Of a stretch of 64,000 nucleotides of DNA, positions 1 through 64,000 are shown piece after piece; positions within the stretch are counted from its first letter, which is position 1, and each line of letters starts with the position of its first letter. The stretch is taken from the IMG/VR virus record IMGVR_UViG_3300036770_004917, positions 22,044 through 86,043 of that record, one strand, 5' to 3'. Made by a program: the position numbers and the translations under genes. Origin of the DNA: a virus. Below the pieces are notes generated by a model. That model was not told where the DNA came from and did no database searches. It saw only the letters and a program-made list of their open reading frames with translations.

Positions 1-2355
1 ATCGTCGGCCTCCATTTTCAGGAGGTTTGCCAATGTGGGCAATCCGTCTGCATCAAGAGAGTTAATATCATCATTTGGCACAATGCCGGAACGGAGACTG
101 CGCGGGAATGACTGTCCCAAAAGGTCACGTGGATTGAAGGGCTTAATTCCTTGTCGTTTATTTCTCTCGGCAATAGCACCTTCAAATCGCGTATCTGGGT
201 TTCCGCCGATTCCCGCCCTGCTGCCTTCGTTGATAATGTCATCAAGTTCTTTGTCTGACATCTCTTCGAAGTTGATACCTAGTAGTCGCTTGACATCCAT
301 TGGGAGGTCATCTGCACGGCTGGCCCCTTGGCCTGTTGCGCCCGGACCTGTGAATGAACGAGCCGAACGAGTCGATGGCACCCTCTGGGCATCTTCGAGG
401 TTTGCCCCATCAAAATACGATTCGCCAGTATCGTCAGGGAATTTGGCATCAGTCAAATTTGCATCAGTAAAGTCGCTATCGGAAATTCGTGATTCCGTGA
501 AATCAACATTCTCCAGATTTGCTCTAATAAATTGTGTCCCCGTAAAAGATGAACGGCCAAAGCCTGCCCCTGCCAGGTTGGCATTTGTGAGGTCTGCTTC
601 GTTAAAACTTGCACCACTCACACCTTGGCCCGAGGTCTCTGATAGATTTGCTCCCGTCAGATTTGCCCTATTGAACCAAGTATTTGAGATATTGGCTCGG
701 TTGAGATTTGCTCCACTCAGATTGGCCTCAGTGAAAGTTGCACCATTAATATTCGTGCCTGACAAATCAGCATCCGTCAAGTTTGCCTTATTGAAATTTG
801 CAAAATCAAATGTTGCTTCTCTTAGGTCCGCCCCACGAAGGTTGGCCCCAGTAAATGATGCATCGTAGAGATTTGCTCCAGTGAAGTCAACAGATACGAG
901 TTCCGAATCTGACATGTCGGCACTATCAAGGTTGGCGTTTTTGAAATTTAGACCAGTCAATCGCATTCCGGACATATCTGCGCCACTGAGGTCTCGGTCA
1001 CCTTGAAGTTCTTCGAGAATCTGCTCTTCCGTTGGTGCTGCGCCCTTCCATTTTGTTGATTCCAGGCGAGAAGAACGCAGGCTGACTGATTCGCGCCTAC
1101 GTTGGTCGCGGCTTCTTAGTGTCTTGTCTGGGGCATGCTTACCACCACGCTCGTATTTGAAACCCTGCTTTTTGATGTCGTTAAGAATGCGCCCAAGGAA
1201 GTCGGGGTTCGACTCCAACTCCCGAACCCAGTTGTCGTCTACATCTTTATAGGTATAGGTTCGGCCGCCATTAAAGGTAACAATTAGTTCCTTGGCATCA
1301 TCGTCCCATGAGATTTTTTCAACAGCACGCGAACCCTCGGTGTTGATTTGAGTTTTTCCACCCTTGCCAACCCTGCTTGCACCAGCGCGACGTGCGTTCA
1401 TTATCGCCCCTCTGGCACGGGCTGGGTCGAGTGGGTTGCGGCTTGCAGTAGCGCCACTCGGTACGAATCTTGAAAGCCTTGATGAATCGTCCCCAAGAAG
1501 CACCTGAATCTGCTCACTCACGGCAGAAACGTCACTATCGGTCAGTCGACCTGCACGACGCAATTTTTCATTTTCTTCGGAACTTCCCTCAAGGAGTGAA
1601 GAAATTTTTCTGCCAAGATTTTCGGGAACCGTAAAACGTGGGATGATGGGACGCTCTAGGGGCGTGCTCTCGAATACGATTCCATCTTTGTCGGCGTCAA
1701 TTCGGCCAGTTACGTCAATGAACACCAAACCGGCTGGGGCGGCACGAAGTCCACCACCAAGGCGGCTTCCGAGACGCTGGCCCAATTTTTTGACCTCAAT
1801 AAGACCACCAGTAATATCTCTATTTTTGATGAGAGACTTATGGGCGACATCGTTCATGCCAACAACCCGCTGTGCTCCCCTGGAGATTGTGGCATCAACC
1901 TTCGCTTGCATGTGTCGCGAGGAAATACCGTCAATACGCGAACGTACTAAGCCTGTTTTGGGATTAAAACCAATTGCTCCGCTGCGCAGCATGGCTGCGA
2001 ATGAATAGGAGCCAGAGTCCGATTTAAATGCTAGCGCCTTGAAAGATACGGCATTTTGTCGGCCACCCAAACCAAATGCGCGTAATTGAAAGTCGCGAGC
2101 AGATGGGGTAACGGACCACGCATTAGTGCGATGCGACTCAACGTAGGAGCGCTTTCCTGGAGTAAATGATGCTCCACTAATAACTGCATCAAGCAGGCCC
2201 TTGACAAATGTGGGGCTATCATTTCGCAGGGCTGTTGGTGTTGACTGGATGATTCCAGAAGGTAGAACTTGCTCTAGCGATTTATGTTCCTGAGAGTTTG
2301 CCCAATTCGCCCACTCCTCCGCCTTTCGGTGTGCTCCGTGGGCGGAAAACGTCAT
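1..2355 (-). CDS. Giant multi-domain head-operon protein, partial (3' end runs off the window); shared N-terminal module, KTSC-like domain, pentapeptide repeats
   Basis: Absent from the ORF track because it has no stop in the window. Manual translation from ATG 2355 (AAGGA upstream) is open to base 1: MTFSAHGAHRK...IEVKKLGQRLGSRLGGGLRAAPAGLVFIDVTGRIDADKDGIVFESTPLERPIIPRF...VEKISWDDDAKELIVTFNGGRTYTYKDV (KTSC-like, ~1200-1340)...ANLRGADLREATFDFANFNKANLTDADLSG (pentapeptide repeats, ~385-995). Confidence 0.85.
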   Translation of the reverse strand, partial: MTFSAHGAHRKAEEWANWANSQEHKSLEQVLPSGIIQSTPTALRNDSPTFVKGLLDAVISGASFTPGKRSYVESHRTNAWSVTPSARDFQLRAFGLGGRQNAVSFKALAFKSDSGSYSFAAMLRSGAIGFNPKTGLVRSRIDGISSRHMQAKVDATISRGAQRVVGMNDVAHKSLIKNRDITGGLIEVKKLGQRLGSRLGGGLRAAPAGLVFIDVTGRIDADKDGIVFESTPLERPIIPRFTVPENLGRKISSLLEGSSEENEKLRRAGRLTDSDVSAVSEQIQVLLGDDSSRLSRFVPSGATASRNPLDPARARGAIMNARRAGASRVGKGGKTQINTEGSRAVEKISWDDDAKELIVTFNGGRTYTYKDVDDNWVRELESNPDFLGRILNDIKKQGFKYERGGKHAPDKTLRSRDQRRRESVSLRSSRLESTKWKGAAPTEEQILEELQGDRDLSGADMSGMRLTGLNFKNANLDSADMSDSELVSVDFTGANLYDASFTGANLRGADLREATFDFANFNKANLTDADLSGTNINGATFTEANLSGANLNRANISNTWFNRANLTGANLSETSGQGVSGASFNEADLTNANLAGAGFGRSSFTGTQFIRANLENVDFTESRISDSDFTDANLTDAKFPDDTGESYFDGANLEDAQRVPSTRSARSFTGPGATGQGASRADDLPMDVKRLLGINFEEMSDKELDDIINEGSRAGIGGNPDTRFEGAIAERNKRQGIKPFNPRDLLGQSFPRSLRSGIVPNDDINSLDADGLPTLANLLKMEADD

Positions 2356-2420
2356 TCCGTCCTTGACGACAATTCCATAGGTAGAATTATCGCTTGCGTC
2401 CGTCAGGATGACATATTGCT

Positions 2421-4457
2421 TCACTTGTTACCTCCAAGAATTGCGACCAGAATGTCTTGTTGCCGCTCGAGAGTGTCCAGCCGTTGCTTTGAAATTGCTG
2501 AAATAATGTCGAGGTGCGATGTTTCTGCTTCGCTAAGACGCCCATCTCTTTGTAGGCGTTGTTTATAGTTTACAAAGTTGAATGCTCGCGCCCGTGTAAG
2601 TAATCGTTTAATTTCTTCCAAAAATATACGGCGCTGCTGCGCCTTCAACTCTTTGAAGTACTGTCCGTATACCCCAGTATTGGAGAGGCTGCCCATCTCG
2701 GCGACGGCATTTTTTTGTCTATCTACAATACTAATTTTTGACAATTCAGTTAATTCTGATGCAAGGTCAGACGTAACTGGAGTATTTTCGTCAGCATTTT
2801 TAAAGACATCAATTGTTGCTGGATTCCTGTTATTGGTTCCATTAACAAAGTCGGACACGAGTAGCGCCGCCATCTTTTTTGGCGATGCTTCGTTCAGGAG
2901 TACGTCCTTGTTGGCGTCACGACCCTGGAAAACATTCTGAACCGAGTCAACGATATACGGAGAGCGTTTTCCGCTGCGAATCTGATAAACATCCGGTGAC
3001 TCAACTCCAAGGTGTTGCTGGAAGTCTGAGGCAAATGAATCATCCAGGTGACTGAAGTCGGAGCGACCCTGCCGCAGCAAATAGGATTTGCCATTAGCAC
3101 CAACTAGTCGTTCAAGTCCATTGCCTAGATTGCGTCGCTTAAAGGTGTTGTTTTCCGACAAGACTTGCTGAAGTATCTCGGGCGCAATCTTGGCTAGCGA
3201 ACCACCGGCTGCGATATGAGTAAGCGCCTCTGATATTGAAGTAATTTTGTCTGATATTTCCGCGACTGATGAACTGTCTCGCGATTCAAGGAGTTCCGTT
3301 GTTGGTTTCTTTGACAGTAGTTCTTTGACCCAGCGTTCTGTTTGGCGTCCATTTTTTTCACGAATCAATTCGTGTGGGCGGACGATTCCTACGAATTTTT
3401 CAGAGTACTTAATGCCATCACCAGTTTCCTCAACCACCTTCTGAAGCCGTGCGGATGGGTTGGTGCTGTTGTCTATTGATGCCGCCATATTGACTGTACG
3501 GCCCAGTTTGCGGCGTTCGCCAACGGTGAGTGGCCGTACCTTTTCTAGGCTTATTACTGAACCGCCAGGAAGAACCCAGGACACATTTGTCACGCCAGTA
3601 TTGGACAGTAACCCGAGTTCATCCTGACCGATGGATGGAACATCATTGATGCGCAGCAGATACGTTGCGCCCTCCATGTCTCTGTTGTCGGGAATTGCCC
3701 TCAATATCTTGGGACTTACCACTGGTTCAAGAACAAATCCATCGCGCCTCACTAGGCGTGCTGCATTGATATCTGGTGCGCCCATCTCCCTGGCTAGGCG
3801 CTCCACTTCGGCGAGTCGGGCAATGGGATTTGCATCAGAAACTCTTGGAATCTGTGGTCTGCGGGAATCGATGATTGAGTCGCCATACTCACCAGCGCCG
3901 AGGGGATTGCCCTCTAGTGACTGGGCGATGGCCCGCTCTCCACGCCTGACCGCCCGCGCAATTGCGGCGATTGCACGCCCCAGTGGTCCGGGGAGGTCAA
4001 ACAACTTCTGACCACACGTAGATAGTTCATTATCAGTGAAGCGCCCACCGTACTGATACCCTTCTGGGCACCGTGCCGTCCTATCTCGGGTGCTCATTCT
4101 GCCACGGCCGCCACCAGGAAGCCCTGGGGTCAGTGCGGTGAAGATTCCGGAACGAACTGGGCTCCTGAGTGGTGAAATATCACCCGGCAGCGCATATGAG
4201 CCCGCTGCTTGTAGTGTTTGGCCAATTCGGCCAGTAGAACCAATGAGGCCAACACGCTTTACGTTGTAAGAGTCACGCAGCCCACCAACATGGCAGAGGG
4301 CCTTGAATGAAACAACATTGGGGGTTGACGCTGCGGAGCCGTAAAAAATAGAACCTGCAGCCAAGGATTTCGAATTGTGGTCCAATATGACACGACGAAC
4401 GAGAACCTGGCTATTAGGGCAGCACTTGCTCGGCTTTGTCATGTCAATTGTCTTCAT
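2421..4457 (-). CDS. Head-operon protein with RCP-x-G motif and a C-terminal degenerate HipA/PI3-4-kinase-like domain
   Basis: ATG 4457 overlaps the upstream TGA (ATGA). Contains RCPEGYQYGGRFTDNELSTC. The segment GKSYLLR...ASDFQQHLGVESPDV...LLVSDFVNGTNNRNPATI resembles the D-x-x-x-G-N-x-D-R-H-x-x-N kinase motif with catalytic substitutions. Confidence 0.6.
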   Translation of the reverse strand: MKTIDMTKPSKCCPNSQVLVRRVILDHNSKSLAAGSIFYGSAASTPNVVSFKALCHVGGLRDSYNVKRVGLIGSTGRIGQTLQAAGSYALPGDISPLRSPVRSGIFTALTPGLPGGGRGRMSTRDRTARCPEGYQYGGRFTDNELSTCGQKLFDLPGPLGRAIAAIARAVRRGERAIAQSLEGNPLGAGEYGDSIIDSRRPQIPRVSDANPIARLAEVERLAREMGAPDINAARLVRRDGFVLEPVVSPKILRAIPDNRDMEGATYLLRINDVPSIGQDELGLLSNTGVTNVSWVLPGGSVISLEKVRPLTVGERRKLGRTVNMAASIDNSTNPSARLQKVVEETGDGIKYSEKFVGIVRPHELIREKNGRQTERWVKELLSKKPTTELLESRDSSSVAEISDKITSISEALTHIAAGGSLAKIAPEILQQVLSENNTFKRRNLGNGLERLVGANGKSYLLRQGRSDFSHLDDSFASDFQQHLGVESPDVYQIRSGKRSPYIVDSVQNVFQGRDANKDVLLNEASPKKMAALLVSDFVNGTNNRNPATIDVFKNADENTPVTSDLASELTELSKISIVDRQKNAVAEMGSLSNTGVYGQYFKELKAQQRRIFLEEIKRLLTRARAFNFVNYKQRLQRDGRLSEAETSHLDIISAISKQRLDTLERQQDILVAILGGNK

Positions 4458-5089
4458 TTGTCGCATCCACAGTCTTCATCAAAAGGTGCATCCATGACGA
4501 TGCTTTTGCCCATCATGTCATCGCCTTCAATTTCCCAGTTGGCGTCATCGCGCAGGTACTTGCAGAACTCCATTTCCATGTCGGCAAAATCTCGCAGAAC
4601 CAGAAATGCATGCTTTATGTCATCCTGTGTCACAACGTAGTTTTCCTCAACGTCCATCATGTCTTGTTTGATATTGAGGAATTCTGAGAAATAAAAGTCT
4701 TCGCTGAGCGACTTCTTGCCACCGAAGCGAGAATTCATTCGTTTTTTCCAGTCGGCATCTGACCAAATTGAGCCATTGACGACATTCTTCAGTTTACGAC
4801 GACAGTTCTTCATGCCGGGGTGATGACAGCCCTCATTCGGCCACAAACCAGTAGTTTCGTGATGGAGCCAAGCGCAGATATTATTCAGTGGGTACAACTC
4901 TGGGTGGTCGGCAAGAATGACCTTGCAGCGTCTAAATCCACCAGGCTTGCGCATAATTGGACGCCAGTATCGTAGTAGGCGTTCGAGGTTTCCGCGACGT
5001 GGGCCTCGGCCCTTAAGGATGTCTCCGGTAATTCGTTCTTGCGGTAAGTCTAGAATTACGTCCTGTGGCGCCTTGTAGTTGTACTTCAT
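4454..5089 (-). CDS. Phage head-region protein (LRYW...PGGFxRC...CAxLH...TGxWP motif)
   Basis: 211-aa ORF. The Cys/His motif resembles a module I recall from actinophage head regions; function unknown. Confidence 0.6.
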   Translation of the reverse strand: MKYNYKAPQDVILDLPQERITGDILKGRGPRRGNLERLLRYWRPIMRKPGGFRRCKVILADHPELYPLNNICAWLHHETTGLWPNEGCHHPGMKNCRRKLKNVVNGSIWSDADWKKRMNSRFGGKKSLSEDFYFSEFLNIKQDMMDVEENYVVTQDDIKHAFLVLRDFADMEMEFCKYLRDDANWEIEGDDMMGKSIVMDAPFDEDCGCDK

Positions 5090-5100
5090 TATTTCCTACT

Positions 5101-5442
5101 TTAATCCTGAATGTTTTGGAACATGGTTTTTAGAATCAACTTACCATTGGATGTTTCCCAGAATAGGCCATGTACAGATGGCGGCAGTCGTAAAACATTA
5201 TACTGCAAATAAATGTAGGGAATGAGGTCCCCCTCGAATAGTCGTAGAGACCCATTTGTCATAAGTGATTCTGTGTCGTCGTACGTCATTCGTCTATCTG
5301 CGTATGGGTCTTGTCCTGTTAGTAACTTTCGCACAAATCCAACACATTGGTCAGCGGTATATTTTGAAGTTCCTAATTGTGGGCCGGAATCTCCAAAAAA
5401 ATCATTTATTTGTTTTTTGTATTTTTCATCAGTCATTTTCAT
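5101..5442 (-). CDS. Hypothetical protein, translationally coupled to the 1084-aa zincin protein
   Basis: 113-aa ORF with an ATGA overlap with the upstream stop. Confidence 0.6.
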   Translation of the reverse strand: MKMTDEKYKKQINDFFGDSGPQLGTSKYTADQCVGFVRKLLTGQDPYADRRMTYDDTESLMTNGSLRLFEGDLIPYIYLQYNVLRLPPSVHGLFWETSNGKLILKTMFQNIQD

Positions 5443-8400
5443 GGATTGAAAGCCTCACTCATTCTGTCTGATGGCAACCGACCAGAGAAGACCCACTGCA
5501 TCAATTTATTAAGCACCTGAAGTTCTTCGTTGGTGAGTTCCCGCGTAATGAGGCCGGAATCAGCAATCTGCGAGAATGGTATGCCCATAAAGTCGGCGAC
5601 AGCGGACTCGGCTACAAATTCACCAATTGACCATTTTGTACTGCCCAGCCATGTGGTTGGGTCCGTCAGGGTCGCCTGGTACGACGAATATCCCTGTGCT
5701 GGAAGTGAACTAAGTCCAGTGCCCCCTGCGCTGGATTGGACCCCAGCCGGAAGACCTATCTTTCTGGCAATATCATTTATTATTTTAATTTCTGATTGAT
5801 TTAGTGGCGACAGTTCAGTTCTTCCCGTTTTGGGCATAATTTCAAAATTTTCCCATAAACGGCTTGACATAGTGCCTGAATTAATTGCATTAGCAACTGC
5901 AGATAAACTGTCATCTATTCCTGTAAACAATTTTTCGAGAACATCATCAATGGGCATTTCCATAAATTCTGAAAGTGAAATGTCGCCAAAACTACTCGGT
6001 AGGTCAACGGCATCGGGCTCGGAACGGCTCGACATTGCCTGTTCAATATTTTGAACTCCCATTTGTAGTTGTTTTTCTGTTTCGCGGACGAGTGACGAGA
6101 CCCCAATCAGTGCATCAATTAGTGGCTTAACATCTTCCGGTCGCCCACCGCCCATAACGTTTCCATCATCTCCCTTGATGTCGGGGAAACCAAGAGTTGA
6201 CAAAACAATCGCAGGCGATACCTTTCCTAGGGTTAGGCTGTCACTGCCATCTGATTCAAACATTCTGATTCCGCGCATTATGTTGCGGCGAGCACTTTGT
6301 TCTCTTTTTTGAATTGCTGGATTGATGAGAAGTGATGCAATAGCGGGCGTTATTGAGTCACCTGCCTTGAATTCAAGAATACTGTCCAGTCCGAGTATTC
6401 CAGATACTTCAGGAATGCTTGCCTGCATTTTATTTAGCAAATCCGCCATATAGCCGTTCAATGCAACGGGTTTGTCACCCATGAAAATTGGTTGACCAAG
6501 CCACGACTCCATTTGTTGAATAAATTGTTCAACCATTTCGGCTTTTGCCTGTTTTACCAAATCATCAAAATTGCTTTTGCCAATAGAATCTGGATTCTTG
6601 GCCATAAAACCCGCGACACTAAATGGCCCAATTGCCCCCATTGCCCGAGCAGCGTCATATCTACCGACTCCTGGCGGCTGCATCTTTATTATTTCTATTG
6701 CTGATGTGATAGTTGATGTTAGGCCAACCAAAGACTCTGATGTTCCGTTTAACTTTTGAAAATCAGGAATCAATCTCCCTGCTGTACCTCCTGTAGTCAG
6801 CATGAGAATGTCGCGCCTCAGTAGTTCAGGGCTATTTTGTGCGTATTCTCGTATTTCGTCCTTGAAAACATCTGTATAAAATGCCTCGATAGGTAGTTGC
6901 TTCTGCAACTCCTTAAATGTTTCTGGAGTAAGTCCTGCCTCTTTTTGCCTGTCTATATACCTTTGAAGGTATTCGTCGCGAAGTTTTTGTGCTTTTTTGC
7001 GATTACTTTCCAATATTCTCAGGAAATGCAAACCATGTGCCGACTCGTGAACTCCAACCAACTTGGAGTTCACTGTCAGCCATTTGTCCAGTAGTTCTTC
7101 GCCATTGGCGAGATGCATTTTTAGTCCTGGAGAGTTAAGAGAGTTTTGGTACGCCTCTCTTGTTTTGCGTAGCGATTTCAGAATATCCGCAATACTGCCT
7201 TGCTGAATTGCTCTTAATGTTCGTGAAACAAGTAGGTCTTTATCAAATGAAGAGTCAACTTGTGCGATTGCATCAGCGGAATTGTTGACCACATTCCATA
7301 TTGTCTGCAGCAAATCCTGTCCAAGTGCCGAAGATGGAACTTGTGATTCCGCTCCGATTAAATTATTCCCCTGAAGTAGTTGGTTTATGATTTCAGACAT
7401 CGACGCAATTCCAGGTTCAATATCCAATCCATATTTGTATTGGAGCGCGTTCATTATTTTTGACTTATCCGGCATTTCATTCAAGTCATCTCTTAGTGCT
7501 TTGCTTATGGCATATGAAAGTGCAGTAAAGTTGCGCTTATCTTGCTTCATCAGTAGTCCGAGAAGGTATATACGTGAATTTTGCTTATCTGTTTCAGCCG
7601 AATAACCAATAGTCATTAATGGTTTTCTATTTTTTTTGGGTAGCAAGCGCGGTCCCTCATCGCTGAACTTTTGACTAAACTCCCAATCTTTTGCCCCCAG
7701 CGGAACAGACGTATAGCCACCTGCCCCTTGGGCGGCGATACGTGGGTCCATTGACCTCAGTCTCCACGTAACCTCGTTCCTACTGGCATCATCGCCAAAC
7801 ATCAATAAAAACTGATTAATATATGCCAGTTCCCATGGTTTCAAAGAATCACTATCCGCTTTTGAATCCAAGAATTCAATACTTGAGCGAGCCTTGTCGT
7901 TTGGACTTAGTCCGAAAGATGGGATGAGTCTTTTCAGAATATCCATTGCATCTTTGCGTGTCTTTATTTTTTTGCCGTCGTTATGACGGCGTGAAACAAT
8001 CCCGGCGACGTCATCTATCGCACTTAGCATTTCTTCGCGCGTAGCGGAACGGTCTGCTGCCTTATCGGCTCGCCTGGTGGTAATGCTCCTCAGGCTCGTA
8101 TTTGTAGAACTATCCGGCAGAAAATCAAACCCTGGTATGAATGGGCGCATTGTTGGTAGTCCATCATCCACAAAACCATCACCGTCACCATCTACTGATG
8201 GTTTTCCGCTCAGAAGTGGTCCGAGAGCCTTGAATCCGACAATACCCCTCATGTTAAAAACTGATTTCCGTGAAAGAACTGTCTTCTCCATCGGAAGCGA
8301 ACCAGTTGAAGCAATTTTTCTGCGGAACTCATCGGCACGAATTCTGTAGTCTTTTCTTTTGACTTCTTCCTCACCCAAACTCGTGATTATCTTTGCGCCA

Positions 8401-8693
8401 ACGAGCAAATCATCACCTATCGGCTGTGTTTTTTTGAGAAATATTCTGTTCCACTTGTCTCGTTCTTCTGGGGATGAGCCAGGAGACCATAGAAACTTAT
8501 GAAATTTAGAAAACTTAAGTTCTTGTATTGTCGGCGTTGTAGTAATGAAATGGAAAAACTTAACAAAATCAATTTGTCCATCCGGGGAAACGACGGCGCC
8601 ATCAAGCATCTGCTCACCATATGGCCGCAGAAGGTAATAGACCTTATTCCCTTCGTATGCCCCAACGAGAATGGCTTTTGTTTTTACAGCCAT
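5439..8693 (-). CDS. Large head-operon protein with DGDGDG motif and zincin-like metallopeptidase (HESAH)
   Basis: 1084 aa with an AAGGAG RBS. Contains FKALG...DGDGDGFVDDGLPTMRP (~8133-8192), VGVHESAHGLH (~7030-7055) and a distal GEFVAE (~5610). Confidence 0.75.
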   Translation of the reverse strand: MAVKTKAILVGAYEGNKVYYLLRPYGEQMLDGAVVSPDGQIDFVKFFHFITTTPTIQELKFSKFHKFLWSPGSSPEERDKWNRIFLKKTQPIGDDLLVGAKIITSLGEEEVKRKDYRIRADEFRRKIASTGSLPMEKTVLSRKSVFNMRGIVGFKALGPLLSGKPSVDGDGDGFVDDGLPTMRPFIPGFDFLPDSSTNTSLRSITTRRADKAADRSATREEMLSAIDDVAGIVSRRHNDGKKIKTRKDAMDILKRLIPSFGLSPNDKARSSIEFLDSKADSDSLKPWELAYINQFLLMFGDDASRNEVTWRLRSMDPRIAAQGAGGYTSVPLGAKDWEFSQKFSDEGPRLLPKKNRKPLMTIGYSAETDKQNSRIYLLGLLMKQDKRNFTALSYAISKALRDDLNEMPDKSKIMNALQYKYGLDIEPGIASMSEIINQLLQGNNLIGAESQVPSSALGQDLLQTIWNVVNNSADAIAQVDSSFDKDLLVSRTLRAIQQGSIADILKSLRKTREAYQNSLNSPGLKMHLANGEELLDKWLTVNSKLVGVHESAHGLHFLRILESNRKKAQKLRDEYLQRYIDRQKEAGLTPETFKELQKQLPIEAFYTDVFKDEIREYAQNSPELLRRDILMLTTGGTAGRLIPDFQKLNGTSESLVGLTSTITSAIEIIKMQPPGVGRYDAARAMGAIGPFSVAGFMAKNPDSIGKSNFDDLVKQAKAEMVEQFIQQMESWLGQPIFMGDKPVALNGYMADLLNKMQASIPEVSGILGLDSILEFKAGDSITPAIASLLINPAIQKREQSARRNIMRGIRMFESDGSDSLTLGKVSPAIVLSTLGFPDIKGDDGNVMGGGRPEDVKPLIDALIGVSSLVRETEKQLQMGVQNIEQAMSSRSEPDAVDLPSSFGDISLSEFMEMPIDDVLEKLFTGIDDSLSAVANAINSGTMSSRLWENFEIMPKTGRTELSPLNQSEIKIINDIARKIGLPAGVQSSAGGTGLSSLPAQGYSSYQATLTDPTTWLGSTKWSIGEFVAESAVADFMGIPFSQIADSGLITRELTNEELQVLNKLMQWVFSGRLPSDRMSEAFNP

Positions 8694-11600
8694 GGCGTCT
8701 CCTTGTGCGCGGTCATTGGTGGTGATAGTAGGTCGGCAAAGATGAGTCCATCCTCTGTGTAAGCAGACTTGGCGCCACGACCGGTTGACGGCTTTCCGAA
8801 TAGGCGCTTAGCAAGTTTCCGGAGAAATGCAGCCTGCGACTTACTGATGTAGCCTTCACTGAGGGCATAATCAATGACCCATCCAGAGGAATCATTCCGT
8901 AATGTTTTGCGTAGTTGAGATAATACACCAGCAGTTCCATTTTTCTTGAATGCACCACTCAGGTCTCTAGTTAGTTGTTCACCATCAATCTGCTTGCCGA
9001 TTCCTCGTGCTATGTCGGACGTAAAGCGCGTCCCCGTGCGTTGCGTTTGACGACTACTTCGGGTGCTTGTCAATTCTCGTGTGTCCGGACGGGCGATTCG
9101 CTTTGCGGCTGCAATGTTTGCGTTGCGGCCACGGCGTCTTTCATCTGACATCGCAACAAGTCGGTCAATGGTTTCTGAGAAAGTCTGTTCTTCAATTCTG
9201 GAAACACTGTCAAGCATCTCCCTAATGGAGGCACGTTTTTCATCAGACATATCCGACCACGCCCGTGGCGTCGGCATATCGAACGTGAGGAGTGCGTCGA
9301 GTGCTTCTTCTGAGCCAAGTTCGTTGATTATCTGGGAACGAATTTCGTCCTGCTGCCTTCTTACGCTGGCAACAGCATCTGATGCAATTTGTTCCATTTC
9401 TTTCTGCTGGGCCTTTGTTGCACCACGCAGGATTCCTTCTGCTAGTGCCCGATTTCCATCATCTTCGATTTCCCCATCTGGTCCGGCAGATGGGCGTGGG
9501 TCAATCCCTAGTTCGGCCATGGCCGGATAGTCATCAGAAAATGCCCTTGGTTCTCGCGATGAGCGTGTTGAGGCAACCTCACTACGTGCAACGCCGAAAA
9601 TGTCCTGTGTAGTACGTGGGCGTTCGCGAGTAATGAATCCACTGGTCCTGCGTCCACCCCTAGTACGCGCATAGGCGCCATCTGGAATATAGGCACCACT
9701 ATCTCGGACCTCTTGATAGTTGGCGTCCAGGTCATCGTCAGTTTTCCTAACGAAGTCGTCAAATTCATCCTTGGACATGTCTGGAACAGAGTCATCTTTG
9801 ACATAATCGTCTTCCAGTCCCAACTTGGCTTCCTTGATGCCAACCTGATTCTGGTACGACTTGGCAAGATTTAGGGCATCAAAAATACCAACATCTATCT
9901 CCTGGGTATTGATGGTTAGTTTTTCGCCCTCTGGTAAATCCTGGTTAAACATGTGAACTGCCGCCCATCGGTGGTGGCCATCAACAACATATCCATCGTT
10001 GGAGGTGATGATTGCTCCCTTGGCCCACCATGCTTCGGCAAACTTGGGCTTACCCTTATCCATCACTTGATTGCCGTTTTCGTCAAGGACCGGAACCTGC
10101 CCGTCGTATTTGCCGTCGAGCCATTCTTGCCGCAGTTTGAAGAATTCCTTACTACCGCGCTTGATGCCCTTGCTTTCGGACCACTTCAGGAAGGCGGAAT
10201 AGGATTCATCAATGCCATTGAGCATTCCGCTGACTTTTTCTGCCTGAATTTCAGACTGCGATGCGGTGTAATCGTCAGGGCTCACACCATTCTTGGTGGT
10301 GACAATATCCTCGCGTCCGGCCTTGCGCCTTAGATGGTCCATGAAGTTTGGAACAAAATCAACTTCAGTATCTTTCCAATTTACAAGGTCGTAGAATTCT
10401 TTGCGCTCATCTTCGGTCAGGGGGCCCTGGCCTTCCGGGTATTCTCCCTTTGGATTCGGATGACGCTTCTTTAGTTCGTCAAATCTCTCACGCTGTTCTG
10501 GCGTCAGGTCCTCACGCGCCTCCCACGAAGTCTTTACGAGGCCTGCTTTAGCGGCTCGTGCCCCAACAGTATCGTCACCTTTCAGGCGACCACTGATTTG
10601 TGGCATTCTCATGCGCTTGGTGCCAATGTTCTTACCGCAGAAGATATTGCTATTTGGAACGTACATTCTGCATGCATCAATTTTGTACATTGCTTTTTCT
10701 TCTTCAGATAGGTCATTGCGCAATTTCAAATATGAATCAATTTCTTTTTGGAAGTTTTTTATTCCCTTTTTGAGTTGTTTCGCTTTTGCATTATCACCAA
10801 GTTCAACGTTGTATCCCAGCGCCATAAGTGCAACCGCTGACTCTGGTGTCTCCGCTTTATATACTGGCTGTCCATCCGTAATGCCAGTTTTCCCCTCAAC
10901 CCTAGATAGGCCAAGAGTTTTGAGTTCATCTTCACCCATTTCGTGAAGTGCTCCGCGCTTATTCTGTTCAATGCGCTGAATCTCATCAAATCGCTTTTGC
11001 GCTGCAGTCGTTGGGACCGCCTCTGCTTGTGGCGATGTCCCTGCTTTTTCTGTCACTCTAGCCTTTGTGGCCTCGCGCCTGTTTTCGCCGACAGCCTCAC
11101 GTGCGGTGCGGGAACTTCGCGTCGACCGTGGGGTGGCCCCTCTGTCCTGACCACTTATCTTTTGGACATAACCGAAACCTTCCTTTTGTTCGTATAGGTC
11201 CTTATATATGTCCCTTGACATGCGTTGCGCCAACGGTATTCCATCTGCGTCTTCTTCAAAAAGTGCATCAATATGCGATTTCTTTGCGTCCATGTCCATG
11301 GAACCAGCACCATCAACGCGCTCAAACATTCGTTCTTTGCCAAGTACGGCAGCCTTAATCCCCCAATGCTCCTGATAGGCCTTGCCGATTGCAAGTGCGT
11401 CTTGGATTGGGGCATCAATGACCACTGATTTGAGTTTAAGTTTGGCCCGTTCATCCTGCCCGTGGTTGTAGGCAATAAACGATGCCCATCTGTGGTGGCC
11501 GTCAACGACATATCCATCGGATGTTGAGATTATGGAGCCATTCGTAAACCAGGGCTGGGAGATAATCCCCTGCGTACCGCCCTCTCCGATTGGGTCTCCA

Positions 11601-14600
11601 TCACTATTGAGTTTACGACCCTCCCCATCAATTAGGGGCACCGCAAATGCACTTCCATCGGGCTTTGGTTTTCCGTACAACCACCTATCGCGCATGTCGT
11701 AATATTCATCGCTACCATATTCAATTTCTGGGTGAATATCTGCCATGTATGCCTTGAAGGAATGGTCATGGTTTTTCATACTTGTAACCATTCCGCCAGT
11801 CTTGGACATTTGAATTTGCCCTTGCGAAACAGCGAGACTCTCTGGGTCTATCCCATCCTGGTCGTAGATTACTTCATCTGGATTTTTGTCAGGGTTTACC
11901 TTGGCGGACAGTCTCTTGACATACTGCTTGAACTCTTCGGTGAGGTTTGCCTCAGTATCGTTCCAGTCGACCATGGAATAAAACTCTTCCATCTCGCCAT
12001 CTTCGAACGTGCTAGGACTTACGGTGCCATCTTTATTTAACTTGGCATGTTTTGCCTTTAGTTCATCAAACCGAGTTTTTTCTTCTGGAGTCAACTTGGT
12101 TAGATTGCCATCGGCATCGCGTCTTCCGGCTTTCCAATCAACCTTAACAACGCCAGCCTTTGCAGCACGTGCCGCTGCCGTATCTTCGCTTCGCATGCGC
12201 CCAGCAATTTGGGGCATATCTGCGCGCAAGGTGCCAAGTCCGCCTTCGCACCAAAGATTTGTTCCACCTGCATATAGTCGGCATGTATCAATAACGGCGG
12301 TCAGGTCCCTGTTTTCCGACTTGAGGAATTCGTCTAATTCTTTTTGAAGTTTTGCCGATGCTTGCACCAGTAGTGTGGGGGATGGGGCATCGGGGCCGAG
12401 TTCGACGTGATAACCAGCAGCAATTAGGGCAGCGGCAGTCTCAAGGTCATTGGCAACGAACACTTCCTGGCCATCAATGAGGGCCATATTGCCAGAACGC
12501 TCAACCCCAAACTTTTCAAACAATTCGTCATCATCTAGTTGATGGAGGCCACCATTGTTTTCGGGCTTACCTAATCCAGATACGTCTTTATAAATATCTG
12601 CTATTTTTCGCTTTGCGGGCGGTGTTGTTGATGTATTTCCAGACGTGCCACGAACTTCTCTTGGTGAAGATGCCGACCGAGTACTTATTGAATCGGGGTC
12701 AGACACCGAACGTGAAACACGTGACTCAATGTCACTCGCAGTAGTTGAACGTGTCGTCGTTCTTGCTGAACGAAGACCTTCACTCCTTAGTCTTGCTTTT
12801 TCCGCATCGGATAGTTCCCTTGCATGAGCATTCGCATCCGGCATTCTTTCTGATGTTCTGGCTACGCTAGCAATATGGTTGACTGCTTCCGAAATTAGAA
12901 TTGGGTTACTGGAGCCGTCACTGTCGTCCTTGAATGTCTCTTCAAGCACTCTCACCAACTCGGGCGAGAACCCTGTGTATCTTTCCGTTCCTCGTCCTGC
13001 CTCGTTGCCCTTCCATGTAACAATGAGTTCGTTGGTGGAGTCATCATAAGTAATTTTTTCAATTAGTTTGGAGCGTCGTACATCGATTTGCGTTCTTTGA
13101 CCCTTGCCCACGCGACTGAGCCCTGATGCACTTGTAGTCCTGCCCTTTTCTACTTCCCTATTAATTAAATCGACCGTCTTGGGGTTGACGGGCTTGACAT
13201 CAATTTGCTGACCCGACCCTGTGTCTGGCGTGTCGGTTGTGCTTACTGTTGGGAAAACATCCGAATCTGAACTCAATGTTGTTAATCGGCCATTGGTGTA
13301 GTAGTCGTTGCGGCGCTTGAGTGATTCGGGAGTATAGATAGACTTCCCACTTACGTCTCGTGGATTTGGCTCATTTCGTGCTGAGAATCTCCTGGTACTC
13401 GCGCCATGCGCGTCGTATCTGAGGCGCTGAAATAGTTTTTCCTCGGGCGATGAATTTTGGTCAATGTGGGACAGATTTGTGAATGAATCAATATCACTAA
13501 TATCAAATCCATCAGGATTACCGAAAATTAGTGGTGGTTCACCACCACGAGACTTATGGTCTGCTTGTGCTTTTCTTGCCGCAAGAACAAGACGCATTCT
13601 ATTGAATGGGGCAATAAGGTGTTGTGCCTCTTTGGGCACCTTGTCCATATCTCCGGTCAAAAGTGCGTCCAGAATTTCATCAAGGTCATTGTCAATAAAA
13701 CTTTGTCGCAATACATTCTTTAATCTATCGCGTCCACCTATTTCATCAGCGTCTATTTTGTAATTATTTAACTCAAGTGAGTCAACCTTAATTGCCTCAA
13801 TGTCACTGGTACGAATTCCTCCACCAATTACCGCTTCGGCAGACGGTCCAGATGAAGTACTGCGTGATGAGCGAGTAGACGTTGATGGGGTGCCAAATGC
13901 CGCGTAGGTGCCACTGGCGACACTGTCGAGAATTCCTATTGTCTCACGCATGTTGTCAATTTCTGAATTACCAGAATCCGGCCCAGAAACATGAGCAGCA
14001 AGAACTTCAGACCTATTGGTTGAGAGCATTGGTGTTGCTTGGCGAGCCCCATCCATGATGTCGCCCTTGGTGTAGGCGGTTCGTCGTGCAGTTTCTGGCA
14101 CCATTATTAGTTCAACTGTCTTACCGCCAGATTTGAATTCCGCGTGCTGACTAAATTCTGGTCCCTCGGAGAAAAATCTTGCACTGCGCGCCATGCCGTC
14201 AGGTGGCAAACTGTCTAGATAGTCTTGAATTTCTTTTTGGCTCATCGCATGTACGAGGTAACCAAATTGTGAGCGTAGATTATCTGGCGTTGAGTCCGAC
14301 AAGCCGTTATCGCTTTCAAAGGATTTTTGCAGCGAAGCAGCGAGACTTCCAGGCTTATTGTCAAAAATATTCCCAAGAACACCATCACTCAATAAGCCAC
14401 CAAGTTGTTCTGGGGTTATGGCGACTCGTGGGCGGTCATCAAATGCCTCGTGGTATTTGAAAACGGCTTCTTCTACTGTCTTTGTCAGTTCGTCGGCAGT
14501 TGATGAGAATATGAGTTGTTTTGTTTGGTCGGAAATTTCATTGAATAGATTCCAGAAGTCTTCATTTTCCACACCGCCATCACGAACTTTCTCAAGTTCA

Positions 14601-17600
14601 TCCCGCAACTTTGAAATTTCTGCCGCTTTTGCTGCGCGCGTCTTGTCGGCCGTGACCATTCTTCCAATTCGACCACTGTTATCGACTGGCTGAAGGAGTG
14701 AGCCAGCGTCAGTATTTGTTGACTCGGTGCCAAAGAATGAACTTCCCGATTCCCGGAATGCGGCGCCAACCGACGAAGAGCGGGTCGTCTGGAGTAATCT
14801 TGCTGACGCGTCGCCACTTGCTCCGCGGGTTGTGCGCTGCGGGATTTCGGTTTTGCCTATCTCGGTATCCAGTAAGCGCTTTAGGGCACGCTTTTCGGAA
14901 TCCGCCAAAGAACCGCGCTCTGCTTCCACTGAATCAATTGAATCAGCAAGGTCGCCAAGAACTTCAGACTTTGTCTTTTGGCGACTTGGCATCAAAACAA
15001 CAGTTCCATCAGTATCAACCTTCATGACCTCAAGGGTTCCTGGTGGAATGAGGATTCCGTCAGTGTCTCCATCATGGCCATTTTTGGTATGCATTGCACG
15101 CGTTCCCGCAGGCATCGTAACCATAACTCGCTTAGCAGTTGTTGGGTCTGCAAACTTGAGACCATCAGCAGACTGTCCGTCTATCAGTAGACCGCGAATT
15201 GGTCCACTGTGGTCAATTTTTGCACCAGGGGTTAAGTCTCCATCAAGTTCCATTGCGGCAACAAATGACATATCAGTATCTGTTGTTGAGAGTTCCAGTA
15301 TGTCCAGAGTTGGTATGACCGTATCGCGAAGTTGATTTTCTAACAGTTCGTCCTGGCTCTTTGGGTCTGGTGTGCTCATTGTCCCAGCACCATCGCGCAA
15401 ACGCTGGCGCGCCCTTGCTGATGTATCTATGGCGCTACGGAGGCTCTCAGTATCGCCGCTTACCGCATCACTTACAGTTAGCCACGCAGGCCTCATTTCC
15501 ACTGGCTCATCAGACTCAATGACGTCTTTTTGCTCAGCGTTTAGTTTTTCTATTATTTCATCAATCTTGCGGCGACCAACAAGCGCAGGGTCGGACCTAA
15601 GTGTTGCGCTTTCAATTTCTTCTTGTGTTGGCTTGTAGTTGGGATTGAGTTTCCGCTTTTCCTTCGATGTCATGCCAGGAGTGTCACGAATACTTCCTGG
15701 CTCATAGGGGCGTGAGGTGGCATCAAATCCATCCCTACCACCTACGGCATCCCCCGCATGGTTGGCTATTTCTCGTGACCAGTGGGCCAACTCGTCGTCA
15801 TCAACTTCAACTATGTCGTCATAGCCGCGCGACTTCCTCTTATTGATGGCACTATTGCGAAGTCCCTTTTGCTTTGGCCGCAATGCTGAATCAACGCGAC
15901 GCATATATTTTCCAGGTTGTGGATTAATGCCGCGTGCTTTGTACTTCTCAACCTCCTCGTCGCTAAGTTTGGACTTCCTAGTGTTCACGTCAAGAATCTG
16001 ACGCATGCCCTTAATAGCGAGCCACATGCGGGCCTGCTCATCCGCCGTTAGCGGTTCAGTTTTGGATTTTTCAATAAGTTTCCTGTATTCGCTTTCAAGT
16101 TTTTCGTAACGAGCATCCATTTGCTCTGGAGTCATTTTCCAGTAGGCGTCTTTGGCTTGCCTTATTTCACCAAGTGGGTCATTGGGGTCTGGCCCACCCT
16201 CTTCTGGGCCTAGGCCAAATGCAACATCTACGAAACGACTGATTTCATCGGGGTTTTGTTCAATGGGGAGGTTATGAATACTCTCTGGTTGCCACTGAGT
16301 TTCATCATCAAAGTACATATGGCCCGCAAGGTCCATCCAGCGAAGGTCAACCTGTCTTGGTTTTGCCGCGCCTGCTTCTGGCGCCTCGCCACCCTGTACT
16401 CCATCTCCATAGTTGTTATTAATAACAATATTTATTGGAGCATGAATGTTTACATTTATAACCGTTCCACCATTTCCTGGCGGAGCGGTTGGTGGCCCGG
16501 TATTTGTTGGTACGTCCGGCACTGGCGGTGAGTCTGGCGTAGGGGGAACTAAATCAACTTCTGGAGGAACATCATATGGGATATCTCTGACTTTTTTGGT
16601 ATTGATATTTTCGGGCAAAAACCACGCAATAGAATCATCAACCTCGGGTCCGCCCAGGATTCCAAGTTCACGCTGAGCAAAAACTTCAGCCGTTCCTTCA
16701 ACCAACGCCCGTTGCAATGCCTGGCTAACATCCCCGCCTTCCCGGGCTGCTTTCTCCGCATCAGCCAGTTCACTCTGATATCGTTTTCCGGCGAAAATGT
16801 TAACTAATGATTTCTCAAATCGATGCGCTCCACCTGGTGGGAATTGATACCTATTATCTCCCCTAAACATTAGACTAGAAACAGCCTCGGCCCACTGCTT
16901 ATTTGTCCAGGTTGATGGTGGTTCAATAAAATCAACCAATCCATTTGGCGTATCTATAGTAAACTTTCCGTTTTTTTCGTATATGTCAATGATATTTTGC
17001 TGCACGGCATGGTATTGCATAACATGACCAAACTCGTGAAAAGCAACATGTCGTGCTTTTCCGCGCACTGGGTCAAGCCCAAGTGCTGCTTGTAGGCGTG
17101 CTGCACTGGTGTCATTTGCGTATCCATCAGCGCCAACGATTTCGGCATATAGCATTGCGTCGCTAATATCCTCTAAAGCACTTAGTAATAGTGCTCGTTT
17201 TTGTGCTTCACTGGCAGCGCCTGGAGCATCTATAAATATTGAACCATCATCAGTAATTTTGAACGTGTCTTCATCTACCGCTGCCGCATGCAATGCCATT
17301 CCAAGAGCATTAAATGACATCGGTACTTTGATATCGCCATACTCATCATATTGCGCCACAGTTGAGCCCTCGACTCCAAGGAATTCCTCGTTTGGCGTAA
17401 GGTCGTATGGCATCAAGGCGCGAAGTTCGCCAACTCTTTCTGTTGCATCTGGATATTTGTCTTGCAGGTAGACGTACGATTTGAGAAATTCACGCTGTGC
17501 GGCGTGATGTCTTTCGCGAATTGCCTGAACATACTTTTGGGCTACTTCACGCTCTTTTGGGTCACTGCTTGTCAGGAATGGCTTTACTTCATCCGGGATA

Positions 17601-18790
17601 AATTTAGCGATGGCCCTATCCATCATTTCGTTATAGCGCTTAGTATTTGCTGCTATTGATTCTGGTGAGAAATCGCCTTCCCATATGAATTCTTCACCGC
17701 CAAGACCAGCATCTGCAAATATTCCTCCACCAAGCGTTGGGTCATTTTGTCTTTGTTCTGCCGCAGATTTGCCAAATAGAAACTTCCTAAACGCCTCATC
17801 GGCTTCGGCCTCCCTGCCAGGACCATACTTTTCACGGAATAGTCCGTGAAGCCCCTGAATGAGGTCAGCATTGGCGGAAGACGATGCTTCATCGGCGGTG
17901 ACTCCGAATCTCTCAAGCAATCCATCAACTCTGGCATTAAAATCGGCATCGGCGAGTTGAGTTGCTTCGCGTGGCTGAACTGCGTTTGCCCTGGTTGCCT
18001 TGAAACGATTTTGTTGCTCACGCTCATATGGTGTGAGGCTTCTCCCGTATTGCCTGACTTCTGCTCCGCGCTCAGCCATTGCATCTAGGCGTCTACCAAC
18101 ACGGAAAGCGGCCCTAACCACGCTCCCCAGTCCAATGGTATTGCAGTTGGACATATCAATGTCAGTGAATTGGTTGGCGTTCGGCGTCCCAGGTGGGCAA
18201 CGCAGTTTTCCATTAGCATCAATGATGCCGCCCGCCGCCTGGAATGCCTGAGTTGATACGCGCCCCATTGTTGAGCCAATACTGCGGCCCAATTCCTTAA
18301 TCCGAACTTCGTTTTCTATTTCGGTAGTCAACTCGCCATCGGAGTCTCTTTTATATTTACGAAGGAATACGCCAGGACGACTTGAAATTTCTTCTTGTGA
18401 TTTTTTGATTGCGGCGAGTGCTTCTTCTCGCGTTTTGGGACCAGGTGGGTCAATCCAGCCAAACTTTGCGCCCTTTGGAGAAGTCAACTCAGCAAACGTG
18501 GTTGTCAACTTAAGGATTTGACCGGGCTTTCTTTTGGCCTTGGGGTCCCAGTCAAGTTTTAGTGTTGGCTCATCATTATTTTCGCCAGTCTCGTCACGTT
18601 CAGCACCAGAACCTTCGGCTTTTGCACCTTCTGGTAGGGCCTTAACTGCAATATTGGCATTGAGGGTCGGACGAGCAGCGGAATGCATCCGTAGTTCTTT
18701 GAAATAAAGACAGACCTCATTGACATTGCGGTCGCTGAGACGACCAACCTTGCGGCTTATGTGCCTATGAGGGATTCCTTTACCCGCCAT
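8684..18790 (-). CDS. Giant polyvalent-type protein (~3370 aa): zincin, degenerate VIP2-like ART, DUF3626-like domain, KTSC-like domain, two ParB/Srx-like repeats
   Basis: Likely start is ATG 18790 after GGAG (the track starts at TTG 18802). Motifs: RCPPGTPNANQFTD; HEFGH...EGTAE (~16680-17050); LTPGAKIDHSG...VTMPAG...ILIPPG (~15000-15290); FGYL...VELIM...RTAYTKGD...EAVIGGGI...DIEAI (~13780-14460); KITYDDSTNELIVTW (~13020-13070); 2x DGYVVDGHHRWA. Confidence 0.8.
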   Translation of the reverse strand: MAGKGIPHRHISRKVGRLSDRNVNEVCLYFKELRMHSAARPTLNANIAVKALPEGAKAEGSGAERDETGENNDEPTLKLDWDPKAKRKPGQILKLTTTFAELTSPKGAKFGWIDPPGPKTREEALAAIKKSQEEISSRPGVFLRKYKRDSDGELTTEIENEVRIKELGRSIGSTMGRVSTQAFQAAGGIIDANGKLRCPPGTPNANQFTDIDMSNCNTIGLGSVVRAAFRVGRRLDAMAERGAEVRQYGRSLTPYEREQQNRFKATRANAVQPREATQLADADFNARVDGLLERFGVTADEASSSANADLIQGLHGLFREKYGPGREAEADEAFRKFLFGKSAAEQRQNDPTLGGGIFADAGLGGEEFIWEGDFSPESIAANTKRYNEMMDRAIAKFIPDEVKPFLTSSDPKEREVAQKYVQAIRERHHAAQREFLKSYVYLQDKYPDATERVGELRALMPYDLTPNEEFLGVEGSTVAQYDEYGDIKVPMSFNALGMALHAAAVDEDTFKITDDGSIFIDAPGAASEAQKRALLLSALEDISDAMLYAEIVGADGYANDTSAARLQAALGLDPVRGKARHVAFHEFGHVMQYHAVQQNIIDIYEKNGKFTIDTPNGLVDFIEPPSTWTNKQWAEAVSSLMFRGDNRYQFPPGGAHRFEKSLVNIFAGKRYQSELADAEKAAREGGDVSQALQRALVEGTAEVFAQRELGILGGPEVDDSIAWFLPENINTKKVRDIPYDVPPEVDLVPPTPDSPPVPDVPTNTGPPTAPPGNGGTVINVNIHAPINIVINNNYGDGVQGGEAPEAGAAKPRQVDLRWMDLAGHMYFDDETQWQPESIHNLPIEQNPDEISRFVDVAFGLGPEEGGPDPNDPLGEIRQAKDAYWKMTPEQMDARYEKLESEYRKLIEKSKTEPLTADEQARMWLAIKGMRQILDVNTRKSKLSDEEVEKYKARGINPQPGKYMRRVDSALRPKQKGLRNSAINKRKSRGYDDIVEVDDDELAHWSREIANHAGDAVGGRDGFDATSRPYEPGSIRDTPGMTSKEKRKLNPNYKPTQEEIESATLRSDPALVGRRKIDEIIEKLNAEQKDVIESDEPVEMRPAWLTVSDAVSGDTESLRSAIDTSARARQRLRDGAGTMSTPDPKSQDELLENQLRDTVIPTLDILELSTTDTDMSFVAAMELDGDLTPGAKIDHSGPIRGLLIDGQSADGLKFADPTTAKRVMVTMPAGTRAMHTKNGHDGDTDGILIPPGTLEVMKVDTDGTVVLMPSRQKTKSEVLGDLADSIDSVEAERGSLADSEKRALKRLLDTEIGKTEIPQRTTRGASGDASARLLQTTRSSSVGAAFRESGSSFFGTESTNTDAGSLLQPVDNSGRIGRMVTADKTRAAKAAEISKLRDELEKVRDGGVENEDFWNLFNEISDQTKQLIFSSTADELTKTVEEAVFKYHEAFDDRPRVAITPEQLGGLLSDGVLGNIFDNKPGSLAASLQKSFESDNGLSDSTPDNLRSQFGYLVHAMSQKEIQDYLDSLPPDGMARSARFFSEGPEFSQHAEFKSGGKTVELIMVPETARRTAYTKGDIMDGARQATPMLSTNRSEVLAAHVSGPDSGNSEIDNMRETIGILDSVASGTYAAFGTPSTSTRSSRSTSSGPSAEAVIGGGIRTSDIEAIKVDSLELNNYKIDADEIGGRDRLKNVLRQSFIDNDLDEILDALLTGDMDKVPKEAQHLIAPFNRMRLVLAARKAQADHKSRGGEPPLIFGNPDGFDISDIDSFTNLSHIDQNSSPEEKLFQRLRYDAHGASTRRFSARNEPNPRDVSGKSIYTPESLKRRNDYYTNGRLTTLSSDSDVFPTVSTTDTPDTGSGQQIDVKPVNPKTVDLINREVEKGRTTSASGLSRVGKGQRTQIDVRRSKLIEKITYDDSTNELIVTWKGNEAGRGTERYTGFSPELVRVLEETFKDDSDGSSNPILISEAVNHIASVARTSERMPDANAHARELSDAEKARLRSEGLRSARTTTRSTTASDIESRVSRSVSDPDSISTRSASSPREVRGTSGNTSTTPPAKRKIADIYKDVSGLGKPENNGGLHQLDDDELFEKFGVERSGNMALIDGQEVFVANDLETAAALIAAGYHVELGPDAPSPTLLVQASAKLQKELDEFLKSENRDLTAVIDTCRLYAGGTNLWCEGGLGTLRADMPQIAGRMRSEDTAAARAAKAGVVKVDWKAGRRDADGNLTKLTPEEKTRFDELKAKHAKLNKDGTVSPSTFEDGEMEEFYSMVDWNDTEANLTEEFKQYVKRLSAKVNPDKNPDEVIYDQDGIDPESLAVSQGQIQMSKTGGMVTSMKNHDHSFKAYMADIHPEIEYGSDEYYDMRDRWLYGKPKPDGSAFAVPLIDGEGRKLNSDGDPIGEGGTQGIISQPWFTNGSIISTSDGYVVDGHHRWASFIAYNHGQDERAKLKLKSVVIDAPIQDALAIGKAYQEHWGIKAAVLGKERMFERVDGAGSMDMDAKKSHIDALFEEDADGIPLAQRMSRDIYKDLYEQKEGFGYVQKISGQDRGATPRSTRSSRTAREAVGENRREATKARVTEKAGTSPQAEAVPTTAAQKRFDEIQRIEQNKRGALHEMGEDELKTLGLSRVEGKTGITDGQPVYKAETPESAVALMALGYNVELGDNAKAKQLKKGIKNFQKEIDSYLKLRNDLSEEEKAMYKIDACRMYVPNSNIFCGKNIGTKRMRMPQISGRLKGDDTVGARAAKAGLVKTSWEAREDLTPEQRERFDELKKRHPNPKGEYPEGQGPLTEDERKEFYDLVNWKDTEVDFVPNFMDHLRRKAGREDIVTTKNGVSPDDYTASQSEIQAEKVSGMLNGIDESYSAFLKWSESKGIKRGSKEFFKLRQEWLDGKYDGQVPVLDENGNQVMDKGKPKFAEAWWAKGAIITSNDGYVVDGHHRWAAVHMFNQDLPEGEKLTINTQEIDVGIFDALNLAKSYQNQVGIKEAKLGLEDDYVKDDSVPDMSKDEFDDFVRKTDDDLDANYQEVRDSGAYIPDGAYARTRGGRRTSGFITRERPRTTQDIFGVARSEVASTRSSREPRAFSDDYPAMAELGIDPRPSAGPDGEIEDDGNRALAEGILRGATKAQQKEMEQIASDAVASVRRQQDEIRSQIINELGSEEALDALLTFDMPTPRAWSDMSDEKRASIREMLDSVSRIEEQTFSETIDRLVAMSDERRRGRNANIAAAKRIARPDTRELTSTRSSRQTQRTGTRFTSDIARGIGKQIDGEQLTRDLSGAFKKNGTAGVLSQLRKTLRNDSSGWVIDYALSEGYISKSQAAFLRKLAKRLFGKPSTGRGAKSAYTEDGLIFADLLSPPMTAHKETPWL

Positions 18791-18813
18791 TCCGGGCTCC
18801 AATCCCGACTGTA

Positions 18814-20382
18814 TTACTTGTCGTCGCCGACTTCTGTTTGCAGAAGTTCAAACTCCACGAGGCTCTTAAGGAACTCTCCTTCAGAGTCACCATCAACAGA
18901 GATACTCTTTTCGCCCGCAGCCCATTCTGCTGGAATCAGTTTTTCCATACCGAGTTCCATTGCGCGCTTCATGATGTGACGCTTGGCAGCAGGAATATCT
19001 TTCGCTCTGCCGTGAGCCATAATTGCGTTGCGTAGGTCAGCCTCTCCGGAGATTGGGAAAGAGCCGTCTTCCATTGCTTCACCAGACTCAGCCATTTGCT
19101 GGCGTGTCTCTTCGGAGAAGGCGCGCTTGAGTGAAATTTCTGCAGCCTCGGCCTCAATCTCATCAACATCGTCCGGCTCCCACTTGTCCCACCCGAGAAC
19201 CTCGCCATCCAGGGCAACGTAAACGTCATAGGACTTGCTGTCAAAACCGTCCACTTCCACCTGATAAGCATCAAAGCCCTCAAACACGCTGGGCTCAACC
19301 GCCATGACGGTTCCAGGAACCGACTTAACGGCAATCTCAGCAGCCTCGTTGAAGTCGATGAGTTCAATGTCGTCCATAAGTGACTTCTGCTCAAAAATGC
19401 TGTCGTCAAGACGATGGAAACCAAGAACCTCTGCAGTTGTTCCGTCAATGAAAACTTCATTCACGTAGCCAGACTTGGTCTGAACGTCAACGACAAACAT
19501 GTCTGCTTCTGAGGAATAGCCAGAGTCAATTACATCGCCCTTGAACATTGTTTCAGCAAGACCCTCGACATGCAACAAGCCGGGCAGACCCTTCTCTGCA
19601 ACACAACCACCAGGGCAGTCATCGCAGACAGAGATAGAGCCAGGGTAAACCTTGCGCTCAATTGCGCACATAAACCCATTGAGTCCAATATCGGCTGACT
19701 TTGTACCGAGCGAACGGAGGCGCTTCAGGCGGGCTGCTTCAAGGTCTGGAGTCATTCCAGAAGCAGCAGGACGCATGGGCATTACATCGCCCATCTCATC
19801 TTCGTCTTCCTCATCCTCCATCATTTCCTCGTCTTCGTCACCCTCCATCATCTCTTCGTCCTCTTCCTTGTAGGACATCATGCGCTTGCCCCAGCGCATA
19901 CCCTTGGGGGTTGCCATTGGCTCCATGTCTTCTTCTTCGTCCATCATGTCGCCGTCAGCCTCGGGCATGGGCATGCGCATGCGCATACCACCCTTGCCGT
20001 TCGCATACATTTCTTCGTCCATCTCTTCGTCCATCATGGGCATACGCATGCGCATGCCACCCTTCTTCATGGGCTCAAGGTAATCGGATACTGCGGAATC
20101 CTCTTCGTCTTCCATATCAACATCCATGCTCATGCCCATTTCTTTCTTGGCACGACGCATCATGAGCATCTTCTTGTACTCCTCTTCGGACATCTCATCC
20201 TCGGGCAGTTCGGCAACTTCGTTAACGGGCACCATCTTGACCTCGACGGCCATTGCGCCACACTTTCCACATACCTTGGAGCCAGCCTTGTAGCCACACT
20301 CTCCACCTGCAAGGCCTTTGGCGCACTTAGCAACCGCACCATCACTGTCAATTTTTACGATTGCTTTTTGCTCATAACTCAT
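18814..20382 (-). CDS. Scaffold-like head protein: Cys clusters, acidic Met-rich linker, two PepSY-like domains, C-terminal DUF6582-like domain
   Basis: 522 aa with an AAGGAG RBS. IDFNEAAEIAVKSVPGTVMAVE...AYQVEV...YDVYVALDGEVLG matches the PepSY pattern. GSFPI...DLRNAI...GRAKD...KRHIMKRAMELG...LIPAEW resembles DUF6582. Confidence 0.6.
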   Translation of the reverse strand: MSYEQKAIVKIDSDGAVAKCAKGLAGGECGYKAGSKVCGKCGAMAVEVKMVPVNEVAELPEDEMSEEEYKKMLMMRRAKKEMGMSMDVDMEDEEDSAVSDYLEPMKKGGMRMRMPMMDEEMDEEMYANGKGGMRMRMPMPEADGDMMDEEEDMEPMATPKGMRWGKRMMSYKEEDEEMMEGDEDEEMMEDEEDEDEMGDVMPMRPAASGMTPDLEAARLKRLRSLGTKSADIGLNGFMCAIERKVYPGSISVCDDCPGGCVAEKGLPGLLHVEGLAETMFKGDVIDSGYSSEADMFVVDVQTKSGYVNEVFIDGTTAEVLGFHRLDDSIFEQKSLMDDIELIDFNEAAEIAVKSVPGTVMAVEPSVFEGFDAYQVEVDGFDSKSYDVYVALDGEVLGWDKWEPDDVDEIEAEAAEISLKRAFSEETRQQMAESGEAMEDGSFPISGEADLRNAIMAHGRAKDIPAAKRHIMKRAMELGMEKLIPAEWAAGEKSISVDGDSEGEFLKSLVEFELLQTEVGDDK

Positions 20383-20498
20383 TGTTGCGACTCCTTGTAG
20401 TTTGGACCACAGCGAACTGTTTTACTCCATTGGGATAGTAGTCGCGGCGACGACCTCCCGGTGGAAAGGTTAAATATAAATTGTCTCCTGGGTTTAGA

Positions 20499-20504
20499 GT
20501 ATAC
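20499..20504 (-). promoter_or_regulatory. Putative -10 element (TATACT) for the scaffold-like gene, implying a ~110-nt leader
   Basis: Minus strand reads GCTGTATACT in the 155-bp intergenic gap. Confidence 0.45.
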
Positions 20505-20537
20505 AGCAATTATGTGCTGTCATTTCTGCAACTTTTG

Positions 20538-23500
20538 CTAATCATTCAGGGCAATCTCTACCTCGTCGCCGTTCTCATTTATCTTAGTAATTGTTCGTGA
20601 GTGAACTGGTTCTGCTGTTCTGTTGATGAATGTGGCCATGGCAGCCTTCGCCATTAGTTCTGCCATTTCGCCAAATAGGGCCATCCTTGCTTCGCCACCC
20701 CGCTCCACCTGTCTGTCTAGCGCAACATAAAGTGCTTCAATAATTTCGTCAATTTCGTCTTGCGTTAAATACAGGGCACCAGCATTGGTTCTCCTGTCGC
20801 TCAATTTCCCGGATTTCTGACGGGTCAATGTCTTCTTCAATAAGTTCAGGGCGGCAGAATGACGCGGGTCATCGGCCTTGCTTATCTCCCTATCAAGCGA
20901 ATTAAGGAGTTCGTTGAATTTCGTACGCTCTGCACGTATTTCTGCCCTGCCTTCCTTGACCGAAGACCGAGTGGAGCGAGTACTTTGCATAACCTCATTT
21001 TTGCGTGCAGCAAAATATGCATCAATGGCACGACCACGGATGCGTGGTACATATCTGGTTTTTGGAACAATGTCCATTTCGGGCATTGAGCGGACAAGGG
21101 GGGCCCCACGCCCTGGTGCCTTGTCAATGAATTCATCAGTCATTAATTCATTGCGCAATTTATTTAGATAATCACGAGTTCCAGATGCCCTATCAATACT
21201 ATTTTGTACATACTTTTTGCCAATTACGGAAGCACGCGGAGCAAATCCATTGGGTTTTCCATCCATCGCGTCAACGACAAAATCACTAGTCAGGTAATCA
21301 TCCAGAATGTCAATTGCGTCATCAATATTTCCGATACCAAAATCAATCCCAGCACCATCAGCATCCGCGAATAATTTCTTGACATCGTCCCATACCTGAG
21401 AGTGCCGATTGTCCTGATATCTGGTTGAATAAACCGAATCAAGTTCACTCTGGTACTCCCCTATGATGCTTCCAATTCCTGAAGCAATTCGCTGCCTGCG
21501 AACCCTGGCAGCCGTTGGGTTGGACGGGGTGCTGACGGGAGAATCCTCACCTCTAGTGGGCGATGGTGCTGTCGCTTTTGGTGGTGCAGTAATGTCTACT
21601 GGCAATTGGATTCCACTGCGAGTCGGGCGGACGGGAGACTGAACTCTTGATGACCGGACAGGAACAGGAGGCAAGTCCAGGTCTTCGTCCTCAAGACCTA
21701 GTTCTCGCCGCTTATCAATGGCATCAAGAAGTTTTTGACTTGAGGCCATAATGTCATCCCATATCAAGTTAAGGTCGTTGTCGGGTATTTCGCTAACTCC
21801 AGTCCTGCGCTTATCTGCTTCAGGCCTTAAGCGGCGCACTACGTCTGCTGCCTGCATGTGGTTTAGGTTGCGGAAATCATTGTAGAAGACACTTCTTGAC
21901 TCATTATCTAGAATATCTCTTGTTTTCATGCCAAGTGATTCCCAAGATTTTGCAAAATCCGGAGTTGCGGCAGTGCCAGAACCGTTGCCGTAAATAACAC
22001 TCTCGTAGTTATCACGACGCTTGAGGTTGTCTTGGACCATATTGAGTGCATCCATAACTTCGCGAGCCTGCTTGATGGCATCGCTTTGTCTCAGGCCCTT
22101 ATCCCCACCACCCTGCACCATGTTCTCTTTAATCCATGACAATTTGTCCAACGGTGCCATATCCGCATAGTCCGACGGTGCCATTTCTGCAAATGGTGTT
22201 CCTGCTTCGTCACCACCCTTTCTTGGCGCCAAAGACCCAACAGCAGAACGTGTTGGTGTGGAGAATTCCCTAATAGCATCCAACGACTTCCATGTTGCTA
22301 TTGTTTTAAATTTCTCGTTAGCAAGTGATTGCGCAACTTTCATATTTGAACCTTGCGCCCAATCAAGAAGTTTTTGGCGACGCTCTTTATTTAGCGAGTA
22401 GGGTGCCCCTGAGTTGAACAGTGAGTTCACGTCAGTTCCGTTTGTCTGAGGGAATTCGGTTGCATCAAATTTTAATTTTGGTGATGATGCTGCATGGTCA
22501 AGCAATGCAGCACTTGCCGTGCCATCACTCATATTCGATGAACGAAGAGCAGTTATACCATCACGAATAAACTCATACTCTGCTGGCGACATACTGAATG
22601 CAGTCTTGAGTCCACCACTCTGTCCACCAGCAATAAGTTTGTCATAGACATCAATCGCCGAAGTGATTTCGCGATTATTGGCAAAACGCTTTCTCAATTC
22701 TGCCAGTTCATCACGAACTATTCCAGCATCATTGTTGTCCAAAATAATGCTAATGGTATTTGATGGCGTTTTTGGAAGAGGACGATACATGGGTGCTATT
22801 CCATCTGGCAAAAGGCGCGCACTCCTAGAATCCTCTAGTGCATCAACGATGTTAATCGCGGCAGCAGCCTCTTGATTCGCAAATAGTTTCTTAGCAATTG
22901 AGTGAGCCCTGATTGGGTCAACGGGAGCAACCTCGTCCCTGGATGATGCCGAATAAGCACCTGCAAGATTCTTTATTAGAGATGTTTCCGTAGAACTTAG
23001 TTTCACTCTCCGGGCATCTCGTTCAAGGAGTTGGGCAAGCCCTGGGACAAGACCGCGACGGCTGCCATCTGGCGATACCGTATAACTGGAATCTTTATCA
23101 AGTTGATTTAGCGATGCGTCAACTGTCTTTCTGCTTTTAAGGAAAGTATCAATAACCTCATCATTCATTCCGCCATAGCGATAAATGCCGCCATTCCTGC
23201 CGATAATGAGTTCATTGCGGTTCCCATCGTATGCGACGAATGAAACATTGGAATTAGCGAACTTGCTTGAGCGACCAGGGAATAATTGTTCCGAATTTCG
23301 CAAATCAGTACCCATTTTGACTGTTGCCTTACTCGTTATCCGAGGGGATGCAACACTCCGAGTTGATGGGGATATCGCCAATACGGCTTGTTCGTCTAGT
23401 TCTGTAGCGGTTGTATTAATGACGGCTTGTTTTGCATCGGCCAGTTTTCTCTTGCGACGAACGGAGAGGATTGCATTTTCGAGTATGTCTGATGCAGATT

Positions 23501-26500
23501 TATTGATGAACGACCTATCTTCATCATCAATGTCTCTTCCATTGATGATTGAGTCAACTTCAAGCATGTCAATGTAGGAGCCAACCTGGTCGTTGCTTGC
23601 TAGTTGATTGAGTTCTTCTGCTAGTTCTGACGCTGAGGTGCGATTCATTCCTACTGGGCGAGACGTGCCACGTGGCCCGGTGTCAAATAATGACCGCTCC
23701 AATGCTGAGTCATATTCAAGAAGTGACAAGACATCCGCCCAGTCCTCTTCGGTAAGTCCAAACCTTTCGGCTGCATCGTTATAGCCTGATGCTTGCTTTT
23801 TCGCTTTTTTGTATGATGCTGAAGTGAGTGCTGCCTGACGCTCTTCGCGAACAAGGTGCTGGGCTGCAGCAAATATTTCATTTACTTCGCGTTCAATAGC
23901 CAATATTGACTCATCAAGAAATGCTGAACGATTTTCCATTTCGGCATTCGGCCATTCATAATTAACGGCATCAAATTGTGCATCTAGTTCTTTCAACTCA
24001 TCTCGTGAGTCATTCAGTTCATCTAGCAATCCACGAACTCTTCCGACTATTGCGTCAGTTGAACCTGCGCGGAAATCCTCTACCGTATCTCTCCATACAG
24101 CGGGTATCCGAGTACGTCCGCTACGGGTACTTGCTGGACGATTGGCATTAAGAAGTTGTTGGTCATCGGGGATAACTGCCGATATGGCATTACCACTCAC
24201 TAGGTCACGAAGGACCAATTTATTAACACCATCTCGCATTCGCCCAACCGAAGCAACCGAATATCTAGCGTCACCCTGTGATGCTAGGGATTGCATGAAG
24301 TTATCGGGGAGAATGTCACCAGGTTTGACATCGCTGCCAAATGATATATAAGACATTGAGCCATCACTATTTTGGGATGACAATGGACGACCGAGCGGCC
24401 TGAGTTCGCCACCGGCTCTCATTGCCGAAAGACCATTTATGTATTGTTCTTTCGCATTGTTGCCTGGGGCGATAGTGCTTCTCGTAATATTGAGCCATTC
24501 CCGAGAAGATGGACCTTCTTTGCGTTTTCCGGGAATCTTGGTTGCCCGGCGCTTTTGCTCCTGTTCTTGCCTGACTTGTTCTGGCGTCAATTTTTTCATG
24601 TCACCAGTAACTTTTTTGTCCCCAGTGACATTCCACTTTTTGCGATTCTTGCCGCGCTTGGAGCGTGTCGATGGGATGTTACTACCTTGTGCTGTATCGT
24701 CGATTTCGTCGCCCATTTGTGTTGCGATACTTTGTCCACGGACACTGCGCGTACCACCATATTCATACCCTTCGCCACGTGGTGTTGGTGCATCTGTTTC
24801 ACCCTCCACTCCACGGATAATGTCACCAATCGCGCTTTTTTCTGAATTTCCGAGAACACCAATGGATAGAGTTTTATCCTTCTTCGGGATTTCCTGAACT
24901 CCGGTGCGTCTAGCAAAATCAATCTCGTCTTTATCACTTATGGAATAAGCAAGAATGTCGGCGCCAGTTTCAGCATAGATACGCTCAATTGCATCTATTT
25001 GTTCTTCGGTAAACCGAACATCGCCAGCCTCGAAGCCAATATATGGCCTTATCTGCTCAAGTACTTTTTCGCCTCTTGAATTTATTTTTTCAGTAATATT
25101 CCCACGACTCATGCGGAATCGGACCACCCCATCGTCGTAGGCGTTAAGGTAGTCGTGTTCGTCTCCGTGCTCACCAATAACTGGATAAAGCGTCCCATCT
25201 GGATACAGCCATGCTCCAAAAAAGTCAGAATTAATAAACTCATCCACGGTCATGAACTTCATCTGTAGCGGTCGTTTTTCCGAACCCAAACGAGCAGAGT
25301 CGTCAGCCTTTGCCCTCATCCGTAGTTCATCACCAATTGCTGCCAATATGTTTGCCGCCCCCTCATCTGGCTTTCCTCTCATATCAACAATCGCTCGTAT
25401 GTCCTGCTGAAGGTCTCTCAGCATTTCTGGCGTCATTGATGGCGAACGCAGTGGATAATCGGCACGACCACTCAGGAATCTAATTTCCCTCAACGTAGCC
25501 CTATTCAACTTCCCGTTGTCTAGTGACTTTGTTATATCGTCAAGGAGTTTGACTAGGGCTGCATTATTAGCGAGGCGTTTTTCTTGCATTTGTTTTGTAA
25601 TTTGCTCACGCCTCTGCTGCATGTCTGCCTTCATGACGGCCAGGGCCCTTTGTTCTCTTGGGGAGATATATGAGCGAGTAGAGCGGGTAGAGGATGACGC
25701 AAGCCCATCCGTGCCAGTCGTTCTGCCACGCATTCTCTTGAACAGTCGGCCGATTCCGCCCGGTTCGCGCTCTGTCAGGGAATGGTCTCCCGAATTGGCA
25801 AAAATCTCTGGAGCAACGAGTCCGAAAGACCGAAGAAGTTTGCCATTTTTATTCATATCCATTATTTCTGACGCACTAAACCAACCGATTTCAGTGTTTT
25901 CCCCATCTCCGATTTTCACATCAGATAGGTCTCGTCTGCCAACTTCGTAGACATGGGTGTCGTATGCCCAATCCGGAGCACGTTGGTCACGGTAGGAATA
26001 AACCGGCAATAGCCCCTCCAAGTCACCGCCAACTTCCTCCCTAAATTCCGTCACCGCTGTCTCCATCGGAATTTCAGAACTGTCCTTATCCTTATGGACA
26101 CCACCAGGGAATGACCATTGTCCGCCCCCAGAACTCATCCATGGGGCACGTCTGGCTAGTAGGTATTCATAATCTCCGGATAGCCCCCTACGGCGTCGCA
26201 CCAAGGCGCCAGATGCGCCATACCGTCCATTGAATTTTTGGCCAGTAATGGAGAAGTAGTACCCCTCCCCAGTCTCCTGATTTGAGCCGCCACCTCTTGG
26301 TGCAAAGAATGGATATGCGGGTGGCTTTAGTTTGCCTGCACGAAGAAGGGAAACTTCCCTGCTGGATATTCTGTCCGCATAATAGACACCATCATCACTC
26401 TGCAGAATTTTGTATTTTTCCCACGGGCTTGCCGTCTTTTCTTCTTCTATTTCCGCAAGACCCTCGGCAATATCTTCATCTCGCGATAATTCACCTCGAC

Positions 26501-29500
26501 GGCGAGCAACTCTATTGCGGCGGGGGGATTGCTCATCGTTTGCTCGCATCGTTCGCGAGCGAGTACTAGGCATTCCCGTTGATGTCCGCGCATCCCTGTC
26601 CGAACTTAGTCTCGCCCATTCTGGGATGAAATCTGGTTTTTCTACGAAGTCTTCCGTTCCAAGGAATTCCTTTATTTCTTTGGCAGAAGGGGTCCTGGAT
26701 GTTAGGTCAAACTCACCGATGGGGAACAATGCCGGAATGGTATCGCCGCCATAATCACGGCGTTTGCGGCTGACTGATACTGCTGGAGCATCAGAAAGTT
26801 GCACTATGTTAGCAATGGCGTCAATTTGTTTGTCATTTAATCCTATTGCATCGATATTTACGTTTCCGGGGGGACCGAAAAGTAGGCGAACGAGGCCATC
26901 ATCGAATGCATCGCTGTATTCATACTCGGCATCATGTGACATAACCGGATAGATGCGGCCATCAGGGTAAATCCAGGCGCCATGCCAATGCGAGTTAGCA
27001 AAATCTTTTGCAGTAATAAAGTCGTTTGCAAGTACTCTTTCTTCGCCACCAAGTCTTTTTGGCCTATCTCCTATCGCGCGTTCAATCTGGCGAACAATTC
27101 TTTCTTTTTCTGGAGAGGGCTTAACTAGCGCATTCGTAAGAGAAAGAAGTGCTTTATTGGTTCTATCTTCGACAAAACCATAAAGTGGGCGAACGTTTTG
27201 CCTCATTGATGAATTGACGGCTTTGAGCACGTACTCCACGTACCCCCGTTCGCCATCTACCGTCCCTATGGGGCCAATTATTTCTCGCAATTCTTCTGTG
27301 CTCAGGTTTTCCACTGCGTCGCGAATCTGTTGCACTGCATTACGCAATTCGGCATTACTCTCCAGCATGGAGCGAGAATGTTCGTCCCCCAATTTTGCGA
27401 CTTTTGTCATTCTTTCCCGCGAACGTTCCCTATTTTCTTGGACTTTCCGCGTCTTTTCGTCTTCTGCGCTAGTTGTCGTGCTGCGCGTTGACAGGCTGTA
27501 CCTGGCGCTACGAGTACTTCCAGAATTTTCTTTGTTCCACTCGTTGGCAACTCTCTCAAAATATCCAGTTGCTGCATTCAGTGCGTCTGTGTCTGATTCT
27601 GTTCCGGTCCGTGCACTGCTCGCGAATTCAATAGATGCAATAGGTTCAACTTTTTCAAAAACCTGATATTCGCGTTCACTGCGGGGGAAACCAATTGGCC
27701 CTGCGTACATGGTGGCTTGCGACTTAGGAACCGCCGCCAAATAGACTCGGCTTGCTCCTTCATCATTTCTGTCACGAGCGTAACCGATACCAATTCTTAT
27801 ATCTGCTGGATAGTAAGAAAGATGTTCGCGGCCAGATTTTGCGTAATCATGGAATTGTTTATTATCGGCAAGCCATTGTTCTCTGGCTGCAATCGTCTTT
27901 TTTAATCGTTCAATCTGTTCAGTGTTTACACCAACTTTTTCAAATTCTTCAAGTTCGCTACGAGTTATTTCAAGGTCTTTTTCCGCCTGCTCGTAAGCGC
28001 GAATTAGCAGATTGCGACCAGCCTCATTTGAGCGCTTAGAATTTTTGGCACCACCGATAATTTCGGATGCCTCGCCAAAACCGGCAGTGAATTGGGGGTC
28101 CAGTACGCCGCCATCAAGTACGGGGACACCAGTATGCGTCAGGAATAAGACATCTTCGTTTTCAAAATCACCATACTGCTGACCGGGGTTCTCTGACTCG
28201 ACAGCACCAGTGATGAGGGCGCGACCTCTTTCGGCCAAGCGAACGAATTCTGGGTGGTCACGGAGGTTGTCCATGTCCACGTTTCGTGGAGTTTCTCCGC
28301 GCTCAAACTGCTCAATAACCCTAAGACGCTCGACAGCATCTTCTCGTAGTTCTATTAAATTATTTCTATAACGATTAAAGGCCTCTCGTTGCTCTTCTGG
28401 CGTTTGAACCTCACTAAGTTCTTCTTTGGTGAGATTGGTCATGCTTCCACGACTGCGCCTACCACTAACGCGTGGTTCCGCTACATCAAAATCTTTCCCT
28501 AGCCAATCGCCTGTTTCTTCCCAATGGGCAATTGCTTTTTCAATGGAATCTAGTTCTTTCCCCAATTGGGAGTAATAGCCCTCAAGCGCCGATTTCCCAA
28601 AAATCCTGCGATATTCAGGGTCTTCCTGGCGTAGTGATGTTCGTTTCCGTGTTGACCGGAGGCCATCAATGGATACGCCATTGTCGTTCCTCTTGGTAAC
28701 CCTGGGAGCATCAACTGAATCAAGCAACTCATTTCTAATTAGAATTCCGTCAAGAGAATCCCCCGCCAGGCGGGCAAGCATGTCATCTGATGCTTCGGTC
28801 AATGGGGTCTGGCGCACAGAACGACTTGACCTACTGGAGCGAGTACTTGGTGGGTCAAGTTTGTCAAGCAACTCGTCTATAGGGCCGTCGTAGTCTCTGA
28901 TTGTTTCTTCAAAGCGTCCCCTTGCGCGTTCTGGTTTGTCTGGCGAGGCAACAATACCAAGCCAACGTGCAGCAATCTCCATTAGGTTTGACCGAATAAA
29001 GACTTCCCTATCTTCATCGGTGAGGCTCTCTAGGCCCGGTAATTCTCGTAATTTATTCCAGAAATCCTTATCGCGAGCAAGCGAAATCAGGGCAAGGATG
29101 TTTCCCCACTCACTATGTCTGTCAAATGTATTTCCTAGAGCGAAATGACCCATGAGGTCATGGAGCATTGCAAGTGGTGAGACTAAGTAATTGCTTAGTT
29201 CGCCATGGACCTCCGGCACTGCATGTGGGTCTGACATGAGTTGTAGATATCCATGGATAAAAAAGTCATTATCTATCAGGCGCTTGGCAACTTTTGCACG
29301 TTCATTGCGCGGCACTTTTTCCAATTCCGGAATAATATAATGCTTAAGAAGCATCGCCGCTATCTCGTTAGTGCGTACACTTAATGCCACATTTACGGAT
29401 GGCAACTGTTCTTTTAGATGTTCTCTGTATTTTTTGTTAAAAAATTCATGGAAGGGGAGTTCTTCTCCATCATCGAAGGGGCGCGCAAGCCGAGGTTTTT

Positions 29501-30506
29501 TCCTACCTTCAGGGTCTTTGATAAAAATGGAATCAAAGAATTTATGCCAGCGTCCATACTTCTTGCGTGGCTCTACCTCGTCAAAAATTGACAGAATCGT
29601 CTCGCTGTCTGGAATCTCCGTATTGTGGTAATCCCTATTGTCAGGGAGCAAACGGCGCAAGACCGTATTCGTTGGCATTCTCAGCGAGATTGTTCCATCG
29701 TCGTGTACTCGGAGTTCTGACCCCTCGATGATGTCATCAATGGTCATGTCTATATCTGGGTGCGACCCAAAACCATCAATGAGTTTTTCCCGCCTAAGAA
29801 TGCCGGAACGTTCACGACGACCCATTGATTGCCAGTCGTCTCGCATGGCTTGGAGATTCATTATCAAGTTGGAAACTTGATTTTTAATGCGTTTCTTTTG
29901 GTCATCCGTCCAATCGCCGGACTCCATGAGGCGCTTCTCTAATCCATTACGAATATCCACCCAGAACTGACTGTCGCTAATCGCCTCGTCGCCGTCTGTT
30001 CCTTTTTTGGGCCTCTGTGTCGGCTCAAGGATGTCTCCTAGGGGGATTCGTTCTCTGATGCTTCGTGTACTTCGTACTACGCGACCGACATTCGGACCCG
30101 GGCGCACGGACGTATCAATTGCGCCATCTACTTCGGCGTTGCTTGCAATACCAACGCTTGAGTCTTTATCAATTCTTGAAACAATGCTCTGCAGTTTTTC
30201 CTGGCTAAATGAGATATCGGTATTGCCAGCACGCCGCTTGCGCTCAATCTCTTCAGAGTCGCCCTGGGTAAGTTTTGCAACAGACTTTGCAATACTGCGT
30301 GGAACGATGAATCTAGGAATAATGGGTCTTTCAAGGGGTAATCCCTCAAAAACAATCCCATCGTTATCGGCGTCTACTCGTCCTGTGACGTCAACGAACG
30401 ACATCCCAGGCGGCGCAGCACGAAGGCCACCACCAATACGCTGACCGAGTTTTCCGCCCAGTGCTTTAGATTCGGCGTCTAGCCCTAACTCAGCAAAGCC
30501 GGGCAC
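20538..30506 (-). CDS. Giant polyvalent-type protein (3322 aa), probably made as a -1 frameshift fusion to the prohead protease; HDxxGH peptidase-like, ART-like, NUDIX, duplicated GAWxYPDG and KTSC-like domains
   Basis: HDLMGHF...FDRHSE (~29110-29165); LTHTG...HLSYY...VYLAAVP...EREYQV (~27660-28145); NUDIX box WSFPGG...ETAVTEFREEVG (~26025-26120); GAWIYPDG and GAWLYPDG; SNVSFVAYDGNRNELII...GGIYRY (~23175-23255). The GTG start has no good RBS. Confidence 0.8.
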   Translation of the reverse strand: MPGFAELGLDAESKALGGKLGQRIGGGLRAAPPGMSFVDVTGRVDADNDGIVFEGLPLERPIIPRFIVPRSIAKSVAKLTQGDSEEIERKRRAGNTDISFSQEKLQSIVSRIDKDSSVGIASNAEVDGAIDTSVRPGPNVGRVVRSTRSIRERIPLGDILEPTQRPKKGTDGDEAISDSQFWVDIRNGLEKRLMESGDWTDDQKKRIKNQVSNLIMNLQAMRDDWQSMGRRERSGILRREKLIDGFGSHPDIDMTIDDIIEGSELRVHDDGTISLRMPTNTVLRRLLPDNRDYHNTEIPDSETILSIFDEVEPRKKYGRWHKFFDSIFIKDPEGRKKPRLARPFDDGEELPFHEFFNKKYREHLKEQLPSVNVALSVRTNEIAAMLLKHYIIPELEKVPRNERAKVAKRLIDNDFFIHGYLQLMSDPHAVPEVHGELSNYLVSPLAMLHDLMGHFALGNTFDRHSEWGNILALISLARDKDFWNKLRELPGLESLTDEDREVFIRSNLMEIAARWLGIVASPDKPERARGRFEETIRDYDGPIDELLDKLDPPSTRSSRSSRSVRQTPLTEASDDMLARLAGDSLDGILIRNELLDSVDAPRVTKRNDNGVSIDGLRSTRKRTSLRQEDPEYRRIFGKSALEGYYSQLGKELDSIEKAIAHWEETGDWLGKDFDVAEPRVSGRRSRGSMTNLTKEELSEVQTPEEQREAFNRYRNNLIELREDAVERLRVIEQFERGETPRNVDMDNLRDHPEFVRLAERGRALITGAVESENPGQQYGDFENEDVLFLTHTGVPVLDGGVLDPQFTAGFGEASEIIGGAKNSKRSNEAGRNLLIRAYEQAEKDLEITRSELEEFEKVGVNTEQIERLKKTIAAREQWLADNKQFHDYAKSGREHLSYYPADIRIGIGYARDRNDEGASRVYLAAVPKSQATMYAGPIGFPRSEREYQVFEKVEPIASIEFASSARTGTESDTDALNAATGYFERVANEWNKENSGSTRSARYSLSTRSTTTSAEDEKTRKVQENRERSRERMTKVAKLGDEHSRSMLESNAELRNAVQQIRDAVENLSTEELREIIGPIGTVDGERGYVEYVLKAVNSSMRQNVRPLYGFVEDRTNKALLSLTNALVKPSPEKERIVRQIERAIGDRPKRLGGEERVLANDFITAKDFANSHWHGAWIYPDGRIYPVMSHDAEYEYSDAFDDGLVRLLFGPPGNVNIDAIGLNDKQIDAIANIVQLSDAPAVSVSRKRRDYGGDTIPALFPIGEFDLTSRTPSAKEIKEFLGTEDFVEKPDFIPEWARLSSDRDARTSTGMPSTRSRTMRANDEQSPRRNRVARRRGELSRDEDIAEGLAEIEEEKTASPWEKYKILQSDDGVYYADRISSREVSLLRAGKLKPPAYPFFAPRGGGSNQETGEGYYFSITGQKFNGRYGASGALVRRRRGLSGDYEYLLARRAPWMSSGGGQWSFPGGVHKDKDSSEIPMETAVTEFREEVGGDLEGLLPVYSYRDQRAPDWAYDTHVYEVGRRDLSDVKIGDGENTEIGWFSASEIMDMNKNGKLLRSFGLVAPEIFANSGDHSLTEREPGGIGRLFKRMRGRTTGTDGLASSSTRSTRSYISPREQRALAVMKADMQQRREQITKQMQEKRLANNAALVKLLDDITKSLDNGKLNRATLREIRFLSGRADYPLRSPSMTPEMLRDLQQDIRAIVDMRGKPDEGAANILAAIGDELRMRAKADDSARLGSEKRPLQMKFMTVDEFINSDFFGAWLYPDGTLYPVIGEHGDEHDYLNAYDDGVVRFRMSRGNITEKINSRGEKVLEQIRPYIGFEAGDVRFTEEQIDAIERIYAETGADILAYSISDKDEIDFARRTGVQEIPKKDKTLSIGVLGNSEKSAIGDIIRGVEGETDAPTPRGEGYEYGGTRSVRGQSIATQMGDEIDDTAQGSNIPSTRSKRGKNRKKWNVTGDKKVTGDMKKLTPEQVRQEQEQKRRATKIPGKRKEGPSSREWLNITRSTIAPGNNAKEQYINGLSAMRAGGELRPLGRPLSSQNSDGSMSYISFGSDVKPGDILPDNFMQSLASQGDARYSVASVGRMRDGVNKLVLRDLVSGNAISAVIPDDQQLLNANRPASTRSGRTRIPAVWRDTVEDFRAGSTDAIVGRVRGLLDELNDSRDELKELDAQFDAVNYEWPNAEMENRSAFLDESILAIEREVNEIFAAAQHLVREERQAALTSASYKKAKKQASGYNDAAERFGLTEEDWADVLSLLEYDSALERSLFDTGPRGTSRPVGMNRTSASELAEELNQLASNDQVGSYIDMLEVDSIINGRDIDDEDRSFINKSASDILENAILSVRRKRKLADAKQAVINTTATELDEQAVLAISPSTRSVASPRITSKATVKMGTDLRNSEQLFPGRSSKFANSNVSFVAYDGNRNELIIGRNGGIYRYGGMNDEVIDTFLKSRKTVDASLNQLDKDSSYTVSPDGSRRGLVPGLAQLLERDARRVKLSSTETSLIKNLAGAYSASSRDEVAPVDPIRAHSIAKKLFANQEAAAAINIVDALEDSRSARLLPDGIAPMYRPLPKTPSNTISIILDNNDAGIVRDELAELRKRFANNREITSAIDVYDKLIAGGQSGGLKTAFSMSPAEYEFIRDGITALRSSNMSDGTASAALLDHAASSPKLKFDATEFPQTNGTDVNSLFNSGAPYSLNKERRQKLLDWAQGSNMKVAQSLANEKFKTIATWKSLDAIREFSTPTRSAVGSLAPRKGGDEAGTPFAEMAPSDYADMAPLDKLSWIKENMVQGGGDKGLRQSDAIKQAREVMDALNMVQDNLKRRDNYESVIYGNGSGTAATPDFAKSWESLGMKTRDILDNESRSVFYNDFRNLNHMQAADVVRRLRPEADKRRTGVSEIPDNDLNLIWDDIMASSQKLLDAIDKRRELGLEDEDLDLPPVPVRSSRVQSPVRPTRSGIQLPVDITAPPKATAPSPTRGEDSPVSTPSNPTAARVRRQRIASGIGSIIGEYQSELDSVYSTRYQDNRHSQVWDDVKKLFADADGAGIDFGIGNIDDAIDILDDYLTSDFVVDAMDGKPNGFAPRASVIGKKYVQNSIDRASGTRDYLNKLRNELMTDEFIDKAPGRGAPLVRSMPEMDIVPKTRYVPRIRGRAIDAYFAARKNEVMQSTRSTRSSVKEGRAEIRAERTKFNELLNSLDREISKADDPRHSAALNLLKKTLTRQKSGKLSDRRTNAGALYLTQDEIDEIIEALYVALDRQVERGGEARMALFGEMAELMAKAAMATFINRTAEPVHSRTITKINENGDEVEIALND

Positions 30507-30518
30507 TATTATTTTTTT
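30458..30518 (-). promoter_or_regulatory. Putative programmed -1 ribosomal frameshift signal (A AAA AAA plus downstream stem-loop)
   Basis: Minus strand reads GGT TCA AAA AAA TAA TAG; the -1 frame reads AAA AAA ATA ATA GTG CCC into the 3322-aa ORF. A GCCCGGCTT...GAGTTAGGGC hairpin can start 7 nt after the heptamer. Confidence 0.7.
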
Positions 30519-31891
30519 GAACCACCAGCCTGGCCATAGAGAACATCGTCAATTGTGAGGGCGATATTCTCTAGTGCGGTGATTGCTTCCTGTGTAAGGC
30601 CGTTGGAGATATGAATTCCCTGGTGGTCAACCTCAGCGTCGAGACGGTGATAATCAATTACTGGGTCAAGCAAACTCTTTACATGGAATGCTTCTTCCGG
30701 CGTGCATAGGACGGTAAAAACCTCTTCTTCTACTGGGTCCTGTTTTGAGCCGGTTAAACCCTGAAGTAGGTCAATTGCGTATTGCAGTTTCTCTGCGGGC
30801 AGTGCCGAACCGCTTGTTGCCACATCAATGATAATGTCTGCCGCTTCATCCATTGCCTCATCTAGAGACTTGCCGCCAGAAGACAGAAACATCATTCCTG
30901 TCGGCATGCCAGAACCTGGCTTGACACTCATTGGCATTGATGGCATTTGTGATGGAACGACAACTGGTGCTGTTGGCATTGTGCTCTGCTGATTACGCAT
31001 GCCAATTTTTTCTGGCTTACCAAACATATATTCGCCTGTCTCTTCCTCGCGATGGTAAGACAGGCGATAGGTGACTGAGTTGCCATTTCCGGCATCACGA
31101 TTGAAAGTAACTGAATTCTCCGTTGCGTGAATGATGTCCAGGGGCAATCGCGACCTGCTCATTAGTTCCATGGCAAGTGCATTGCGTGCCTCATCGGGGA
31201 GTACTCGCGCTTCACCTTCACCAAAGATGTCCTCGCGCTCCTGTTGGCGCTGTGGCGCTATTGCGGATACCTGACGCACGACTTGGGGTAGAACTGGCCG
31301 ACCTACAATTGCGGCCCCACTAGGGATTCCGGGCATATGATGCATGCGAGGCATTGGATTCCCGCACTTTTCTGCTTCGTCGCTCTTGACGGAGATGGTG
31401 CCAGTAAGTTGGTTAGCGCCATGAAGAACTGGACTAACCTCATACAATTCAACTTCATGAAGAATATTGGCCTGTGTACCGGGGTCAAACGTAGCATTGA
31501 GCGTCTTGTACCCAATACTCCACTCTTGCTCCTGGCCAAAGAATGCAACACTAGCAAAGGCTTCGCGACCCTTTTCGGTGGCCAGGTTGAATTGAACCTT
31601 CGCAAAAAGTCCACCCACGCCAGCCTGCTTCATCTTCATTGGTAAACGAGGGTCGCTTGCAGGAACCTCGTAAATTTCAAGAACCTTGCCGATGGGGTCA
31701 TTCCAACTATGCCCCCAGACCACCCGAGGCTTGCGGCGCTTGAGGCTTTCAGTAAAGGCGCCAGTAGCGACAACATCGCCGACCGAGTCCTTGTTGCCAA
31801 CTGCGGCCACAAAGCACTCAACAATGCCTTGTGCCTCGTCAATGTTTATCTGGCCATTCAGTGCCTTGAAACTAATTTGGTCTGTAGACAT
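30509..31891 (-). CDS. HK97-family prohead (maturation) protease with long C-terminal extension
   Basis: VGNKDSVGDVV..GAF..SL, WGHSWNDPIG (His), EWSIGY (Ser) and EVELYEVSPVLHGAN motifs; immediately downstream of the portal. Confidence 0.92.
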   Translation of the reverse strand: MSTDQISFKALNGQINIDEAQGIVECFVAAVGNKDSVGDVVATGAFTESLKRRKPRVVWGHSWNDPIGKVLEIYEVPASDPRLPMKMKQAGVGGLFAKVQFNLATEKGREAFASVAFFGQEQEWSIGYKTLNATFDPGTQANILHEVELYEVSPVLHGANQLTGTISVKSDEAEKCGNPMPRMHHMPGIPSGAAIVGRPVLPQVVRQVSAIAPQRQQEREDIFGEGEARVLPDEARNALAMELMSRSRLPLDIIHATENSVTFNRDAGNGNSVTYRLSYHREEETGEYMFGKPEKIGMRNQQSTMPTAPVVVPSQMPSMPMSVKPGSGMPTGMMFLSSGGKSLDEAMDEAADIIIDVATSGSALPAEKLQYAIDLLQGLTGSKQDPVEEEVFTVLCTPEEAFHVKSLLDPVIDYHRLDAEVDHQGIHISNGLTQEAITALENIALTIDDVLYGQAGGSKK

Positions 31892-31999
31892 ACTGCTCCT
31901 AACGACATTCTCAATAATAGTTCTACCTGCTGTTTATTGGTGCAACTAGGGGTAATTAGATGGAGTTTCAGTAAATAAATGTAGCCAACTTTACTGAAA

Positions 32000-34051
32000 C
32001 TACGGGCGACTAAATTCCCAAGCCCGTCGCGCCTCGCCGGAAGCAACCTTTGGTCGGGTGTTGGCTATTGCGTCAATGAAAATTGACGTAATGGAAGAGC
32101 GTAGGGCGGTATTCCGTGCGGATTCTTCCTGAATCCCATATGAGTTGTAGATTGCCGAACCAACTTGTGAATGAATCCCGTCAATGATTTCTTTGATTCG
32201 TGTCATTTGTGATTCAATGTTCACAACAGTGTCCTGTGCAGCGGGAATTCTGTATCCATCAGACTTTTCGGAGTAAAGTGCTTGGGAATCACGAATTATT
32301 GTTGATAAAACCGGCTTGATGTCTTCGTCAATTTGCTTATGCCATACATCCAGGGATAGGACGGAATCAACATCCAGTGAGCCCTGCATTAGTGACTTTC
32401 TGGATTTCTGGCCGCCAACCTTCTCTAACACCACGCGCTGCATGCGCTCCAGGACTCGCTCTATTCCTCTATCGAGGATTTCTGTCCATCTTGAAAGTGA
32501 TGTTTCATTGGCGTCGTCCTTGGTGGATATCTCATGGCTTGTGGCGCTCATCATGCCCATGCCCTGAGGCATGCCTCCCTGCATTGGAGGCTGTGGGGCA
32601 GCAGCACCCATCGACTCTATGGCCATGGCACCAGCCATCGTGGTTGGGTCTGGTGGTGCTCCGGCAGCCATATCAGGCGGCATTGCTGCCATATCGCCAC
32701 CAGGCATTCCTGGAGGCATACCCGGCGCTCCAGGGGGCATTCCTGGTGCTCCTGGTGGCATTCCAGGACCGCCCGCTCCTGGCATTGGCATTCCGGGCTG
32801 TGCAGGCGCCATTGGCTTCTTTGTATTGGCGATTGGGGTGAGGTTGGGATTCATGAGGAGGCTGTCGGCTAAATCTGCCTCAACATCCTTGCGACCAGTT
32901 CCAGTTCTATACTCGTTGACAGAAATCAATCCAGCGCGCAATTCCTCTAGCAGGTATCTCTCTACTTCCTGTTTTGCAATAATTAGAACAGGGACACTGG
33001 ATGTATCAAAATCAACGTAGTGCTCGGGGTCAAGTTCATCAAAGGCGCGCGCAAGAACTTCGAGGTGTGGAGACATTGTCTCGTTCCAGAAAACACGAAT
33101 TTCTTCACTGGCATTCGAAAACGTTCTGCCTGCGGCATTACCAATTACTGATTCTGGAACGCCAAATGAAGAAAGGATTTCCTCTTTAGTAATTTGGCGC
33201 ATCTGGATATAGGCGGCATCTCGTGGATTCGATGAGGTATCAACGAAGTCGACGCCATCATCGGCAGAAATAACCGTCGTTTGACCAACGCGACCTAAAT
33301 TACCTCTAAACCTATTGCGTAGTTCGTCTTTATCATCATCATCAATTTCGCCACGCAAAACAAGCAGGCCACCGGGTCGCCCGTCATTCAGTAAGTAGTT
33401 TCTGTTATATAACTTGGCAAGGTTCTCAATTTCAATGGCAATGCCTGCCGACTCCATCGGAGTGAGCGAAAGATACGGGTCAATTGGATGCGGCCTACGA
33501 ATCCAGCAGACATCTTCTGGCTTCATAATAACCTTGTCGCCATTAGGCATTAAAACTTCGTACCCAGACACAAATGTCTTGGGGTCTGGGATTGGGGATG
33601 TTGATTGCGGGGGAAGGAGGTTTAGGCCTATGACTCCACCGTCGCGCCCGCGAACTTTCTCAATGAATACACCACGTGTGCCGAGCAGTAATTGCGATGA
33701 AACCCTATATCTGAATATAAATGAATTTTCACCAATATTTGATTTGGTATTTAGGATGTCTAGCAAACTACTATTCTTCGCTGCCTTACCCTTGACAATC
33801 ATTCCTTCGGGAGAATTGTCTTTACGCAAAATTATTGGCAACCGTGCCTGATTCCCGGCAATCGCATCAATGCAGCGCGCTACCCACGTAACCTTCTGCA
33901 TGCCCTCGCGGTATGCCCGTTCAATATCCCATGGGTCGCGGTAGCCCTTGCCAACGTAGGACGAGTTTTGCGCGACTGTTCCACCAGGTCCAAATGCAGA
34001 TTTCTGCCCCTGGTTGTCAAGCGACTTATTGTCGGTTTTGTTCCAAGCCAT
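32000..34051 (-). CDS. Portal protein (HK97-like) with Pro/Gly/Met-rich linker and C-terminal extension
   Basis: WVARCIDAIA...RLP, LLLGTRG...GLNLLPP, NYLLNDGRPGGLL, ILSSFGVPESVIG...TFSNASE and GLISVNEYR are typical portal motifs. Confidence 0.92.
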   Translation of the reverse strand: MAWNKTDNKSLDNQGQKSAFGPGGTVAQNSSYVGKGYRDPWDIERAYREGMQKVTWVARCIDAIAGNQARLPIILRKDNSPEGMIVKGKAAKNSSLLDILNTKSNIGENSFIFRYRVSSQLLLGTRGVFIEKVRGRDGGVIGLNLLPPQSTSPIPDPKTFVSGYEVLMPNGDKVIMKPEDVCWIRRPHPIDPYLSLTPMESAGIAIEIENLAKLYNRNYLLNDGRPGGLLVLRGEIDDDDKDELRNRFRGNLGRVGQTTVISADDGVDFVDTSSNPRDAAYIQMRQITKEEILSSFGVPESVIGNAAGRTFSNASEEIRVFWNETMSPHLEVLARAFDELDPEHYVDFDTSSVPVLIIAKQEVERYLLEELRAGLISVNEYRTGTGRKDVEADLADSLLMNPNLTPIANTKKPMAPAQPGMPMPGAGGPGMPPGAPGMPPGAPGMPPGMPGGDMAAMPPDMAAGAPPDPTTMAGAMAIESMGAAAPQPPMQGGMPQGMGMMSATSHEISTKDDANETSLSRWTEILDRGIERVLERMQRVVLEKVGGQKSRKSLMQGSLDVDSVLSLDVWHKQIDEDIKPVLSTIIRDSQALYSEKSDGYRIPAAQDTVVNIESQMTRIKEIIDGIHSQVGSAIYNSYGIQEESARNTALRSSITSIFIDAIANTRPKVASGEARRAWEFSRP
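32700..32800 (-). repeat. Low-complexity PGMPPGA tandem repeats within the portal
   Basis: PGMPMPGAGGPGMPPGAPGMPPGAPGMPPGMPGG, with a ~21-nt period. Confidence 0.8.
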
Positions 34052-34053
34052 AA

Positions 34054-34263
34054 TTAATCAGAGCCCAGCAGATATCCGTATATTCCGCAATTTACACCTG
34101 CCACGATAAGGGCCAAAGGGGGCAACAAAAGACCTGCTCCAATGGCTGTGAGCAATACAAACAATACCATTAAAAAATGAGCGGAAAAGGAACGAGTCAC
34201 GATACGCTCCCTTTGTAGATGAACTCTTAACCGAAGTAGTAATTTTGCGATAATTGTTTTCAT
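34054..34263 (-). CDS. Small membrane protein upstream of the portal
   Basis: 69 aa with two hydrophobic segments; ends 2 nt before the portal start. Confidence 0.7.
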   Translation of the reverse strand: MKTIIAKLLLRLRVHLQRERIVTRSFSAHFLMVLFVLLTAIGAGLLLPPLALIVAGVNCGIYGYLLGSD

Positions 34264-34339
34264 ATGGTATGGTTCTTGTGTGCCTTAAAGTGATTCACGA
34301 GATGCAATCTAATACATCGCGGGCCGTCCGGAGTGGAAG

Positions 34340-35644
34340 ATGACTGACTGGAATAAAGTTCTCCAATTTTTGGAGCCAAAGCAACCATCGTTCTGCCCGG
34401 AAGAACCGTCACTCACGCAAAAAGTTTTCCTCCGAACATATTCGCTAGAAGCATTATTTGGCGGAGCAGCAGGTGGTGGGAAATCGTCAGCATTATTAAT
34501 GTCAGCGTTGCAATATGTAGATGTTCCTGGCTATTCTGCAATTATTTTCCGTCGTACATATGCCGACTTGGCCCTTCCTGGAGCCATCATGGACCGGTTC
34601 ATTAATTGGATGTCCACCGTCGATGATGTTCGCTGGAACGCCAATAATTACACCGCAATATTCCCTTCTGGGGCACGACTTTCCTTTGGTTACCTAAATA
34701 ACCAACAGGACTTCTTGCGCTATAAGGGTGCCGAATTCCAGTTTATCGGCATGGACGAGGTGACCGAAATCAGGGAATCGGACTACCGATATATGTTCTC
34801 TCGTCTACGTCGCCCGGCTTCAGGCCCACTGGCCCAAGTCCCCCTCAGGATGCGCTCAGCCTGCAACCCTGCACCAAACTGGGTGCGCCAGAGATTCATC
34901 GTAGAGGGGCAAAGCGAGGGTCGCATTTTCGTACCATCAAAATTGTCCGATAACCCCGGCATTGACGCCGACTCTTATCGCACGGCACTGCAGGCACTGG
35001 ACCCACTTGAGCGTCGCCGCCTAGAAGAGGGCGACTGGTGGGCCACTACCCTCGGGTCGATGTTCCAACGAGAGTCAATTGTGATTATCGACCAGACCGA
35101 TATCCCCAAAATTACATCATCGGCCCGTGCCGTCAGATTCTGGGACCTTGCCGCAACGGAGCCTTCTCACTCAAATCCCAACCCCGACTGGACCGTTGGT
35201 ACATTAATGTTATTCGATGGCGGAATTGCGTATGTCCTTGACGTACGTCGTGCGAGGGTACGAGGCGAAAAGGTGGAGGAATTGATTGCTCAGACCGCCT
35301 ACGAGGATGGGCATGCCGTGGCAATTCGCATGGAGCAAGAACCCGGGTCATCGGGCAAGGGGCTAGTTGACCAATATGCTCGGTACGTTCTTCCGGGATT
35401 TGATTTTATGGGAATCAGGTCAACGGGCGACAAGGTAACCAGGGCGCGACCATTTGCGGCTGCCGTGGCCAACGGCAATGTTAGGTGCGTCCGTGGCCCC
35501 TGGCTCACCGACTGGCTTGATGAGTTATCCACCTTTCCTGAAGCGTGCGACCACGACGACCAGGTAGACTCTGCCGTCGGTGCATTTACACATCTTGCTG
35601 GTTTGGGGTTGCCCCAACGCAAGCGAGTGGGTATCATCGTCTGA
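34340..35644 (+). CDS. terL: Terminase large subunit
   Basis: Walker A LFGGAAGGGKS, Walker B FIGMDEVT, coupling motif ACNP, nuclease motifs FWDLA and HDDQVD. Confidence 0.95.
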   Translation: MTDWNKVLQFLEPKQPSFCPEEPSLTQKVFLRTYSLEALFGGAAGGGKSSALLMSALQYVDVPGYSAIIFRRTYADLALPGAIMDRFINWMSTVDDVRWNANNYTAIFPSGARLSFGYLNNQQDFLRYKGAEFQFIGMDEVTEIRESDYRYMFSRLRRPASGPLAQVPLRMRSACNPAPNWVRQRFIVEGQSEGRIFVPSKLSDNPGIDADSYRTALQALDPLERRRLEEGDWWATTLGSMFQRESIVIIDQTDIPKITSSARAVRFWDLAATEPSHSNPNPDWTVGTLMLFDGGIAYVLDVRRARVRGEKVEELIAQTAYEDGHAVAIRMEQEPGSSGKGLVDQYARYVLPGFDFMGIRSTGDKVTRARPFAAAVANGNVRCVRGPWLTDWLDELSTFPEACDHDDQVDSAVGAFTHLAGLGLPQRKRVGIIV

Positions 35645-35669
35645 CACGCTTAATACGGAAGGGGTTCCA

Positions 35670-36155
35670 ATGGATGCGCTAGAGCGCATTGCCGATATTC
35701 GGCAAATTTTGAGCAACTGCATTAATGATGTTGTGAATTCACCCGACATGGAGGTCGGCGGAGTCTGCGAGGTGCTATACGCACTCCGTGAACTCAAGAA
35801 AGATTTGGGCCTGCTGGATGGTGAACTTGAGCAGGCGGCAATCGGGAAAATGGAAGAGAACATTATCCTCCTCCCCTCCGGTCAGCAGGTCGAGCGCCGA
35901 ACAGGAGCAGACAGGAAAGCGTGGGACCACAAGGGTCTTGCCACAATTGTCGCCAACAGAATTTACGAATCATCCATTGACATGGACACCGGCGAGGTCC
36001 TATTGTCACCAACGGAGATGATGGCAAAGATGCTTGATTACGCCGCACCGTCATATTGGCGAGTGGGTGAACTTGGGAAAATTGGCGTGTCGGCTGATTC
36101 ATATTGCGAAAAATCCGAAGGCAAAGTCAGCATTTCCATAACGTCAAAGAAGTAA
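35670..36155 (+). CDS. Hypothetical protein in the recombination module
   Basis: ATG 35670 after GGAAGGGG; ORF track frame 35580-36155. Confidence 0.7.
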   Translation: MDALERIADIRQILSNCINDVVNSPDMEVGGVCEVLYALRELKKDLGLLDGELEQAAIGKMEENIILLPSGQQVERRTGADRKAWDHKGLATIVANRIYESSIDMDTGEVLLSPTEMMAKMLDYAAPSYWRVGELGKIGVSADSYCEKSEGKVSISITSKK

Positions 36156-36170
36156 TAAAAAGGACCAATA

Positions 36171-36995
36171 ATGGCAACCGCCAAGAAGCAACCCCAAACT
36201 AAAACGAATGGAGAGAACGAAGTGGACAGCGAGCCAATCGCAGCAACCAACTATCTACAAGAGCGCATTGCGGAGGATTCCTATTACTCCGAGCGACGCG
36301 CAAAAGATGAACAAAAGCGCAAAGAAGACCTACATCGTCTTCTCGTCGACCTGAGCGAGCCCTTCCCTCCCGAAGTTGAGCGGGAACTGAGAAAGGGTGG
36401 AACATCCCTGACGTACATTCCCGTTAGTGAGGTGATTACTCGTCTGAATCGCTGCTTCGGGGTGACTGGATGGTCGTCGGAAATCATACGATGCGAGCGT
36501 GACCCGCTTGACCCAGACTTTATTGTTGCTCACGTTCGGCTGAGCACCCACAGTGGCGATATGTACCCGAATGTAACCAAGGATGGTTTCGGTGGGCAGA
36601 AAATCAAGCGAACCAAGGCTGGCGAAATTGTTGACCTTGGAGACGAGTTCAAGGGCGCTGTTTCCGATGCCCTGAAGAAGGCTGCCCAGCAATTCGGCGT
36701 TGCCCTGTATCTCGCTCGTTCTGACGAGGCACTCAGTATTGAAATTGAGCAAGATATGGCTCAATCACGCCCACAGATTGACCCCAAAGTCGTTGCACTC
36801 TGGGAGCAGTTCCGTACATTGAGTGGCACCTTTGGTGCTGAGCAAAAAGCACAGTTGGGTCAGTTCTGGAACGAGTACGCCAATGGGGCCCCCAAGCCAA
36901 CATTGGAGACAGCGACGCCACAAATTCTCATGGCGCTTATTGAAGAATGCACGAGGATTAGTTTCCCCGGCTCGCAAGTCATCGTTGAAGAATAA
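36171..36995 (+). CDS. Rad52/22-family (Sak-like) ssDNA-annealing protein
   Basis: LSEPFP...LTYIP...VITRLN..FG..GWS...KDGFG...KGAVSDALKKAAQQFGVALYL. Confidence 0.9.
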   Translation: MATAKKQPQTKTNGENEVDSEPIAATNYLQERIAEDSYYSERRAKDEQKRKEDLHRLLVDLSEPFPPEVERELRKGGTSLTYIPVSEVITRLNRCFGVTGWSSEIIRCERDPLDPDFIVAHVRLSTHSGDMYPNVTKDGFGGQKIKRTKAGEIVDLGDEFKGAVSDALKKAAQQFGVALYLARSDEALSIEIEQDMAQSRPQIDPKVVALWEQFRTLSGTFGAEQKAQLGQFWNEYANGAPKPTLETATPQILMALIEECTRISFPGSQVIVEE

Positions 36996-36998
36996 TCC

Positions 36999-37787
36999 AT
37001 GAACCAACCCGATGGCATCGGGGGGCCGCCATACACGCCTCCCCCATATCTATCCCCTTCGTCAATGGGCACATTTCGGCAGTGTCCGCAGAAATTCAAG
37101 TTCAATAAAATTGATGGGATTCCTGACCGACCGAGCGAGGCAACGCTCCTTGGAAACTTTGTCCATGAAATATTGGAGGAGTTCTATGCTCAGCCAATTG
37201 ATGAGCGGTCGATTGCTTCGGCAAAGGTATTGGCTGCGGAGGTTTGGGCAAAGTCGGAGTGGGAAAAGCGGATTGAGGGATTCGTAAAGCCCGAGCAGCA
37301 CCGCCGCTTTCGTTGGAGTGCATGGTGGTGCTTGGAGAATCTGTGGAAGATTGAGAATCCAAAGTCAATTGAACCAATTGGCATTGAACGCGAGGTCAAT
37401 GGGCTACTCGGCAGTGCGACCGTAAAGGGCTTTATTGACAGGTACGAGCGCATCGGTGATGGCACGATATGTATTTCCGACTACAAGACCGGCAAGACTC
37501 CAAGTAAGTCATGGGTTGCAGACAAGTTTGTTCAGTTGCGAATCTACGCTGCCCTCATGTCGCAAGATGTGCCAGATGTTGGCCAACTCAAGTTGCTTTA
37601 CCTAAAGGACGGTGTATCATTCTCCTACACGATTAATGAGGATAATAATCAAGAAATCATCAACTACGTAGATGAAACTTATGCAAGCGTCCAATCGGCG
37701 TGCCAAAGTGGAGATTTCCCATATGTCCGGTCACGACTCTGCGACTTTTGTGCCTATAAATCAATATGCCCAGGATGGAAAAAATGA
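36999..37787 (+). CDS. PD-(D/E)XK (RecB/Cas4-like) exonuclease
   Basis: YLSPSS..F.QCP, G..VHEILE, KGFIDR...ISDYKTG, QL.IYA and C-terminal CDFCAYKSICP. Confidence 0.9.
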   Translation: MNQPDGIGGPPYTPPPYLSPSSMGTFRQCPQKFKFNKIDGIPDRPSEATLLGNFVHEILEEFYAQPIDERSIASAKVLAAEVWAKSEWEKRIEGFVKPEQHRRFRWSAWWCLENLWKIENPKSIEPIGIEREVNGLLGSATVKGFIDRYERIGDGTICISDYKTGKTPSKSWVADKFVQLRIYAALMSQDVPDVGQLKLLYLKDGVSFSYTINEDNNQEIINYVDETYASVQSACQSGDFPYVRSRLCDFCAYKSICPGWKK

Positions 37788-38293
37788 CAAATGTAATTAG
37801 TGATGACGCCTTTGCGTATTTTGTTGCGGAAGAAGTAAAAAACAAACTCTCTCCGGCTCAACGAAATACCTTACTTCAGCGTGAAAACTGGGACCGTTGG
37901 CAGCGAGCATTGGTCGCCCTGACCGAAAACCTGAAAGACCAGATTCAGCAGATAGCCGGAGCAGAGGCAGAAGATGAGCGTCGTTTTGAGGGGATAGGCA
38001 GCAAGCGAATGCAGAAGGAGATACGTGGGGCATACGCCGACCGTCGCCTCCGCGTTGAGAGATTCTTGTTCCATGTAAACAAGCGCCTTGATGAAGTAAC
38101 CAAGATGATTGAAACAGGTGTTGCGCCAGAAGCAAACCCTTGGGAAGTGATTGACTTCTTTAAGCGTGCGATTTTTGAGCATCGCAAATTGATGGACGAA
38201 CACGACCTAGAGCCAACACCTATTGATGAGGCTCTATGGGCTGCGCTGTCTGATAAATGGCTTTTTGATAAAATAGATACATCACTTCTGTAG
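37784..38293 (+). CDS. Hypothetical coiled-coil protein
   Basis: ATGA overlap with the exonuclease stop. Confidence 0.7.
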   Translation: MTNVISDDAFAYFVAEEVKNKLSPAQRNTLLQRENWDRWQRALVALTENLKDQIQQIAGAEAEDERRFEGIGSKRMQKEIRGAYADRRLRVERFLFHVNKRLDEVTKMIETGVAPEANPWEVIDFFKRAIFEHRKLMDEHDLEPTPIDEALWAALSDKWLFDKIDTSLL

Positions 38294-38305
38294 TAAGGGT
38301 GTGCA

Positions 38306-38614
38306 GTGCGTAGACGAAGCAAAAAACGCGAAAAAGAGTACGTGATACGCAGGGAGGTCGTGGAACGGCTCCTATCCGAGCGTCCATACTGCGAAGCCTG
38401 TCCAAAATTTGCCAAATATGACGGGAAAGTCTCATACGTACGGCGCGGAAGCGTAGATATCCACGAGATTGTTAGACGGTCTCAGGGTGGCTCAATAATA
38501 GATGAACCAAACCTTTTGGCCGTATGTCGTGAATGTCATAATCGCATAGGCCGAGAGCCTCAATTGGCCTTTGACCTTGGTTTGGCTAAACATGGTTGGG
38601 AACGAGATAGTTAA
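38306..38614 (+). CDS. HNH endonuclease
   Basis: CEAC...DIHEIVRRSQGGS...NLLAVCRECHNRI. Confidence 0.88.
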   Translation: MRRRSKKREKEYVIRREVVERLLSERPYCEACPKFAKYDGKVSYVRRGSVDIHEIVRRSQGGSIIDEPNLLAVCRECHNRIGREPQLAFDLGLAKHGWERDS

Positions 38615-38708
38615 GTCGTCACAAATTTGGGGTGATTGTTCACTACGGGGGCGGCGTAATGTAGTAAAGTCTATTTGTCGTAACCCACACTAGACACGGA
38701 GACACAAC

Positions 38709-39089
38709 ATGAGTTCAGTCCTTACCCTCCAGGTTCCTGGCACGCTTTCAACTTCAACTGATGTGAAGGTTGTGGCCCCAGTTTCCGGAAAAATCACCGC
38801 TGCCTATGCAGCAGTAACCACCGCCCCCGTTGGTAGCGCACTTACAGCCACGGTGCTAAACGGCGCCGACACTGCTGTTGCTTTCTCAATTGCTGCTGCC
38901 GGAACCACCGATGATGGCACCCTCACTGCTGCCAACTGCTCCTTTGATAAGGGCGACGTCATCACTGTTGATGTCACCGCAGTCGGCTCAACCACCGCTG
39001 GCGCAAACTTGGTCGTATCGTTGGCCATTGAGGTTGACGCCGAAGAGACCACCCCAATCACCATCTCGCCAGACAACCGCTTCGGCTGA
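38709..39089 (+). CDS. Small beta-rich, probably structural protein (capsid decoration-like)
   Basis: Ala/Thr/Val-rich 126 aa with its own GGAG RBS, upstream TAAAGT -10 and a downstream terminator. Confidence 0.45.
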   Translation: MSSVLTLQVPGTLSTSTDVKVVAPVSGKITAAYAAVTTAPVGSALTATVLNGADTAVAFSIAAAGTTDDGTLTAANCSFDKGDVITVDVTAVGSTTAGANLVVSLAIEVDAEETTPITISPDNRFG

Positions 39090-39166
39090 GCCTGATAGCG
39101 GCACCGTCTAGCGGTGCGACAAACGAATACCTTTGGGTGCGTAGTTCCGTTACCTTAGGAGTCACT

Positions 39167-39200
39167 GACGGGAGGGAGACCTCCCGTCTTTGGCATTTTC
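39167..39200 (+). terminator. Intrinsic terminator-like hairpin
   Basis: GACGGGAGG-GAGA-CCTCCCGTC (9-bp stem, GNRA loop) followed by TTTGGCATTTT. Confidence 0.75.
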
Positions 39201-39218
39201 TGGTGCTACTGTGCGTGA

Positions 39219-39752
39219 ATGGTTCTCATGGGGCTCGACCTCTCTTTGACGTCTACTGGTATCTCAATCGATGGGAACACGCAAGCCATAGTAAGTAAAT
39301 TCAAGGAAACCAAACGCCTTGCAGATATCCGTGACCAGTTGTCGCTTATCTTGGTTCAATTTGGGGTGCAGGGTGTTGTTGTTGAGGGTTACGCATTTGC
39401 GGCACGTAATTCCCAATCACACAAGATTGGCGAACTGGGTGGAGTAGTTCGCTTACTCCTTCATGAGATGATGATTCCTTTTGTTGATGTCCCACCAACA
39501 AGCCGAGCAAAATTTGCTACTGGCCGTGGTAATGCAGCAAAGACAGAAGTTATTTCTGCAGTTTCAGCAAGAACCGGCTTGATTTGGTCCGGCAAGAGTG
39601 CTGACGACGAATGCGATGCATGGTTGCTTGAAGAGATGGGCTTGCAGGCCATTGGGTTGGGCAAGTACCATTGGCCTGAGAGCAATATGACCGCCATCAA
39701 GAATGTTGACTGGTCGCCAATTAAGGAAGGTGTTACACATGGGTCTGCGTGA
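39219..39752 (+). CDS. RuvC-like Holliday junction resolvase
   Basis: MGLDLSLTSTG, VVVEGYAF, IGELGGVV, KFATGRGNAAK and DDECDA. Confidence 0.88.
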   Translation: MVLMGLDLSLTSTGISIDGNTQAIVSKFKETKRLADIRDQLSLILVQFGVQGVVVEGYAFAARNSQSHKIGELGGVVRLLLHEMMIPFVDVPPTSRAKFATGRGNAAKTEVISAVSARTGLIWSGKSADDECDAWLLEEMGLQAIGLGKYHWPESNMTAIKNVDWSPIKEGVTHGSA

Positions 39753-40086
39753 TAATCCAATTAGTCAGGTTGAGATTGAATCAGAACTCCTTCGCCTGAT
39801 TGACATGCTTGAAGAGGAGACTGAGGCATTCGAAAAACTTGCCGAGGATGCTGCCAAAAAGGAAGCCATCTACAAGGCGAATTGGGCAAAGGAATACCTT
39901 GCGGCAAAGGGCTCAATCAAGGAGCGCGAAGCGTGGGCTGACTACAAGTTGGCCGATGAACAATTTGATTACAAGATTTCGGAAGCCCTCGTTAAGTCTA
40001 AGAGGGAGAAATTACTCTCACTGAGAACGTCCATAGATGCAATGCGTACATTGAATGCCAACGTGCGCGCCCAGGTCATGCCTTGA
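39739..40086 (+). CDS. Helical protein, possibly a UvsY-like recombination mediator
   Basis: ATG 39739 after AAGGAAGG; coiled-coil with GSIKEREAWA. The resemblance is only general. Confidence 0.4.
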   Translation: MGLRDNPISQVEIESELLRLIDMLEEETEAFEKLAEDAAKKEAIYKANWAKEYLAAKGSIKEREAWADYKLADEQFDYKISEALVKSKREKLLSLRTSIDAMRTLNANVRAQVMP

Positions 40087-40556
40087 TTCCGTCACGCAGG
40101 GAACTCAACTGGCTAAAGTCATGCATCCAGTTGGCCCAAACATTTTCTACCTGTTCTAAAAGACAATATTTTGCAGTTGTGTTGATGGAAAATGGACGGG
40201 TCGCTGGCGTTGGCTACAACGGCTCGCCGCCCGGAATTGGTCATTGCAACGAGGGGCATTGTCCACGATACGCACAGAACAGCGAACCTGGCTCCAATTA
40301 CGATAATTGCATCGCCCAGCATGCCGAGGCCAATGCCTTGCTTTGGTCGGACCCTTCACTGCGCTCTGGTGGAACCCTAATTGTGAATGGTCCTCCGTGT
40401 TTTGGTTGTGCTAAACAAATTGCTTCTGCGAATATCCAAAGAGTTATCTATCTTGAGGACTCTTCGTATAGTGATGCTGGACGTTCTTTCAATTTGCTAA
40501 CTTCTGCTGGGATAGAGTTAGTTCAAGTTAGTCAATCGCTTCTGGAGGCGTCGTGA
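40083..40556 (+). CDS. dCMP deaminase
   Basis: STCSKRQ, GYNGSPPG..HC, HAEANAL and PCFGC zinc motifs. Confidence 0.92.
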   Translation: MIPSRRELNWLKSCIQLAQTFSTCSKRQYFAVVLMENGRVAGVGYNGSPPGIGHCNEGHCPRYAQNSEPGSNYDNCIAQHAEANALLWSDPSLRSGGTLIVNGPPCFGCAKQIASANIQRVIYLEDSSYSDAGRSFNLLTSAGIELVQVSQSLLEAS

Positions 40557-41356
40557 ATCACAATGTAGACGAATCTTTGTCGAATCTCTTGGTTGATATT
40601 GAGACATTGGTTCCATTGGTTGGAAACCCAAGAAGAGGCAATGTTGACGCTATTGCTGCGTCATACGCCGAATTTGGCCAAGTTAAGCCCGTTGTCATTC
40701 GTCCCAATGATGATGGCACTGCGACAATTATTGCCGGTAACCACCAGGTGATGGCGGCCAAGAAACTTGGATGGACACACATTGCTGCGGTGCAGATGGA
40801 CGCCGATGATTCACGTGCAATTGCATTTGCCCTTGCGGACAACAGGACATCTGAATTGGGAAAGACTGACGATTCATTGGTCTCAGAGTTGCTTGGTGGG
40901 GTTATAGATGATTACGGTGATTTATTTGACAGGCTTGGTTGGGATGAGTTTGAAATTGCAGCAATGGAAGAAGAGTCTTTCATGCAAGAACGAACTACAG
41001 AATCACGAGAATCGCAACAGTATATTCCTCCGGTGATTCAACCAATTGCCGATATTGGTGAAGCAATTCTTTCTTCCTTAGTGAAAAAGAACAGTGAAGG
41101 GGAATCACAGATAGTTGCCCCTTCAACAGTTGAACATAAGGATGTTGCGGTTCAGGGTAGCGGTCTTGTAACAAATGCGATGCAAGTTCCCAGTGGGCCT
41201 AAGGCAGTCGTTCAGTACACAATTGTTTTCGATGACCCAGAACAGCAGCGCCGTTGGTATGACTTCATTCGCTGGCTGCGAAATGAGGCAGCCTATGACG
41301 GTGAAACGAATGCAGAAAAACTAATATCGTTTATTGATGCGCACTCCGAGTGCTAA
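40553..41356 (+). CDS. ParB/Srx N-terminal domain protein
   Basis: NPRRGNV..IAAS..EFGQVKPVV...IIAGNH...AAKKLGW...ALADNRTSELG. Confidence 0.85.
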   Translation: MNHNVDESLSNLLVDIETLVPLVGNPRRGNVDAIAASYAEFGQVKPVVIRPNDDGTATIIAGNHQVMAAKKLGWTHIAAVQMDADDSRAIAFALADNRTSELGKTDDSLVSELLGGVIDDYGDLFDRLGWDEFEIAAMEEESFMQERTTESRESQQYIPPVIQPIADIGEAILSSLVKKNSEGESQIVAPSTVEHKDVAVQGSGLVTNAMQVPSGPKAVVQYTIVFDDPEQQRRWYDFIRWLRNEAAYDGETNAEKLISFIDAHSEC

Positions 41357-41357
41357 T

Positions 41358-41558
41358 TCACCATTTTCCAAGAGGGCAACTTGAGCCTTTGAGGCGAACC
41401 TTAATCTTCATAAAACACCCACACTCTTTGCAGGTTTTTGTGGGGGTGAATAGGCGGTCGCATGCGATGCAGATATTCCACCGCTTAACTGCAAAATTGG
41501 GAGCATCCATATCTCCATCAATGCCTGCGTCGGAGTAGTCATCTGGTTCAAGCGACAT
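41358..41558 (-). CDS. Small Cys-rich protein (DUF6171-like)
   Basis: R..IC..C......CKECGCF...K.......CPLGKW. Confidence 0.7.
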   Translation of the reverse strand: MSLEPDDYSDAGIDGDMDAPNFAVKRWNICIACDRLFTPTKTCKECGCFMKIKVRLKGSSCPLGKW

Positions 41559-41889
41559 TTTTGGCATCTCCCTCAAGTGTGAATGTTTTGTGCGAAATTT
41601 GACCGACGAGCACCTGGATATACGTCGCCATGCCAGCCAAGCCAACGATATCTATCGGCGGTAGGCCGTCAGCAATGTACTTGACAGTATTGATGAACTC
41701 ACTACTAGATGCTTCGTTTTTTGTGACAACAGACAGTGCTGCCGAACGTGACTTTGTGTCAATTTTCAACTCCCAGAGTCGCCCAAGATATGTGGCCCTA
41801 ACGGCAACATAGAAACACTCAGTCTCAACCTTAGGTATGTCATTGGGGTCAGTGATGACAATTAGTTCTTCAGGGTTTGGTGGAATCAT
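41548..41889 (-). CDS. Hypothetical protein
   Basis: 113-aa ORF with a GAGG RBS in a tightly packed minus-strand cluster. Confidence 0.6.
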   Translation of the reverse strand: MIPPNPEELIVITDPNDIPKVETECFYVAVRATYLGRLWELKIDTKSRSAALSVVTKNEASSSEFINTVKYIADGLPPIDIVGLAGMATYIQVLVGQISHKTFTLEGDAKNVA

Positions 41890-41898
41890 TTTCTTTCC

Positions 41899-42225
41899 TC
41901 AGGCTGGGGCAACGAAAAAACCAACGAGAAATCCCACCAAGCCCGTGATTACCGCCACGCCAAGCCATGCAAGTATTTTCATGTTCTCTCCATCTGCTGA
42001 TTTTTTATGAAGGTTATCATCTAGTTCGTCTGGGCCGAAGAACATATCCTCAAAATCAGATGGAGAATCGCCATCAATGACAAAGTCTGGAATAAGGCTT
42101 TCTTCCAGGACGATTATTTCCATTAGACGCGAAACAACTTCACCCGTATTAGTGAACTGGCCCGTTGATTCAAGACTTGTCGCCGCCAACTCAACAACAT
42201 AATCCTCTAGGTGCCTCAAGTACAT
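41899..42225 (-). CDS. Hypothetical protein with C-terminal transmembrane helix
   Basis: 108 aa; hydrophobic C-terminus ILAWLGVAVITGLVGFLVGFFVA. Confidence 0.65.
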   Translation of the reverse strand: MYLRHLEDYVVELAATSLESTGQFTNTGEVVSRLMEIIVLEESLIPDFVIDGDSPSDFEDMFFGPDELDDNLHKKSADGENMKILAWLGVAVITGLVGFLVGFFVAPA

Positions 42226-42228
42226 CTT

Positions 42229-42447
42229 TCACCTATCTCGGAACAAGAGGTGAAATAGCAGTAGTCCAGCGATTGCCCCAGAAACCTCTGGACCATAGCC
42301 AAGGTTCTTGAGGTGCTGAACGTCGCGACTTATTGTGTTTCTATTGCGCCGAATAGCAAAAATATCGTAGACAAGAACAAACAAAGCAACCGAAAGGGGG
42401 CCCGTAAGATGGGCATCATCAAGTTTCTTAAATGGTCTACTCATCAC
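42229..42447 (-). CDS. Small membrane protein
   Basis: 72 aa with two hydrophobic stretches. Confidence 0.6.
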   Translation of the reverse strand: MMSRPFKKLDDAHLTGPLSVALFVLVYDIFAIRRNRNTISRDVQHLKNLGYGPEVSGAIAGLLLFHLLFRDR

Positions 42448-42691
42448 TAATTGTCAACAAGGGTGGGAGCAGTTCATCTGCCACCCGCCTAGCATGATGT
42501 TGCTTTAGGGCCAATTCTGCGGTGACATGGACATCTCCGGTTGCTCCGGACATAATGGATGCCAAGCAAAACGCAAGTTGTTCGGAGTGGTCTACCTCGT
42601 CAACATATCTTGCCCGCTCTGAGGCAACTTCTTCCCGGAGGATGATGATTGCCTTCTTTAGGGAATGTATCTTGTTGACCAGTTCACTCAT
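42437..42691 (-). CDS. Hypothetical protein
   Basis: 84 aa, overlapping its neighbours in an operon-like way. Confidence 0.6.
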   Translation of the reverse strand: MSELVNKIHSLKKAIIILREEVASERARYVDEVDHSEQLAFCLASIMSGATGDVHVTAELALKQHHARRVADELLPPLLTISDE

Positions 42692-42881
42692 TGCGTTCTT
42701 CGCGCATTCTGTCTATTCCTGCGCGTGCCTTTCTGATGCGAATATTTTTGTTTGAAATTACCAGAGAACGCAGTAGTTTTTGCGCCTGTTCCTCGGTTAG
42801 TGAGTCTTCGCTGGCACCTATAAGTGCGGCCGCCTCAGAGATTGCGCTGAATTTTTTGTCCATATAATTCACCTCGGACAA
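42684..42881 (-). CDS. Hypothetical protein (start uncertain)
   Basis: About 60 aa; overlaps the next gene. Confidence 0.5.
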   Translation of the reverse strand: MSEVNYMDKKFSAISEAAALIGASEDSLTEEQAQKLLRSLVISNKNIRIRKARAGIDRMREERNE

Positions 42882-42909
42882 AATAATACATCACAATCGC
42901 TAGGTTGAT

Positions 42910-43365
42910 TTAGCGAGACTTTTTGTTGCGTCGGAAAATGCGGGAAAAGAAACCCTGCTTCTTCTTGACGGGAGTGCTGGCGTGAGCGGTCTTGGGTGGG
43001 GCAATCGGTGGGACGATTCCACTTGCAGTCGTTGTCGTGGACGACGAAGCAACTTCAATCCCAGTCGCCTGTACATTCACATTGGGGGTTACGACGATTG
43101 CTGGCTTGGCTACCGCCTCAACTGCGGGCGAAGCCTGCTTCTTGGGGCGACCAGGCTTGCGTCGCTCGTGTGCCGTTCCGTCCTGAAGAATTCCATCGCC
43201 ATCGCCATCCTTAGCCTTGGCCTTGAATTGGGCAGTCTTTGCTGGCGTGCTAGACTTTTTTGGGGCACCACTCTTGGACTTTGGCGTTTGCTTTTTGGGC
43301 GTAACCTTCGAGGGGGCAGACTTCTTTGTGGTTTTGCTTGAGGCTGACTTTTTGTTTGTGCTCAT
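42910..43365 (-). CDS. Lys-rich histone-like protein carrying the DGDGDG..QDG...ER motif
   Basis: 151 aa, K/S/T/P/A-rich; contains KDGDGDGILQDGTAHERRKP; leaderless promoter. Confidence 0.75.
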   Translation of the reverse strand: MSTNKKSASSKTTKKSAPSKVTPKKQTPKSKSGAPKKSSTPAKTAQFKAKAKDGDGDGILQDGTAHERRKPGRPKKQASPAVEAVAKPAIVVTPNVNVQATGIEVASSSTTTTASGIVPPIAPPKTAHASTPVKKKQGFFSRIFRRNKKSR

Positions 43366-43428
43366 ATCGCGAAACCTAGCACACCCATTGTTGCAACGGC
43401 GGAACTATTTCTGGGTTAGGTTAAGCCG
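43366..43428. promoter_or_regulatory. Divergent leaderless promoter pair
   Basis: Minus strand: GTGTGC-TAGGTT-7nt-ATG(43365). Plus strand: TAGGTT(43417-43422)-6nt-GTG(43429). Confidence 0.6.
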
Positions 43429-44064
43429 GTGGACAAGTACGACGATGCGATGAGCAAAATGGCCCTGGGACTAACGAGTTCCCAGGTTGCAAAAAATTAC
43501 ATGGTGGAGGATTTTGGCGTTGGGGAGGAACTTCCATTCACTTTCTTCATGTGGAGCGGTGGCGACCTGACGTTGGCAATTCAACTAAGGCGTGAATTAA
43601 TGCAGCAGCCAGTAGAAGCAAGGCTTTCGCGATGCCGAACAATGTGCATGGCAATCTGTTCGGCAGTACCCTCGGTGACAGCAATATCATTTATTGCTGA
43701 AGGATTTGAAACACTTGACAAGAACCGCCTGAATGGACGAGACTTGAGGAGTGCCTTCATTGAAGACGAAGACCTGGTCAGGGAGTGCTTAACGGTGACT
43801 CATTGTGAAAAATTGCCGCAAACCAAGAGCCTGGAGATAACTCTCCTATCTTTGCCCTATGAGTACAAGTTGGGTCGAATGGTCGAGTGGGGGCGTCCAC
43901 TTGGATTCATTAGTGGCATGGATAAGGTTTTGAAGACTTCAAGTGTTTCCCAGATGCTGCAAAGCGCGCTCAGCCAGCCCGGCGGTGACTACTATAGCGA
44001 TGATGACATAGATATTTTATTTAATAAAATAATATCTAGCGGATTTAATATAGAAGGTTTTTAG
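43429..44064 (+). CDS. Hypothetical protein
   Basis: 211-aa ORF with a leaderless start. Confidence 0.75.
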   Translation: MDKYDDAMSKMALGLTSSQVAKNYMVEDFGVGEELPFTFFMWSGGDLTLAIQLRRELMQQPVEARLSRCRTMCMAICSAVPSVTAISFIAEGFETLDKNRLNGRDLRSAFIEDEDLVRECLTVTHCEKLPQTKSLEITLLSLPYEYKLGRMVEWGRPLGFISGMDKVLKTSSVSQMLQSALSQPGGDYYSDDDIDILFNKIISSGFNIEGF

Positions 44065-44072
44065 TTACACAA

Positions 44073-44148
44073 TCGGGCGTATCGGCTCACTCTTATAAGG
44101 TGTAGAAACCGTAGCGGTGACACGTGGGTTCAAATCCCACCGCCCGAA
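44073..44148 (+). tRNA. Atypical tRNA-Ile(UAU)-like RNA lacking a D-arm, with a long variable arm
   Basis: Acceptor TCGGGCG/CGCCCGA+A; anticodon arm CACT-CTTATAA-GGTG; variable hairpin ACCG-TAG-CGGT; T-arm GTGGG-TTCAAAT-CCCAC; only 8 nt between acceptor and anticodon stems. Confidence 0.7.
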
Positions 44149-44186
44149 CTCTCATCACGCTATTGGCGCAATGATACAATTGTTCA

Positions 44187-44498
44187 ATGGACTTGTATTT
44201 TTCCCAACATCTTGACTTTCGTGATGACACATTCCGAGACATAAAATTCTTGCGCGCAGACAGACAGCCATGCTTGGTGTGTGGGCATCCCACTGGGGAC
44301 TGCGCGACCGACACATCAAACCCAACGCATGTAATTGGATTCGATGTAGCAGGGAAAGATAACACTCCATTGATTTTTCTTGAAGAAGATGTTTGGGAAG
44401 AGCGTGCAATAACCCCATACACAAAGGCGCGTGTTCTGGTATACAAGAAGGGTCAGAGCATTGGTCACGATGAAGCAAAAAGATTGGGTCTTATCTAG
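44187..44498 (+). CDS. Hypothetical protein with CxxCGHxxGDC motif
   Basis: 103 aa; leaderless TGA-TACAAT-6nt-ATG. Confidence 0.75.
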   Translation: MDLYFSQHLDFRDDTFRDIKFLRADRQPCLVCGHPTGDCATDTSNPTHVIGFDVAGKDNTPLIFLEEDVWEERAITPYTKARVLVYKKGQSIGHDEAKRLGLI

Positions 44499-44570
44499 AC
44501 ACTTTCTTCATTCGAGTTTCATCTACAATTGCTTCTCTAACAAATCCACCCCTGTATAAAAGGAACAACA

Positions 44571-46496
44571 ATGGCCCGCATCACCGATGACTTCGTACGC
44601 TCTCATTCAGCACAAACACCCCCGTGGGGATTCAATGGAATGGGTGAAATTGTTTTCCTCCGCACCTATAGCCGCAAAAAAGAAAACGGCGATACAGAAA
44701 CTTGGGGAGAGACAATCCAGCGTGTCATCAATGGCGCAATTGATATTGGCGTTCCCTACACGCAAGATGAGGCTGAGCGCCTATTTGACCATCTTTACAA
44801 CTTGCGTTGTTCTTTCTCTGGTCGGTCCCTATGGCAACTCGGAACACCGCTTACTCAGAAGTTCTCAGGAACTAGCCTCAATAACTGCTATTTCGTAAAT
44901 ATTGAAGCCATTGAAGACTTTGAACTTCTCTTTGATTACCTAATGCTTGGAGGCGGAGTCGGCTTCTCTGTGGAGCGAGCAAAGATTCACGACCTCCCTA
45001 AGGTGAAGGGTGGCGTAGCAATCACCCACGAGCGTTCAAACGACGCAGACATCATCGTTCCAGATAGCCGTCAAGGATGGCGTCGTCTCCTTCACGCCGT
45101 ACTGAAGTCATACTTTGAGACTGGCAAGTCCTTCTCGTACTCAACGATTCTTATCCGTGAATACGGAGCACCCCTAAAGACATTCGGAGGAACCGCATCC
45201 GGCCCTGGCGCACTCATTGATGGCGTCGCCGACATTTGTAAAGTTCTGGAGAATCGCGTTGGCAAGAAGTTGCGTTCAATTGACGTTCTGGATATTTGCA
45301 ACATCATTGGTCGCATTGTCGTATCTGGCTCTTCTCGCCGTTCGGCGCAGATTGCCATTGGTGACCCCGACGACGTTCTATTCCTTCGCGCCAAGAACTG
45401 GGGAACGGGCAATATCCCCGCATGGCGAGCCAACTCCAACAACAGCATTTATGCTGATGCATACGAGGAGATTCTCCCCGAATTGTGGCGTGGTTATGAC
45501 GGTAGCGGTGAGCCATATGGTCTCGTCAACCGTCGCCTTGCCCGTAAGTATGGACGCATTGGGCAGTCAAAGCCAGACCCTACGATTGAGGGCTATAACC
45601 CATGCGCCGAGATTGCTCTGGGTGACGGTGAGTCATGCAACCTATCAACAATCTTTCTGCCGAACGTGGAATCATTGAAGCAGTTCAAGGATATCTCGTA
45701 CCTCCTATACAAGACGCAGAAGCAAATCACTCGTATGAACTACCCATACGAAAAGACCACGAAGATTGTTCAGAAGAATGCCCGTCTTGGTCAGTCAATT
45801 ACTGGCATTCTTCAATGCCCTTCTGACAAGATTGCTTGGCTGTCGCCTGCATACGAATACCTGGAAGCGCTGGATAAGGAGTATTCCGCAGAACACGGAA
45901 TGCCAACATCGGTGCGCCTGACAACCGTACAGCCCTCCGGAACACTCTCCTTGCTGCCAGGAGTAACTCCAGGTATTCACCCAGCATTTGCTCAGTATTA
46001 CATTCGTCGTGTTCGCTTCGGCTCGTCCGACCCATTGGTAGATGCCTGCCGTAAGCGTGGCTACAAGGTTCAGTACGATGTCGGCATTGACGGCAGGGAA
46101 GACCACACACGCTTTGTTGTTGAGTTCCCATGCGAGTCGCCTGAGGGTTCTGTTCTCGCCAAGGACATGACTGCGGTTGCTCAGTTGGAGTGGGTCAAGA
46201 AGATGCAGACCGAGTGGGCAGACAATGCTGTCTCCGTAACGGTTTACTACCGCAAGGAAGAACTTTCAGAAATCAAGGAATGGCTGTCAAAGAACTACGA
46301 CGATGCCGTGAAGTCTGTTTCGTTCCTCCTTCATTCGGACCACAACTTCCCGCTTCCCCCCTATGAGGAAATCAGCAAGGAAGCATATGAGAAGATGCTG
46401 GACAAGATTGATTTCACCATTCCAATTCACAGACCAGCATTTGATGGTGCGGTGGAACTTGATGACTGCGCTACTGGGGCTTGCCCAATCAAGTAG
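44571..46496 (+). CDS. nrdJ: Class II (adenosylcobalamin-dependent) ribonucleotide reductase
   Basis: RTYSR, SLNNC, LMLGGGVGFSV, RRSAQIAIG, catalytic NPCAEI, TTVQPSGT and C-terminal CATGACPIK. Confidence 0.93.
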   Translation: MARITDDFVRSHSAQTPPWGFNGMGEIVFLRTYSRKKENGDTETWGETIQRVINGAIDIGVPYTQDEAERLFDHLYNLRCSFSGRSLWQLGTPLTQKFSGTSLNNCYFVNIEAIEDFELLFDYLMLGGGVGFSVERAKIHDLPKVKGGVAITHERSNDADIIVPDSRQGWRRLLHAVLKSYFETGKSFSYSTILIREYGAPLKTFGGTASGPGALIDGVADICKVLENRVGKKLRSIDVLDICNIIGRIVVSGSSRRSAQIAIGDPDDVLFLRAKNWGTGNIPAWRANSNNSIYADAYEEILPELWRGYDGSGEPYGLVNRRLARKYGRIGQSKPDPTIEGYNPCAEIALGDGESCNLSTIFLPNVESLKQFKDISYLLYKTQKQITRMNYPYEKTTKIVQKNARLGQSITGILQCPSDKIAWLSPAYEYLEALDKEYSAEHGMPTSVRLTTVQPSGTLSLLPGVTPGIHPAFAQYYIRRVRFGSSDPLVDACRKRGYKVQYDVGIDGREDHTRFVVEFPCESPEGSVLAKDMTAVAQLEWVKKMQTEWADNAVSVTVYYRKEELSEIKEWLSKNYDDAVKSVSFLLHSDHNFPLPPYEEISKEAYEKMLDKIDFTIPIHRPAFDGAVELDDCATGACPIK

Positions 46497-46505
46497 TCTT
46501 AAAGC

Positions 46506-46751
46506 ATGGCAATAGTTCATGTAAATAGCAACACGATTCGTTCAAACCGAAAAAACCAAGCACAAACCCCACCGCTGAGCGTGCGAAAAACACGCAGCGC
46601 AAAGGCCCAGTATTGTGATGGTGTTGATATTTTTGACAGCGTTGGCAATGTTGTTGCCCGCGTTGTTTATCAACCTAGTACGCCATTGTCATGTGGCGCT
46701 CAGGTTTGGATTGAAACTGTCTACGATGTAGGAGTCCAGGATGAGCAGTGA
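46506..46751 (+). CDS. Phage hypothetical protein
   Basis: IVHVN...VVYQP..PLSCGAQVWIET, a motif I recall from small phage proteins. Confidence 0.7.
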   Translation: MAIVHVNSNTIRSNRKNQAQTPPLSVRKTRSAKAQYCDGVDIFDSVGNVVARVVYQPSTPLSCGAQVWIETVYDVGVQDEQ

Positions 46752-46977
46752 TGCCGAGTATGTTCTTAGCGGATTGCGCAGGGAATATGAATCGCTATCC
46801 AACGATGTATTTGCGCTCAGGAACGATGTTTACTTTCTTACCCAGCAATTGCAAAAAGAAATTACCTTCAGCGAAAAACTGATTTCGGTAATACAAAACA
46901 GCATGCCCCATGGGGTTAGTAAGGACATACTGGACGCGATAATGCTTGAATTCGGAAGAGCGAAGAATACTCCATGA
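46741..46977 (+). CDS. Hypothetical protein
   Basis: 78 aa with an AGGAG RBS. Confidence 0.6.
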   Translation: MSSDAEYVLSGLRREYESLSNDVFALRNDVYFLTQQLQKEITFSEKLISVIQNSMPHGVSKDILDAIMLEFGRAKNTP

Positions 46978-47330
46978 CGCCTGGGACAGGAAAATTCTTT
47001 CCCAATAGCAATAAACGGCATGAACAGGCAAGCGATGTTGTCGCTGAACTTCGTGATTGGGCTGAAATCATCGACCGGGTCAACGATTCTGGCACTGCCG
47101 CAGTAACGATGATTAGCGGTGCTGTTCATCGCGAAGCGGCTGACGAGATTGAGCGCCTTCAGGATGAGCGGGATAACTGGAAAAAGGTTGCAGAACTATT
47201 CAGTAACGCCTACACTACTGACGAGTCGGGCCAGTTTGCAATCTCCAATGGCTCCGATTTGTTTAGGGCGGTAATGGCGTATGAGAGGGCTTTGCGCGAT
47301 GAGCGAAATGAGTTTCCAGGAAAAACTTGA
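46974..47330 (+). CDS. EAADEIERL-motif protein (array member)
   Basis: ATGA coupling; contains SDVVAELR...EAADEIERLQ. Confidence 0.7.
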   Translation: MTPGTGKFFPNSNKRHEQASDVVAELRDWAEIIDRVNDSGTAAVTMISGAVHREAADEIERLQDERDNWKKVAELFSNAYTTDESGQFAISNGSDLFRAVMAYERALRDERNEFPGKT

Positions 47331-47592
47331 GGAAATTTGGCGTCTTTTAGCCGAGGCATACGAGCACTATTTCTCATACGAATCGCACTGCAAGTCCGAT
47401 GAGGGTGCTGTTTCTGTGAACTACCCAACATTCTTTGAAATGCGTGATGGCAAGACCGAGCCAACAGTGTCTGTCTACTCATACTGCCTTGGTCCAAATC
47501 GCAATCATTATTTCTCAAATATTGATGAGGCCTTGACAGAAGTCCGTAAATGGCATAAAAAGGAAATGGAATATGTTCCGACAGAAGAGTGA
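47299..47592 (+). CDS. Hypothetical protein
   Basis: About 97 aa, start uncertain; lacks the array motifs. Confidence 0.65.
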   Translation: MSEMSFQEKLEEIWRLLAEAYEHYFSYESHCKSDEGAVSVNYPTFFEMRDGKTEPTVSVYSYCLGPNRNHYFSNIDEALTEVRKWHKKEMEYVPTEE

Positions 47593-47854
47593 TGACATCG
47601 TGACCCGACTACTGGATTTCACCCCGTTGAATGACGCTGACCTAGCGAGACTCATGCTGGAAGCCGCCGACGAGATTGAGCGACTGCGAGCCGAGGTCGT
47701 TTCTATCCATACGGCGACACATCAAGCGATGTGGTTAGACACCATTATCCCCATTGCCGAAGCGTGCGGTGTCGGCGTTTCAGATGAAGATGGCTACCCA
47801 CGCCACCAATTCCAAATGGTAGAAGAAATCATAAAGGCGGTGCGTGGTGAGTGA
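47573..47854 (+). CDS. SDDIV/EAADEIERLR array protein
   Basis: SDDIVTRL...EAADEIERLRAE...AVRGE*. Confidence 0.7.
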   Translation: MFRQKSDDIVTRLLDFTPLNDADLARLMLEAADEIERLRAEVVSIHTATHQAMWLDTIIPIAEACGVGVSDEDGYPRHQFQMVEEIIKAVRGE

Positions 47855-48047
47855 CGACTGGGTAGACGACTTGATTGAAGAAAAGCACAAGTTGGAAATA
47901 GAAGTCAGCCGCAAATATGACGAGATTCAACGACTGCGTGAAGCAGGCGACTGGATGTGGGAAGCCATGTCACGCCACGACAACACCAGAGAATGCCCAC
48001 AATGCCAAGACATGATTCGACTATGGAAAGAGGTGCGTGGTGAGTGA
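47844..48047 (+). CDS. SDD/DEIQRLR array protein
   Basis: SDDWV...DEIQRLREAG...EVRGE*. Confidence 0.7.
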   Translation: MVSDDWVDDLIEEKHKLEIEVSRKYDEIQRLREAGDWMWEAMSRHDNTRECPQCQDMIRLWKEVRGE

Positions 48048-48333
48048 CGACATCGTGACCCGACCGTGTTGCGATGTTCGCCCGTGTGGTTGCGCCGATG
48101 CGCGCATGGTGATTGACCATCTGCACGCCGAGATTGAACGACTGCGTGCCGAGAATCAGCGTCTGAAGGAAGCACGGTTTGACCTTCAAGCGTCCGACTT
48201 CCATTGCTGGGTCTGTGCGGATTTTCTCCCTACCGCACGGCGACCAACCGACATTCATCGACTCAAAGAGGAAGAGAAGTCTGTGCCTGAAGAGTATGAA
48301 GTATTTGAGCACAAGGAAGGCGGTGAATGGTGA
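48037..48333 (+). CDS. SDDIV/EIERLR array protein
   Basis: SDDIVTR...AEIERLRAE...GGEW*. Confidence 0.7.
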   Translation: MVSDDIVTRPCCDVRPCGCADARMVIDHLHAEIERLRAENQRLKEARFDLQASDFHCWVCADFLPTARRPTDIHRLKEEEKSVPEEYEVFEHKEGGEW

Positions 48334-48527
48334 TTGACGACATCATGACCCGACTGAAAGAAATGCTCGACGGACCCGTGCCATTCGTTATCGGCAGAGA
48401 GGACATCCGAGAAGCAGCCGACGAGATTGAACGACTGCGTAAAGCAGGCGATGCCCTCGCTCATGGTATTCGTACAGGACAATGGGATGATGCGCTAGAC
48501 GCATGGACGGAGGTACGTGGTGAGTGA
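48327..48527 (+). CDS. IDDIM/EAADEIERLR array protein
   Basis: IDDIMTRL...EAADEIERLRKAG...EVRGE*. Confidence 0.7.
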   Translation: MVIDDIMTRLKEMLDGPVPFVIGREDIREAADEIERLRKAGDALAHGIRTGQWDDALDAWTEVRGE

Positions 48528-48774
48528 CGACATCGTGGCCCAAATAGGGGTGGAACTGTCATGGATTGAAAAACATGGCACGGAGGCATTGAACAATTCA
48601 GACCATGCCGCCCTGCTGGTTGCGTTGCGTGACGAGATTGAACGACTACGAGCAGAAGTCAACCTTTGGATGGGTGCTGCCGAACGATTCGCGGAGTCCG
48701 ACCCCAAGTTTGAGGCGTTTGGGTTCTATTTCCGTGCGAGAGCAAAGGCAGGTCTTGATGCGCCGAACAGTTGA
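48517..48774 (+). CDS. SDDIV/DEIERLR array protein
   Basis: SDDIVAQ...RDEIERLRAE. Confidence 0.7.
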   Translation: MVSDDIVAQIGVELSWIEKHGTEALNNSDHAALLVALRDEIERLRAEVNLWMGAAERFAESDPKFEAFGFYFRARAKAGLDAPNS

Positions 48775-48958
48775 TGACGGATACAGCGAGACGGAGTGCT
48801 GCGCTCGCATCGACTGCGACCTTGAGGTAGTGCGCCCGGGCAAGGTCCAATGCCGTGGAGAATATGACTCATTAGGCTGTCCTCACACGGTCGAAGAACT
48901 TGTCAGCACAATGAACAAGACCATCAAAAACATACCAAAGGGGGCACACAATGATTGA
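48758..48958 (+). CDS. Small Cys-containing hypothetical protein
   Basis: ATG 48758: MRRTVDDG...CDLEVVRPGKVQC. Confidence 0.55.
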   Translation: MRRTVDDGYSETECCARIDCDLEVVRPGKVQCRGEYDSLGCPHTVEELVSTMNKTIKNIPKGAHND

Positions 48959-49022
48959 CGTAATAATTATGTTCACAGCATTTTTCATTGGCTATATTAT
49001 TGCAAAAACAGAGAACAGATGA
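48951..49022 (+). CDS. 23-aa hydrophobic peptide
   Basis: AAAGGGGG RBS; MIDVIIMFTAFFIGYIIAKTENR*. Confidence 0.45.
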   Translation: MIDVIIMFTAFFIGYIIAKTENR

Positions 49023-49053
49023 AGCGATTGATGCTATTGTCAATCGCCGTCAA

Positions 49054-49129
49054 TGGCGAGTAATTCAGTGGATAGAATAGCGGTTTCCTAAACCGTCTGC
49101 CGCAGGTTCGAATCCTGCCTCGCCAGCCA
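49054..49129 (+). tRNA. tRNA-Arg(CCU) with encoded CCA
   Basis: TGGCGAG/CTCGCCA-G-CCA; D-arm ATTC..GAAT; anticodon arm GCGGT-TTCCTAA-ACCGT; T-arm GCAGG-TTCGAAT-CCTGC. Confidence 0.95.
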
Positions 49130-49146
49130 CCCAACAAGGAGAAAAC

Positions 49147-49314
49147 ATGCCATACGGACATGATTCAGCAGTAGAAGCAAATCGTCGCCTAGAGGCTTCC
49201 CGGAATGCTTGGCAAGCCGGTGAACCAACTCGCGAAATGCATCAAACAGTCAAGGAAATTAAGGTTCTTCTCACGGAGATTCTTGAAATTCTTCGCGCCG
49301 ACAAGAAATCATAG
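49147..49314 (+). CDS. Hypothetical protein (55 aa)
   Basis: AAGGAG RBS; MPYGHDSAVEANRRL...RADKKS*. Confidence 0.65.
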   Translation: MPYGHDSAVEANRRLEASRNAWQAGEPTREMHQTVKEIKVLLTEILEILRADKKS

Positions 49315-49323
49315 TTTTCAACA

Positions 49324-49539
49324 ATGGCGCATACTGACGACATTGACAAAATTCGCTATGAATCCACAATTGAACGAATCATAAGGTTCAAGCAAGTGGA
49401 GTGCGATGGCGTTACTAAATACTCCAAAGAAACGCCAATGGAGTTTATCTGGCCAGAGGGCGACCCAGTTCCCAGGGATAGAGAAACCCTTGTTCAGTTC
49501 ATAACAAAAGAAGAATACGAAAATGGAATTCAAAGTTGA
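49324..49539 (+). CDS. Hypothetical protein
   Basis: 71-aa ORF in an operon. Confidence 0.55.
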   Translation: MAHTDDIDKIRYESTIERIIRFKQVECDGVTKYSKETPMEFIWPEGDPVPRDRETLVQFITKEEYENGIQS

Positions 49540-49738
49540 GGACATGCTCGCTCGCTTTAAAGAGCGTGCGGATGCAGTAAAGAAACGACCACTACCACCC
49601 GTGGCCGGTCCTGAACGAACACATTTCGTGAATCAAGCACAAATTGACTTCCAAGACTTTGCAATGATTGGTGACTGCGAAGCAACTCTTGAGGATGGGA
49701 TACTTATTCTCAAGTTGAATCTACGTAAGAAGGATTGA
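49523..49738 (+). CDS. Small protein (RFKERADAVKKRPLPPVAG motif), possibly host-derived
   Basis: 71 aa; the motif recalls small actinobacterial proteins (unverified recollection). Confidence 0.65.
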   Translation: MEFKVEDMLARFKERADAVKKRPLPPVAGPERTHFVNQAQIDFQDFAMIGDCEATLEDGILILKLNLRKKD

Positions 49739-49739
49739 C

Positions 49740-50105
49740 ATGGAATATCCAGAGTTTTTGCAGCCGGTCCTTGCACGCATCAACCCAGATTATGGCGTCG
49801 TAATATCCTGTGAATCTGGCTGGTGGACACTCATTTCCAACTGCGATAAAGAATTATCTGCGATTGACCCCGACTATACAATTTTTCAAATCAAAGAAAA
49901 GTTTGGCGGACTTCGCTACTACTACTCGCCATCAAATCCAGACAATGGCACCCAGATGGATGAAATTGTCCGGAAATACGAAAAAATTTGCTCAATGACC
50001 TGCGAGGTCACCGGAAAGCACGGCTACTTCATGAAGAAGGATTTTCGGTATAGAACACTACATGAGTCGTACATCGAGCAGGGGTGGGCTAAGGTAGACC
50101 AATGA
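49740..50105 (+). CDS. Phage protein with GW...QIKEKFGGLRYY...TCE motif
   Basis: Recognisable motif of a widespread small phage protein family. Confidence 0.75.
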   Translation: MEYPEFLQPVLARINPDYGVVISCESGWWTLISNCDKELSAIDPDYTIFQIKEKFGGLRYYYSPSNPDNGTQMDEIVRKYEKICSMTCEVTGKHGYFMKKDFRYRTLHESYIEQGWAKVDQ

Positions 50106-51238
50106 CCCGCCAACGCATGTTCTTAGATATCTCTTGCGTGGAGGCTGCTAGGCAAAGAATTCGTCACGTCTACGACACCTTTGACTCCGTATGTGTTCAA
50201 TTTTCTGGTGGCAAAGATTCTTCGGCAGTTCTTTATTTAGCCAAGGAAATTCACGAGGAACGTGGACTTGGTCCGGTTAAGGTCATCTTTCGTGATGAGG
50301 AATTTGTTAGCCCAGCAGTAGAACGGTACGTAGAGTACATCCGAGGCCTGGATTGGGTCGACATGGAGTGGTACTGCATGCCTCAGGGTCTGGAGGTATG
50401 GGCACTAGGTCGCAGACTTGATGAGATGATTTGGTCTGGAGACAGAATTGTTAGCAATCGCCTTTTCAGGCCAATCCCAGAGAACGCAATAACGGCATAC
50501 CACTTCGGTTTAGACCACTTTTCGCCAATCCCTGAACATATTGACTACTACACAACCGCTGGCAAGCGAGGAAATATTGCTTTCATTACCGGAGTCCGTG
50601 CAGCGGAATCAATGGTTCGGTATAGGTCAGTTGTCCAAAAACTGAATGAGAACTACATCGTTACTCCATTCAAGTCAAAAAAGGGATTGCCAGTTAAGTT
50701 TGCAAAAATTATTTACGACTGGCAGATTAATGATGTTTTTAAGTTCCTCTCCGAGGAGCACAATGCCCCATACTGCGAGTATTACGACCTAGCAACATTG
50801 ACAGGCTCCAATAATCGTGTTGGGCATCCACTTCATAGCGTTGCTGCGAGGCGCATTGGTGACGTTATTGCCACAGAGCCAGACTTCTATGACCGCCTAT
50901 ATGACGTTTTTCCAATTATTGATGCCCAGCGCCGTTGGTGGCCAGATTTTGATGTCGAAAAGTTGATAGCCACAACTGCCGCAAAAGGCTGGGATGGCGT
51001 AATGCCGTTTATTAAGCAGTTCTGCTGGGGGCAAGATACTGCCCAGCGTGCAAAAGCATTTGCTGCAGAATTTAGGCAAAAGCACGCCAAGGACCCGTAT
51101 TCGTATCCACTCGAATGGCTTATTCGCACAATATTCATGCACGCGCTATGGGGTCATACGGTCACACCCGTAGGACCAAAGACGAGAGCACACACTGTTC
51201 GCCAAGCCGCAATGCAACAAATGGAAGAGGACTCGTAA
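50102..51238 (+). CDS. PAPS-reductase/PP-loop family protein (IbrA/YbdN-like)
   Basis: AARQRI...CVQFSGGKDS, FRDEE, GVRAAESMVR and IYDW motifs. Confidence 0.85.
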   Translation: MTRQRMFLDISCVEAARQRIRHVYDTFDSVCVQFSGGKDSSAVLYLAKEIHEERGLGPVKVIFRDEEFVSPAVERYVEYIRGLDWVDMEWYCMPQGLEVWALGRRLDEMIWSGDRIVSNRLFRPIPENAITAYHFGLDHFSPIPEHIDYYTTAGKRGNIAFITGVRAAESMVRYRSVVQKLNENYIVTPFKSKKGLPVKFAKIIYDWQINDVFKFLSEEHNAPYCEYYDLATLTGSNNRVGHPLHSVAARRIGDVIATEPDFYDRLYDVFPIIDAQRRWWPDFDVEKLIATTAAKGWDGVMPFIKQFCWGQDTAQRAKAFAAEFRQKHAKDPYSYPLEWLIRTIFMHALWGHTVTPVGPKTRAHTVRQAAMQQMEEDS

Positions 51239-51792
51239 TGGACATCGCCAATGTCAATGTCAATGAATTGATTGAACCAAAGTGGAATGCTACGCATATC
51301 CTGAGGCCAGACCTGCTGGTCTTAGCAGACTCAATCGGACAGAATGGCATCTTGACGCCACTTATTGTTCAGAAAAGTGGTCGCTTGGTCATTGATGGAA
51401 CCCAGCGTCTTCGTCTAATTATGGGCAATAAGCACCTTATGGAGGCAACGGGTGGGGTTGTGCCAGTGAATTGGGTCGACGTTGATGAACTTGACGCAAT
51501 GGTCATGCATGTTCAATTGAATCGTGGCAAGGGGAGTATGGTCGCCAAGAAACTTTCTAGCATTGTCAGGACGCTTTCAATGACTACGAAGTTTTCTGAA
51601 GAGGATTTTGTAAGACATTTTGCTATGAAGCCACTAGAACTTGAACTAATGCTGGATGCCACAATCATCAAGCATCGTGATATCAAAAACCACACATATT
51701 CACGTGCATGGGTTCCCGTGGAGGCCCCACCCGGAACCATTGAAAAAGCAGGCTCGATAGTCATTGAGGCACCACCAAATAGCGACAGGTAG
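51238..51792 (+). CDS. ParB-like protein (IbrB/YbdM-like)
   Basis: TAATG coupling; WNA...LADSIGQNGILTPLIV...VIDGTQR...HVQLNRGKG. Confidence 0.8.
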   Translation: MDIANVNVNELIEPKWNATHILRPDLLVLADSIGQNGILTPLIVQKSGRLVIDGTQRLRLIMGNKHLMEATGGVVPVNWVDVDELDAMVMHVQLNRGKGSMVAKKLSSIVRTLSMTTKFSEEDFVRHFAMKPLELELMLDATIIKHRDIKNHTYSRAWVPVEAPPGTIEKAGSIVIEAPPNSDR

Positions 51793-51815
51793 TTCTCTAG
51801 CCACACATTAGTCGC

Positions 51816-51824
51816 TGGTATACT
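51816..51824 (+). promoter_or_regulatory. Extended -10 promoter of the neck/tail operon
   Basis: TG-G-TATACT about 30 nt upstream of ATG 51855. Confidence 0.55.
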
Positions 51825-51854
51825 CGGGGTGTACGTTCTCATCTTGGAGGGAAA

Positions 51855-52001
51855 ATGCCCGAGACTAATCGACTACGCAGAGCGCTCAATCGTGCCACAG
51901 GGCGAGTCAGGGATGTTGGCGCCAGAATCGCCGACCGTCTCCGTCGTGGTCGTGCAGCCAGACGGGCGGTTCGAGGCGGGCGACGCACTCCAGGACGCTG
52001 A
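51855..52001 (+). CDS. 48-aa arginine-rich (protamine-like) peptide
   Basis: GGAGG RBS; MPETNRLRRALNRATGRVRDVGARIADRLRRGRAARRAVRGGRRTPGR* (17 of 48 residues Arg). Below the ORF-track size cut-off. Confidence 0.75.
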   Translation: MPETNRLRRALNRATGRVRDVGARIADRLRRGRAARRAVRGGRRTPGR

Positions 52002-52027
52002 AATATCAAATAAATCGGAGGTGACCC

Positions 52028-52888
52028 ATGCTGGTCTCAGTCAATGACCTCGTCACCTACATGGACATCACATTCAGCCTGCGTCAACGTGATGCGGCAG
52101 AGTTTGTTCTTGAGGGGCTTCAGAGTGAATTAGAAGCCTATCTTGGTAGACCCATAGAAGTTCAGGAATTTACCGAACAATACGTATTGCCGTACGAGCA
52201 CGTGGGCATGCCTACGTCTTCGTTTTTCTACAATACGTCACTTGATACGACTATGAATCCATTGACGTACTCGCAACCATCGCCAACAATTTATCTTCGC
52301 AACTCACCGGTAACGAAGGTCAATTATGTGAAAATTATAAATACATCAACGTCCGGCCTATACATGGCAGAAGCCATAGACAGGCGGGCTACCGTGACAA
52401 ATGCCGTTAAGTCGGGCACGAACGTCACATACACCGCGGCGGGCCATGGGTTCACCAGGGGCCAGCACGTAACAGTTGCTGGGATTACTCCAACTGGTTA
52501 CAACATAGTTGACCGAGAAATAACAAGCGTTACCTCATCGACTTTTACTGTTGGTGGGTTTACGGAGAACATTGCCGCCTTTTCTTCTGGCGGTACGGCG
52601 GACGCATTTGGTTACGACTACACGGTGCGACGATACGGGGTTGATGTTTACCGTGGATTTGCTAATGACATTTTTGAAATTTCGTACAATGCTGGCCTTG
52701 ATGGGGCGAGTATTCCTGTTTTTAAACTGCTGATTCTCCGTGCTGCAACTCGCGAAATGCAAAACATGCATGACGATGTTGTGGGCATCAAAGACCTTGA
52801 ACCACGAAATGTTGCGCCGATGGAGACTGGATTCACTGAACGTGAATTAATGTCGGTCAAGAGCCACAAGCGGGTAAGGGTTTCCTAA
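52028..52888 (+). CDS. Head-tail connector/adaptor with inserted beta-domain
   Basis: MLVSVNDLVTYM...LEAYLGR...SPV...YNAG adaptor pattern; GGAGG RBS; position before the tail genes. Confidence 0.7.
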   Translation: MLVSVNDLVTYMDITFSLRQRDAAEFVLEGLQSELEAYLGRPIEVQEFTEQYVLPYEHVGMPTSSFFYNTSLDTTMNPLTYSQPSPTIYLRNSPVTKVNYVKIINTSTSGLYMAEAIDRRATVTNAVKSGTNVTYTAAGHGFTRGQHVTVAGITPTGYNIVDREITSVTSSTFTVGGFTENIAAFSSGGTADAFGYDYTVRRYGVDVYRGFANDIFEISYNAGLDGASIPVFKLLILRAATREMQNMHDDVVGIKDLEPRNVAPMETGFTERELMSVKSHKRVRVS

Positions 52889-53337
52889 TGCCAAAAATTG
52901 ACCTCAAAGTCAGATTCATCGATAACGACATCCCTGACGAAATCGAAAAAATCAAAGATAATTTAGATGACTTCGGTCCAGTTTTTGAAGAAGCCAAAGA
53001 GGATTTAAGAACGCTGTGGAAAAACAACTTCCTACAAAATGGGCTACCCGCCGGAGGATGGAAACCCCTTGATGCGGAGTACGGCTCCTGGAAATCTGTA
53101 AATTTCCCAGGAAGAGGGCCGATGATTCGCAGTGGAAAACTGTTTACCTCATTATCAGAATTGCGCGGAAACCCAAACAAAATTGACAAAAAAGAAGCAA
53201 CATTCGGAACAAATGTCAAATATGCAGAGTTCCATCAATCAGGAACACGAAACATGCCAGCACGACCAGTTGTATTTGTTACTGAGCGATATGAAAGAAA
53301 ATGGGCAGATTCCGCAGCAGAACACGCTGCTGGGTAG
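52888..53337 (+). CDS. Virion morphogenesis (Mu gpG/P2 gpS-like) neck protein
   Basis: F...G...GGWKPL...SGKL..SL...FGTNVKYAEFHQSGTRNMPARP. Confidence 0.85.
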   Translation: MPKIDLKVRFIDNDIPDEIEKIKDNLDDFGPVFEEAKEDLRTLWKNNFLQNGLPAGGWKPLDAEYGSWKSVNFPGRGPMIRSGKLFTSLSELRGNPNKIDKKEATFGTNVKYAEFHQSGTRNMPARPVVFVTERYERKWADSAAEHAAG

Positions 53338-53344
53338 GTGAAGC

Positions 53345-54172
53345 ATGACCATTGAGCCAATGCATGGTGCGCATTTCGCAAAGTCTTATGTGAGCGCATA
53401 TCTGACAGCAGACCTACCGACACGTCTCCTCAGTTATCGCAATGCCTGGGGAATCGACGACATTACTCTGCCAAGTCCGGTTACATACCTGACCCACGAA
53501 CCAATCGCCCTTGATGAATGGCCAACGATAATAACAACAGCAATTTCAATGACCGGCCTTGAGAGAATCAGCCACGATAGGGGCAACCCCCTATATCGAG
53601 TCAAATACTCAATGCGCACGTACGTTTGGGTTCGTACCGAATATTCTGCTGAGGCGACAATAATGCGCGACAGACTTACGACCGTTGTGCGTGCAGCGCT
53701 ACTGGACTACCCATGCCTAAAGGCAACAGATGCACGCGGCACATTCCGGGTCACGATTGACGAAAGTTCAATCAGGGAAGAGTATTCGGACCTCACGCTC
53801 CTGAAGGGCGACAGAGTTCTTGCCGGTTCATACATCTCCTATGACCTAGAAATAGACGAAATTGTGATGCGCGAAAATATAGCGACACTTAACGAGATTG
53901 ACCTTACTGTCATTCAAAAGGGCGTTACGGAAACACGTTCATCAGGGATAACTGGCGCGACCAAGACAAATCAGACAATTGTCTATAATGCAGTCAATAA
54001 TTTTGCAGTTGGGCAGAAAGTTACAATTATTGGAATTAACCCCACTGTATACAATATGTCTCAGGTAACTATTACTGCAAGAACAAATTCAACATTTACC
54101 ATTGGCGGCATAGAGGGAGCATTTGACGCCTATGTTGGTGGGGGCGTTGCTTACGCCTACTCTACGATTTAG
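53345..54172 (+). CDS. Tail completion/terminator-like protein with C-terminal beta-domain
   Basis: Lies between neck and sheath genes; the C-terminal domain is paralogous to the insert in 52028-52888. Confidence 0.55.
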   Translation: MTIEPMHGAHFAKSYVSAYLTADLPTRLLSYRNAWGIDDITLPSPVTYLTHEPIALDEWPTIITTAISMTGLERISHDRGNPLYRVKYSMRTYVWVRTEYSAEATIMRDRLTTVVRAALLDYPCLKATDARGTFRVTIDESSIREEYSDLTLLKGDRVLAGSYISYDLEIDEIVMRENIATLNEIDLTVIQKGVTETRSSGITGATKTNQTIVYNAVNNFAVGQKVTIIGINPTVYNMSQVTITARTNSTFTIGGIEGAFDAYVGGGVAYAYSTI

Positions 54173-54220
54173 GCAGATGATGTAATATTTGTTTGTTAAC
54201 AAGTTTGCAGGAGAGAAATA

Positions 54221-54616
54221 ATGGAATTCATTGACATTGATGGTCCAGGGGAAGTACAGTCTTATCTCGATAGAGGATATTCCGTTATTAATAACGTATC
54301 GCTTGCCCCAATGCGGCTTCATATATTTCAGGCTGATTTGTATGCAGGAAAATGGGCTGCAGTAAAGGGTGGGAATGACTATCTAGACAAATTGGTCTCC
54401 AAGGGAACATTGTCGGTCTTGAGTAGGACTATGGCTAGCCCAACGGCAGTTGACTCTGAAATTACGAGCGAAGAAGAAGCCCCAAAGGCGAAGAAAAAAG
54501 CAAAAGAAATACAGGAAGAACCAGCCTCGGTGACAGAAGATGCACCAGTTGCAGAACCTGCCATTGAAGTTGTTGATGAAAATAAAGATGTTGAGGTGCA
54601 AGAGAGCACCCAATGA
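54221..54616 (+). CDS. Hypothetical protein with acidic low-complexity C-terminus
   Basis: 131 aa with an AGGAG RBS, just upstream of the sheath. Confidence 0.7.
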   Translation: MEFIDIDGPGEVQSYLDRGYSVINNVSLAPMRLHIFQADLYAGKWAAVKGGNDYLDKLVSKGTLSVLSRTMASPTAVDSEITSEEEAPKAKKKAKEIQEEPASVTEDAPVAEPAIEVVDENKDVEVQESTQ

Positions 54617-54706
54617 GTTTGGTATTCTCTTAGAGCGTACTACGGTAACGCGTCGCTTGGGTAGCCAAACAAACGTGCCGAAAATAGAGCAACCAAGGAA
54701 GGTCTC

Positions 54707-56227
54707 ATGCCTGGTATTCAGATTTCAACAGCAGTAAGAACTGGCCCCACTAACGCAACGGTGCGTGAGTCATCTCAAGCATTCTTCGTTGGCAAGGCAT
54801 CACGCGGACCAGTGGATGAGGCATTGCTTGTCACAAGCCTTGAAGATTTTGAACTCAAGTATGGCGGCTTTGTCAGTGGCTACTACCTCCACCCGACAGT
54901 TGAGGCATTCTTTGAGGAGGGTGGCACTCAGTGTTACGTCGTCCGCGTAGAGAAGGCTGACGCGGTTGCTGCAAGCGCAACCGTACCCAACGACCTCGCA
55001 ACACCCACCACCGCAATCACTATGACCGCAAATGGTCCAGGAACATGGGCCAACGGTGCTGCTAGTGGACTCACCTGGACTGTATCGGCAGGTTCGATTA
55101 CAGGCGCACGTTCGCTCACCCTCTATCTCAATGGCGTGGTGGTCATGACCACCGGTTCTTGCACGACGACCGCCCAGATGGTTGGAAAAATCAACACCCA
55201 TCCCGTTGCATCCCTCTATGTGACTGCCGTTGAGACCAACGCTGGTGTGTATACATCAGAAACAACCATGCCTGATGTCAACGAAACTGCCCAGAACTTT
55301 GCAAGCGGCACTGCTGGCAGCACGAGCATCACAAATGCACAGTACGAGACAGCACTCACCTACTTCCTTGAGTCGTACGGCACCGGCATGGTTGCAATCC
55401 CAGAGAACCCAAGCGTCGTAACTGACGGAGTCTTTGACGACATTACTCTGGACATTATCGCTCACTGTAATACGCATAGTCGTGTTGCCGCCCTACACGG
55501 AGCATACGACGATACCACTACTGAAATTCGTGGAGTTGCCCAAGAGGCTCAATCCCTCGATAACGCTGAGCACATTGCTGTTTACTATCCATGGGTGTAT
55601 GCGCCAACTGGAACGGTTGGAGTTAATCGCATGATTCCCCCCAGTGGATATGTTGCTGGTGCTCGCGCCCGTGCACATAACCAAGTTGGACCACATCAAC
55701 CAGGTGCAGGAATTATCTCCGACGCTCGCTTTGTCAATGGTGTAGTTGCTTCAATTGACAAGACGGTTGGCGATGTTCTGGATGCTGACTGCGTTAATGC
55801 AATTAGAGTCATTAATAACCGTGTCCGCATCTATGGCGCACGCTCCTGCTCGGCCGACACGGCAAACTTCCGATACCTAAATGCACAGGATGTCGTGAAC
55901 TATGTAGTAATTCAGGCCAACCGTACGCTGGAAGATGTTCTCTTCAGCCCAATTGATGGTCGTGGCGGGATGTTTGCTTCAATTGAGGCACGCCTCGTTT
56001 CTGTGATGGAGCCACTTCGCACTCTTGGGGCCCTATACGAAGCCTTTGATGTCAACGGTCGTCGCATCGACTTCGGATATACCGTTAAGTGCAATAATGC
56101 ACTGAACCCCCTATCGCAACTCGTCAATGGCACAGTTACCGCCAGAGTCGGGCTGCGAGTGTCGAGTATTGGTGACTCAATCCAAGTCGACATCATCAAG
56201 TCAAACCTAACCACCTCGGTGGTCTGA
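54707..56227 (+). CDS. Contractile tail sheath protein
   Basis: MPGI, FFVG...RGP, AFFEEGG..CYVVRV, AVYYPW, PPSGYVAG and NAIR...RIYGARS. Confidence 0.93.
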   Translation: MPGIQISTAVRTGPTNATVRESSQAFFVGKASRGPVDEALLVTSLEDFELKYGGFVSGYYLHPTVEAFFEEGGTQCYVVRVEKADAVAASATVPNDLATPTTAITMTANGPGTWANGAASGLTWTVSAGSITGARSLTLYLNGVVVMTTGSCTTTAQMVGKINTHPVASLYVTAVETNAGVYTSETTMPDVNETAQNFASGTAGSTSITNAQYETALTYFLESYGTGMVAIPENPSVVTDGVFDDITLDIIAHCNTHSRVAALHGAYDDTTTEIRGVAQEAQSLDNAEHIAVYYPWVYAPTGTVGVNRMIPPSGYVAGARARAHNQVGPHQPGAGIISDARFVNGVVASIDKTVGDVLDADCVNAIRVINNRVRIYGARSCSADTANFRYLNAQDVVNYVVIQANRTLEDVLFSPIDGRGGMFASIEARLVSVMEPLRTLGALYEAFDVNGRRIDFGYTVKCNNALNPLSQLVNGTVTARVGLRVSSIGDSIQVDIIKSNLTTSVV

Positions 56228-56253
56228 GTCTAGTCCTATTAGTGGAGGCTTAA

Positions 56254-56727
56254 ATGGCAAAGGTATCTCAGCGGCAGATTTTGGCAGACATTAGTCCTGT
56301 CAATGATAACCACCCTAAGTGGATTGGATTCAAGTTCGCCCAGGTTTCTGGTGGCGAAATTACCGCATCAGTAGAAAAGATTTACGAAGGCGGTGCTCGC
56401 TTCCCTACGGTGCTGTGTGCGCCCTTTGAAATCGGCGACGTTACGCTGACTGCCCACTACGACGATGAGTTCCAGGGCGACATCTCCAATAACGCCTCTG
56501 GTATCGCACGTAAGTTGCGCGACCTGCGTCAGTTGGTTGGTAAGGCTTATTACAACATCAACATCAAGACCTATAACTGCGACATTGAAGAACTCGGCAA
56601 CGACCGTGTCTACACTGGTGCACTTCTGGTCGGAATCACCGAGCCTGATGGTGACTCGTCATCTGGCGCTCCAGCAACATTTTCGCTGACTTTTAGTATC
56701 TCAACTGTCGCTTCTGGTACTTCCTGA
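56254..56727 (+). CDS. Tail tube protein
   Basis: 157 aa directly after the sheath; F..VSGGE...GDVTLT...PDGDSSSG. Confidence 0.8.
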   Translation: MAKVSQRQILADISPVNDNHPKWIGFKFAQVSGGEITASVEKIYEGGARFPTVLCAPFEIGDVTLTAHYDDEFQGDISNNASGIARKLRDLRQLVGKAYYNINIKTYNCDIEELGNDRVYTGALLVGITEPDGDSSSGAPATFSLTFSISTVASGTS

Positions 56728-56770
56728 TAGTTGCACTATGGCACTCATCTAGTGTGCTAGGTTGCCACTT

Positions 56771-57292
56771 ATGAGCGAAAATCCATTGTACGAAGAAGCA
56801 GACCAGAGCGTTAAGGCCGCAAAGACCAAGGCGACCAGGTCAGAAACACCCCTTGACAGACTGCTTTCTGTCATCTCATCTAAGGTTGAGATTCCTCCCG
56901 TTCTTCTTGACGTTCCATCGCGTCCTGGCGTCAAACTCCGCATCTCGCCCAATGTATCTCAGCAGCAGATTCGTGCATGGCGAAAGAATGCTGGAGAAGA
57001 CTCCAAGCACGGAATGGACTCAACCAAGTTTGCCGCGTACGTCATCGGCAACACGACCATTGGAATCCTCTTCAACGAGGAGGAGGTGGAGGAAGATGGT
57101 CATGCCCTCAACTTCGCTTCGCCATCAATTCTTGCCGCAACCGATGCGGCACGCCCGGTGCCTGATGCCGTTCGTGCATTCTTTGGCGTTGATGCTCACG
57201 TAGAGTCTGCTGCACTCGCAATTCTTGATGCCTCTGGATACGGGGACACCGTTGAGGTTGAGGACCCTACGAGGGAGTCTTCGACGAACTAA
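56771..57292 (+). CDS. Tail assembly chaperone (gpG-like)
   Basis: Between tube and tape measure; leaderless ATG 56771; ends EDPTRESSTN*. Confidence 0.8.
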   Translation: MSENPLYEEADQSVKAAKTKATRSETPLDRLLSVISSKVEIPPVLLDVPSRPGVKLRISPNVSQQQIRAWRKNAGEDSKHGMDSTKFAAYVIGNTTIGILFNEEEVEEDGHALNFASPSILAATDAARPVPDAVRAFFGVDAHVESAALAILDASGYGDTVEVEDPTRESSTN

Positions 57293-57465
57293 TCGAAGAC
57301 TCCTATGTAAAGAGTGCTGCAAGACTGGGGGAATTGTGGCATGTCAATCCCATAGATTTGCTATCATTAAATGATGATGAATGGCTAATATTGATGGCAT
57401 GTGCTAAAGTTATAGAGCAAGACCGCCAAGAGCAGGAGCGCCAGTCGAAGAGCAATCGCCCCTGA
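57262..57465 (+). CDS. -1 frameshift extension of the tail assembly chaperone (gpGT-like)
   Basis: The -1 frame reads GVFDELIEDSYVKSAARLGELWHVNPIDLL...SNRP* with no obvious start of its own. An 11-bp hairpin (57274-57303) follows GGACCCT. Confidence 0.75.
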   Translation, partial: GPYEGVFDELIEDSYVKSAARLGELWHVNPIDLLSLNDDEWLILMACAKVIEQDRQEQERQSKSNRP

Positions 57466-57493
57466 TAGTAGCCTTTATTGAGAGGTGGGGCCA

Positions 57494-60400
57494 ATGGCCG
57501 CAACTTCAACCTTAACTCTCAGGGTAAAGACTATTGGCGACAAGTCGATTGACTCGGTTACGCGCAAACTGCTGAAGTTGCAGGGCGTCGTCCAGGGCTA
57601 CAATGCCATCAGTACACGCAGCCTAGAAGCCACAAATGTCAAGTGGAGACAACACTTTGATGCTGTTGATAAAGGCATCAAGATGTTTGGTGGTGTGCTG
57701 ACAAAACTGGTGACGAAAAGCGCTAAGTTGGCGACGCTAGAAATCGGCCTTCTTGGTGCTGCAATGATGGGCGTCCATGCGGCATTTGTGCTTGGTAATG
57801 CAACAATGAAGGCGTTCCGATTTGTTGCCTCAGGGGCAGCGGGTGCGGTTGCGGCGCTTACCGTTGCTGCATCAACGGCAGCAGCAGCGATACGTGAGCA
57901 GCAGATGGCCATGTACGCATTCAAGGGCGGAGGCAACTATCAGGCCGCATCCGTCATGATGCGACAACTTGCTTCTGATGCAGATTTAGCATCATTGGGC
58001 GCAGAGAACCTACAGGCAGCATTCGCAACCGTCTCCAAGACTTCTACGTTCACTGCTGGCTCATCGAATCTACTAAAAGGTCTGATGGACTTTGCTAGTG
58101 CAGGCAAGCCACTAGAGGAAGGCGTCAAGGCGGCAGGAAACCTCATCGCCAAACTCCAAGACCCCAAGGCAACATTTAGCCAAATTACCGAGGCTGCCAA
58201 GGAACTTGGCCCCGAAATGGAGAAGGCACTCGCCGAAGCGGGTGGCAAAGGAATCAAGACTGCTGAACAACTCAAGAAAGCAATTCTTGATGGAACACTC
58301 TCTGCTGCAGGTGGAGTGCAGGGTCAGTTTGATGCGGTGAATGGAACATTGCTCAGTCGCTTCAAAGCAACGTTCAACATCATCAAGACAGACTTTGCGG
58401 ATTTTGGTGAACCATTCCTGAAACCGACCAAAGACCTTCTTGAGGATATTTCTCGCACGTTCAAGCGGACATTTGACAGAGTATCTGGTGAGATTGCAAT
58501 GTTTGCCGGAGCGGGTTTCTTTGATGAAATCGGCGGTGTCACAGAGAAAATTGGGGACTTCTTCGTAAAGTTCATTCGCGATTACCTGCCCAAGGTCGAT
58601 GGAATGTTTTCCAGTCTTGGAGGTTGGTGGGACCGCTTCAAGCAGGGCTGGAATATGATTCTGGACAAACTCCGCCCTCTCATTGAGGGAGCGCGAGTTT
58701 TTGAAGAAACACTAATGAGAGTCTTGCGCCCAATTGGTGCACACCTATCCGACGCATTCGGTGGCTTTAATGAGCAGATTATTGCCAATGAAGAAAAGTT
58801 CTACGCCTTTGGTGATGCTGTAGGTCAATTTATTGGCGTGATTTCTAAGTATGCGAAAACTGTTCGTGAAATTTTCATTGATGCTCTCCCGTTCATTACA
58901 AAAATCATCAATGGTCTAACCGGAATCGTTGACCTATTCATGAGTCTCCTCGGTGGATTTAGGGACCTCTTCGGTGGCGGTGGACTCGGTTCATTCATGC
59001 TTATTGCCAAGTTGCTCGTTGGTGGACGAGCAATGAAGAAGACCCCGGGCGGTGTTCTTGCGTCCTATGGAATGAGAGATATAACGCAGGGTGCTGGTGG
59101 CGGACCACTTACTGGTCAGACCGCTGCAGGAAACGTCACAGAGGGCGGAAAAGCAAGAGCCGAAAGACTCGCCAAAACAGCAGGCGCAATTTCACAGCAG
59201 CGAGTCGCTCAAATGAGCGTTCAAAGCATGACGGTTATGAGTTCGTCAGATAAGGCAACTGCCTCTGCGCGCTCTCTCGCCCAACAACAAAAACGCGACG
59301 AGAAACGCTATGAACGAAATTACAAAATCGCAGCAGCAAAGGCAGAGCGTGATTCCACCAGGTCTGCCACTGCGGCAGGAACGGCAGTACCATCAGCACT
59401 CAGTAGGCAGGCCTCTGCACAACTTCAGCAACAGGCCGCCCAAGCAAGGTACGAACAGTCTCGTGGCTTAGGAAAGATTGGTGCCTACAGGGACTTGCGA
59501 CGAGCCAATAAGGCAGAATTTGAGGCGCGCCGGGGGACGATTTCACTACCTCAATACAGTCCATATGGTAATGCTCCTGACGCGACATACAAAAACAACT
59601 TCTTTACAAGAAACTTCCGCATGTCTTCGGAGCAACGTGCTCAAATGGTCAATGAAGAGATGGCAAGGCGGGGGGCTGCTGGCATACCCATGGGCCCAGG
59701 GGCACTTTTCAGAGGATTTACCCAAAAGGGTCGCCAGATGCGAGATTCATACGGCTACAAGAGAATCTTTGGTGGAAACGTTGGCACCAAGGATAATCCC
59801 GTCATGAAGAAGGGCATCAATAACTCAATGGGCGCCGGGATGGCAGCAAGCCTGGGTCTTGGGCTTCTCTCCAACGTGATGCCACAGGAATCACAGGGCG
59901 CATTGGCGCTTGGTTCAGCGGTATCAATGGTTAACCCCATTGCCGGTCTGGCTGTTGGCGTTATCGGTGGGGCAATCATGGGGATTCGTGGGGCCACAAA
60001 GCGCAAAAAGAAGGAAGCCATTGCTGAAGCAAAGAGACAATCGCAAGACTTCATGGAAGGCGTTGTTGGTTCATACACGAAAAAAATGGGCGAGATGCTG
60101 GAGAGGGGGACACTCACCAAGGATGCCCTGAAAAACATGCGTCAAACTCGCAAGAATCAATTTCAGGATAGGCAAAATCAACTAGATGCAATAATTATGG
60201 GAACCCTCAATAGAAGAGGTAAGCGTGCGCTGGAGATTGGTGCTGGAACTGGCGCCCCAGCGATGGTCGGGGAAATGGGAGCGACGACCGCTGCCGAACT
60301 CGCCCGAATGGACCTTAAGGGCTATGACATCATGGATAGTGGTGCCCTAAAGGACATGGCTAAAAAACAAAAAATGACTGGTACTGGCATTTTTGGTTCA

Positions 60401-61894
60401 CTAAGCGATGAGGCATACAAGGAGGCAATGAAGAACCCTGATGCATTCATTGCTGCACAAAGAGAAATTAATGAAGTTCAGGCTCAAGCATTTGACTTAG
60501 TAACACAGTTCGGAGACCAGCGAGCAGGGAGTATTGCTTCCTCGCTTGGAAAAACTGAAATGGAAATCAGGAAATTAGCCGATGCGGCTGGCGTCAATTT
60601 GCATGACAGTGCTCAGACTACGCGTGAACAGGTAATGAAACTTGCTGAAGCAATGGTCAACACATCTCAGGAATTGCGGAATGCTGCTGCTGATGTATTT
60701 GCAACAGGTACTGACATATTCCGCAAGTCAAGAGAAGCAAAAGAAGGGAAAAGTGCCCTTAATGAAGAGTCATTTGCAATTCGTGGTCAAATTGATGAAT
60801 TCCTGAAGGGAAATATCTTTGATGCTGCCGCCCAAGATAGTTTGGATACAGGTCTCCTAACATATTTTGAGAATTTTAGACAAAATCTTATTGCTCAGTA
60901 TGGTGGCGACACGATGCTGGCTGACCAGGAATTTAATAGACTATTTGGAGTTGGTGGAACTGCATTCAGTCAAGAAGGTGGAGCACTGCAGGGGCAAGAA
61001 TCACTAATTTATTCACTCGTCGGAGATGAACTCGGCAAAGTCATTGGAGCCGGAGAAGCAGGCGGAACTAAAAATATTGAAGAATTACTCAGGAGCAATT
61101 TCCTAGAATCTGGATTCCAACTTGGTGGCGATGTTGGCGCAATGGCCAAGGCCATATATGGCTTGGACGCACAAACTCAACAGCAGTTATTTAGTCAAGT
61201 TGAAAATGCAAACCTAGCGGACCCTGGCGTTCAGAAAGCAATACTGGATATATTGCAGAGAAATACTGGAGTCACTGGTATTGAAGCCAGCACCTATATT
61301 GAGCCACAACTTGAGGCTGCGGGCCTTATGAAGGATGCTGCAGAACTTTTCAAAAATTCTACAATGACATTCCAGGAAGCGAGTGGACTTATTATTACAG
61401 AATTAGGAGAGGGTGACAGACGTTCTCCATTTGGTGGAATTGGTGATTCGCTGACGTCATCAATGGGCAGAACATTATCTAGTCACTCCGCAATAAATTC
61501 TGGAATCCCAGGTCGCCGAACAATTACGTCTGGATATAGAAACTTTGCCCTCGGCTCACTGAAGTCCGACCATGTAACGGGTAGGGCGCTAGATATGGTG
61601 GGAGACAACCTTGTTTCCTATCGCGACAAGATGACTGCGGCTGGTGGTCTTGCTGAATTCCACGGCAAGGGTGATTCTCGACATCTCCATGTCGTTCCGC
61701 CACAATCTGGAAGCATTGGAGACTCACTAACTGCGGTTTCTGCAACTTCCGCTTCAGTATCTAGTGGAGGGCGTGGGACTTCTGTATCCAATACAAACAA
61801 CTTCTATATCACGGGGACAAATGCAAATGAAATTGCAGATGCCGTCATGTCCAAGATGGCTATGGTCAATAAAAGCAATGAGGAGAGACGATGA
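57494..61894 (+). CDS. Tape measure protein with C-terminal M15/LAS-type peptidase domain
   Basis: Long Ala/Gly-rich helical protein after the chaperones; ITSGYR...SDHVTGRALD...HLHV at ~61520-61695. Confidence 0.88.
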   Translation: MAATSTLTLRVKTIGDKSIDSVTRKLLKLQGVVQGYNAISTRSLEATNVKWRQHFDAVDKGIKMFGGVLTKLVTKSAKLATLEIGLLGAAMMGVHAAFVLGNATMKAFRFVASGAAGAVAALTVAASTAAAAIREQQMAMYAFKGGGNYQAASVMMRQLASDADLASLGAENLQAAFATVSKTSTFTAGSSNLLKGLMDFASAGKPLEEGVKAAGNLIAKLQDPKATFSQITEAAKELGPEMEKALAEAGGKGIKTAEQLKKAILDGTLSAAGGVQGQFDAVNGTLLSRFKATFNIIKTDFADFGEPFLKPTKDLLEDISRTFKRTFDRVSGEIAMFAGAGFFDEIGGVTEKIGDFFVKFIRDYLPKVDGMFSSLGGWWDRFKQGWNMILDKLRPLIEGARVFEETLMRVLRPIGAHLSDAFGGFNEQIIANEEKFYAFGDAVGQFIGVISKYAKTVREIFIDALPFITKIINGLTGIVDLFMSLLGGFRDLFGGGGLGSFMLIAKLLVGGRAMKKTPGGVLASYGMRDITQGAGGGPLTGQTAAGNVTEGGKARAERLAKTAGAISQQRVAQMSVQSMTVMSSSDKATASARSLAQQQKRDEKRYERNYKIAAAKAERDSTRSATAAGTAVPSALSRQASAQLQQQAAQARYEQSRGLGKIGAYRDLRRANKAEFEARRGTISLPQYSPYGNAPDATYKNNFFTRNFRMSSEQRAQMVNEEMARRGAAGIPMGPGALFRGFTQKGRQMRDSYGYKRIFGGNVGTKDNPVMKKGINNSMGAGMAASLGLGLLSNVMPQESQGALALGSAVSMVNPIAGLAVGVIGGAIMGIRGATKRKKKEAIAEAKRQSQDFMEGVVGSYTKKMGEMLERGTLTKDALKNMRQTRKNQFQDRQNQLDAIIMGTLNRRGKRALEIGAGTGAPAMVGEMGATTAAELARMDLKGYDIMDSGALKDMAKKQKMTGTGIFGSLSDEAYKEAMKNPDAFIAAQREINEVQAQAFDLVTQFGDQRAGSIASSLGKTEMEIRKLADAAGVNLHDSAQTTREQVMKLAEAMVNTSQELRNAAADVFATGTDIFRKSREAKEGKSALNEESFAIRGQIDEFLKGNIFDAAAQDSLDTGLLTYFENFRQNLIAQYGGDTMLADQEFNRLFGVGGTAFSQEGGALQGQESLIYSLVGDELGKVIGAGEAGGTKNIEELLRSNFLESGFQLGGDVGAMAKAIYGLDAQTQQQLFSQVENANLADPGVQKAILDILQRNTGVTGIEASTYIEPQLEAAGLMKDAAELFKNSTMTFQEASGLIITELGEGDRRSPFGGIGDSLTSSMGRTLSSHSAINSGIPGRRTITSGYRNFALGSLKSDHVTGRALDMVGDNLVSYRDKMTAAGGLAEFHGKGDSRHLHVVPPQSGSIGDSLTAVSATSASVSSGGRGTSVSNTNNFYITGTNANEIADAVMSKMAMVNKSNEERR

Positions 61895-63471
61895 CTCTCT
61901 ATACTGCTGAGCAATGGCCAAGGGGTTTCGTCATACGCAAAGACCCATTTCCTCAAAGTGGCGTGCGTGGAACGATTCAGAAACAAAACGCTGGACCGAA
62001 TTTGGTTGGCGGCGTACTGACCGATGTGGCCAAACGGGCAGGCGTAAAACCAGATGATGTAATTAAAAAAATTACTACAACGAATGCGTTGGGCTATACA
62101 ACTACTACTTGGACAAACACAAGAACTGGTCAAATATTCAATGCCAATCCATACAAGATTGAACCACGACCGCCGAGGGGTCAGCCTATTGCTCAAAGTA
62201 CATTCACAAAAACAAATTGGATTGGCCTCAGGCTCCCCGGTGGCCAGGGAACACCTATAGGAATGCAGTTATGGATTGTGACCGGTACGGGAATAAATAA
62301 AGAGGATGCATCAAACGCGTATATCCGTAGAGGTGGCAGATTTATTGAAACTAGTGGTGGTGAATATTTTGTACCATACAGCGATATGCGTGGAACATCC
62401 AATAGATACGCGCCTCGCAAACTTGGCCTGCCATACAGAAGTGATGATGAAATAGTCGACTATAAGCAAGAAGTTTTTGAAAAGTTTGGCATTACCTCAA
62501 ATGAACTAACCGCACAGGGGTTTGACTGGGTGAATGGATTCTATCCAGCACCACCTGGCGAGATTAGTCAGTATGATATTGGATATTGGACAGGGTCAGA
62601 TTCCCTAGTTAATCAGCCACTAAATTTTGGCGGCTCGGGTGGTGGTTCTGGTCGAGGGTCTAGTGGAAGGGGTAGCGGAACACCAGCAACCCCAAATCTC
62701 CCCGTGCCTGCGGTGACTATCACGACAAGAATGCCCAAAGGTTATGCTGGTCGTGGCGAAGCGGTGTCCTCACGTCCACAGATGGTGCAGCGATATTTGA
62801 CCGACGACAATAAACATGCTGATGAGGTTTTTATATTCAAATATGTTCCCCAAGGAATCAAGTACAGTGGACTCTCGGGTCAGTGGGTAGAGGTGCCAAG
62901 AGCGGAGGATATTCCATTCGTAGATTGGGCTAGTTGGCAACTCATGAAGGTTTCATTTTCTTTTATAGTTGCCGATGACAGGATAGAACCAGGCGGCACA
63001 TCAGTTCCTGACGGTTTGGAAATCTCGGTTGATGGACAGGTTGAGAAATTGCGCAAAATGGCTCAGCGTAAAACTCCAGTAACACTTGTCAACTTTGATG
63101 AAATGCTCACATTCCAGTTGCGGCGTGGTGTTTCTGGACAAACAGGAACACAGATACCGCAGCCAAATATGGAATTCGTTATTACGGACTTTAGCGTTAC
63201 CGCAACACGAAGAACATCCATACCGCAAACAGGCGCACCGTCAACCCCGTCATTGATTGCTGTTGCTCAGTGCGAAATTACGCTCACTGAAATACCTGTT
63301 GAGACAGTCGGAATTATTGCTTTGCCGCCGATTACGACTCCTGGCCTTCCGACAACAACAAAAAGACCACCCGGAGCGGGCCCTGCCAGCCAAAGATACA
63401 ATTACATAACAGACATTATGGCGTCGCCAGATAAGGCATACAATCCATATGTCCCCAACGACAACACGTAG
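61891..63471 (+). CDS. Baseplate/tail-tube initiator-like protein
   Basis: Follows the tape measure; C-terminal F.YVP..I.YS...W.EVPR...SFSF...ITDFSV...ITLTE pattern. Confidence 0.55.
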   Translation: MTLYTAEQWPRGFVIRKDPFPQSGVRGTIQKQNAGPNLVGGVLTDVAKRAGVKPDDVIKKITTTNALGYTTTTWTNTRTGQIFNANPYKIEPRPPRGQPIAQSTFTKTNWIGLRLPGGQGTPIGMQLWIVTGTGINKEDASNAYIRRGGRFIETSGGEYFVPYSDMRGTSNRYAPRKLGLPYRSDDEIVDYKQEVFEKFGITSNELTAQGFDWVNGFYPAPPGEISQYDIGYWTGSDSLVNQPLNFGGSGGGSGRGSSGRGSGTPATPNLPVPAVTITTRMPKGYAGRGEAVSSRPQMVQRYLTDDNKHADEVFIFKYVPQGIKYSGLSGQWVEVPRAEDIPFVDWASWQLMKVSFSFIVADDRIEPGGTSVPDGLEISVDGQVEKLRKMAQRKTPVTLVNFDEMLTFQLRRGVSGQTGTQIPQPNMEFVITDFSVTATRRTSIPQTGAPSTPSLIAVAQCEITLTEIPVETVGIIALPPITTPGLPTTTKRPPGAGPASQRYNYITDIMASPDKAYNPYVPNDNT

Positions 63472-63482
63472 AATGCACAGCC

Positions 63483-64000
63483 ATGGCCGAAGAGATTAAA
63501 TCAGAGTATGGCACAACTGTTCGTGATGCTACGTATTTTGGCTCCAAGAAAGACTTTTCTTTCCAGTTGGGGATTGTCGACTTGGGTGCGGATGCGGTTG
63601 GTCACATTTCTCGCGCAGTTCAAACGATTAGCGTAAGTTACTCAATGGATATGAGTCCTCAGGTATCTGTTCAATTATTCGACGTCAATATGCAGATGCT
63701 TGAAAACAACTATTTCAACATCGGACGACTATTCCTCTATAAATCCGAACGACGCACACAATTATCGCTTGAGGCAAATCTAAGCGGCGCAGCCGCTGAC
63801 GCTACCAATGGACAAACGTCAGTCACGGCCCCATCTGTGGGGAATCTCGCAACCGTAGAGTTTGCTTATAAGCGTTTCCTTTATGAGTTAGCATCACTGA
63901 GCGTTGGTCCAGGTCAAGGCTCGTCGCCGTCAATCACGCTCGAACTTAGGTCACAGCCGATTATGCAGATGAAGCGTGACCGAAATCCAGGTGCAATCAA
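63483..64000 (+). CDS. Baseplate hub-like protein, partial
   Basis: ATG 63483, open to the window end: MAEEIKSEY...ISVSYSMDMSPQVSVQLFD...ITLELRS. Confidence 0.55.
   Translation, partial: MAEEIKSEYGTTVRDATYFGSKKDFSFQLGIVDLGADAVGHISRAVQTISVSYSMDMSPQVSVQLFDVNMQMLENNYFNIGRLFLYKSERRTQLSLEANLSGAAADATNGQTSVTAPSVGNLATVEFAYKRFLYELASLSVGPGQGSSPSITLELRSQPIMQMKRDRNPGAI

Follow-up and report, generated by a model that had tools for sequence, protein, structure and literature searches.

In phage T4 the internal proteins IPI-III and Alt are loaded into the prohead by an N-terminal capsid-targeting sequence that the prohead protease removes, and after injection they act against host defences or on the host RNA polymerase. 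In HK97, where gp5 is cut at K103/S104-L-G (within motifs, a slash marks a cut or candidate cut), the protease gene lies next to the capsid gene, with no cargo. In SPN3US, head proteins, among them the abundant ejection (E) protein gp54, lose N-terminal propeptides of 20-254 residues to the prohead protease, which prefers Ser at P1' (available text of PMC10052503). Polyvalent proteins of phages and conjugative elements (Iyer, Burroughs, Anand, de Souza and Aravind 2017, PMC5512222) are, in the available text of that account, predicted to be packaged and then delivered along with the DNA, and are likened to viral polyproteins released by embedded peptidases. Literature searches returned no paper describing the putative cargo-polyprotein family presented below, in agreement with the first-pass annotation of this DNA, which knew of no description of its tag-plus-linker organization.

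The stretch analysed here (64,000 nt; hereafter, the window) belongs to an 86-kb contig of an uncultured phage. The features of its head operon, in minus-strand order from the portal to the window edge, are as follows.

32000..34051, minus strand: portal protein, 683 aa (Pfam Phage_portal 3.6e-45), opening the head operon
30509..31891, minus strand: HK97-family (S78) prohead protease, 460 aa (Peptidase_S78 9.4e-14; phrog_80 head maturation protease 5.4e-29)
20538..30506, minus strand: giant 1, 3322 aa, with N-terminal S-K/A-L-G and tag, then STRS-separated modules
18814..20382, minus strand: acidic protein of 522 aa with a Cys-rich N-terminus and positional homologues in relatives G001, G003 and G004
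8684..18802, minus strand: giant 2, 3372 aa, with V-K/A-L at about aa 54 and an RCPxG...FTD...C module
5439..8693, minus strand: 1084-aa protein with G-F-K/A-L-G at aa 153-158, then a short tag DGDGDG...RPFIP
4454..5442, minus strand: two small conserved proteins of 113 and 211 aa, in identical order in all four lineages
2421..4466, minus strand: conserved 681-aa protein with V-S-F-K/A-L at aa 52-57 and an RCPEG...FTD...C module
1..2424, minus strand: giant 3, first 808 of 3123 aa, with V-S-F-K/A-L at aa 126-131 and the tag at aa 212-295

The ORF crossing the window edge has 3123 aa in the whole contig and is followed by an ORF of 2763 aa (giant 4, outside the window) and then by the major capsid gene, also outside the window (Pfam Phage_capsid 7.4e-49). 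Because these two ORFs precede the capsid gene, the cargo genes extend over about 46 kb between the HK97-type prohead protease and the HK97-type major capsid gene; the block of some 30 kb from the portal and protease to the window edge that had been marked in the first-pass annotation is real, but longer than was visible there. It contains four giant ORFs of 2763-3372 aa, and about half of the phage's known genome is given over to giant proteins. The gene order of the block within the head-morphogenesis operon is kept in three other lineages, in which the gap between the protease and the major capsid protein (MCP) is 24-46 kb. The MCP is a clear relative of gp5 (E ~1e-55, matched to PDB gp5 chains) with an N-terminal delta domain, and together with the S78-family protease it resembles the HK97 system. 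Here, however, unlike in HK97, 46 kb of cargo genes intervene between protease and capsid, and a giant polyprotein is linked to the protease. The 522-aa protein has a scaffold-like composition.

The protease domain occupies approximately residues 1-175 and is followed by a 280-aa C-terminal extension, at the end of which lies a candidate recoding site.

30512..30518, minus strand: A7 slippery run in TCA AAA AAA TAA TAG, read from the sequence

If the ribosome slips by -1 at this run, or if the mRNA carries an additional A there, reading continues through ...S-K-K-I-I-V-P-G-F into the 3322-aa ORF. The A-run is conserved in all 14 relatives with split ORFs (A7 in 13, A8 in L014), and in L015-L019 the conserved peptide lies in the -1 frame, upstream of any start codon. 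A check of the upstream region found no SD ahead of the GTG start of giant 1; an SD is present before the protease, 522-aa, 1084-aa and giant 3 genes. In each of the 14 other-lineage loci examined the protease and giant 1 form a single in-frame ORF, joined at ...V-K-A-L-G and the tag. The geometry of the frameshift fusion suspected in the first-pass annotation is confirmed, and giant 1 is probably reached from the protease by -1 recoding on the conserved A-run.

The motif [FY]K[AS][LMV] occurs six times in the head module against 1.54 expected, always either among the first 155 residues of a protein or at the MCP delta-domain edge, and is absent from the rest of the genome (0 versus 0.81 expected). 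Looser forms, V-K-A-L and S-K-A-L, are found in the 3372-aa and 3322-aa proteins, respectively. E-F-K-[AS]-L is kept in six of six MCPs and the Lys motif is also conserved in orthologues. The candidate cut, Lys followed by Ser-Leu, resembles K103/S104-L-G of HK97. S-F-K-A-L also forms residues 7-11 of the prohead protease, where it may be no more than the first strand of the enzyme's fold. Two N-terminal modules accompany these sites: K-x-L-G...DxDxDG...RPxIP, present in the 3322-, 3123- and 2763-aa proteins and shortened in the 1084-aa protein, and RCPxG...FTD...C, common to the 3372-aa and 681-aa proteins.

30222..30467, minus strand: tag module of giant 1, aa 14-95, with K, G, DxDxDG and RP.IP invariant in the alignment

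The giant 1 tag reads K-A-L-G-x8-G-G-L-R-A-A-P...D-A-D-x-D-G-I-V-F-E-G...E-R-P-I-I-P, and the tag profile matched 560 cluster representatives at E<=1e-3. The Lys sites and shared N-terminal motif that had been assigned to the large proteins are confirmed, except that the 522-aa protein has no Lys site. In comparison to T4, where the cargo consists of single small proteins with a tag of about 10 residues and a different protease family and motif, the conserved N-terminal parts here span 10-210 residues, and a DxDxDG tag that is retained comes after them.

These features bear on whether the giants are virion components at all. They could instead be late cytoplasmic or exported proteins serving in host takeover, in superinfection exclusion or as anti-grazer toxins, as ADP-ribosyltransferases of freshwater phages have been interpreted (available text of PMC6802176), and packaging is indeed something that we infer from position and motifs only. 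However, every lineage examined retains the link to the prohead protease, an enzyme that acts within the procapsid, whether as a direct fusion or through recoding; the giants have their N-terminal motif in common with the edge of the MCP delta domain, the synteny between protease and MCP is conserved, and the searches run returned neither an ART domain nor a signal-peptide-type feature. We therefore consider a role outside the virion very improbable.

The giants are strings of modules. Giant 1 carries STRS at aa 146, 554, 997, 1006, 1314, 1606, 1946, 2126, 2381 and 3175; at 1606 and 3175 two copies overlap in tandem (STRSTRS), so that giant 1 accounts for 12 of the 35 STRS counted. A NUDIX domain lies at aa 1445-1553 (Pfam 7e-07; PDB RenU 2.5e-08), and the last ~340 aa of giant 1 are conserved from lineage to lineage. 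In giant 2, HEFGH lies at aa 589 and a KTSC-like module is present; STRS copies at aa 2040, 2560 and 3078 delimit two paralogous modules of DGHHR (ParB/Srx-like) type, and others stand at aa 1642 and 3246. In giant 3, KTSC (aa 365-407) and pentapeptide repeats (~aa 470-665) precede STRS at aa 684 and eight more past the window edge. The 1084-aa protein has SLRS at aa 200, which is GMRS in G004, and HESAH at aa 549; giant 4 has a significant Zeta_toxin match. Significant matches to enzyme-like domains thus comprise NUDIX, KTSC, pentapeptide repeats and Zeta_toxin. The DGHHR modules match phrog_2859, with SerK reached only at E 0.21. Among the enzyme domains proposed in the first-pass annotation, NUDIX and KTSC are borne out; zincin (HExxH) and ParB/Srx are putative assignments made from motifs, and ART was not found in the cargo proteins in profile searches of window and contig proteins. 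The locus resembles polyvalent proteins in its very long chains of unrelated effector-type domains beside portal and capsid genes (PMC5512222, available text). It differs in that the N- and C-terminal ends of each giant are conserved and the part between them is variable, and in that neither of the hallmark domains, MuF and ART, was found; in the position of the protease, which is N-terminal or joined by -1 recoding, whereas the assemblin-like peptidases of polyvalent proteins are C-terminal; and in the separation of modules by one exact, lineage-specific tetrapeptide, the word "linker" being absent from the available text of PMC5512222.

The (S)TRS/LRS linkers that had been seen between the domains of the giants are far from random, with 35 copies of STRS against 0.45 expected. 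The 33 non-overlapping copies use 30 different 12-mers, and selection therefore acts on the peptide. No STRS was found in the sequences of the portal, protease, 522-aa, 681-aa, MCP or 652-aa proteins. In the comparison with related contigs that the first-pass annotation had proposed, both module gain and loss and homology blocks respect the linkers: of 20 homology blocks of module size, 3 span an STRS, compared with 9.2 +/- 2.0 by chance, and in L005, L009, L011 and L027 whole modules are absent or replaced beside linkers.

In relatives the tetrapeptide takes a different form by lineage (GMRS, GMSS, GFAS, GLAS, GFSS, SMRS or SSRS), with its final Ser invariant across all lineages. G001 (150,897 bp), for example, has 14 GFAS against 0.10 expected. 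In 41 of 53 loci the most enriched 4-mer belongs to the class [GS][FMLTS][ARST]S, and in 49 such a 4-mer ranks within the first three; the linker tetrapeptide follows the protease tree. At orthologous positions, 9 of 17 STRS sites are G[MFL][RSA]S in G003 or G004, where 1.0 +/- 0.96 are expected and none of 2000 shuffles reached 9; in the other 8 pairs the relative has no linker. This lineage-wide exchange, orthologous sites included, points to one trans-acting reader, which is most likely a protease.

It is also conceivable that the linkers are not cut, and that the giants act as intact beads-on-a-string polyvalent proteins in the manner of N4 vRNAP or P1 DarB. The tetrapeptide might then be a docking or modification site (Ser phosphorylation, for example) or a hinge for a lineage-specific factor. 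N4 vRNAP is among the large head proteins packaged unprocessed (PMC5512222, available text), a kinase-like Zeta_toxin module is present, and the STRS flanks are hydrophilic, as in plain spacers (hydrophobic-residue fraction 0.221 versus 0.271). A spacer, however, leaves unexplained both the ~35 exact tetrapeptides per genome with free codon choice and their replacement in step by lineage at orthologous sites, and proteolytic maturation is indicated by the protease junction and by the Lys sites that the MCP also has. Uncut linkers are for these reasons rather doubtful.

If the linkers are cut, the enzyme has still to be considered. The linkers (x-x-[RAS], then S) represent a code different from that of the Lys sites and do not track the MCP site: the MCP keeps F-K/[AS] across lineages, while the linker residue before Ser shifts from R to A or S. 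The MCP code being constant while the linker code changes, one protease would have to accept both. The packaged cargo might instead be cut at the linkers by an HExxH metallopeptidase of its own, with S78 limited to the Lys sites; candidates are the HExxH of giant 2 or that of the 1084-aa protein or giant 4, acting in the procapsid or post-injection. Some zincins prefer a hydrophobic P1', and the small-then-hydrophobic pairs G-F, G-M and G-L would suit such an enzyme, although the S-T pair of the phage's own lineage fits poorly. The invariant final Ser fits instead the P1' Ser preference of HK97 (K/S) and of herpesvirus assemblin (A/S). All four genomes (own, G001, G003 and G004) have HExxH at a conserved place in giant 2, and three of them also have it in the 1084-aa protein and giant 4; that the shell proteins are without linkers is a further point for a separate enzyme. 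No Pfam metallopeptidase family is significant, however (best Zn_peptidase_2, E 0.44; DUF6782, E 0.0029, below its cut-off). That embedded metallopeptidases free the domains of polyvalent proteins has been proposed by Iyer et al. 2017 (PMC5512222, available text). We regard a metallopeptidase as an unlikely agent here, albeit one worth keeping in mind.

The reading towards which we lean, though not strongly, is that of a capsid-cargo polyprotein system in an HK97-type, myovirus-like phage, cut by the S78 protease at both Lys sites and STRS and then ejected. Counting against it, the MCP, protease, portal and conserved small proteins all lack the linker tetrapeptide, 8 of the 17 orthologous-site pairs are without a linker in the relative, and 3 of the 20 homology blocks do span one. 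Moreover, the fused lineages would attach a tail of 3000-5000 aa to each protease, a large mass to house if the copy number is HK97-like. Packaged non-shell head proteins are numerous in SPN3US, phiKZ and 201phi2-1 (available text of PMC10052503, PMC7411985 and PMC5694885), where the prohead protease cuts them at a short motif also used on the capsid protein. Those proteases are of the T4 gp21 type and follow an A-x-E rule, unlike S78 here; nearly all of the cuts remove N-terminal propeptides of single proteins rather than releasing serial modules of a 3000-aa chain, and the available text of these reports describes neither a protease-cargo fusion nor a lineage-specific linker code.

In the capsid-cargo system that we favour, the four giants and several smaller proteins would be made from the head operon and enter the procapsid via their conserved N-terminal parts, giant 1 physically joined to the prohead protease by -1 recoding, here at A7. 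The S78 protease would trim the N-terminal leaders at [FYV]-K/[AS]-L, the motif also found at the MCP delta edge, and would cut the strings of modules at S-T-R/S, the presumed scissile bond, giving some 35 or more separate modules. Those released would include NUDIX, Zeta-kinase-like, pentapeptide-repeat, KTSC and DGHHR modules and many that are unrecognised. The linker would constitute a recognition code that drifts with the phage lineage (GMRS, GMSS, SMRS and STRS; GFAS, GLAS and GFSS), and module content would be shuffled at the linkers. The freed modules would remain in the head and pass into the host with the DNA, where, as the few recognisable domains suggest, they may serve in anti-defence or host takeover.

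The head genes of this phage form a long operon on the minus strand of a single 86,043 bp contig (L001) that lacks terminal repeats, the window being bases 22044–86043. Since related contigs extend to 125–151 kb, our own is probably a fragment. The operon is headed by the portal gene, and two auxiliary genes lie at some distance from it.

Window 32000–34051, minus strand: portal protein (Phage_portal 3.6e-45), heading the operon
Window 30509–31891, minus strand: HK97-family prohead protease (Peptidase_S78, PF04586, 9.4e-14, residues 18–171; phrog_80 5.4e-29)
Window 44571–46496, plus strand: class II (B12-dependent) ribonucleotide reductase
Window 50102–51238: PAPS-reductase-like gene, near the reductase

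After the protease the minus strand carries, in order, an ORF of 3322 aa (giant 1), a 522-aa acidic protein, an ORF of 3372 aa (giant 2), and proteins of 1084, 113, 211 and 681 aa. The last ORF of the operon in the window is 3123 aa long in the whole contig (giant 3) and is followed by a 2763-aa ORF (giant 4) and the major capsid protein (MCP). In HK97-like phages the protease and capsid genes are neighbours. Here the first-pass annotation had placed a cargo block of about 30 kb behind the protease; the block itself is confirmed but the size is not, as the whole contig gives about 46 kb of cargo genes up to the MCP, about half of its 86 kb. The MCP (Phage_capsid PF05065 7.4e-49, domain start at residue 157) is a clear relative of HK97 gp5, matching gp5 chains in the PDB with E of about 1e-55 and with its residue 155 aligned to gp5 residue 119. 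An S78 protease and a gp5-like MCP with an N-terminal extension of at least about 100 residues, as in HK97-type head maturation, are thus both encoded; a PDB sequence search with the protease returned no solved homologue. The plus strand encodes the large terminase, Rad52, a PD-(D/E)XK nuclease, ParB-like proteins, the tail tube, a tail chaperone and genes of tape-measure size. The ribonucleotide reductase and PAPS-reductase-like genes are ordinary auxiliaries for a phage of such size.

Confirmed relatives of the protease number 125 in IMG/VR (126 stretches matched, of which the best 80 were retained). The whole block was retrieved for three other lineages: G001 (loci L093 and L094; complete, 150,897 bp with terminal repeats), G003 (124,933 bp) and G004 (90,311 bp). 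All three have the same gene order, with the MCP 24–46 kb from the protease: portal, protease with giant 1, an acidic Cys-rich protein, giant 2, a 1084-aa-like protein, two small proteins, a 681-aa-like protein, giant 3, giant 4 and MCP. Identity to our own proteins is 75–84% for the MCPs and 45–62% for the proteases. Each giant is conserved in its N- and C-terminal parts and variable in the middle. In G001, giants 3 and 4 retain just their N-terminal parts (152 and 199 aa), and the protease-fused giant 1 has grown to an ORF of 4898 aa; from this comparison with the other genomes, cargo seems to move between carrier genes. At the start of giant 2 (window 18790–18816, minus strand) a TTG lies 11 nt past the stop of the 522-aa gene, and the residues L-E-P-G-M ahead of the first Met are kept in G003 and G004, which points to a non-ATG true start or to some other coupling to the upstream gene.

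The giants are punctuated by a single tetrapeptide, STRS, seen 35 times against 0.45 expected from composition (all statistics given here rest on simple nulls, of composition or of placement, and related contigs count as non-independent samples). It does not occur in the portal, the protease, the 522-, 681- and 652-aa proteins (the last encoded after the MCP) or the MCP. The 33 non-overlapping copies are spelled by 30 different 12-mers that draw on both Ser codon families (AGY, TCN) and both Arg families (CGN, AGR), so that a DNA-level repeat is rejected as their origin and selection acts on the peptide. Residues flanking STRS are less hydrophobic than random positions (0.221 versus 0.271, SD 0.072, n = 33), and the linker flanks of G001, G003 and G004 are likewise less hydrophobic.

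Each of the other lineages has a tetrapeptide of its own: GMRS in G003 (37 seen, 0.20 expected), GMSS together with GMRS in G004 (30 seen, 0.36 expected) and GFAS in G001 (14 seen, 0.10 expected). Fifty-three loci, many of them the same phage from different samples, have 1200 aa or more of giant sequence; in 41 of these the class [GS][FMLTS][ARST]S supplies the top enriched 4-mer, and in 49 it ranks in the top three, the four others being L030, L048, L053 and L078. In a tree built from 37 distinct protease domains, the linker motif tracks lineage: GMRS occupies two deep branches, GMSS/GMTS and then SSRS/SMRS/STRS fall in one superclade, and GFAS, GLAS and GFSS fall in the other. When our STRS sites were aligned to G001, G003 and G004, the relative's own G[MFL][RSA]S lay within 10 residues in 9 of 17 site-by-relative pairs, as compared with 1.0 ± 0.96 at random aligned positions (none of 2000 trials reached 9); in the remaining 8 pairs the relative has no linker. 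The STRS at residue 3175 of giant 1, for instance, is GMRS in both G003 and G004, and an SLRS at residue 200 of the 1084-aa protein is GMRS in G004. Sites that are kept while their peptide is rewritten genome-wide are the pattern expected if the linkers were many targets of one trans-acting recognition factor; plain spacers do not readily account for them. A docking or modification motif on strings that stay uncut could be such a target too; this is a less likely account of the tetrapeptide, and we regard it as rather improbable.

The linkers also coincide with the boundaries of exchange. Twenty non-redundant homology blocks of 60–450 aa were collected between our giants and either other-lineage giants or paralogues, and only three cross an STRS, where random placement gives 9.2 ± 2.0 (a count this low came up in one of 2000 simulations). 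Such blocks shift between different giants. Residues 633–987 of giant 1 match residues 952–1323 of giant 4 in G003, inside its GMRS linkers at 926 and 1333, and a NUDIX module (giant 1 residues 1363–1594) matches residues 152–382 of giant 1 in G004, inside linkers at 96 and 457. Giant 2 contains two modules with a DGHHR motif, each bounded by STRS (residues 2040, 2560 and 3078). Among closer relatives, L005 (protease 95% identical) lacks giant 1 residues 156–603, the module between linkers 146 and 554; about the same stretch is missing from L009 and L011, and in L027 other modules replace residues 596–1020 and 1575–1928, with breakpoints 12–35 aa from linkers. Whether domains swap at TRS boundaries with the tags kept was a check suggested in the first-pass annotation, and the related contigs support such exchange at linkers.

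Most modules match no known family, and many are common to different giants. Significant assignments comprise the NUDIX domain of giant 1 (Pfam 7e-07; PDB match to RenU, 2.5e-08), KTSC and pentapeptide repeats in giant 3 (Pfam), and Zeta_toxin/AAA_33, pentapeptide repeats and DUF3721 in giant 4 (Pfam). HExxH motifs in giant 2, the 1084-aa protein and giant 4 are motif-level assignments at positions conserved across lineages. The DGHHR modules are reminiscent of ParB/Srx by motif alone, their best PDB matches being free serine kinases at E 0.21, and an HE..HWTGH-type motif occurs only in relatives. Over 17 inter-linker segments and three whole proteins, a Pfam search at E ≤ 1 yielded no significant match to an ART, ParB or zincin domain, and Pfam searches of the cargo proteins found neither MuF nor ART domains; PHROGs returned only families of unknown function for the giants, and PDB sequence searches of the modules only NUDIX. 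From the domain set first proposed, NUDIX and KTSC therefore stand, ART was not found, and ParB and zincin persist at motif level alone. An anti-defence or similar role is inferred from the kinds of domain and from the precedent of polyvalent proteins.

A second motif is shared between cargo and shell. The head operon contains six matches to the pattern [FY]-K-[AS]-[LMV], where 1.54 are expected; elsewhere in the contig, where 0.81 are expected, there is none. The six stand at protease residue 8, residue 54 in the 681-aa protein, residue 128 in giant 3, residue 154 in the 1084-aa protein and MCP residues 95 and 108. All of these sites are N-proximal or at the edge of the MCP delta domain, and the long remainder of the giants, thousands of residues, has none. 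Looser forms, V-K-A-L at residue 54 of giant 2 and S-K-A-L at residue 16 of giant 1, are kept in orthologues. E-F-K-[AS]-L is kept in six of six MCPs, and alignment to gp5 gives three conserved candidate lysines for the delta-domain cut, K96, K109 and K138. The Lys sites and the shared N-terminal motif expected for the cargo proteins are accordingly present, in excess, N-proximal and conserved in orthologues. That the giants are non-virion proteins is less likely, and with a leader motif held in common with the capsid protein we consider it very improbable.

A longer tag is conserved as well. In giants 1, 3 and 4, K-x-L-G opens a module of about 70 residues with G-G-L-R-A-A-P, D-x-D-x-D-G-I-V-F-E-G and E-R-P-I-I-P; the 1084-aa and 652-aa proteins have shortened versions. 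The latter (L001 2257–4215, minus strand, directly after the MCP gene and outside the window) matches DUF6321 at 2.7e-30 and has I-K-A-L-G, then D-A-D-G-D-G, and four copies of G-S-A-D-x-x-E-R-R near its C-terminus. A profile search of 1.84 billion proteins with the tag returned 560 cluster representatives at E ≤ 1e-3 and 146 at 1e-10, in proteins of up to 5358 aa. Its distance from the N-terminus is mostly about 14–30, 205–230 or 390–570 residues, the last being just behind a protease domain. Members looked up in 10 tag-bearing clusters were all metagenomic except for one 96-aa partial NCBI entry; the source label of one member is HK97 family phage prohead protease. Elsewhere in the window (42910–43365, minus strand), a very basic 151-aa protein rich in Lys, Pro, Ser and Thr reads F-K-A-K-A-K-D-G-D-G-D-G-I-L-Q-D-G...R-R-K-P-G-R-P-K-K, with the DxDxDG core of the tag beside a G-R-P that resembles an AT-hook. 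Its gene is not in the head operon, and the product may be a packaged DNA-binding protein.

By MCP, the nearest cultured phages (46–50% identity) are Brevibacterium phage Cantare and Gordonia phages GMA6 and ChisanaKitsune. This group has a few cargo-like genes (an RNA ligase, a VIP2-like ART and a 969-aa protein) between portal and protease. Cantare and ChisanaKitsune were rejected as cultured models, the tag being absent from them and the cargo-like genes lying at the portal–protease position instead. After the head block of our own contig (L001 1108–2241, minus strand, outside the window) are small genes for staphylococcal-nuclease-like, DUF305 and DUF732 proteins. The DUF305 and DUF732 families are common in Actinobacteria, which is consistent with the actinophage affinity of the MCP. 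By its nearest cultured MCP relatives alone, Actinomycetota is the likely host group.

The junction between the protease and giant 1 appears to be a recoding site. The protease gene ends in TCA AAA AAA TAA TAG, and the GTG of giant 1 overlaps the TAG in the −1 frame. A slippery heptamer of the form X XXY YYZ (A AAA AAA) stands just before the stop, in TCA AAA AAA TAA, and a −1 slip on it, or one extra A in the mRNA, would give ...G-G-S-K-K-I-I-V-P-G-F-A-E-L-G-L-D-A-E-S-K-A-L-G. The A-run is present in all 14 split-ORF relatives (A7 in 13, A8 in L014). In L015–L019 the zero frame is four codons longer and G-L-D-L-E-S-K-G-L-G is read in the −1 frame, as much as 93 nt ahead of the earliest start codon available, so that the −1 frame is open and conserved at the protein level as G-L-D-x-E-S-K-x-L-G. 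In other lineages, one ORF of 1568–3742 aa encodes both protease and giant 1 at each of the 14 loci examined, the two being joined through ...A-V-K-A-L-G and then the tag. No Shine-Dalgarno sequence precedes the GTG of giant 1, whereas one is present for the protease, 522-aa, 1084-aa and giant 3 genes. A 4-bp stem (GCCC...GGGC) about 7 nt downstream of the A-run occurs in 11 of 11 sequences; its covariation is weak and it overlaps conserved codons, which leaves it unconvincing as a stimulator of frameshifting. Recoding of the protease into giant 1 by a −1 shift, as had been suspected from the window, is well supported by comparison, and would mean that giant 1 is made only as a tail on an enzyme that by definition works inside the procapsid.

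Taken as a whole, these features somewhat favour a capsid-cargo reading that runs from packaging to ejection. The operon would yield cargo precursors, whose conserved N-terminal parts would carry them into the assembling procapsid, giant 1 entering through its covalent link to the protease. There the S78 protease would trim the leaders at Lys sites, as for the MCP delta domain, and would release itself from giant 1 at S-K/A-L-G (slash, presumed cut). The strings would then be cut at the linkers into single modules, which would stay with the DNA and enter the host.

This reading is weakest in that two distinct codes are involved, one for the linkers and one for the Lys sites, and that from lineage to lineage the linker changes without a matching change at the MCP site. 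A simple rule by which the linker equals the MCP cut site was rejected, because F-K-[AS]-L is kept in MCPs of six of six lineages while the linkers differ; a second candidate MCP site, before S-[VI]-G-x-x-F, varies (F-K, S-N, Y-R, L-Q) and is no copy of the linker. For this reason the conserved HExxH domains could make the linker cuts in place of the S78 protease, a division of labour that we judge unlikely; these domains are placed by motif and by their conserved positions. On the side of the S78 protease, a rule of 'hydrophobic or beta-branched, any residue, Ser/Ala' would cover F-K/S, F-K/A, T-R/S, M-R/S and F-A/S. HK97 is cut at K/S and herpesvirus assemblin cuts at A/S, and the proposed rule resembles both. 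Three protease columns alone (E48 in our own, and positions 105 and 132) separate lineages with R-type from those with A-type linkers, position 48 being Glu where the linker has Arg before its final Ser and Lys where it has Ala. These charges would fit a substrate pocket, but a single deep split of the tree makes them a lead and not evidence. The fuller proposal built on the capsid-cargo reading is tentative, and we place it short of an even chance: that across a widespread, uncultured family the phage's own capsid protease reads two codes, a fixed Lys code for shell and leaders and a fast-drifting four-residue code between dozens of swappable modules, each lineage having its own matched protease/site pair, with at least 35 modules delivered with the DNA and the dose of giant 1 set by −1 recoding.

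Parts of this arrangement are already known, namely packaged head proteins trimmed by the prohead protease, polyvalent proteins and HK97 maturation. Such trimming is known from T4, phiKZ and SPN3US (PMC10052503). Our proteins resemble the internal proteins of T4 and SPN3US in having a leader that ends in a motif also found in the capsid protein, a likeness known from sequence alone, and differ in that the protease is of the S78 and not the T4 gp21 type, which cuts after Glu; the presumed cut here is preceded by K, R, A or S. The system may therefore work like that family yet be no member of it. Polyvalent proteins, as presented by Iyer et al. 2017 (PMC5512222), are a precedent for strings of cargo-type domains, and the two share several unrelated effector-type domains per polypeptide (here NUDIX; KTSC with pentapeptide repeats; Zeta_toxin with pentapeptide repeats and DUF3721) and a context of portal, terminase and capsid genes. 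Among the polyvalent hallmarks MuF, ART, ArdC-type metallopeptidase and ParB-like domains, MuF and ART were not found here and ParB/Srx is represented by the DGHHR motif alone. What is different is the 46 kb of cargo genes inside a head operon, the strings of thousands of residues split by one exact tetrapeptide that is rewritten per lineage, the second, fixed Lys code common to cargo and shell, and the attachment of the protease to the first string, by direct fusion or via a conserved −1 recoding site. Neither linker-coded cargo polyproteins nor frameshifting at the gene of a prohead protease turned up in the main texts of open-access papers and preprints; architectures related to the former could be listed in the online domain tables of Iyer et al. 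2017.

This is a large family (125 relatives of the protease in IMG/VR, 560 cluster representatives with the tag), and its nearest cultured relatives are without the tag; as the members looked up are metagenomic, bar the one partial entry, it represents substantial phage biology without a cultured model. The tail-chaperone gene is the well-known case of programmed frameshifting in phages, and the end of the prohead protease gene would be a new place for it in late operons. If the capsid-cargo reading is true, about half of the contig (46 of 86 kb) is payload and not machinery, far above the cargo known from T4 or P1. Close relatives with proteases 94% identical already differ by whole modules, and cassettes between standard joints would explain such fast gain and loss. 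The lineage-specific linkers offer a ready test of protease–site co-evolution and possibly mutually orthogonal pairs; if the two-code proposal holds, the family would constitute a natural series of orthogonal protease and cut-site pairs, and would give phages a way to exchange anti-host modules as cassettes.

What the first reader, a model, noticed from the sequence alone, without database searches (positions are those of the whole stretch)
92..14785. The same TRS/LRS linker appears in the other giant proteins
Seen: the ~3370-aa protein has TRS at ~14777, 13868, 12746 (with LRS at 12767), 12674, 11114, 9560 and 9056. These flank the ART-like, DUF3626-like, KTSC and both ParB units. The edge ORF has VPSTRSARS (~364) right after the pentapeptide block, SLRSSR (~1075) right before it, TLRSR and SLRSG (~95). 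The 1084-aa protein has TSLRSITTRR right after its DGDGDG tag. Inference: one processing or tagging rule is shared across separately encoded cargo genes.
Basis: partly seen in the sequence, partly recalled or inferred. Interest (0 to 1): 0.75.

Follow-up and report, generated by a model that had tools for sequence, protein, structure and literature searches.

The report
Shared junction motif in phage polyproteins
An uncultured phage joins the modules of its giant proteins with one four-residue peptide (Ser-Thr-Arg-Ser), and related phages carry their own version at the same joints, so it is probably a protease cutting signal, though no cut has been measured.

Summary
On the whole 86-kb contig, S-T-R-S occurs 35 times in four giant proteins of 2763-3372 aa (0.4 expected; at most 4 in 2000 shuffles). 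It occurs twice in the tape-measure-like protein and never in the other 49 ORFs of at least 100 aa. Codons at the sites are synonymously diverse, so selection acts on the protein.

New here: relatives carry a different 4-mer at aligned positions, namely SMRS, SSRS, GMRS, GMSS, GFSS, GFAS or GLAS. The general form is [S/G]-[T/M/F/L/S]-[R/A/S/T]-S, and only the last Ser is invariant. The 1084-aa protein's SLRS aligns with SMRS and GMRS in relatives. LRS not preceded by Ser is at background.

Sites bracket a NUDIX unit, a pentapeptide block, two paralogous 520-aa units and two AlphaFold domains.

The S78 head protease is fused in frame to the first giant in 36 of 46 related loci. Best reading: shared cleavage sites, most likely cut by that protease. 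The enzyme is not settled, and zincin domains in the cargo are a serious rival.

The scan has noted analogous junction codes in other phage genomes. I found no paper describing this one.

The parts
8684..18802 (-). 3372-aa giant protein (P0001). It has 5 STRS and 2 TTRS sites. The 4-mers lie at 14777-14788 (TTRS), 13868-13879, 12746-12757 (TTRS), 12674-12685, 11114-11125, 9560-9571 and 9056-9067. GLRS lies at 12767-12778. An HEFGH zincin-like motif is at residue 589.
   Evidence: The two units between sites 2041/2561/3079 are paralogues. The N-terminal roughly 1300-1700 residues are free of sites in this protein and in its four homologues.
20538..30506 (-). 3322-aa giant protein (P0004), directly downstream of the protease. 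It has 12 STRS (17 TRS). The T codons start at 30068, 28844, 27515, 27488, 26564, 25688, 25679, 24668, 24128, 23363, 20981 and 20972. Variants are GTRS at 24752, PTRS at 22253 and 21623, and ITRS at 27965 and 24485.
   Evidence: Aligned sites in relatives read SMRS, SSRS, GMSS or GMRS. The Pfam NUDIX hit at residues 1445-1553 sits in the unit bounded by sites 1314 and 1606. The AlphaFold model puts sites 2126 and 2381 in low-confidence loops between domains.
1..2424 (-). N-terminal 808 residues of a 3123-aa giant (P0006) that runs out of the window. STRS is at 364-375 and SLRS at 1072-1083 and 88-99. TLRS at 1111-1122 is doubtful. The whole protein has 9 STRS.
   Evidence: Pfam KTSC at residues 365-407 and pentapeptide repeats at about 470-665 are bracketed by SLRS (448) and STRS (684).
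5439..8693 (-). 1084-aa protein (P0002) with a DGDGDG tag, one SLRS site at 8085-8096 (residues 200-203) and an HESAH zincin-like motif at residue 549.
   Evidence: The SLRS aligns with SMRS in G002 and GMRS in G003. The G006 homologue has GFAS at residue 225.
30509..31891 (-). Prohead serine protease. The S78 domain covers residues 18-171, followed by a 285-residue C-terminal part. It is the candidate enzyme and carries no STRS itself. It ends in an A7 run that overlaps the start of the 3322-aa gene in the -1 frame.
   Evidence: Pfam PF04586, E 9.4e-14. PHROG 'head maturation protease'. It is fused in frame to the first giant in 36 of 46 related loci. The A7 run was seen.
57485..61894 (+). 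1469-aa tape-measure-like protein with two STRS, at 57611-57622 (residue 43) and 59354-59365 (residue 624).
   Evidence: It lies after the sheath gene and its first ~500 residues are 41% identical to those of the G006 homologue. The G003 homologue has GMAS within a few columns of site 624. The G006 homologue has GFAS at residue 632 in the same low-complexity region, but about 80 alignment columns away. Site 43 is not conserved.
32000..34051 (-). Portal protein, given as context for the head operon. It has no motif.
   Evidence: Pfam PF04860, E 3.6e-45.

Best explanation
S-T-R-S, with S-L-R-S as a minor variant, is a short linear cleavage signal shared by all the giant multi-module proteins of this phage, by the 1084-aa zincin-like protein and by the tape-measure-like protein.

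The giants are polyproteins. The genes of the four giants in this contig lie between the prohead protease gene and the major capsid gene. Three of the four (the 3372-aa protein lacks it) carry one N-terminal tag that presumably takes them into the procapsid.

The S78 (HK97/assemblin-fold) head protease is translated as the N-terminal domain of the first polyprotein in most relatives. Here it is a separate ORF that ends in a slippery A7 run. It would cut before the invariant last Ser (STR|S, GMR|S, GFA|S). That would release about 40 domain-sized pieces of 56-860 aa for delivery into the host.

Shown: the motif, its confinement to these proteins, its position at module boundaries, its positional conservation, its concerted lineage-specific change, and the protease fusion. 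Inferred: that it is cut, where in the 4-mer, by which enzyme, and that the proteins are packaged.
For: 1. Enrichment and confinement. 35 STRS occur in 12,580 aa of giants against 0.41 by shuffling, 2 in the tape-measure-like protein, and 0 in 49 other ORFs. In the complete 150.9-kb relative G006, all 21 GFAS lie in 4 of 171 ORFs: two giants, the 1084-aa-like protein and the tape-measure homologue.

2. Protein-level selection. All six Ser, four Thr and six Arg codons are used at the 47 TRS sites.

3. One reader. Aligned sites change in concert between lineages: STRS, SMRS, SSRS, GMRS/GMSS, GFSS, GFAS, GLAS. A member of this 4-mer family (in two loci read one residue out of register) ranks among the three most enriched 4-mers in all 46 loci with at least 1500 aa of giant ORF. 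The 10 motif states need only 9 changes on the protease tree, which is the minimum.

4. Module boundaries. The NUDIX unit, the pentapeptide block, two paralogous 520-aa units each beginning at an STRS, and two sites in pLDDT<50 loops between confident domains.

5. Protease link. A Pfam S78 protease lies directly upstream. It is fused in frame to the first giant in 36 of 46 loci, and the first motif often lies 466-580 residues from the protease start.

6. Gene position. The gene block lies between the protease and the capsid gene.

7. Precedent. Prohead proteases cut head and ejection proteins at short motifs. SPN3US gp245 has 14 sites in 9 substrates with a preference for Ser at P1' (passages of PMC10052503). 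Mature HK97 capsid protein begins at Ser104 (figure legend in PMC5701804).
Against: - No cleavage has been measured, and there are no reads or proteomes for this phage.
- The shell proteins carry no STRS: portal, protease, the 522-aa and 681-aa proteins, and the capsid protein.
- The likely capsid maturation junction, x|S[IV]G[DE]xF, keeps Ser in 8 of 9 lineages, but the residues before it do not follow the cargo motif.
- No column of the 180-residue S78 domain partitions with the P1, P2 or P3 class of the motif. The domain stays 74-100% identical while the motif changes from GFAS to STRS. So either its specificity is broad or another enzyme reads the motif.
- The tape-measure-like protein carries the motif, yet it is not expected inside the prohead.
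- The 21-residue neighbourhoods of the sites are not less conserved than the rest of the protein (P=0.77), so these are not simply sloppy linkers.
- Clustering of motif states on a tree is expected for any inherited trait. It does not single out the protease.
Confidence: 0.5

Rival explanations
1. The sites are cut by a zincin-like metallopeptidase carried by the cargo itself. Candidates are the HExxH domains of the 1084-aa protein, of the 3372-aa protein and of the 2763-aa protein. Cutting could happen in the capsid, or after the cargo and tape measure have been ejected into the host. It would probably fall before the hydrophobic second residue (S|TRS, G|MRS, G|FAS).
For: HExxH motifs are conserved in the homologues of the 1084-aa and 3372-aa proteins in all 5 related contigs that hold them, and in G006. 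Iyer et al. 2017 predicted that zincin-like peptidases process polyvalent proteins (abstract and peptidase-section passages of PMC5512222). The common denominator of the motif carriers, giants plus tape measure, is proteins expected to leave the virion. Shell proteins lack the motif, and the capsid junction does not track it. A preference of many zincins for a hydrophobic P1' residue is recalled, not tested.
Against: Pfam did not call a peptidase family for these regions. The only hit was a sub-threshold M3 match at E 0.01, and it lies at residues 384-435, not at the HEFGH motif. The two giants richest in sites, of 3322 and 3123 aa, have no HExxH, so cutting would have to act in trans. Autoprocessing by such domains in phage proteins is itself only a prediction. 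This reading does not explain why the S78 protease is fused to the polyprotein in 36 of 46 loci.
Confidence: 0.2
2. The motif is not cut. It would be a short linear motif at module joints that is bound or modified. Examples are phosphorylation, glycosylation or ADP-ribosylation of the invariant Ser, or a contact for DNA, a chaperone or the capsid interior.
For: Only the last Ser is invariant across lineages. The flanks are rich in Ser, Thr, Arg and Gln, and Arg is frequent two residues after the motif, in 15 of 35 sites. No cleavage has been shown.
Against: A lineage-wide switch of three of four residues at dozens of sites fits an enzyme pocket better than a generic contact. The sites lie at module boundaries and after N-terminal tags, as propeptide sites do. 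No kinase or glycosyltransferase was identified here, and Pfam found none in the proteins scanned.
Confidence: 0.15
3. A host protease cuts the ejected proteins at these sites after injection, and the motif differs between lineages because the hosts differ.
For: The tape-measure-like protein and the cargo share the motif while shell proteins do not. The S78 domain shows no covarying column.
Against: The hosts are unknown. Close relatives with 90-92% identical protease domains already differ in motif, STRS against SMRS against SSRS. That would need host protease specificity to differ among close phage relatives. The protease fusion is left unexplained.
Confidence: 0.1
4. Chance or low-complexity composition, or a DNA-level repeat.
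For: The giants are rich in Ser, Thr and Arg.
Against: There are 35 observed against 0.41 expected, and the maximum was 4 in 2000 residue shuffles. Codons are diverse. The sites are positionally conserved in relatives.
Confidence: 0.01

Closest known systems
Prohead-protease maturation of head-internal and ejection proteins in T4-like and phiKZ-like phages (T4 gp21; SPN3US gp245, motif A-X-E)
   Same: A phage head protease recognises one short motif shared by many separately encoded head proteins, and N-terminal targeting parts are removed. SPN3US has 14 sites in 9 substrates with a preference for Ser at P1' (passages of PMC10052503). The T4 details are recalled.
   Different: Those proteases belong to the T4 gp21 family and cut after Glu, and nearly all cuts remove an N-terminal propeptide. 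Here the neighbouring protease is S78 and the motif is [S/G]-x-x-S. Up to 12-15 sites are spread along each 3000-aa protein at module joints, like a polyprotein. The shell proteins do not carry the motif. Cutting is not shown here.
Polyvalent proteins of phages and conjugative elements (Iyer, Burroughs, Anand, de Souza, Aravind 2017, PMC5512222)
   Same: Very large phage proteins string unrelated modules together, are encoded in the head module and are proposed to be injected. Processing by zincin-like or assemblin-like peptidases was proposed (abstract and passages).
   Different: In the passages I read, that paper names no cleavage or linker motif, and the word 'linker' occurs 0 times in its main text. 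It places assemblin-like peptidases at the C termini of polyvalent proteins. Here the S78 domain is N-terminal in 36 of 46 loci.
Herpesvirus assemblin-scaffold precursor (protease fused to its substrate, self-cleaving at (V/L)-x-A|S)
   Same: A protease of the same fold class is translated at the N terminus of the protein it is thought to cut. The distant lineages use G-F-A-S and G-L-A-S, which contain Ala-Ser. The herpesvirus consensus is recalled, not checked here.
   Different: The herpesvirus substrate is a scaffold with two sites. Here the substrates would be thousands of residues of enzyme-like modules with dozens of sites. In this window's lineage the motif has moved to S-T-R-S and the protease is a separate ORF.
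HK97 gp4/gp5 maturation
   Same: An S78-family protease is involved, and mature capsid protein begins with Ser (Ser104; figure legend of PMC5701804). This fits a cut before the invariant Ser.
   Different: HK97 has no cargo polyproteins. The residue before the HK97 cut (Lys103) is recalled. In this family the putative capsid junction does not carry the cargo motif.

Membership tests
Substrate sites of an S78 (HK97-type) prohead protease | An S78 prohead protease is encoded by the same phage | tested here: met
   Pfam PF04586 E 9.4e-14 at 30509-31891; PHROG head maturation protease.
Substrate sites of an S78 (HK97-type) prohead protease | The peptide bond at the motif is cut in virions or by the purified enzyme | not testable with these tools
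   There is no proteome or culture. I did not use the sequencing-run tools, which could not show protein cleavage.
Substrate sites of an S78 (HK97-type) prohead protease | The same motif marks the maturation site of the capsid or scaffold proteins cut by that protease | tested here: not met
   There is no STRS in the capsid protein, portal, protease, 522-aa or 681-aa proteins. The candidate junction x|S[IV]G[DE]xF keeps Ser in 8 of 9 lineages, but the preceding residues do not follow the cargo motif. The true capsid cut site is unknown.
Substrate sites of an S78 (HK97-type) prohead protease | Specificity residues of the protease change with the motif | tested here: not met
   No alignment column of the 180-aa domain partitions with the P1, P2 or P3 class in 47 sequences. 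Broad specificity would also give this result.
Polyvalent proteins (Iyer et al. 2017) | Several unrelated domains in one very large phage polypeptide | tested here: met
   Pfam found NUDIX in P0004, and KTSC plus pentapeptide repeats in P0003. HExxH motifs are present. There are ParB leads. The AlphaFold model shows separate beta and helical domains. Most modules have no Pfam match.
Polyvalent proteins (Iyer et al. 2017) | Encoded in the virion or head module and delivered with the DNA | tested here: inconclusive
   The gene position between protease and capsid gene is met. Packaging and delivery are not testable here.
Polyvalent proteins (Iyer et al. 2017) | A zincin-like metallopeptidase domain | tested here: inconclusive
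   HExxH motifs are conserved in homologues, but no Pfam peptidase family reached significance.
T4 / phiKZ-type capsid targeting plus gp21-family cleavage | A gp21-family protease and a cut after Glu in an x-x-E motif | tested here: not met
   The protease is S78 by Pfam and the enriched motif has no Glu. It works like this system but is not a member.
Herpesvirus-like protease-substrate fusion | The protease is translated at the N terminus of the chain that bears the sites | tested here: inconclusive
   This is met in 36 of 46 related loci. It is not met as an ORF in this window, where the protease is separate and would need a -1 shift on an A7 run.

The most novel reading that the evidence does not exclude
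A large family of uncultured myoviruses with genomes of about 150 kb runs a herpesvirus-like polyprotein strategy. At least 125 IMG/VR contigs belong to it. An assemblin-fold S78 head protease is made as the first domain of multi-thousand-residue effector polyproteins, or is frameshift-fused to them. A four-residue junction code then directs cutting into some 40 separate proteins. The code drifts between lineages (GFAS to GMRS to SMRS to STRS) while keeping its last Ser. The same code is also written into the tape measure, so every protein that leaves the virion is processed by one rule.
Probability: 0.4. Interest if true: 0.85.

Novelty: new variant of a known kind. Interest (0 to 1): 0.7.

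Why it matters
If the sites are cut, the four giant genes of this contig alone encode about 40 separate proteins, not four. The motif then gives exact boundaries for expressing and testing each module.

It would give the polyvalent-protein hypothesis its first explicit cleavage code. In the passages I read, Iyer et al. proposed processing but named no sites.

It would also show that such a code can be rewritten at dozens of sites in concert between close relatives. That makes it a tractable case of enzyme-substrate co-evolution.

The protease-polyprotein fusion in 36 of 46 loci links tailed-phage head maturation to the herpesvirus protease-scaffold arrangement.

In practice, the motif is a simple annotation rule for splitting giant phage ORFs in metagenomes.

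Tried and rejected
- Domain names. Pfam on the whole giants and on eight segments of the 3372-aa protein (residues 1-2016 and 2041-3372) gave no ART, DUF3626 or ParB family. PHROGs gave only 'unknown function' families. PDB sequence searches of the first 520-aa unit (residues 2041-2560) and of residues 700-1642 gave only weak, irrelevant hits.

- The 522-aa and 681-aa proteins are not the capsid protein. The capsid gene lies upstream of the window at G000:C1:4496-5803.

- Sites in unusually variable stretches: rejected. The mean smoothed identity at sites is 0.242 against 0.222 for random positions, P=0.77.

- A residue of the S78 domain that tracks the motif: none found.

- The capsid junction tracking the motif: it does not.

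- Cultured relatives. Bendigovirus phages GMA6 and Gray have separate cargo genes and no [S/G]-x-x-S enrichment. Only EIKS recurs, 3-4 times, in the head-module proteins; in the MCP N-terminal sequences shown, three of Gray's copies lie there.

- A DNA-level repeat: rejected by codon diversity.

- Literature. Five searches found no paper describing this motif or family: polyvalent proteins plus prohead protease, prohead-protease cleavage motifs, HK97 protease specificity, T5 tape measure plus head protease with 0 hits, and phage polyprotein plus ejection proteins. Subscription journals and supplementary files were not visible. Supplementary tables of PMC5512222 might list related proteins.

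- A second structure prediction, for the 3372-aa protein, was not run because only one homologue covered the stretch.

- The tape-measure alignment around the site is unreliable for G006 and G004.
Full report
**What is there.** The window is bases 22044-86043 of a single 86,043-base virus contig. It looks like a myovirus. The terminase gene (34340-35644, +), a tail sheath gene (54707-56227) and a long tape-measure-like gene (57485-61894) lie on the plus strand.

The rest of the head operon is on the minus strand. In order it holds:

- the portal gene (32000-34051);
- an S78 prohead protease gene (30509-31891; Pfam PF04586, E 9.4e-14);
- a 3322-aa gene;
- a 522-aa gene;
- a 3372-aa gene;
- a 1084-aa gene;
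- genes of 211 and 681 aa;
- the edge ORF.

On the whole contig the edge ORF is a 3123-aa protein. A fourth giant of 2763 aa and the major capsid gene (G000:C1:4496-5803, 47% identical to the Gordonia phage Gray capsid protein) follow upstream of the window. About 47 kb of mostly giant genes therefore lies between the protease and capsid genes. The nearest cultured phages are Bendigovirus (GMA6, Gray) and Brevibacterium phage Cantare, at 40-43% identity in portal and protease. They have ordinary-sized cargo genes instead.

- Per protein, STRS occurs 5, 12, 9 and 9 times in the four giants, against 0.04-0.10 expected from composition.
- Pooled, there are 35 against a mean of 0.41 and a maximum of 4 in 2000 residue shuffles.
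- The tape-measure-like protein has two. The other 49 ORFs of at least 100 aa (12,907 aa) have none.
- At the 47 TRS sites in these proteins, all synonymous codon families are used. Both AGY and TCN code for Ser, and both CGN and AGR code for Arg. The constraint is therefore on the peptide, not on the DNA.
- Flanking preferences are weak: Ala, Arg or Pro before the motif, Ser or Ala after it, and Arg two residues after it in 15 of 35 sites.
LRS not preceded by Ser is at background, 12 against 8.

**The decisive comparison.** Seven IMG/VR loci found with the 522-aa protein, and 80 more found with the protease (125 relatives detected), show that this is a large family. One member, G006, is a complete 150,897-base genome with terminal repeats.

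An unbiased search for over-represented 4-mers in the giant ORFs of each relative returned a sibling of the motif every time:

| Protease identity to the window (whole protein) | Motif in the giants |
|---|---|
| 90% or more | STRS |
| 76% | SMRS |
| 69% | SSRS |
| 62-64% | GMSS, GMRS, GMTS |
| 57-58% and about 45% | GMRS |
| 51-52% | GFSS |
| 43-49% | GFAS |
| 49-50% | GLAS |

A member of this 4-mer family (in two loci read one residue out of register) was among the three most enriched 4-mers in all 46 loci that hold at least 1500 aa of giant ORF. Many of those loci are near-duplicates, so only about a dozen lineages are independent.

Counts on whole contigs are as extreme as in the window:

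- GMRS: 38 against 0.15 expected in G005;
- GMSS plus GMRS plus GMAS: 35 in G003;
- SMRS: 12 in G002;
- SSRS: 15 in G004.

The sites are homologous. In alignments of the orthologues of the 3322-aa protein, IPSTRSKRGKNR lines up with PLSMRSRRGKNR, IASSRSKNRKNK and GGMSSKRKSNR. PASTRSGR lines up with SASMRSSR and GGMSSSRK. QSTRSTRSSVKEGRAE lines up with ASMRSQKDGRAE and AGMRSRSGTEQDGRAE.

The 1084-aa protein's TSLRSI aligns with QSMRSI in G002 and GGMRSG in G003. Its second LRS, at residue 312, is not conserved.

On a tree of the protease domain, the 10 motif states need only 9 changes, which is the minimum. The window's STRS is the tip of a series SSRS, SMRS, STRS nested in the GMRS clade. Inheritance alone would cluster the states, so this shows lineage specificity. 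It does not show co-evolution with the protease in particular.

**Where the sites sit.**

- The Pfam NUDIX hit in the 3322-aa protein (residues 1445-1553) lies in the unit bounded by sites 1314 and 1606.
- The pentapeptide-repeat block of the edge ORF (about 470-665) is bracketed by SLRS 448 and STRS 684.
- The two units of about 520 aa in the 3372-aa protein each start at an STRS (2041, 2561, with the next at 3079). They are paralogues at 36% identity, E 4e-84.
- An AlphaFold model of residues 1880-2450 of the 3322-aa protein was built from 10 sequences (mean pLDDT 60.6). It puts STRS 2126 in a ten-residue loop with pLDDT below 50, between a beta domain and a helical domain that both score about 80. 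It puts STRS 2381 in the low-confidence stretch before the next beta unit. Two further sites fall in a disordered N-terminal stretch.
- The neighbourhoods of the sites are not less conserved than average. The joints are conserved features rather than drifting spacers.
- Cutting at every STRS would give pieces of 3 to 1642 residues, mostly 56-860.

**Which proteins carry it.** In the window's contig the carriers are the four giants, the 1084-aa protein and the tape-measure-like protein.

In the complete genome G006, all 21 GFAS lie in 4 of 171 ORFs:

- a 4898-aa protease-fused giant has 13;
- a 3152-aa giant far from the head operon has 6;
- the 1456-aa counterpart of the 1084-aa protein has 1, at residue 225;
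- the 1623-aa tape-measure homologue has 1, at residue 632.

The tape-measure site recurs at residue 624 here, 604 in G003 and 632 in G006. The first two are within a few alignment columns of each other. The third is in the same low-complexity region but about 80 columns away. Portal, protease, capsid protein and the 522-aa and 681-aa proteins never carry the motif.

**The protease link.** In 36 of the 46 loci the S78 protease is the in-frame N-terminal domain of the first giant. The first motif often lies 466-580 residues from the protease start. In 10 loci, including this window's lineage, the protease is a separate ORF ending GGSKK. Here it ends in an A7 run, and the giant gene continues in the -1 frame without stops. 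I saw the run and the in-frame fusions but did not test slippage.

**Mechanism.** I read the motif as a cleavage signal, with about 0.75 probability summed over enzymes. The S78 head protease is the most likely enzyme (about 0.5), cutting before the invariant Ser.

In favour of the S78 protease:

- Head proteases are the proven readers of such short shared motifs in other phages. SPN3US gp245 has 14 sites in 9 substrates with Ser preferred at P1' (passages of PMC10052503).
- Mature HK97 capsid protein starts at Ser104 (figure legend of PMC5701804).
- The protease is physically fused to the polyprotein in most of the family.
- The distant lineages use Ala-Ser, as herpesvirus assemblin sites do. 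That consensus is recalled, not checked.

Against it:

- Shell proteins lack the motif.
- The probable capsid junction, x|S[IV]G[DE]xF, does not follow the lineage motif.
- No column of the S78 domain tracks the motif.
- The tape measure should not meet a capsid-confined enzyme.

These points keep a zincin-like peptidase of the cargo in play, at about 0.2. Its HExxH motifs are conserved in the 1084-aa and 3372-aa homologues, and Iyer et al. proposed this role (PMC5512222). It could act after cargo and tape measure are ejected together. A host protease (0.1) and a non-cleaved binding or modification motif (0.15) remain possible.

G003 uses Ser, Arg and Ala at the third position within one genome. 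This suggests a fairly broad rule: small residue, then hydrophobic or Thr, then any of Arg, Ala or Ser, then Ser. That would reconcile a conserved protease with a drifting motif.

**Comparison with what is known.** The system works like prohead-protease maturation of internal and ejection proteins (T4, phiKZ, SPN3US), and the proteins fit the polyvalent-protein concept. It is not a member of the gp21-type system, because the protease family and the motif differ.

It differs from all described cases in four ways:

- the number and spacing of sites, which is polyprotein-like rather than propeptide removal;
- the N-terminal S78 fusion;
- the presence of the motif in the tape measure;
- the documented lineage-by-lineage rewriting of the code.

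In the passages I read, Iyer et al. give no cleavage motif, and 'linker' occurs 0 times in their main text. Five literature searches found no description of this motif or family. Supplements and subscription journals were not visible.

Earlier notes of this scan report analogous junction codes in giant phage proteins of other genomes, for example DSGAM, PSGSM and K/V-T-A-A/S. Nineteen notes in at least 18 genomes matched that search, and I saw eight of them. They are unchecked AI notes and I did not test them. They suggest the phenomenon is general.

**Verdict.** The interpretation, one shared rule, is supported and considerably strengthened by the relatives. The enzyme and the cut itself remain inferred. 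I rate it a new variant of a known kind, with interest 0.7.

Noticed in passing
window 30503-30525 (minus strand): The protease gene ends ...GGT TCA AAA AAA TAA. The 3322-aa gene is open in the -1 frame through this A7 run. In 36 of 46 related loci the two are one in-frame ORF.
   Followed up: partly
window 18814-20382 (-): The 522-aa protein between two giants is not the capsid protein. It has a Cys-rich N terminus (four Cys in about 30 residues), a long Met/Asp/Glu-rich low-complexity middle of variable length, and a well conserved C-terminal half. It has no Pfam or PHROG match and may be scaffold-like.
   Followed up: partly
window ~30300-30470, ~1620-1800 and ~8120-8195 (-); L001 (2763-aa protein, about residue 215): A shared tag of about 50 residues (GLRAAPxGxxFxDVTGxxDADxDGIVFEGxPLERPIIPRF) sits near the N terminus of three giants. 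A shorter DGDGDGF..GLPTMRPFIPGF version is in the 1084-aa protein. In fused relatives the tag follows the protease directly.
   Followed up: partly
G000:C1:4496-5803 (-), outside the window (L001): This is the major capsid gene (435 aa, 47% identical to the Gordonia phage Gray capsid protein). Its N-terminal ~95 residues look like a delta domain with a conserved EIK[SG]LI. The variable Ala-rich stretch ends at x|S[IV]G[DE]xF.
   Followed up: partly
window 9569-12682 (-): A tandem duplication gives two units of about 520 aa inside the 3372-aa protein (36% identity). Both carry DGYVVDGHHRW, and the protein atlas gives ParB families as weak leads.
   Followed up: partly
L123-L130 (G006): A complete 150,897-base relative with direct terminal repeats. 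CheckV-type estimates put the five related contigs fetched at 26-71% complete, so the window's contig is also likely a fragment. A 3152-aa giant with six GFAS sites and three HExxH motifs lies at 93698-103156, far from the head operon.
   Followed up: partly
G003 and G004 (L017-L027), proteins under 1500 aa: There are strong GATG / GPTG / TGPT repeats (up to 46 copies) in smaller proteins, probably collagen-like tail fibre repeats. PGMP repeats occur in smaller proteins of G000, G001 and G002.
   Followed up: no
L003, L004 (Gordonia phages GMA6 and Gray): EIKS recurs 3-4 times in the head-module proteins of the cultured relatives; in the MCP N-terminal sequences shown, three of Gray's copies and one of GMA6's lie there. 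This may be a Lys-Ser maturation signal distinct from the cargo motif.
   Followed up: no

Follow-up and report, generated by a model that had tools for sequence, protein, structure and literature searches.

The window is a 64,000-nucleotide stretch of the IMG/VR virus record IMGVR_UViG_3300036770_004917, and the phage it comes from is G000 among the genomes compared below. On the minus strand of this phage the genes run in the order portal, protease, giant ORF G4, a 522-aa ORF, giant ORF G3 and, further on, giant ORFs G2 and G1 and the MCP. The features of the window on which the analysis rests are as follows.

20538..30506, minus strand: giant ORF G4, 3322 aa, with 17 TRS of which 12 are STRS; probably a -1 frameshift extension of the protease ORF.
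30509..31891, minus strand: prohead protease ORF, 460 aa, with an S78 domain at aa 8-174 and a C-terminal extension; 0 TRS.
30512..30518, minus strand: A7 run (A_AAA_AAA) at the end of the protease ORF, with giant ORF G4 in the -1 frame.
8684..18802, minus strand: giant ORF G3, 3372 aa, with 7 TRS (5 STRS) at 14777, 13868, 12746, 12674, 11114, 9560 and 9056.
16523..17362, minus strand: HEFGH (zincin-like) module of G3, aa 481-760, within the first 1340 aa, where no motif occurs; candidate reader of the motif.
1..2424, minus strand: first 808 aa of giant ORF G2, whose full length is 3123 aa with 9 STRS, the first of them at 364-375.
57485..61894, plus strand: probable tape-measure protein, 1469 aa, with STRS at 57611-57622 and 59354-59365.

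The protease ORF was identified as S78 by PF04586 (E=9.4e-14) and phrog_80 (E=5.4e-29); a PDB sequence search with it gave 0 matches at E<=1. The giants are mostly unannotated: Pfam recognises one domain in the 3322 aa of G4, and a PHROGs search with G4 found 0 families. The domains that are recognised are unrelated to one another, with NUDIX in G4 and Zeta-toxin-like, pentapeptide and KTSC domains in G1 and G2, and the units of G4 match differing sets of database proteins. A DNA-level search of the phage collection (distant mode) gave no match. In a protein search of the same collection, the best portal match among cultured phages was Gordonia phage GMA6 (43% identical), whose portal-to-capsid region holds separate cargo-like genes. 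Some other giants in the databases have APE/TPE-rich linkers.

Enrichment and linker position of (S)TRS

The TRS copies of G4 that lack a preceding S are ITRS (twice), GTRS (once) and PTRS (twice). The original prediction had counted 16 TRS in this protein; all 16 coordinates given fall on the low ends of real TRS codon triplets, and the copy overlooked was an ITRS. The additional GLRSTR reported near 28653 lies at 28647-28664, and the doubling is also as described (STRSSRSSRS at aa 554-563; STRSTRS at aa 1606-1612 and 3175-3181). In order along G4 the copies are:

30060..30071, minus strand: STRS aa 146-149, the first site, whose homologues are SMRS in L010 and GMRS aa 589 in the L016 fused ORF.
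28836..28847, minus strand: STRS aa 554-557, within STRSSRSSRS; homologous to SMRSTRS in L010.
27957..27968, minus strand: ITRS aa 847-850, the overlooked copy; probably a chance copy, in an acidic context that looks helical, judged by eye only.
27480..27518, minus strand: STRS pair aa 997-1000 and 1006-1009, 9 residues apart, in a coil linker.
26556..26567, minus strand: STRS aa 1314-1317, in the linker preceding the NUDIX-containing unit.
25671..25691, minus strand: STRSTRS aa 1606-1612, in the linker past the NUDIX unit.
24744..24755, minus strand: GTRS aa 1918-1921, in a long coil; GNRS, GTRS or STRS in relatives.
24660..24671, minus strand: STRS aa 1946-1949; the same column is SMRS in L091 (contig of L010).
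24477..24488, minus strand: ITRS aa 2007-2010, probably no site; predicted helix and conserved block.
24120..24131, minus strand: STRS aa 2126-2129; the same column is SMRS in L091.
23355..23366, minus strand: STRS aa 2381-2384, left bracket of a ~370-aa unit.
22245..22256, minus strand: PTRS aa 2751-2754, right bracket of the ~370-aa unit that starts after STRS aa 2381-2384.
21615..21626, minus strand: PTRS aa 2961-2964.
20964..20984, minus strand: STRSTRS aa 3175-3181.

The composition of G4 predicts 1.21 TRS, in agreement with the earlier rough expectation of about one copy, and 20,000 whole-protein shuffles gave a mean of 1.21 and a maximum of 7 against the 17 observed. In 2000 shuffles within 20-aa blocks, which keep the local composition, TRS reached a mean of 1.67 and a maximum of 9, and STRS a mean of 0.21 and a maximum of 3 versus 12 observed. 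Over the four giant ORFs (12,580 aa) STRS occurs 35 times versus 0.40 expected. Residue order matters: each of the ten other non-overlapping orders of S, T, R and S occurs 0-1 times in the giants (TRSS, which overlaps STRS, occurs 14 times). By comparison, 60 ORFs of <1000 aa from the same genome (13,103 aa) contain 0 STRS, and the MCP, portal and protease ORFs contain 0 TRS. The claim that the codons differ between copies also stands, as the 35 STRS copies of the four giants are encoded by 30 distinct 12-mers and there is thus no DNA repeat behind the motif.

These data support selection of (S)TRS at the protein level. It could be supposed that the motif is a functionless by-product, either of S/T/R-rich linkers or of duplication or recombination at a short DNA linker. 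The linkers are indeed rich in S, R and T, and G4 has a modest excess of RSS, SSR and SRS as well; however, the other residue orders are nearly absent, block shuffles never approach the 12 STRS of G4, the copies are diverse in their nucleotides, and in other lineages the motif is replaced in concert across unrelated giants (see below), so that we regard this explanation as hardly credible. An artefact of composition is excluded by both kinds of shuffle and by the residue-order counts, and a DNA-level repeat or recombination linker by the diversity of 12-mers. Individual copies may still arise by chance: the two ITRS (aa 848 and aa 2008) look like such copies, consistent with about one chance TRS expected in G4.

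The motif sits between domains. In an AF2 model of G4 aa 960-2140, which is of low confidence (mean pLDDT 53, 6-row alignment), 8 of the 9 TRS copies (6 of 7 sites) fall within coil stretches 15 or more residues long, which account for 19.6% of the model (binomial p=3e-4). A viral search with this segment returned just 5 already-known contigs, and the alignment therefore stayed at 6 rows. Among five close relatives, the motif columns of 7 of 9 copies are 0.69-1.0 identical, versus 0.34-0.56 in the indel-rich flanks. The flanks of the 35 sites are also less hydrophobic than random positions (0.221 vs 0.270), a value that was not reached by any of 20,000 random draws of 35 positions. Together these observations support a position of (S)TRS in interdomain linkers.

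The motifs had been proposed to bracket five kinds of domain in G4, and this holds in part. The NUDIX domain (Pfam aa 1445-1553) lies between sites 1315 and 1607, HDLMGH (aa 449) lies between sites 147 and 555, and both GAWxYPDG units (aa 1176 and aa 1764) are bracketed; the 'ART-like' and 'KTSC' units were not recovered in G4 by Pfam at E<=1. Most database matches to the NUDIX-containing unit have both their ends between the motifs at aa 1315 and 1607, though some do not. The homologue of the ~370-aa unit in L016 is bracketed by that phage's own motif, GMRS, at aa 2832 and 3216.

Lineage-specific dialects of the linker motif

Related phages carry other motifs in all their giant ORFs, namely SMRS, GMRS(R), GSKSTT, [KR]LSSG, [ST]LRSSG and GLAS, and in part of the cases homologous sites and homologous units carry the local motif of each lineage. 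Over the whole records of these relatives the local motif is almost confined to giants, and foreign motifs reach 0-2 copies per record. For example, GMRS occurs 15, 5, 15 and 3 times in the giants of G003 and 0 times in its 38 small ORFs. SKST occurs 3, 1, 1, 3, 7 and 1 times in the six ORFs of at least 1000 aa of G002, the last of which is the tape-measure homologue, and once in the small ORFs; LSSG occurs 3 and 13 times in the giants of G004 and once in its small ORFs. In G006, 7475 aa contain LRSS 16 times and RSSG 14 times. No 4-mer exceeded shuffles in 33 of the 59 related ORFs of at least 1500 aa, and no motif was found in the outgroup record G008.

On a portal tree the five motif classes tested require 4 changes, the minimum, with one portal clade per class; 45 of the 79 rows carry none of the five classes, many of these having little sequence downstream of the portal, and L054 and L075 were left out as portal fragments of <600 aa. 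L037 (record G006) falls outside the five classes and has its own dialect. The motif changes over short distances: close relatives (portal 76% identical) already differ in having STRS or SMRS, and sister clades are wholly different (GMRS, GSKSTT). Glu is absent from the core of every dialect found.

Within a genome the motif is thus replaced in concert in every giant, in a lineage-specific way, and these dialects are the new result of this analysis. Such dialects demand a reader that acts in trans on the sequence, and the comparison of genomes accordingly points to a trans-acting, lineage-specific reader. Some dialects (LSSG, GLAS) contain no basic residue, which makes a DNA-binding tag, one of the roles originally suggested for the motif, unlikely.

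The motif is also found in the tape measure, where four dialects are represented by the local motif: STRS in this phage, SMRS in L202, GSKSTT in G002 and LRSSG in G006. In each the motif lies in a variable region past the conserved N-terminal part. Cargo and tape measure both pass through the tail, which would fit a flexible-linker tag that is never cut but whose Ser is modified (by phosphorylation, glycosylation or ADP-ribosylation) or that binds some part of the phage during ejection, for instance the tail-tube lumen or the portal. A Ser can be aligned, by eye, at the fourth position in 6 of 7 dialects (STRS, SMRS, GMRS, GSKS, KLSS, GLAS). However, the parts searched yielded no recognisable protein kinase or glycosyltransferase, and the exact placement at domain boundaries with frequent tandem doubling is typical of polyprotein cleavage sites; moreover, with a lone targeting tag per giant, release of the domains would be functionally needed. 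We consider such a tag quite improbable.

Cargo and tape measure also both enter the host, and a host protease that cuts the motif after injection would explain its presence in both. The dialects are clade-specific and would then mirror the differing hosts of the lineages. Against this, phages with 76% identical portals already differ and sister clades differ wholly, which would require frequent host shifts with matching changes of protease, and we know of no host protease with such a 4-6-residue specificity. Cleavage by the host is therefore even less probable than an uncut tag.

Candidate enzymes and relation to known systems

The reader demanded by the dialects fits a protease best, and a protease is probably what it is. 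The original suggestion of polyprotein cleavage is strengthened by selection at the protein level, the linker location, the demand for a trans-acting reader and the distinction from K|S sites, while cleavage itself is something we infer. The distinction from K|S sites rests on R at position 3 in 35 of 35 STRS, on 0 copies of STKS in the four giants, and on the predicted MCP junction, SFK|S, which contains no STRS.

One candidate is the adjacent S78 (HK97 gp4-type) prohead protease, which would cut the giants in the prohead before DNA packaging, on the pattern of T4 gp21, phiKZ gp175 and SPN3US gp245 acting on head and ejection proteins. To our knowledge, the prohead protease is the cutter in every characterised phage with processed head cargo. 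The S78 domain (PF04586, phrog_80) lies directly upstream of G4, and the A_AAA_AAA -1 site, whose A7 run is conserved in L038, L004 and L010, joins protease to giant. In other dialect lineages the two are fused into one ORF, with the first motif at aa 589-663, matching 460+147 in this phage. This apparent physical fusion or frameshift coupling to G4 itself argues against a second enzyme, as does the basic residue followed by Ser in STR-S, GMR-S and GSK-S, which resembles the predicted FK|S of the MCP and also the K|S cut in HK97. A preference for Ser after the cut has a precedent in SPN3US gp245, which cuts after A-x-E with Ser preferred at P1', at 14 sites in 9 proteins (PMC10052503).

Several observations do not fit cleavage by this protease. 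Its domain is 74-100% identical across dialects as unlike as STRS and LSSG, and the sequence blocks that surround its presumed catalytic His and Ser are invariant, although the 20-25% of positions that differ could alter specificity. The predicted MCP junction is independent of the dialect: it is SFK|S in 3 of the 4 dialects compared and EIK|S in the LSSG record, with no dialect motif there. Across 80 MCP loci, [FAI]K|S[IVL]G is mostly conserved and P1 varies (K, G, A, Y, Q, T, M, N, R) regardless of dialect. In 6 of 6 loci with an LSSG/FSSG-type adjacent giant, QL[ST]SRE is present just upstream of the junction; this insert is clade-wide and is shared by same-clade loci without a clear motif. 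K is never found at position 3 in the STRS lineage, yet it is the residue used at the MCP junction. The MCP, portal and protease of this phage lack the motif, whereas shell and cargo share one motif in the precedents. Finally, the tape measure, which a prohead protease should not encounter, carries the motif in four dialects. A search for a second, Lys-based code with the simple expression [FIYLAG]K[SA][LIV]G found nothing systematic outside the MCP, and an uncontrolled complex prediction of the S78 domain with G4 aa 535-580 scored 0.00, which counts neither way. On balance, we find the prohead protease an unlikely reader, though the least improbable of the alternatives.

Other candidates are the zincin-like HExxH modules at aa 533 of G1 and aa 589 of G3, both in N-terminal regions that contain no motif. 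Positional homologues are present in G002, G003 and G004 at 21-47% identity, and H105, H109, E110, H113, E222 and E226 are invariant in 13 module sequences. Language-model features are closest to 'zincin-like metallopeptidase' and Wss1-like clusters (score 0.91, a weak lead), and Pfam gave sub-threshold matches on sub-segments of the G3 module (E 0.03-0.14). An AF2 model of this module (pLDDT 60) gave no Foldseek match in the PDB at E<=0.001, and in a wide VIA comparison the best Z was 4.8; the catalytic centre of anthrax lethal factor ranked 22nd at Z 3.9, which does not exceed noise. A profile of the G3-type zincin gave weak partial matches only (E about 1e-4) in G006, G007 and G010, and none in G008 and G009, all five being incomplete records. 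We know of no assay of the zincin modules predicted by Iyer et al. The HExxH modules are slightly favoured over the S78 protease as putative reader because that protease is so similar from one motif class to another, because the motif is missing from the substrates it would be expected to cut, and because the tape measure has it.

We therefore tentatively favour, as possible but far from assured, the following reading as a whole. (S)TRS would be this lineage's version of a short linker 'code' placed at the boundaries between cargo domains of giant virion-carried polyproteins, and one tape-measure linker would be marked by the same code. A phage-encoded peptidase would recognise the motif and cut the chains into domain-sized products. 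This enzyme would be a second, fast-evolving peptidase that travels with the cargo, distinct from the conserved prohead protease, and the HExxH modules of G1 and G3 are the best candidates for it. It would act after encapsidation, perhaps only post-ejection in the next host, where cargo and tape measure are both reachable.

Several known systems share parts of this arrangement. T4 gp21 cuts at L/I-x-E and phiKZ gp175 at A-x-E; in these phages and in SPN3US, as here, a short motif recurs in head-packaged, ejected proteins, although cleavage is inferred for the giants. The sites of these phages mostly trim N-terminal propeptides of separate proteins and the shell proteins share the motif, whereas here 5-12 STRS per chain lie at domain units of ~3000-aa polyproteins, the shell is without the motif, the motif contains no Glu, the protease is S78, and the motif changes between related lineages. 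HK97 gp4/gp5 maturation uses a protease of MEROPS family S78 that cuts at Lys|Ser. This phage has a protease of the same family (PF04586), a predicted SFK|S junction in its MCP, and relatives that include several dialects with a basic residue before Ser. However, HK97 has no cargo polyproteins, the Arg of STRS is never Lys, and the MCP junction stays constant when the dialect changes.

The polyproteins of eukaryotic RNA viruses (3C/3CL and NS3 sites) are separated into their units at a short repeated sequence, which evolves together with the viral protease that recognises it and varies between lineages. As in these viruses, many functional units are joined in one chain with a short repeated sequence between them; in contrast, this is a tailed dsDNA phage of another realm, the products would be virion-delivered effectors, and there is no homology. 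The giants also resemble the polyvalent proteins described by Iyer, Burroughs, Anand, de Souza and Aravind in 2017, which combine many unrelated effector-type domains and are predicted to be injected (PMC5512222). In both, several unrelated domains occur per protein, and here the giants are encoded beside the head genes portal, protease and MCP. In the available text of PMC5512222, embedded zincin-like metallopeptidases are predicted to process injected polyvalent proteins, and assemblin-like peptidases are found only at C-termini, whereas here S78 is an N-terminal fusion or is joined by a frameshift. The word 'linker' has 0 occurrences in the same text, which contains no passage on a recurring cleavage motif or a lineage-specific code. 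Such a linker code is likewise not described in the literature searched.

If the motif is a cleavage code, giant 'polyvalent' phage proteins could be split into functional units from sequence alone, and the dialects, at least six in one phage family, would provide natural orthogonal pairs of protease and site. It would also mean that tailed phages make injected effectors as polyproteins to an extent previously linked with RNA viruses. This raises the question of whether the reader is the conserved prohead protease or the zincin modules predicted by Iyer et al. A more speculative joint reading, which has perhaps a minor chance of being right in every part, is that an uncultured family of myoviruses, probably freshwater actinophages, delivers arrays of anti-host effectors as ~3000-aa polyproteins. 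Their units would be separated by a programmable 4-6-residue 'zip code' with one dialect per lineage (STRS, SMRS, GMRS, GSKSTT, LSSG, SLRSSG, GLAS, ISGRM), and a co-evolving virion-borne peptidase would free the effectors and cut the tape measure only after ejection. The turnover of dialects may then be driven by an arms race, such as escape from host inhibitors or decoys, or avoidance of cross-processing among co-infecting phages.

The STRS motif in giant ORFs and tape measure

The source IMG/VR record (86 kb, CheckV completeness 57%) is that of a myovirus, as judged from its tail sheath gene, and its closest cultured relatives are actinophages (portal identity 43%). It carries four giant ORFs, G1 to G4, of 2763, 3123, 3372 and 3322 aa, with 9, 9, 5 and 12 STRS copies, respectively. 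For G4, Pfam recognizes only a NUDIX domain (aa 1445-1553) and PHROGs no family.

Features discussed in the text (window coordinates unless stated otherwise)
20538-30506, minus strand: G4, 3322 aa, directly downstream of the portal and protease ORF
30509-31891: prohead protease ORF, 460 aa; first 175 residues are the S78 prohead protease
30512-30518, minus strand: A_AAA_AAA run, end of the protease ORF, giant in the -1 frame
32000-34051: portal gene, upstream of G4
54707-56227: tail sheath gene
Past the sheath gene and the ORFs of tube and chaperone size: probable tape measure, 1469 aa
57611-57622: first tape-measure STRS, aa 43-46, context YNAISTRSLEATNVKW
G000:C1:4496-5803 (whole record, outside the window): major capsid protein (MCP)
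G1 aa 533 (HELAH), G1 aa 2424 (HEFGH), G3 aa 589 (HEFGH): HExxH modules

We observe 17 TRS copies in G4, 12 of them STRS, where 1.21 are expected and 20,000 shuffles reach at most 7; shuffling within 20-aa blocks, so that local composition is kept, yields 0.21 STRS on average and at most 3. All 16 copies listed in the original prediction are real, and one, ITRS at aa 848, had been overlooked. The enrichment over shuffled sequence thus holds, as does that over the rest of the proteome: the four giants contain 35 STRS, the sixty ORFs <1000 aa of the same genome (13,103 aa) none. Each of ten non-overlapping alternative orders of S, T, R and S occurs 0-1 times in the giants; the consensus of the motif is S-T-R-S-[SAVT]-[RS]-S. 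The third position of STRS is Arg in 35/35 copies and STKS is absent from the giants; at the second position of the motif, L (6), S (4) and A (3) are tolerated besides T. Codons were said to differ between copies, and the 35 STRS are indeed written as 30 different 12-mers, so selection acts at the protein level. STRS is therefore a property of the whole genome, beyond a single protein.

The probable tape measure has two STRS (about 0.06 expected). The second, at aa 624, falls beyond the conserved N-terminal part, in a stretch that is variable and rich in Ala and Gly. Near or at its place, a homologue 78% identical has SMRS (10 residues away), that of the relative G002 has GSKSTT (about 37 columns away) and that of L201 has ATRS; in L206 the surrounding stretch is absent. 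In G006 the tape-measure homologue, with 40% identity across aa 20-525, carries LRSSG at aa 667. The surroundings of the first STRS are well conserved and probably helical; this copy is present in all 5 relatives covering this part, the G002 homologue has no motif at its position, and it may not be a true site.

The motif is located in linkers. When G4 aa 960-2140 is aligned with the five relatives available for it, motif columns of 7 of the 9 TRS copies are 0.69-1.0 identical and their 15-residue flanks, where indels are concentrated, 0.34-0.56 (overall mean 0.65); the other two, ITRS at aa 2008 and STRS at aa 2127, have well-conserved surroundings. A weak AlphaFold2 model of the same region (mean pLDDT 53, 6-row alignment) places 8/9 copies, or 6/7 independent sites, in coil runs 15 or more residues long, which make up 19.6% of the modelled chain (binomial p=3e-4); the sole exception, ITRS at aa 2008, is within a predicted helix. 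Hydrophobicity around all 35 sites of the four giants is 0.221 vs 0.270 at random positions, and 0/20,000 random sets were as low. Successive motifs in G4 are spaced by about the length of a domain, mostly 119-408 aa. The NUDIX domain had been placed between motifs, and most matches to the NUDIX-containing unit, among 224 from an exhaustive HMMER search with aa 960-2140, start and stop between the motifs at aa 1315 and 1607; a few cross a motif by 10-45 residues.

Several further features of the genome were observed. Immediately after an STRS site, a basic segment RGKNRKKWNVTGDKKVTGDMKKLTPEQVRQEQEQKRRATKIPGKRKEGPSSREW (window 24500-24660, G4 aa ~1950-2003) is near-invariant among relatives whose identity elsewhere is 35-60%; in the L013 giant it is found again close to the N-terminus and in the L016 giant at aa 1896-1978, and so behaves as a small mobile module. 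The sister giants G1 (G000:C1:6451-14742, outside the window) and G2 (window 1-2424) contain pentapeptide-repeat blocks and a KTSC domain, and G1 aa 764-892 a Zeta-toxin/AAA_33-like kinase domain. The plus-strand block includes a class II (B12-dependent) ribonucleotide reductase (window 44571-46496, phrog_367, E 9e-138). Between G4 and G3, a 522-aa minus-strand ORF (window 18814-20382) has a very acidic, Met-rich N-terminal half, with KGGMRMRMPM twice and KGMRW once, reminiscent of the GMRS motif of a sister lineage; at its C-terminus it shows weak similarity (E 0.0085) to the C-terminal part of the head maturation protease family phrog_80.

Turnover of the linker motif between lineages

A portal-relative scan gave 208 matches, from which 80 loci were kept. 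The over-represented 4-6-mer of the giant downstream of the portal differs by lineage, and motif classes scarcely co-occur within any locus.

Linker motifs in giants of related loci
Portal at least 88% identical: STRS, 7-11 copies in longer ORFs, 2-4 in two short fragments
L010 (portal 76%): SMRS and STRS, 6 and 3 copies
L016-L018 (68%): GMRS(R), 10-14 copies
L013 (67%): GSKSTT, 6 copies
L020: [FL]SSGR, 9 copies
Ten loci at 62-65%: [KR]LSSG[RK], 5-16 copies
L056, L074: (R)GLAS, 4 copies

On a FastTree portal tree every motif class is confined to one clade, and the 34 labelled rows, with five states, require 4 changes, the minimum possible; 45/79 rows have none of the five classes, mostly from missing downstream sequence. 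Whole records of relatives confirm a genome-wide switch, with 0-2 copies of foreign motifs each. GMRS occurs 15, 5, 15 and 3 times in the four giants of G003 and in none of its 38 small ORFs; SKST occurs 3, 1, 1, 3, 7 and 1 times in the six ORFs of at least 1000 aa of G002 (the last being the tape-measure homologue) and once in its small ORFs; LSSG occurs 3 and 13 times in giants of G004 and once in small ORFs. G006, of a lineage initially scored as lacking a motif, has [ST]LRSSG (LRSS x16 and RSSG x14 in 7475 aa), G007 has GLAS x7, and the outgroup G008 has no motif within 3563 aa. ISGR(M), GLRS and GGMRS, adjoining MCP relatives, are additional dialects. A de novo test covered 59 distinct related ORFs of 1500 aa or longer; the top 4-mer had more copies than any of 100 shuffles yielded in 26 ORFs and numbered five or more in 23, whereas in 33 it did not exceed the shuffles.

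Homologous sites bear the motif of their own lineage. The first site is RVVRSTRSIRERIPLGD here, RGRVSMRSIRERIPLSD in L010 and SSDGMRSRGEMRPIGSD in L016; the G4 sites at aa 1947 and 2127 are SMRS in identical alignment columns of L091; and a ~370-aa unit is bracketed by STRS 2382 and PTRS 2752 here and by GMRS 2832 and 3216 in L016. Aligned by eye, STRS, SMRS, GMRS, GSKS, KLSS and GLAS can all be fitted to a single pattern, small-[T/M/L/S]-[R/K/S/A]-Ser, with whose last three positions FSSG agrees. STRS is thus one dialect of a lineage-specific code common to all cargo polyproteins and the tape measure.

Candidate readers of the motif

Since mostly dissimilar giants switch linker motif together between lineages, the motif must have a trans-acting reader, encoded by phage or host. 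The original prediction offered a polyprotein cleavage site or a phosphorylation or DNA-binding tag. The simplest reader is a protease, because the sites flank domains, often in doubled form, and because a shared N-terminal segment (in G1, G2, G4 and giants of G002 and G003) is present only once per giant. If this segment targets the capsid, the domains need to remain linked until inside the head. The motif is probably a cleavage site of some kind; a modification or binding tag is rather improbable, and cutting by a host protease very improbable.

The adjacent S78 prohead protease is probably coupled to G4. Its ORF ends GGT TCA AAA AAA TAA, and the giant's -1 frame is open over 33 nt upstream; the A7 run, likely a site of gag-pol-like frameshifting or transcriptional slippage, is retained in L038, L004 and L010, and L010 offers no ATG, GTG or TTG at the equivalent place where the giant's frame opens. 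A single continuous ORF, colinear through '...GGSKK...', encodes both protease and giant in the GMRS and LSSG lineages, and its first motif falls at aa 589-663, corresponding to 460+147 here. However, all dialects have S78 catalytic domains that are 74-100% identical (STRS lineage vs LSSG 78-80%, GMRS 85%, GSKSTT 89%, motif-less outgroup 74%), with invariant blocks WGH[SN]WNDPIGKV, EQEWSIGYKT and SPVLHGANQLT. The MCP is 74-89% identical across dialects, and its probable maturation junction reads SFK|S[VI]GDEF in three of four dialects compared, with EIK|S in the LSSG record. TRS is absent from the MCP, portal and protease ORFs, STRS never has Lys in place of Arg, and the tape measure carries the motif, yet a tail protein should be out of a prohead protease's reach. 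Cutting by the S78 protease is therefore unlikely. Two side observations concern these proteins. Protease aa 62 (window 31700-31720 region), following the presumed catalytic His, is Ser in 4/4 of the S[TM]RS clade and Asn in 12/12 others compared. In LSSG-type lineages (MCP loci L086, L127, L144, L151, L164, L180, L185) the MCP has a QL[ST]SRE insert immediately before the conserved K|S junction, and an LSS string at the MCP propeptide boundary is found only in the clade with the LSSG cargo motif.

A possibility that we tentatively favour is cutting by a second peptidase of the phage, for which the zincin-like modules of the giants are the likeliest candidates. The N-terminal HExxH modules lie within the motif-free first 669 (G1) and 1340 (G3) residues and have positional counterparts, homologous but only 21-47% identical, in giants of G002, G003 and G004; H105, H109, E110, H113, E222 and E226 are invariant in 13 sequences. 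Matches are weak and partial in G006, G007 and G010, and none were found in G008 and G009. A language-model look-up returned zincin-like and Wss1-like clusters (0.91), which is only a lead, and a zincin fold was not confirmed. Iyer et al. (PMC5512222) predicted polyvalent-protein processing by this enzyme class.

Linker codes in polyvalent proteins

The giants belong to the polyvalent-protein class of Iyer et al. (PMC5512222), whose text, in the passages covered, describes no recurring site and does not use the word 'linker'. In the article texts covered by literature searches, we found no repeated linker code segmenting polyvalent proteins, no linker code in a tape measure and no turnover of such a code among related phages. 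In its mode of working the arrangement resembles the way in which motifs direct maturation of the head and ejection proteins of T4, phiKZ and SPN3US, the last of which has the cleavage motif A-X-E (PMC10052503), and it also resembles RNA-virus polyproteins. Four database giants of 2700-4400 aa (P0024, P0026, P0033, P0034) contain the NUDIX-like unit and have APE/TPE-rich linkers (APE x20, TPE x19, APEA x9) that resemble the A-x-E motif of T4/phiKZ-type prohead proteases. These linkers in other NUDIX-unit giants suggest that linkers bearing a cleavage code may be a general trait of polyvalent proteins.
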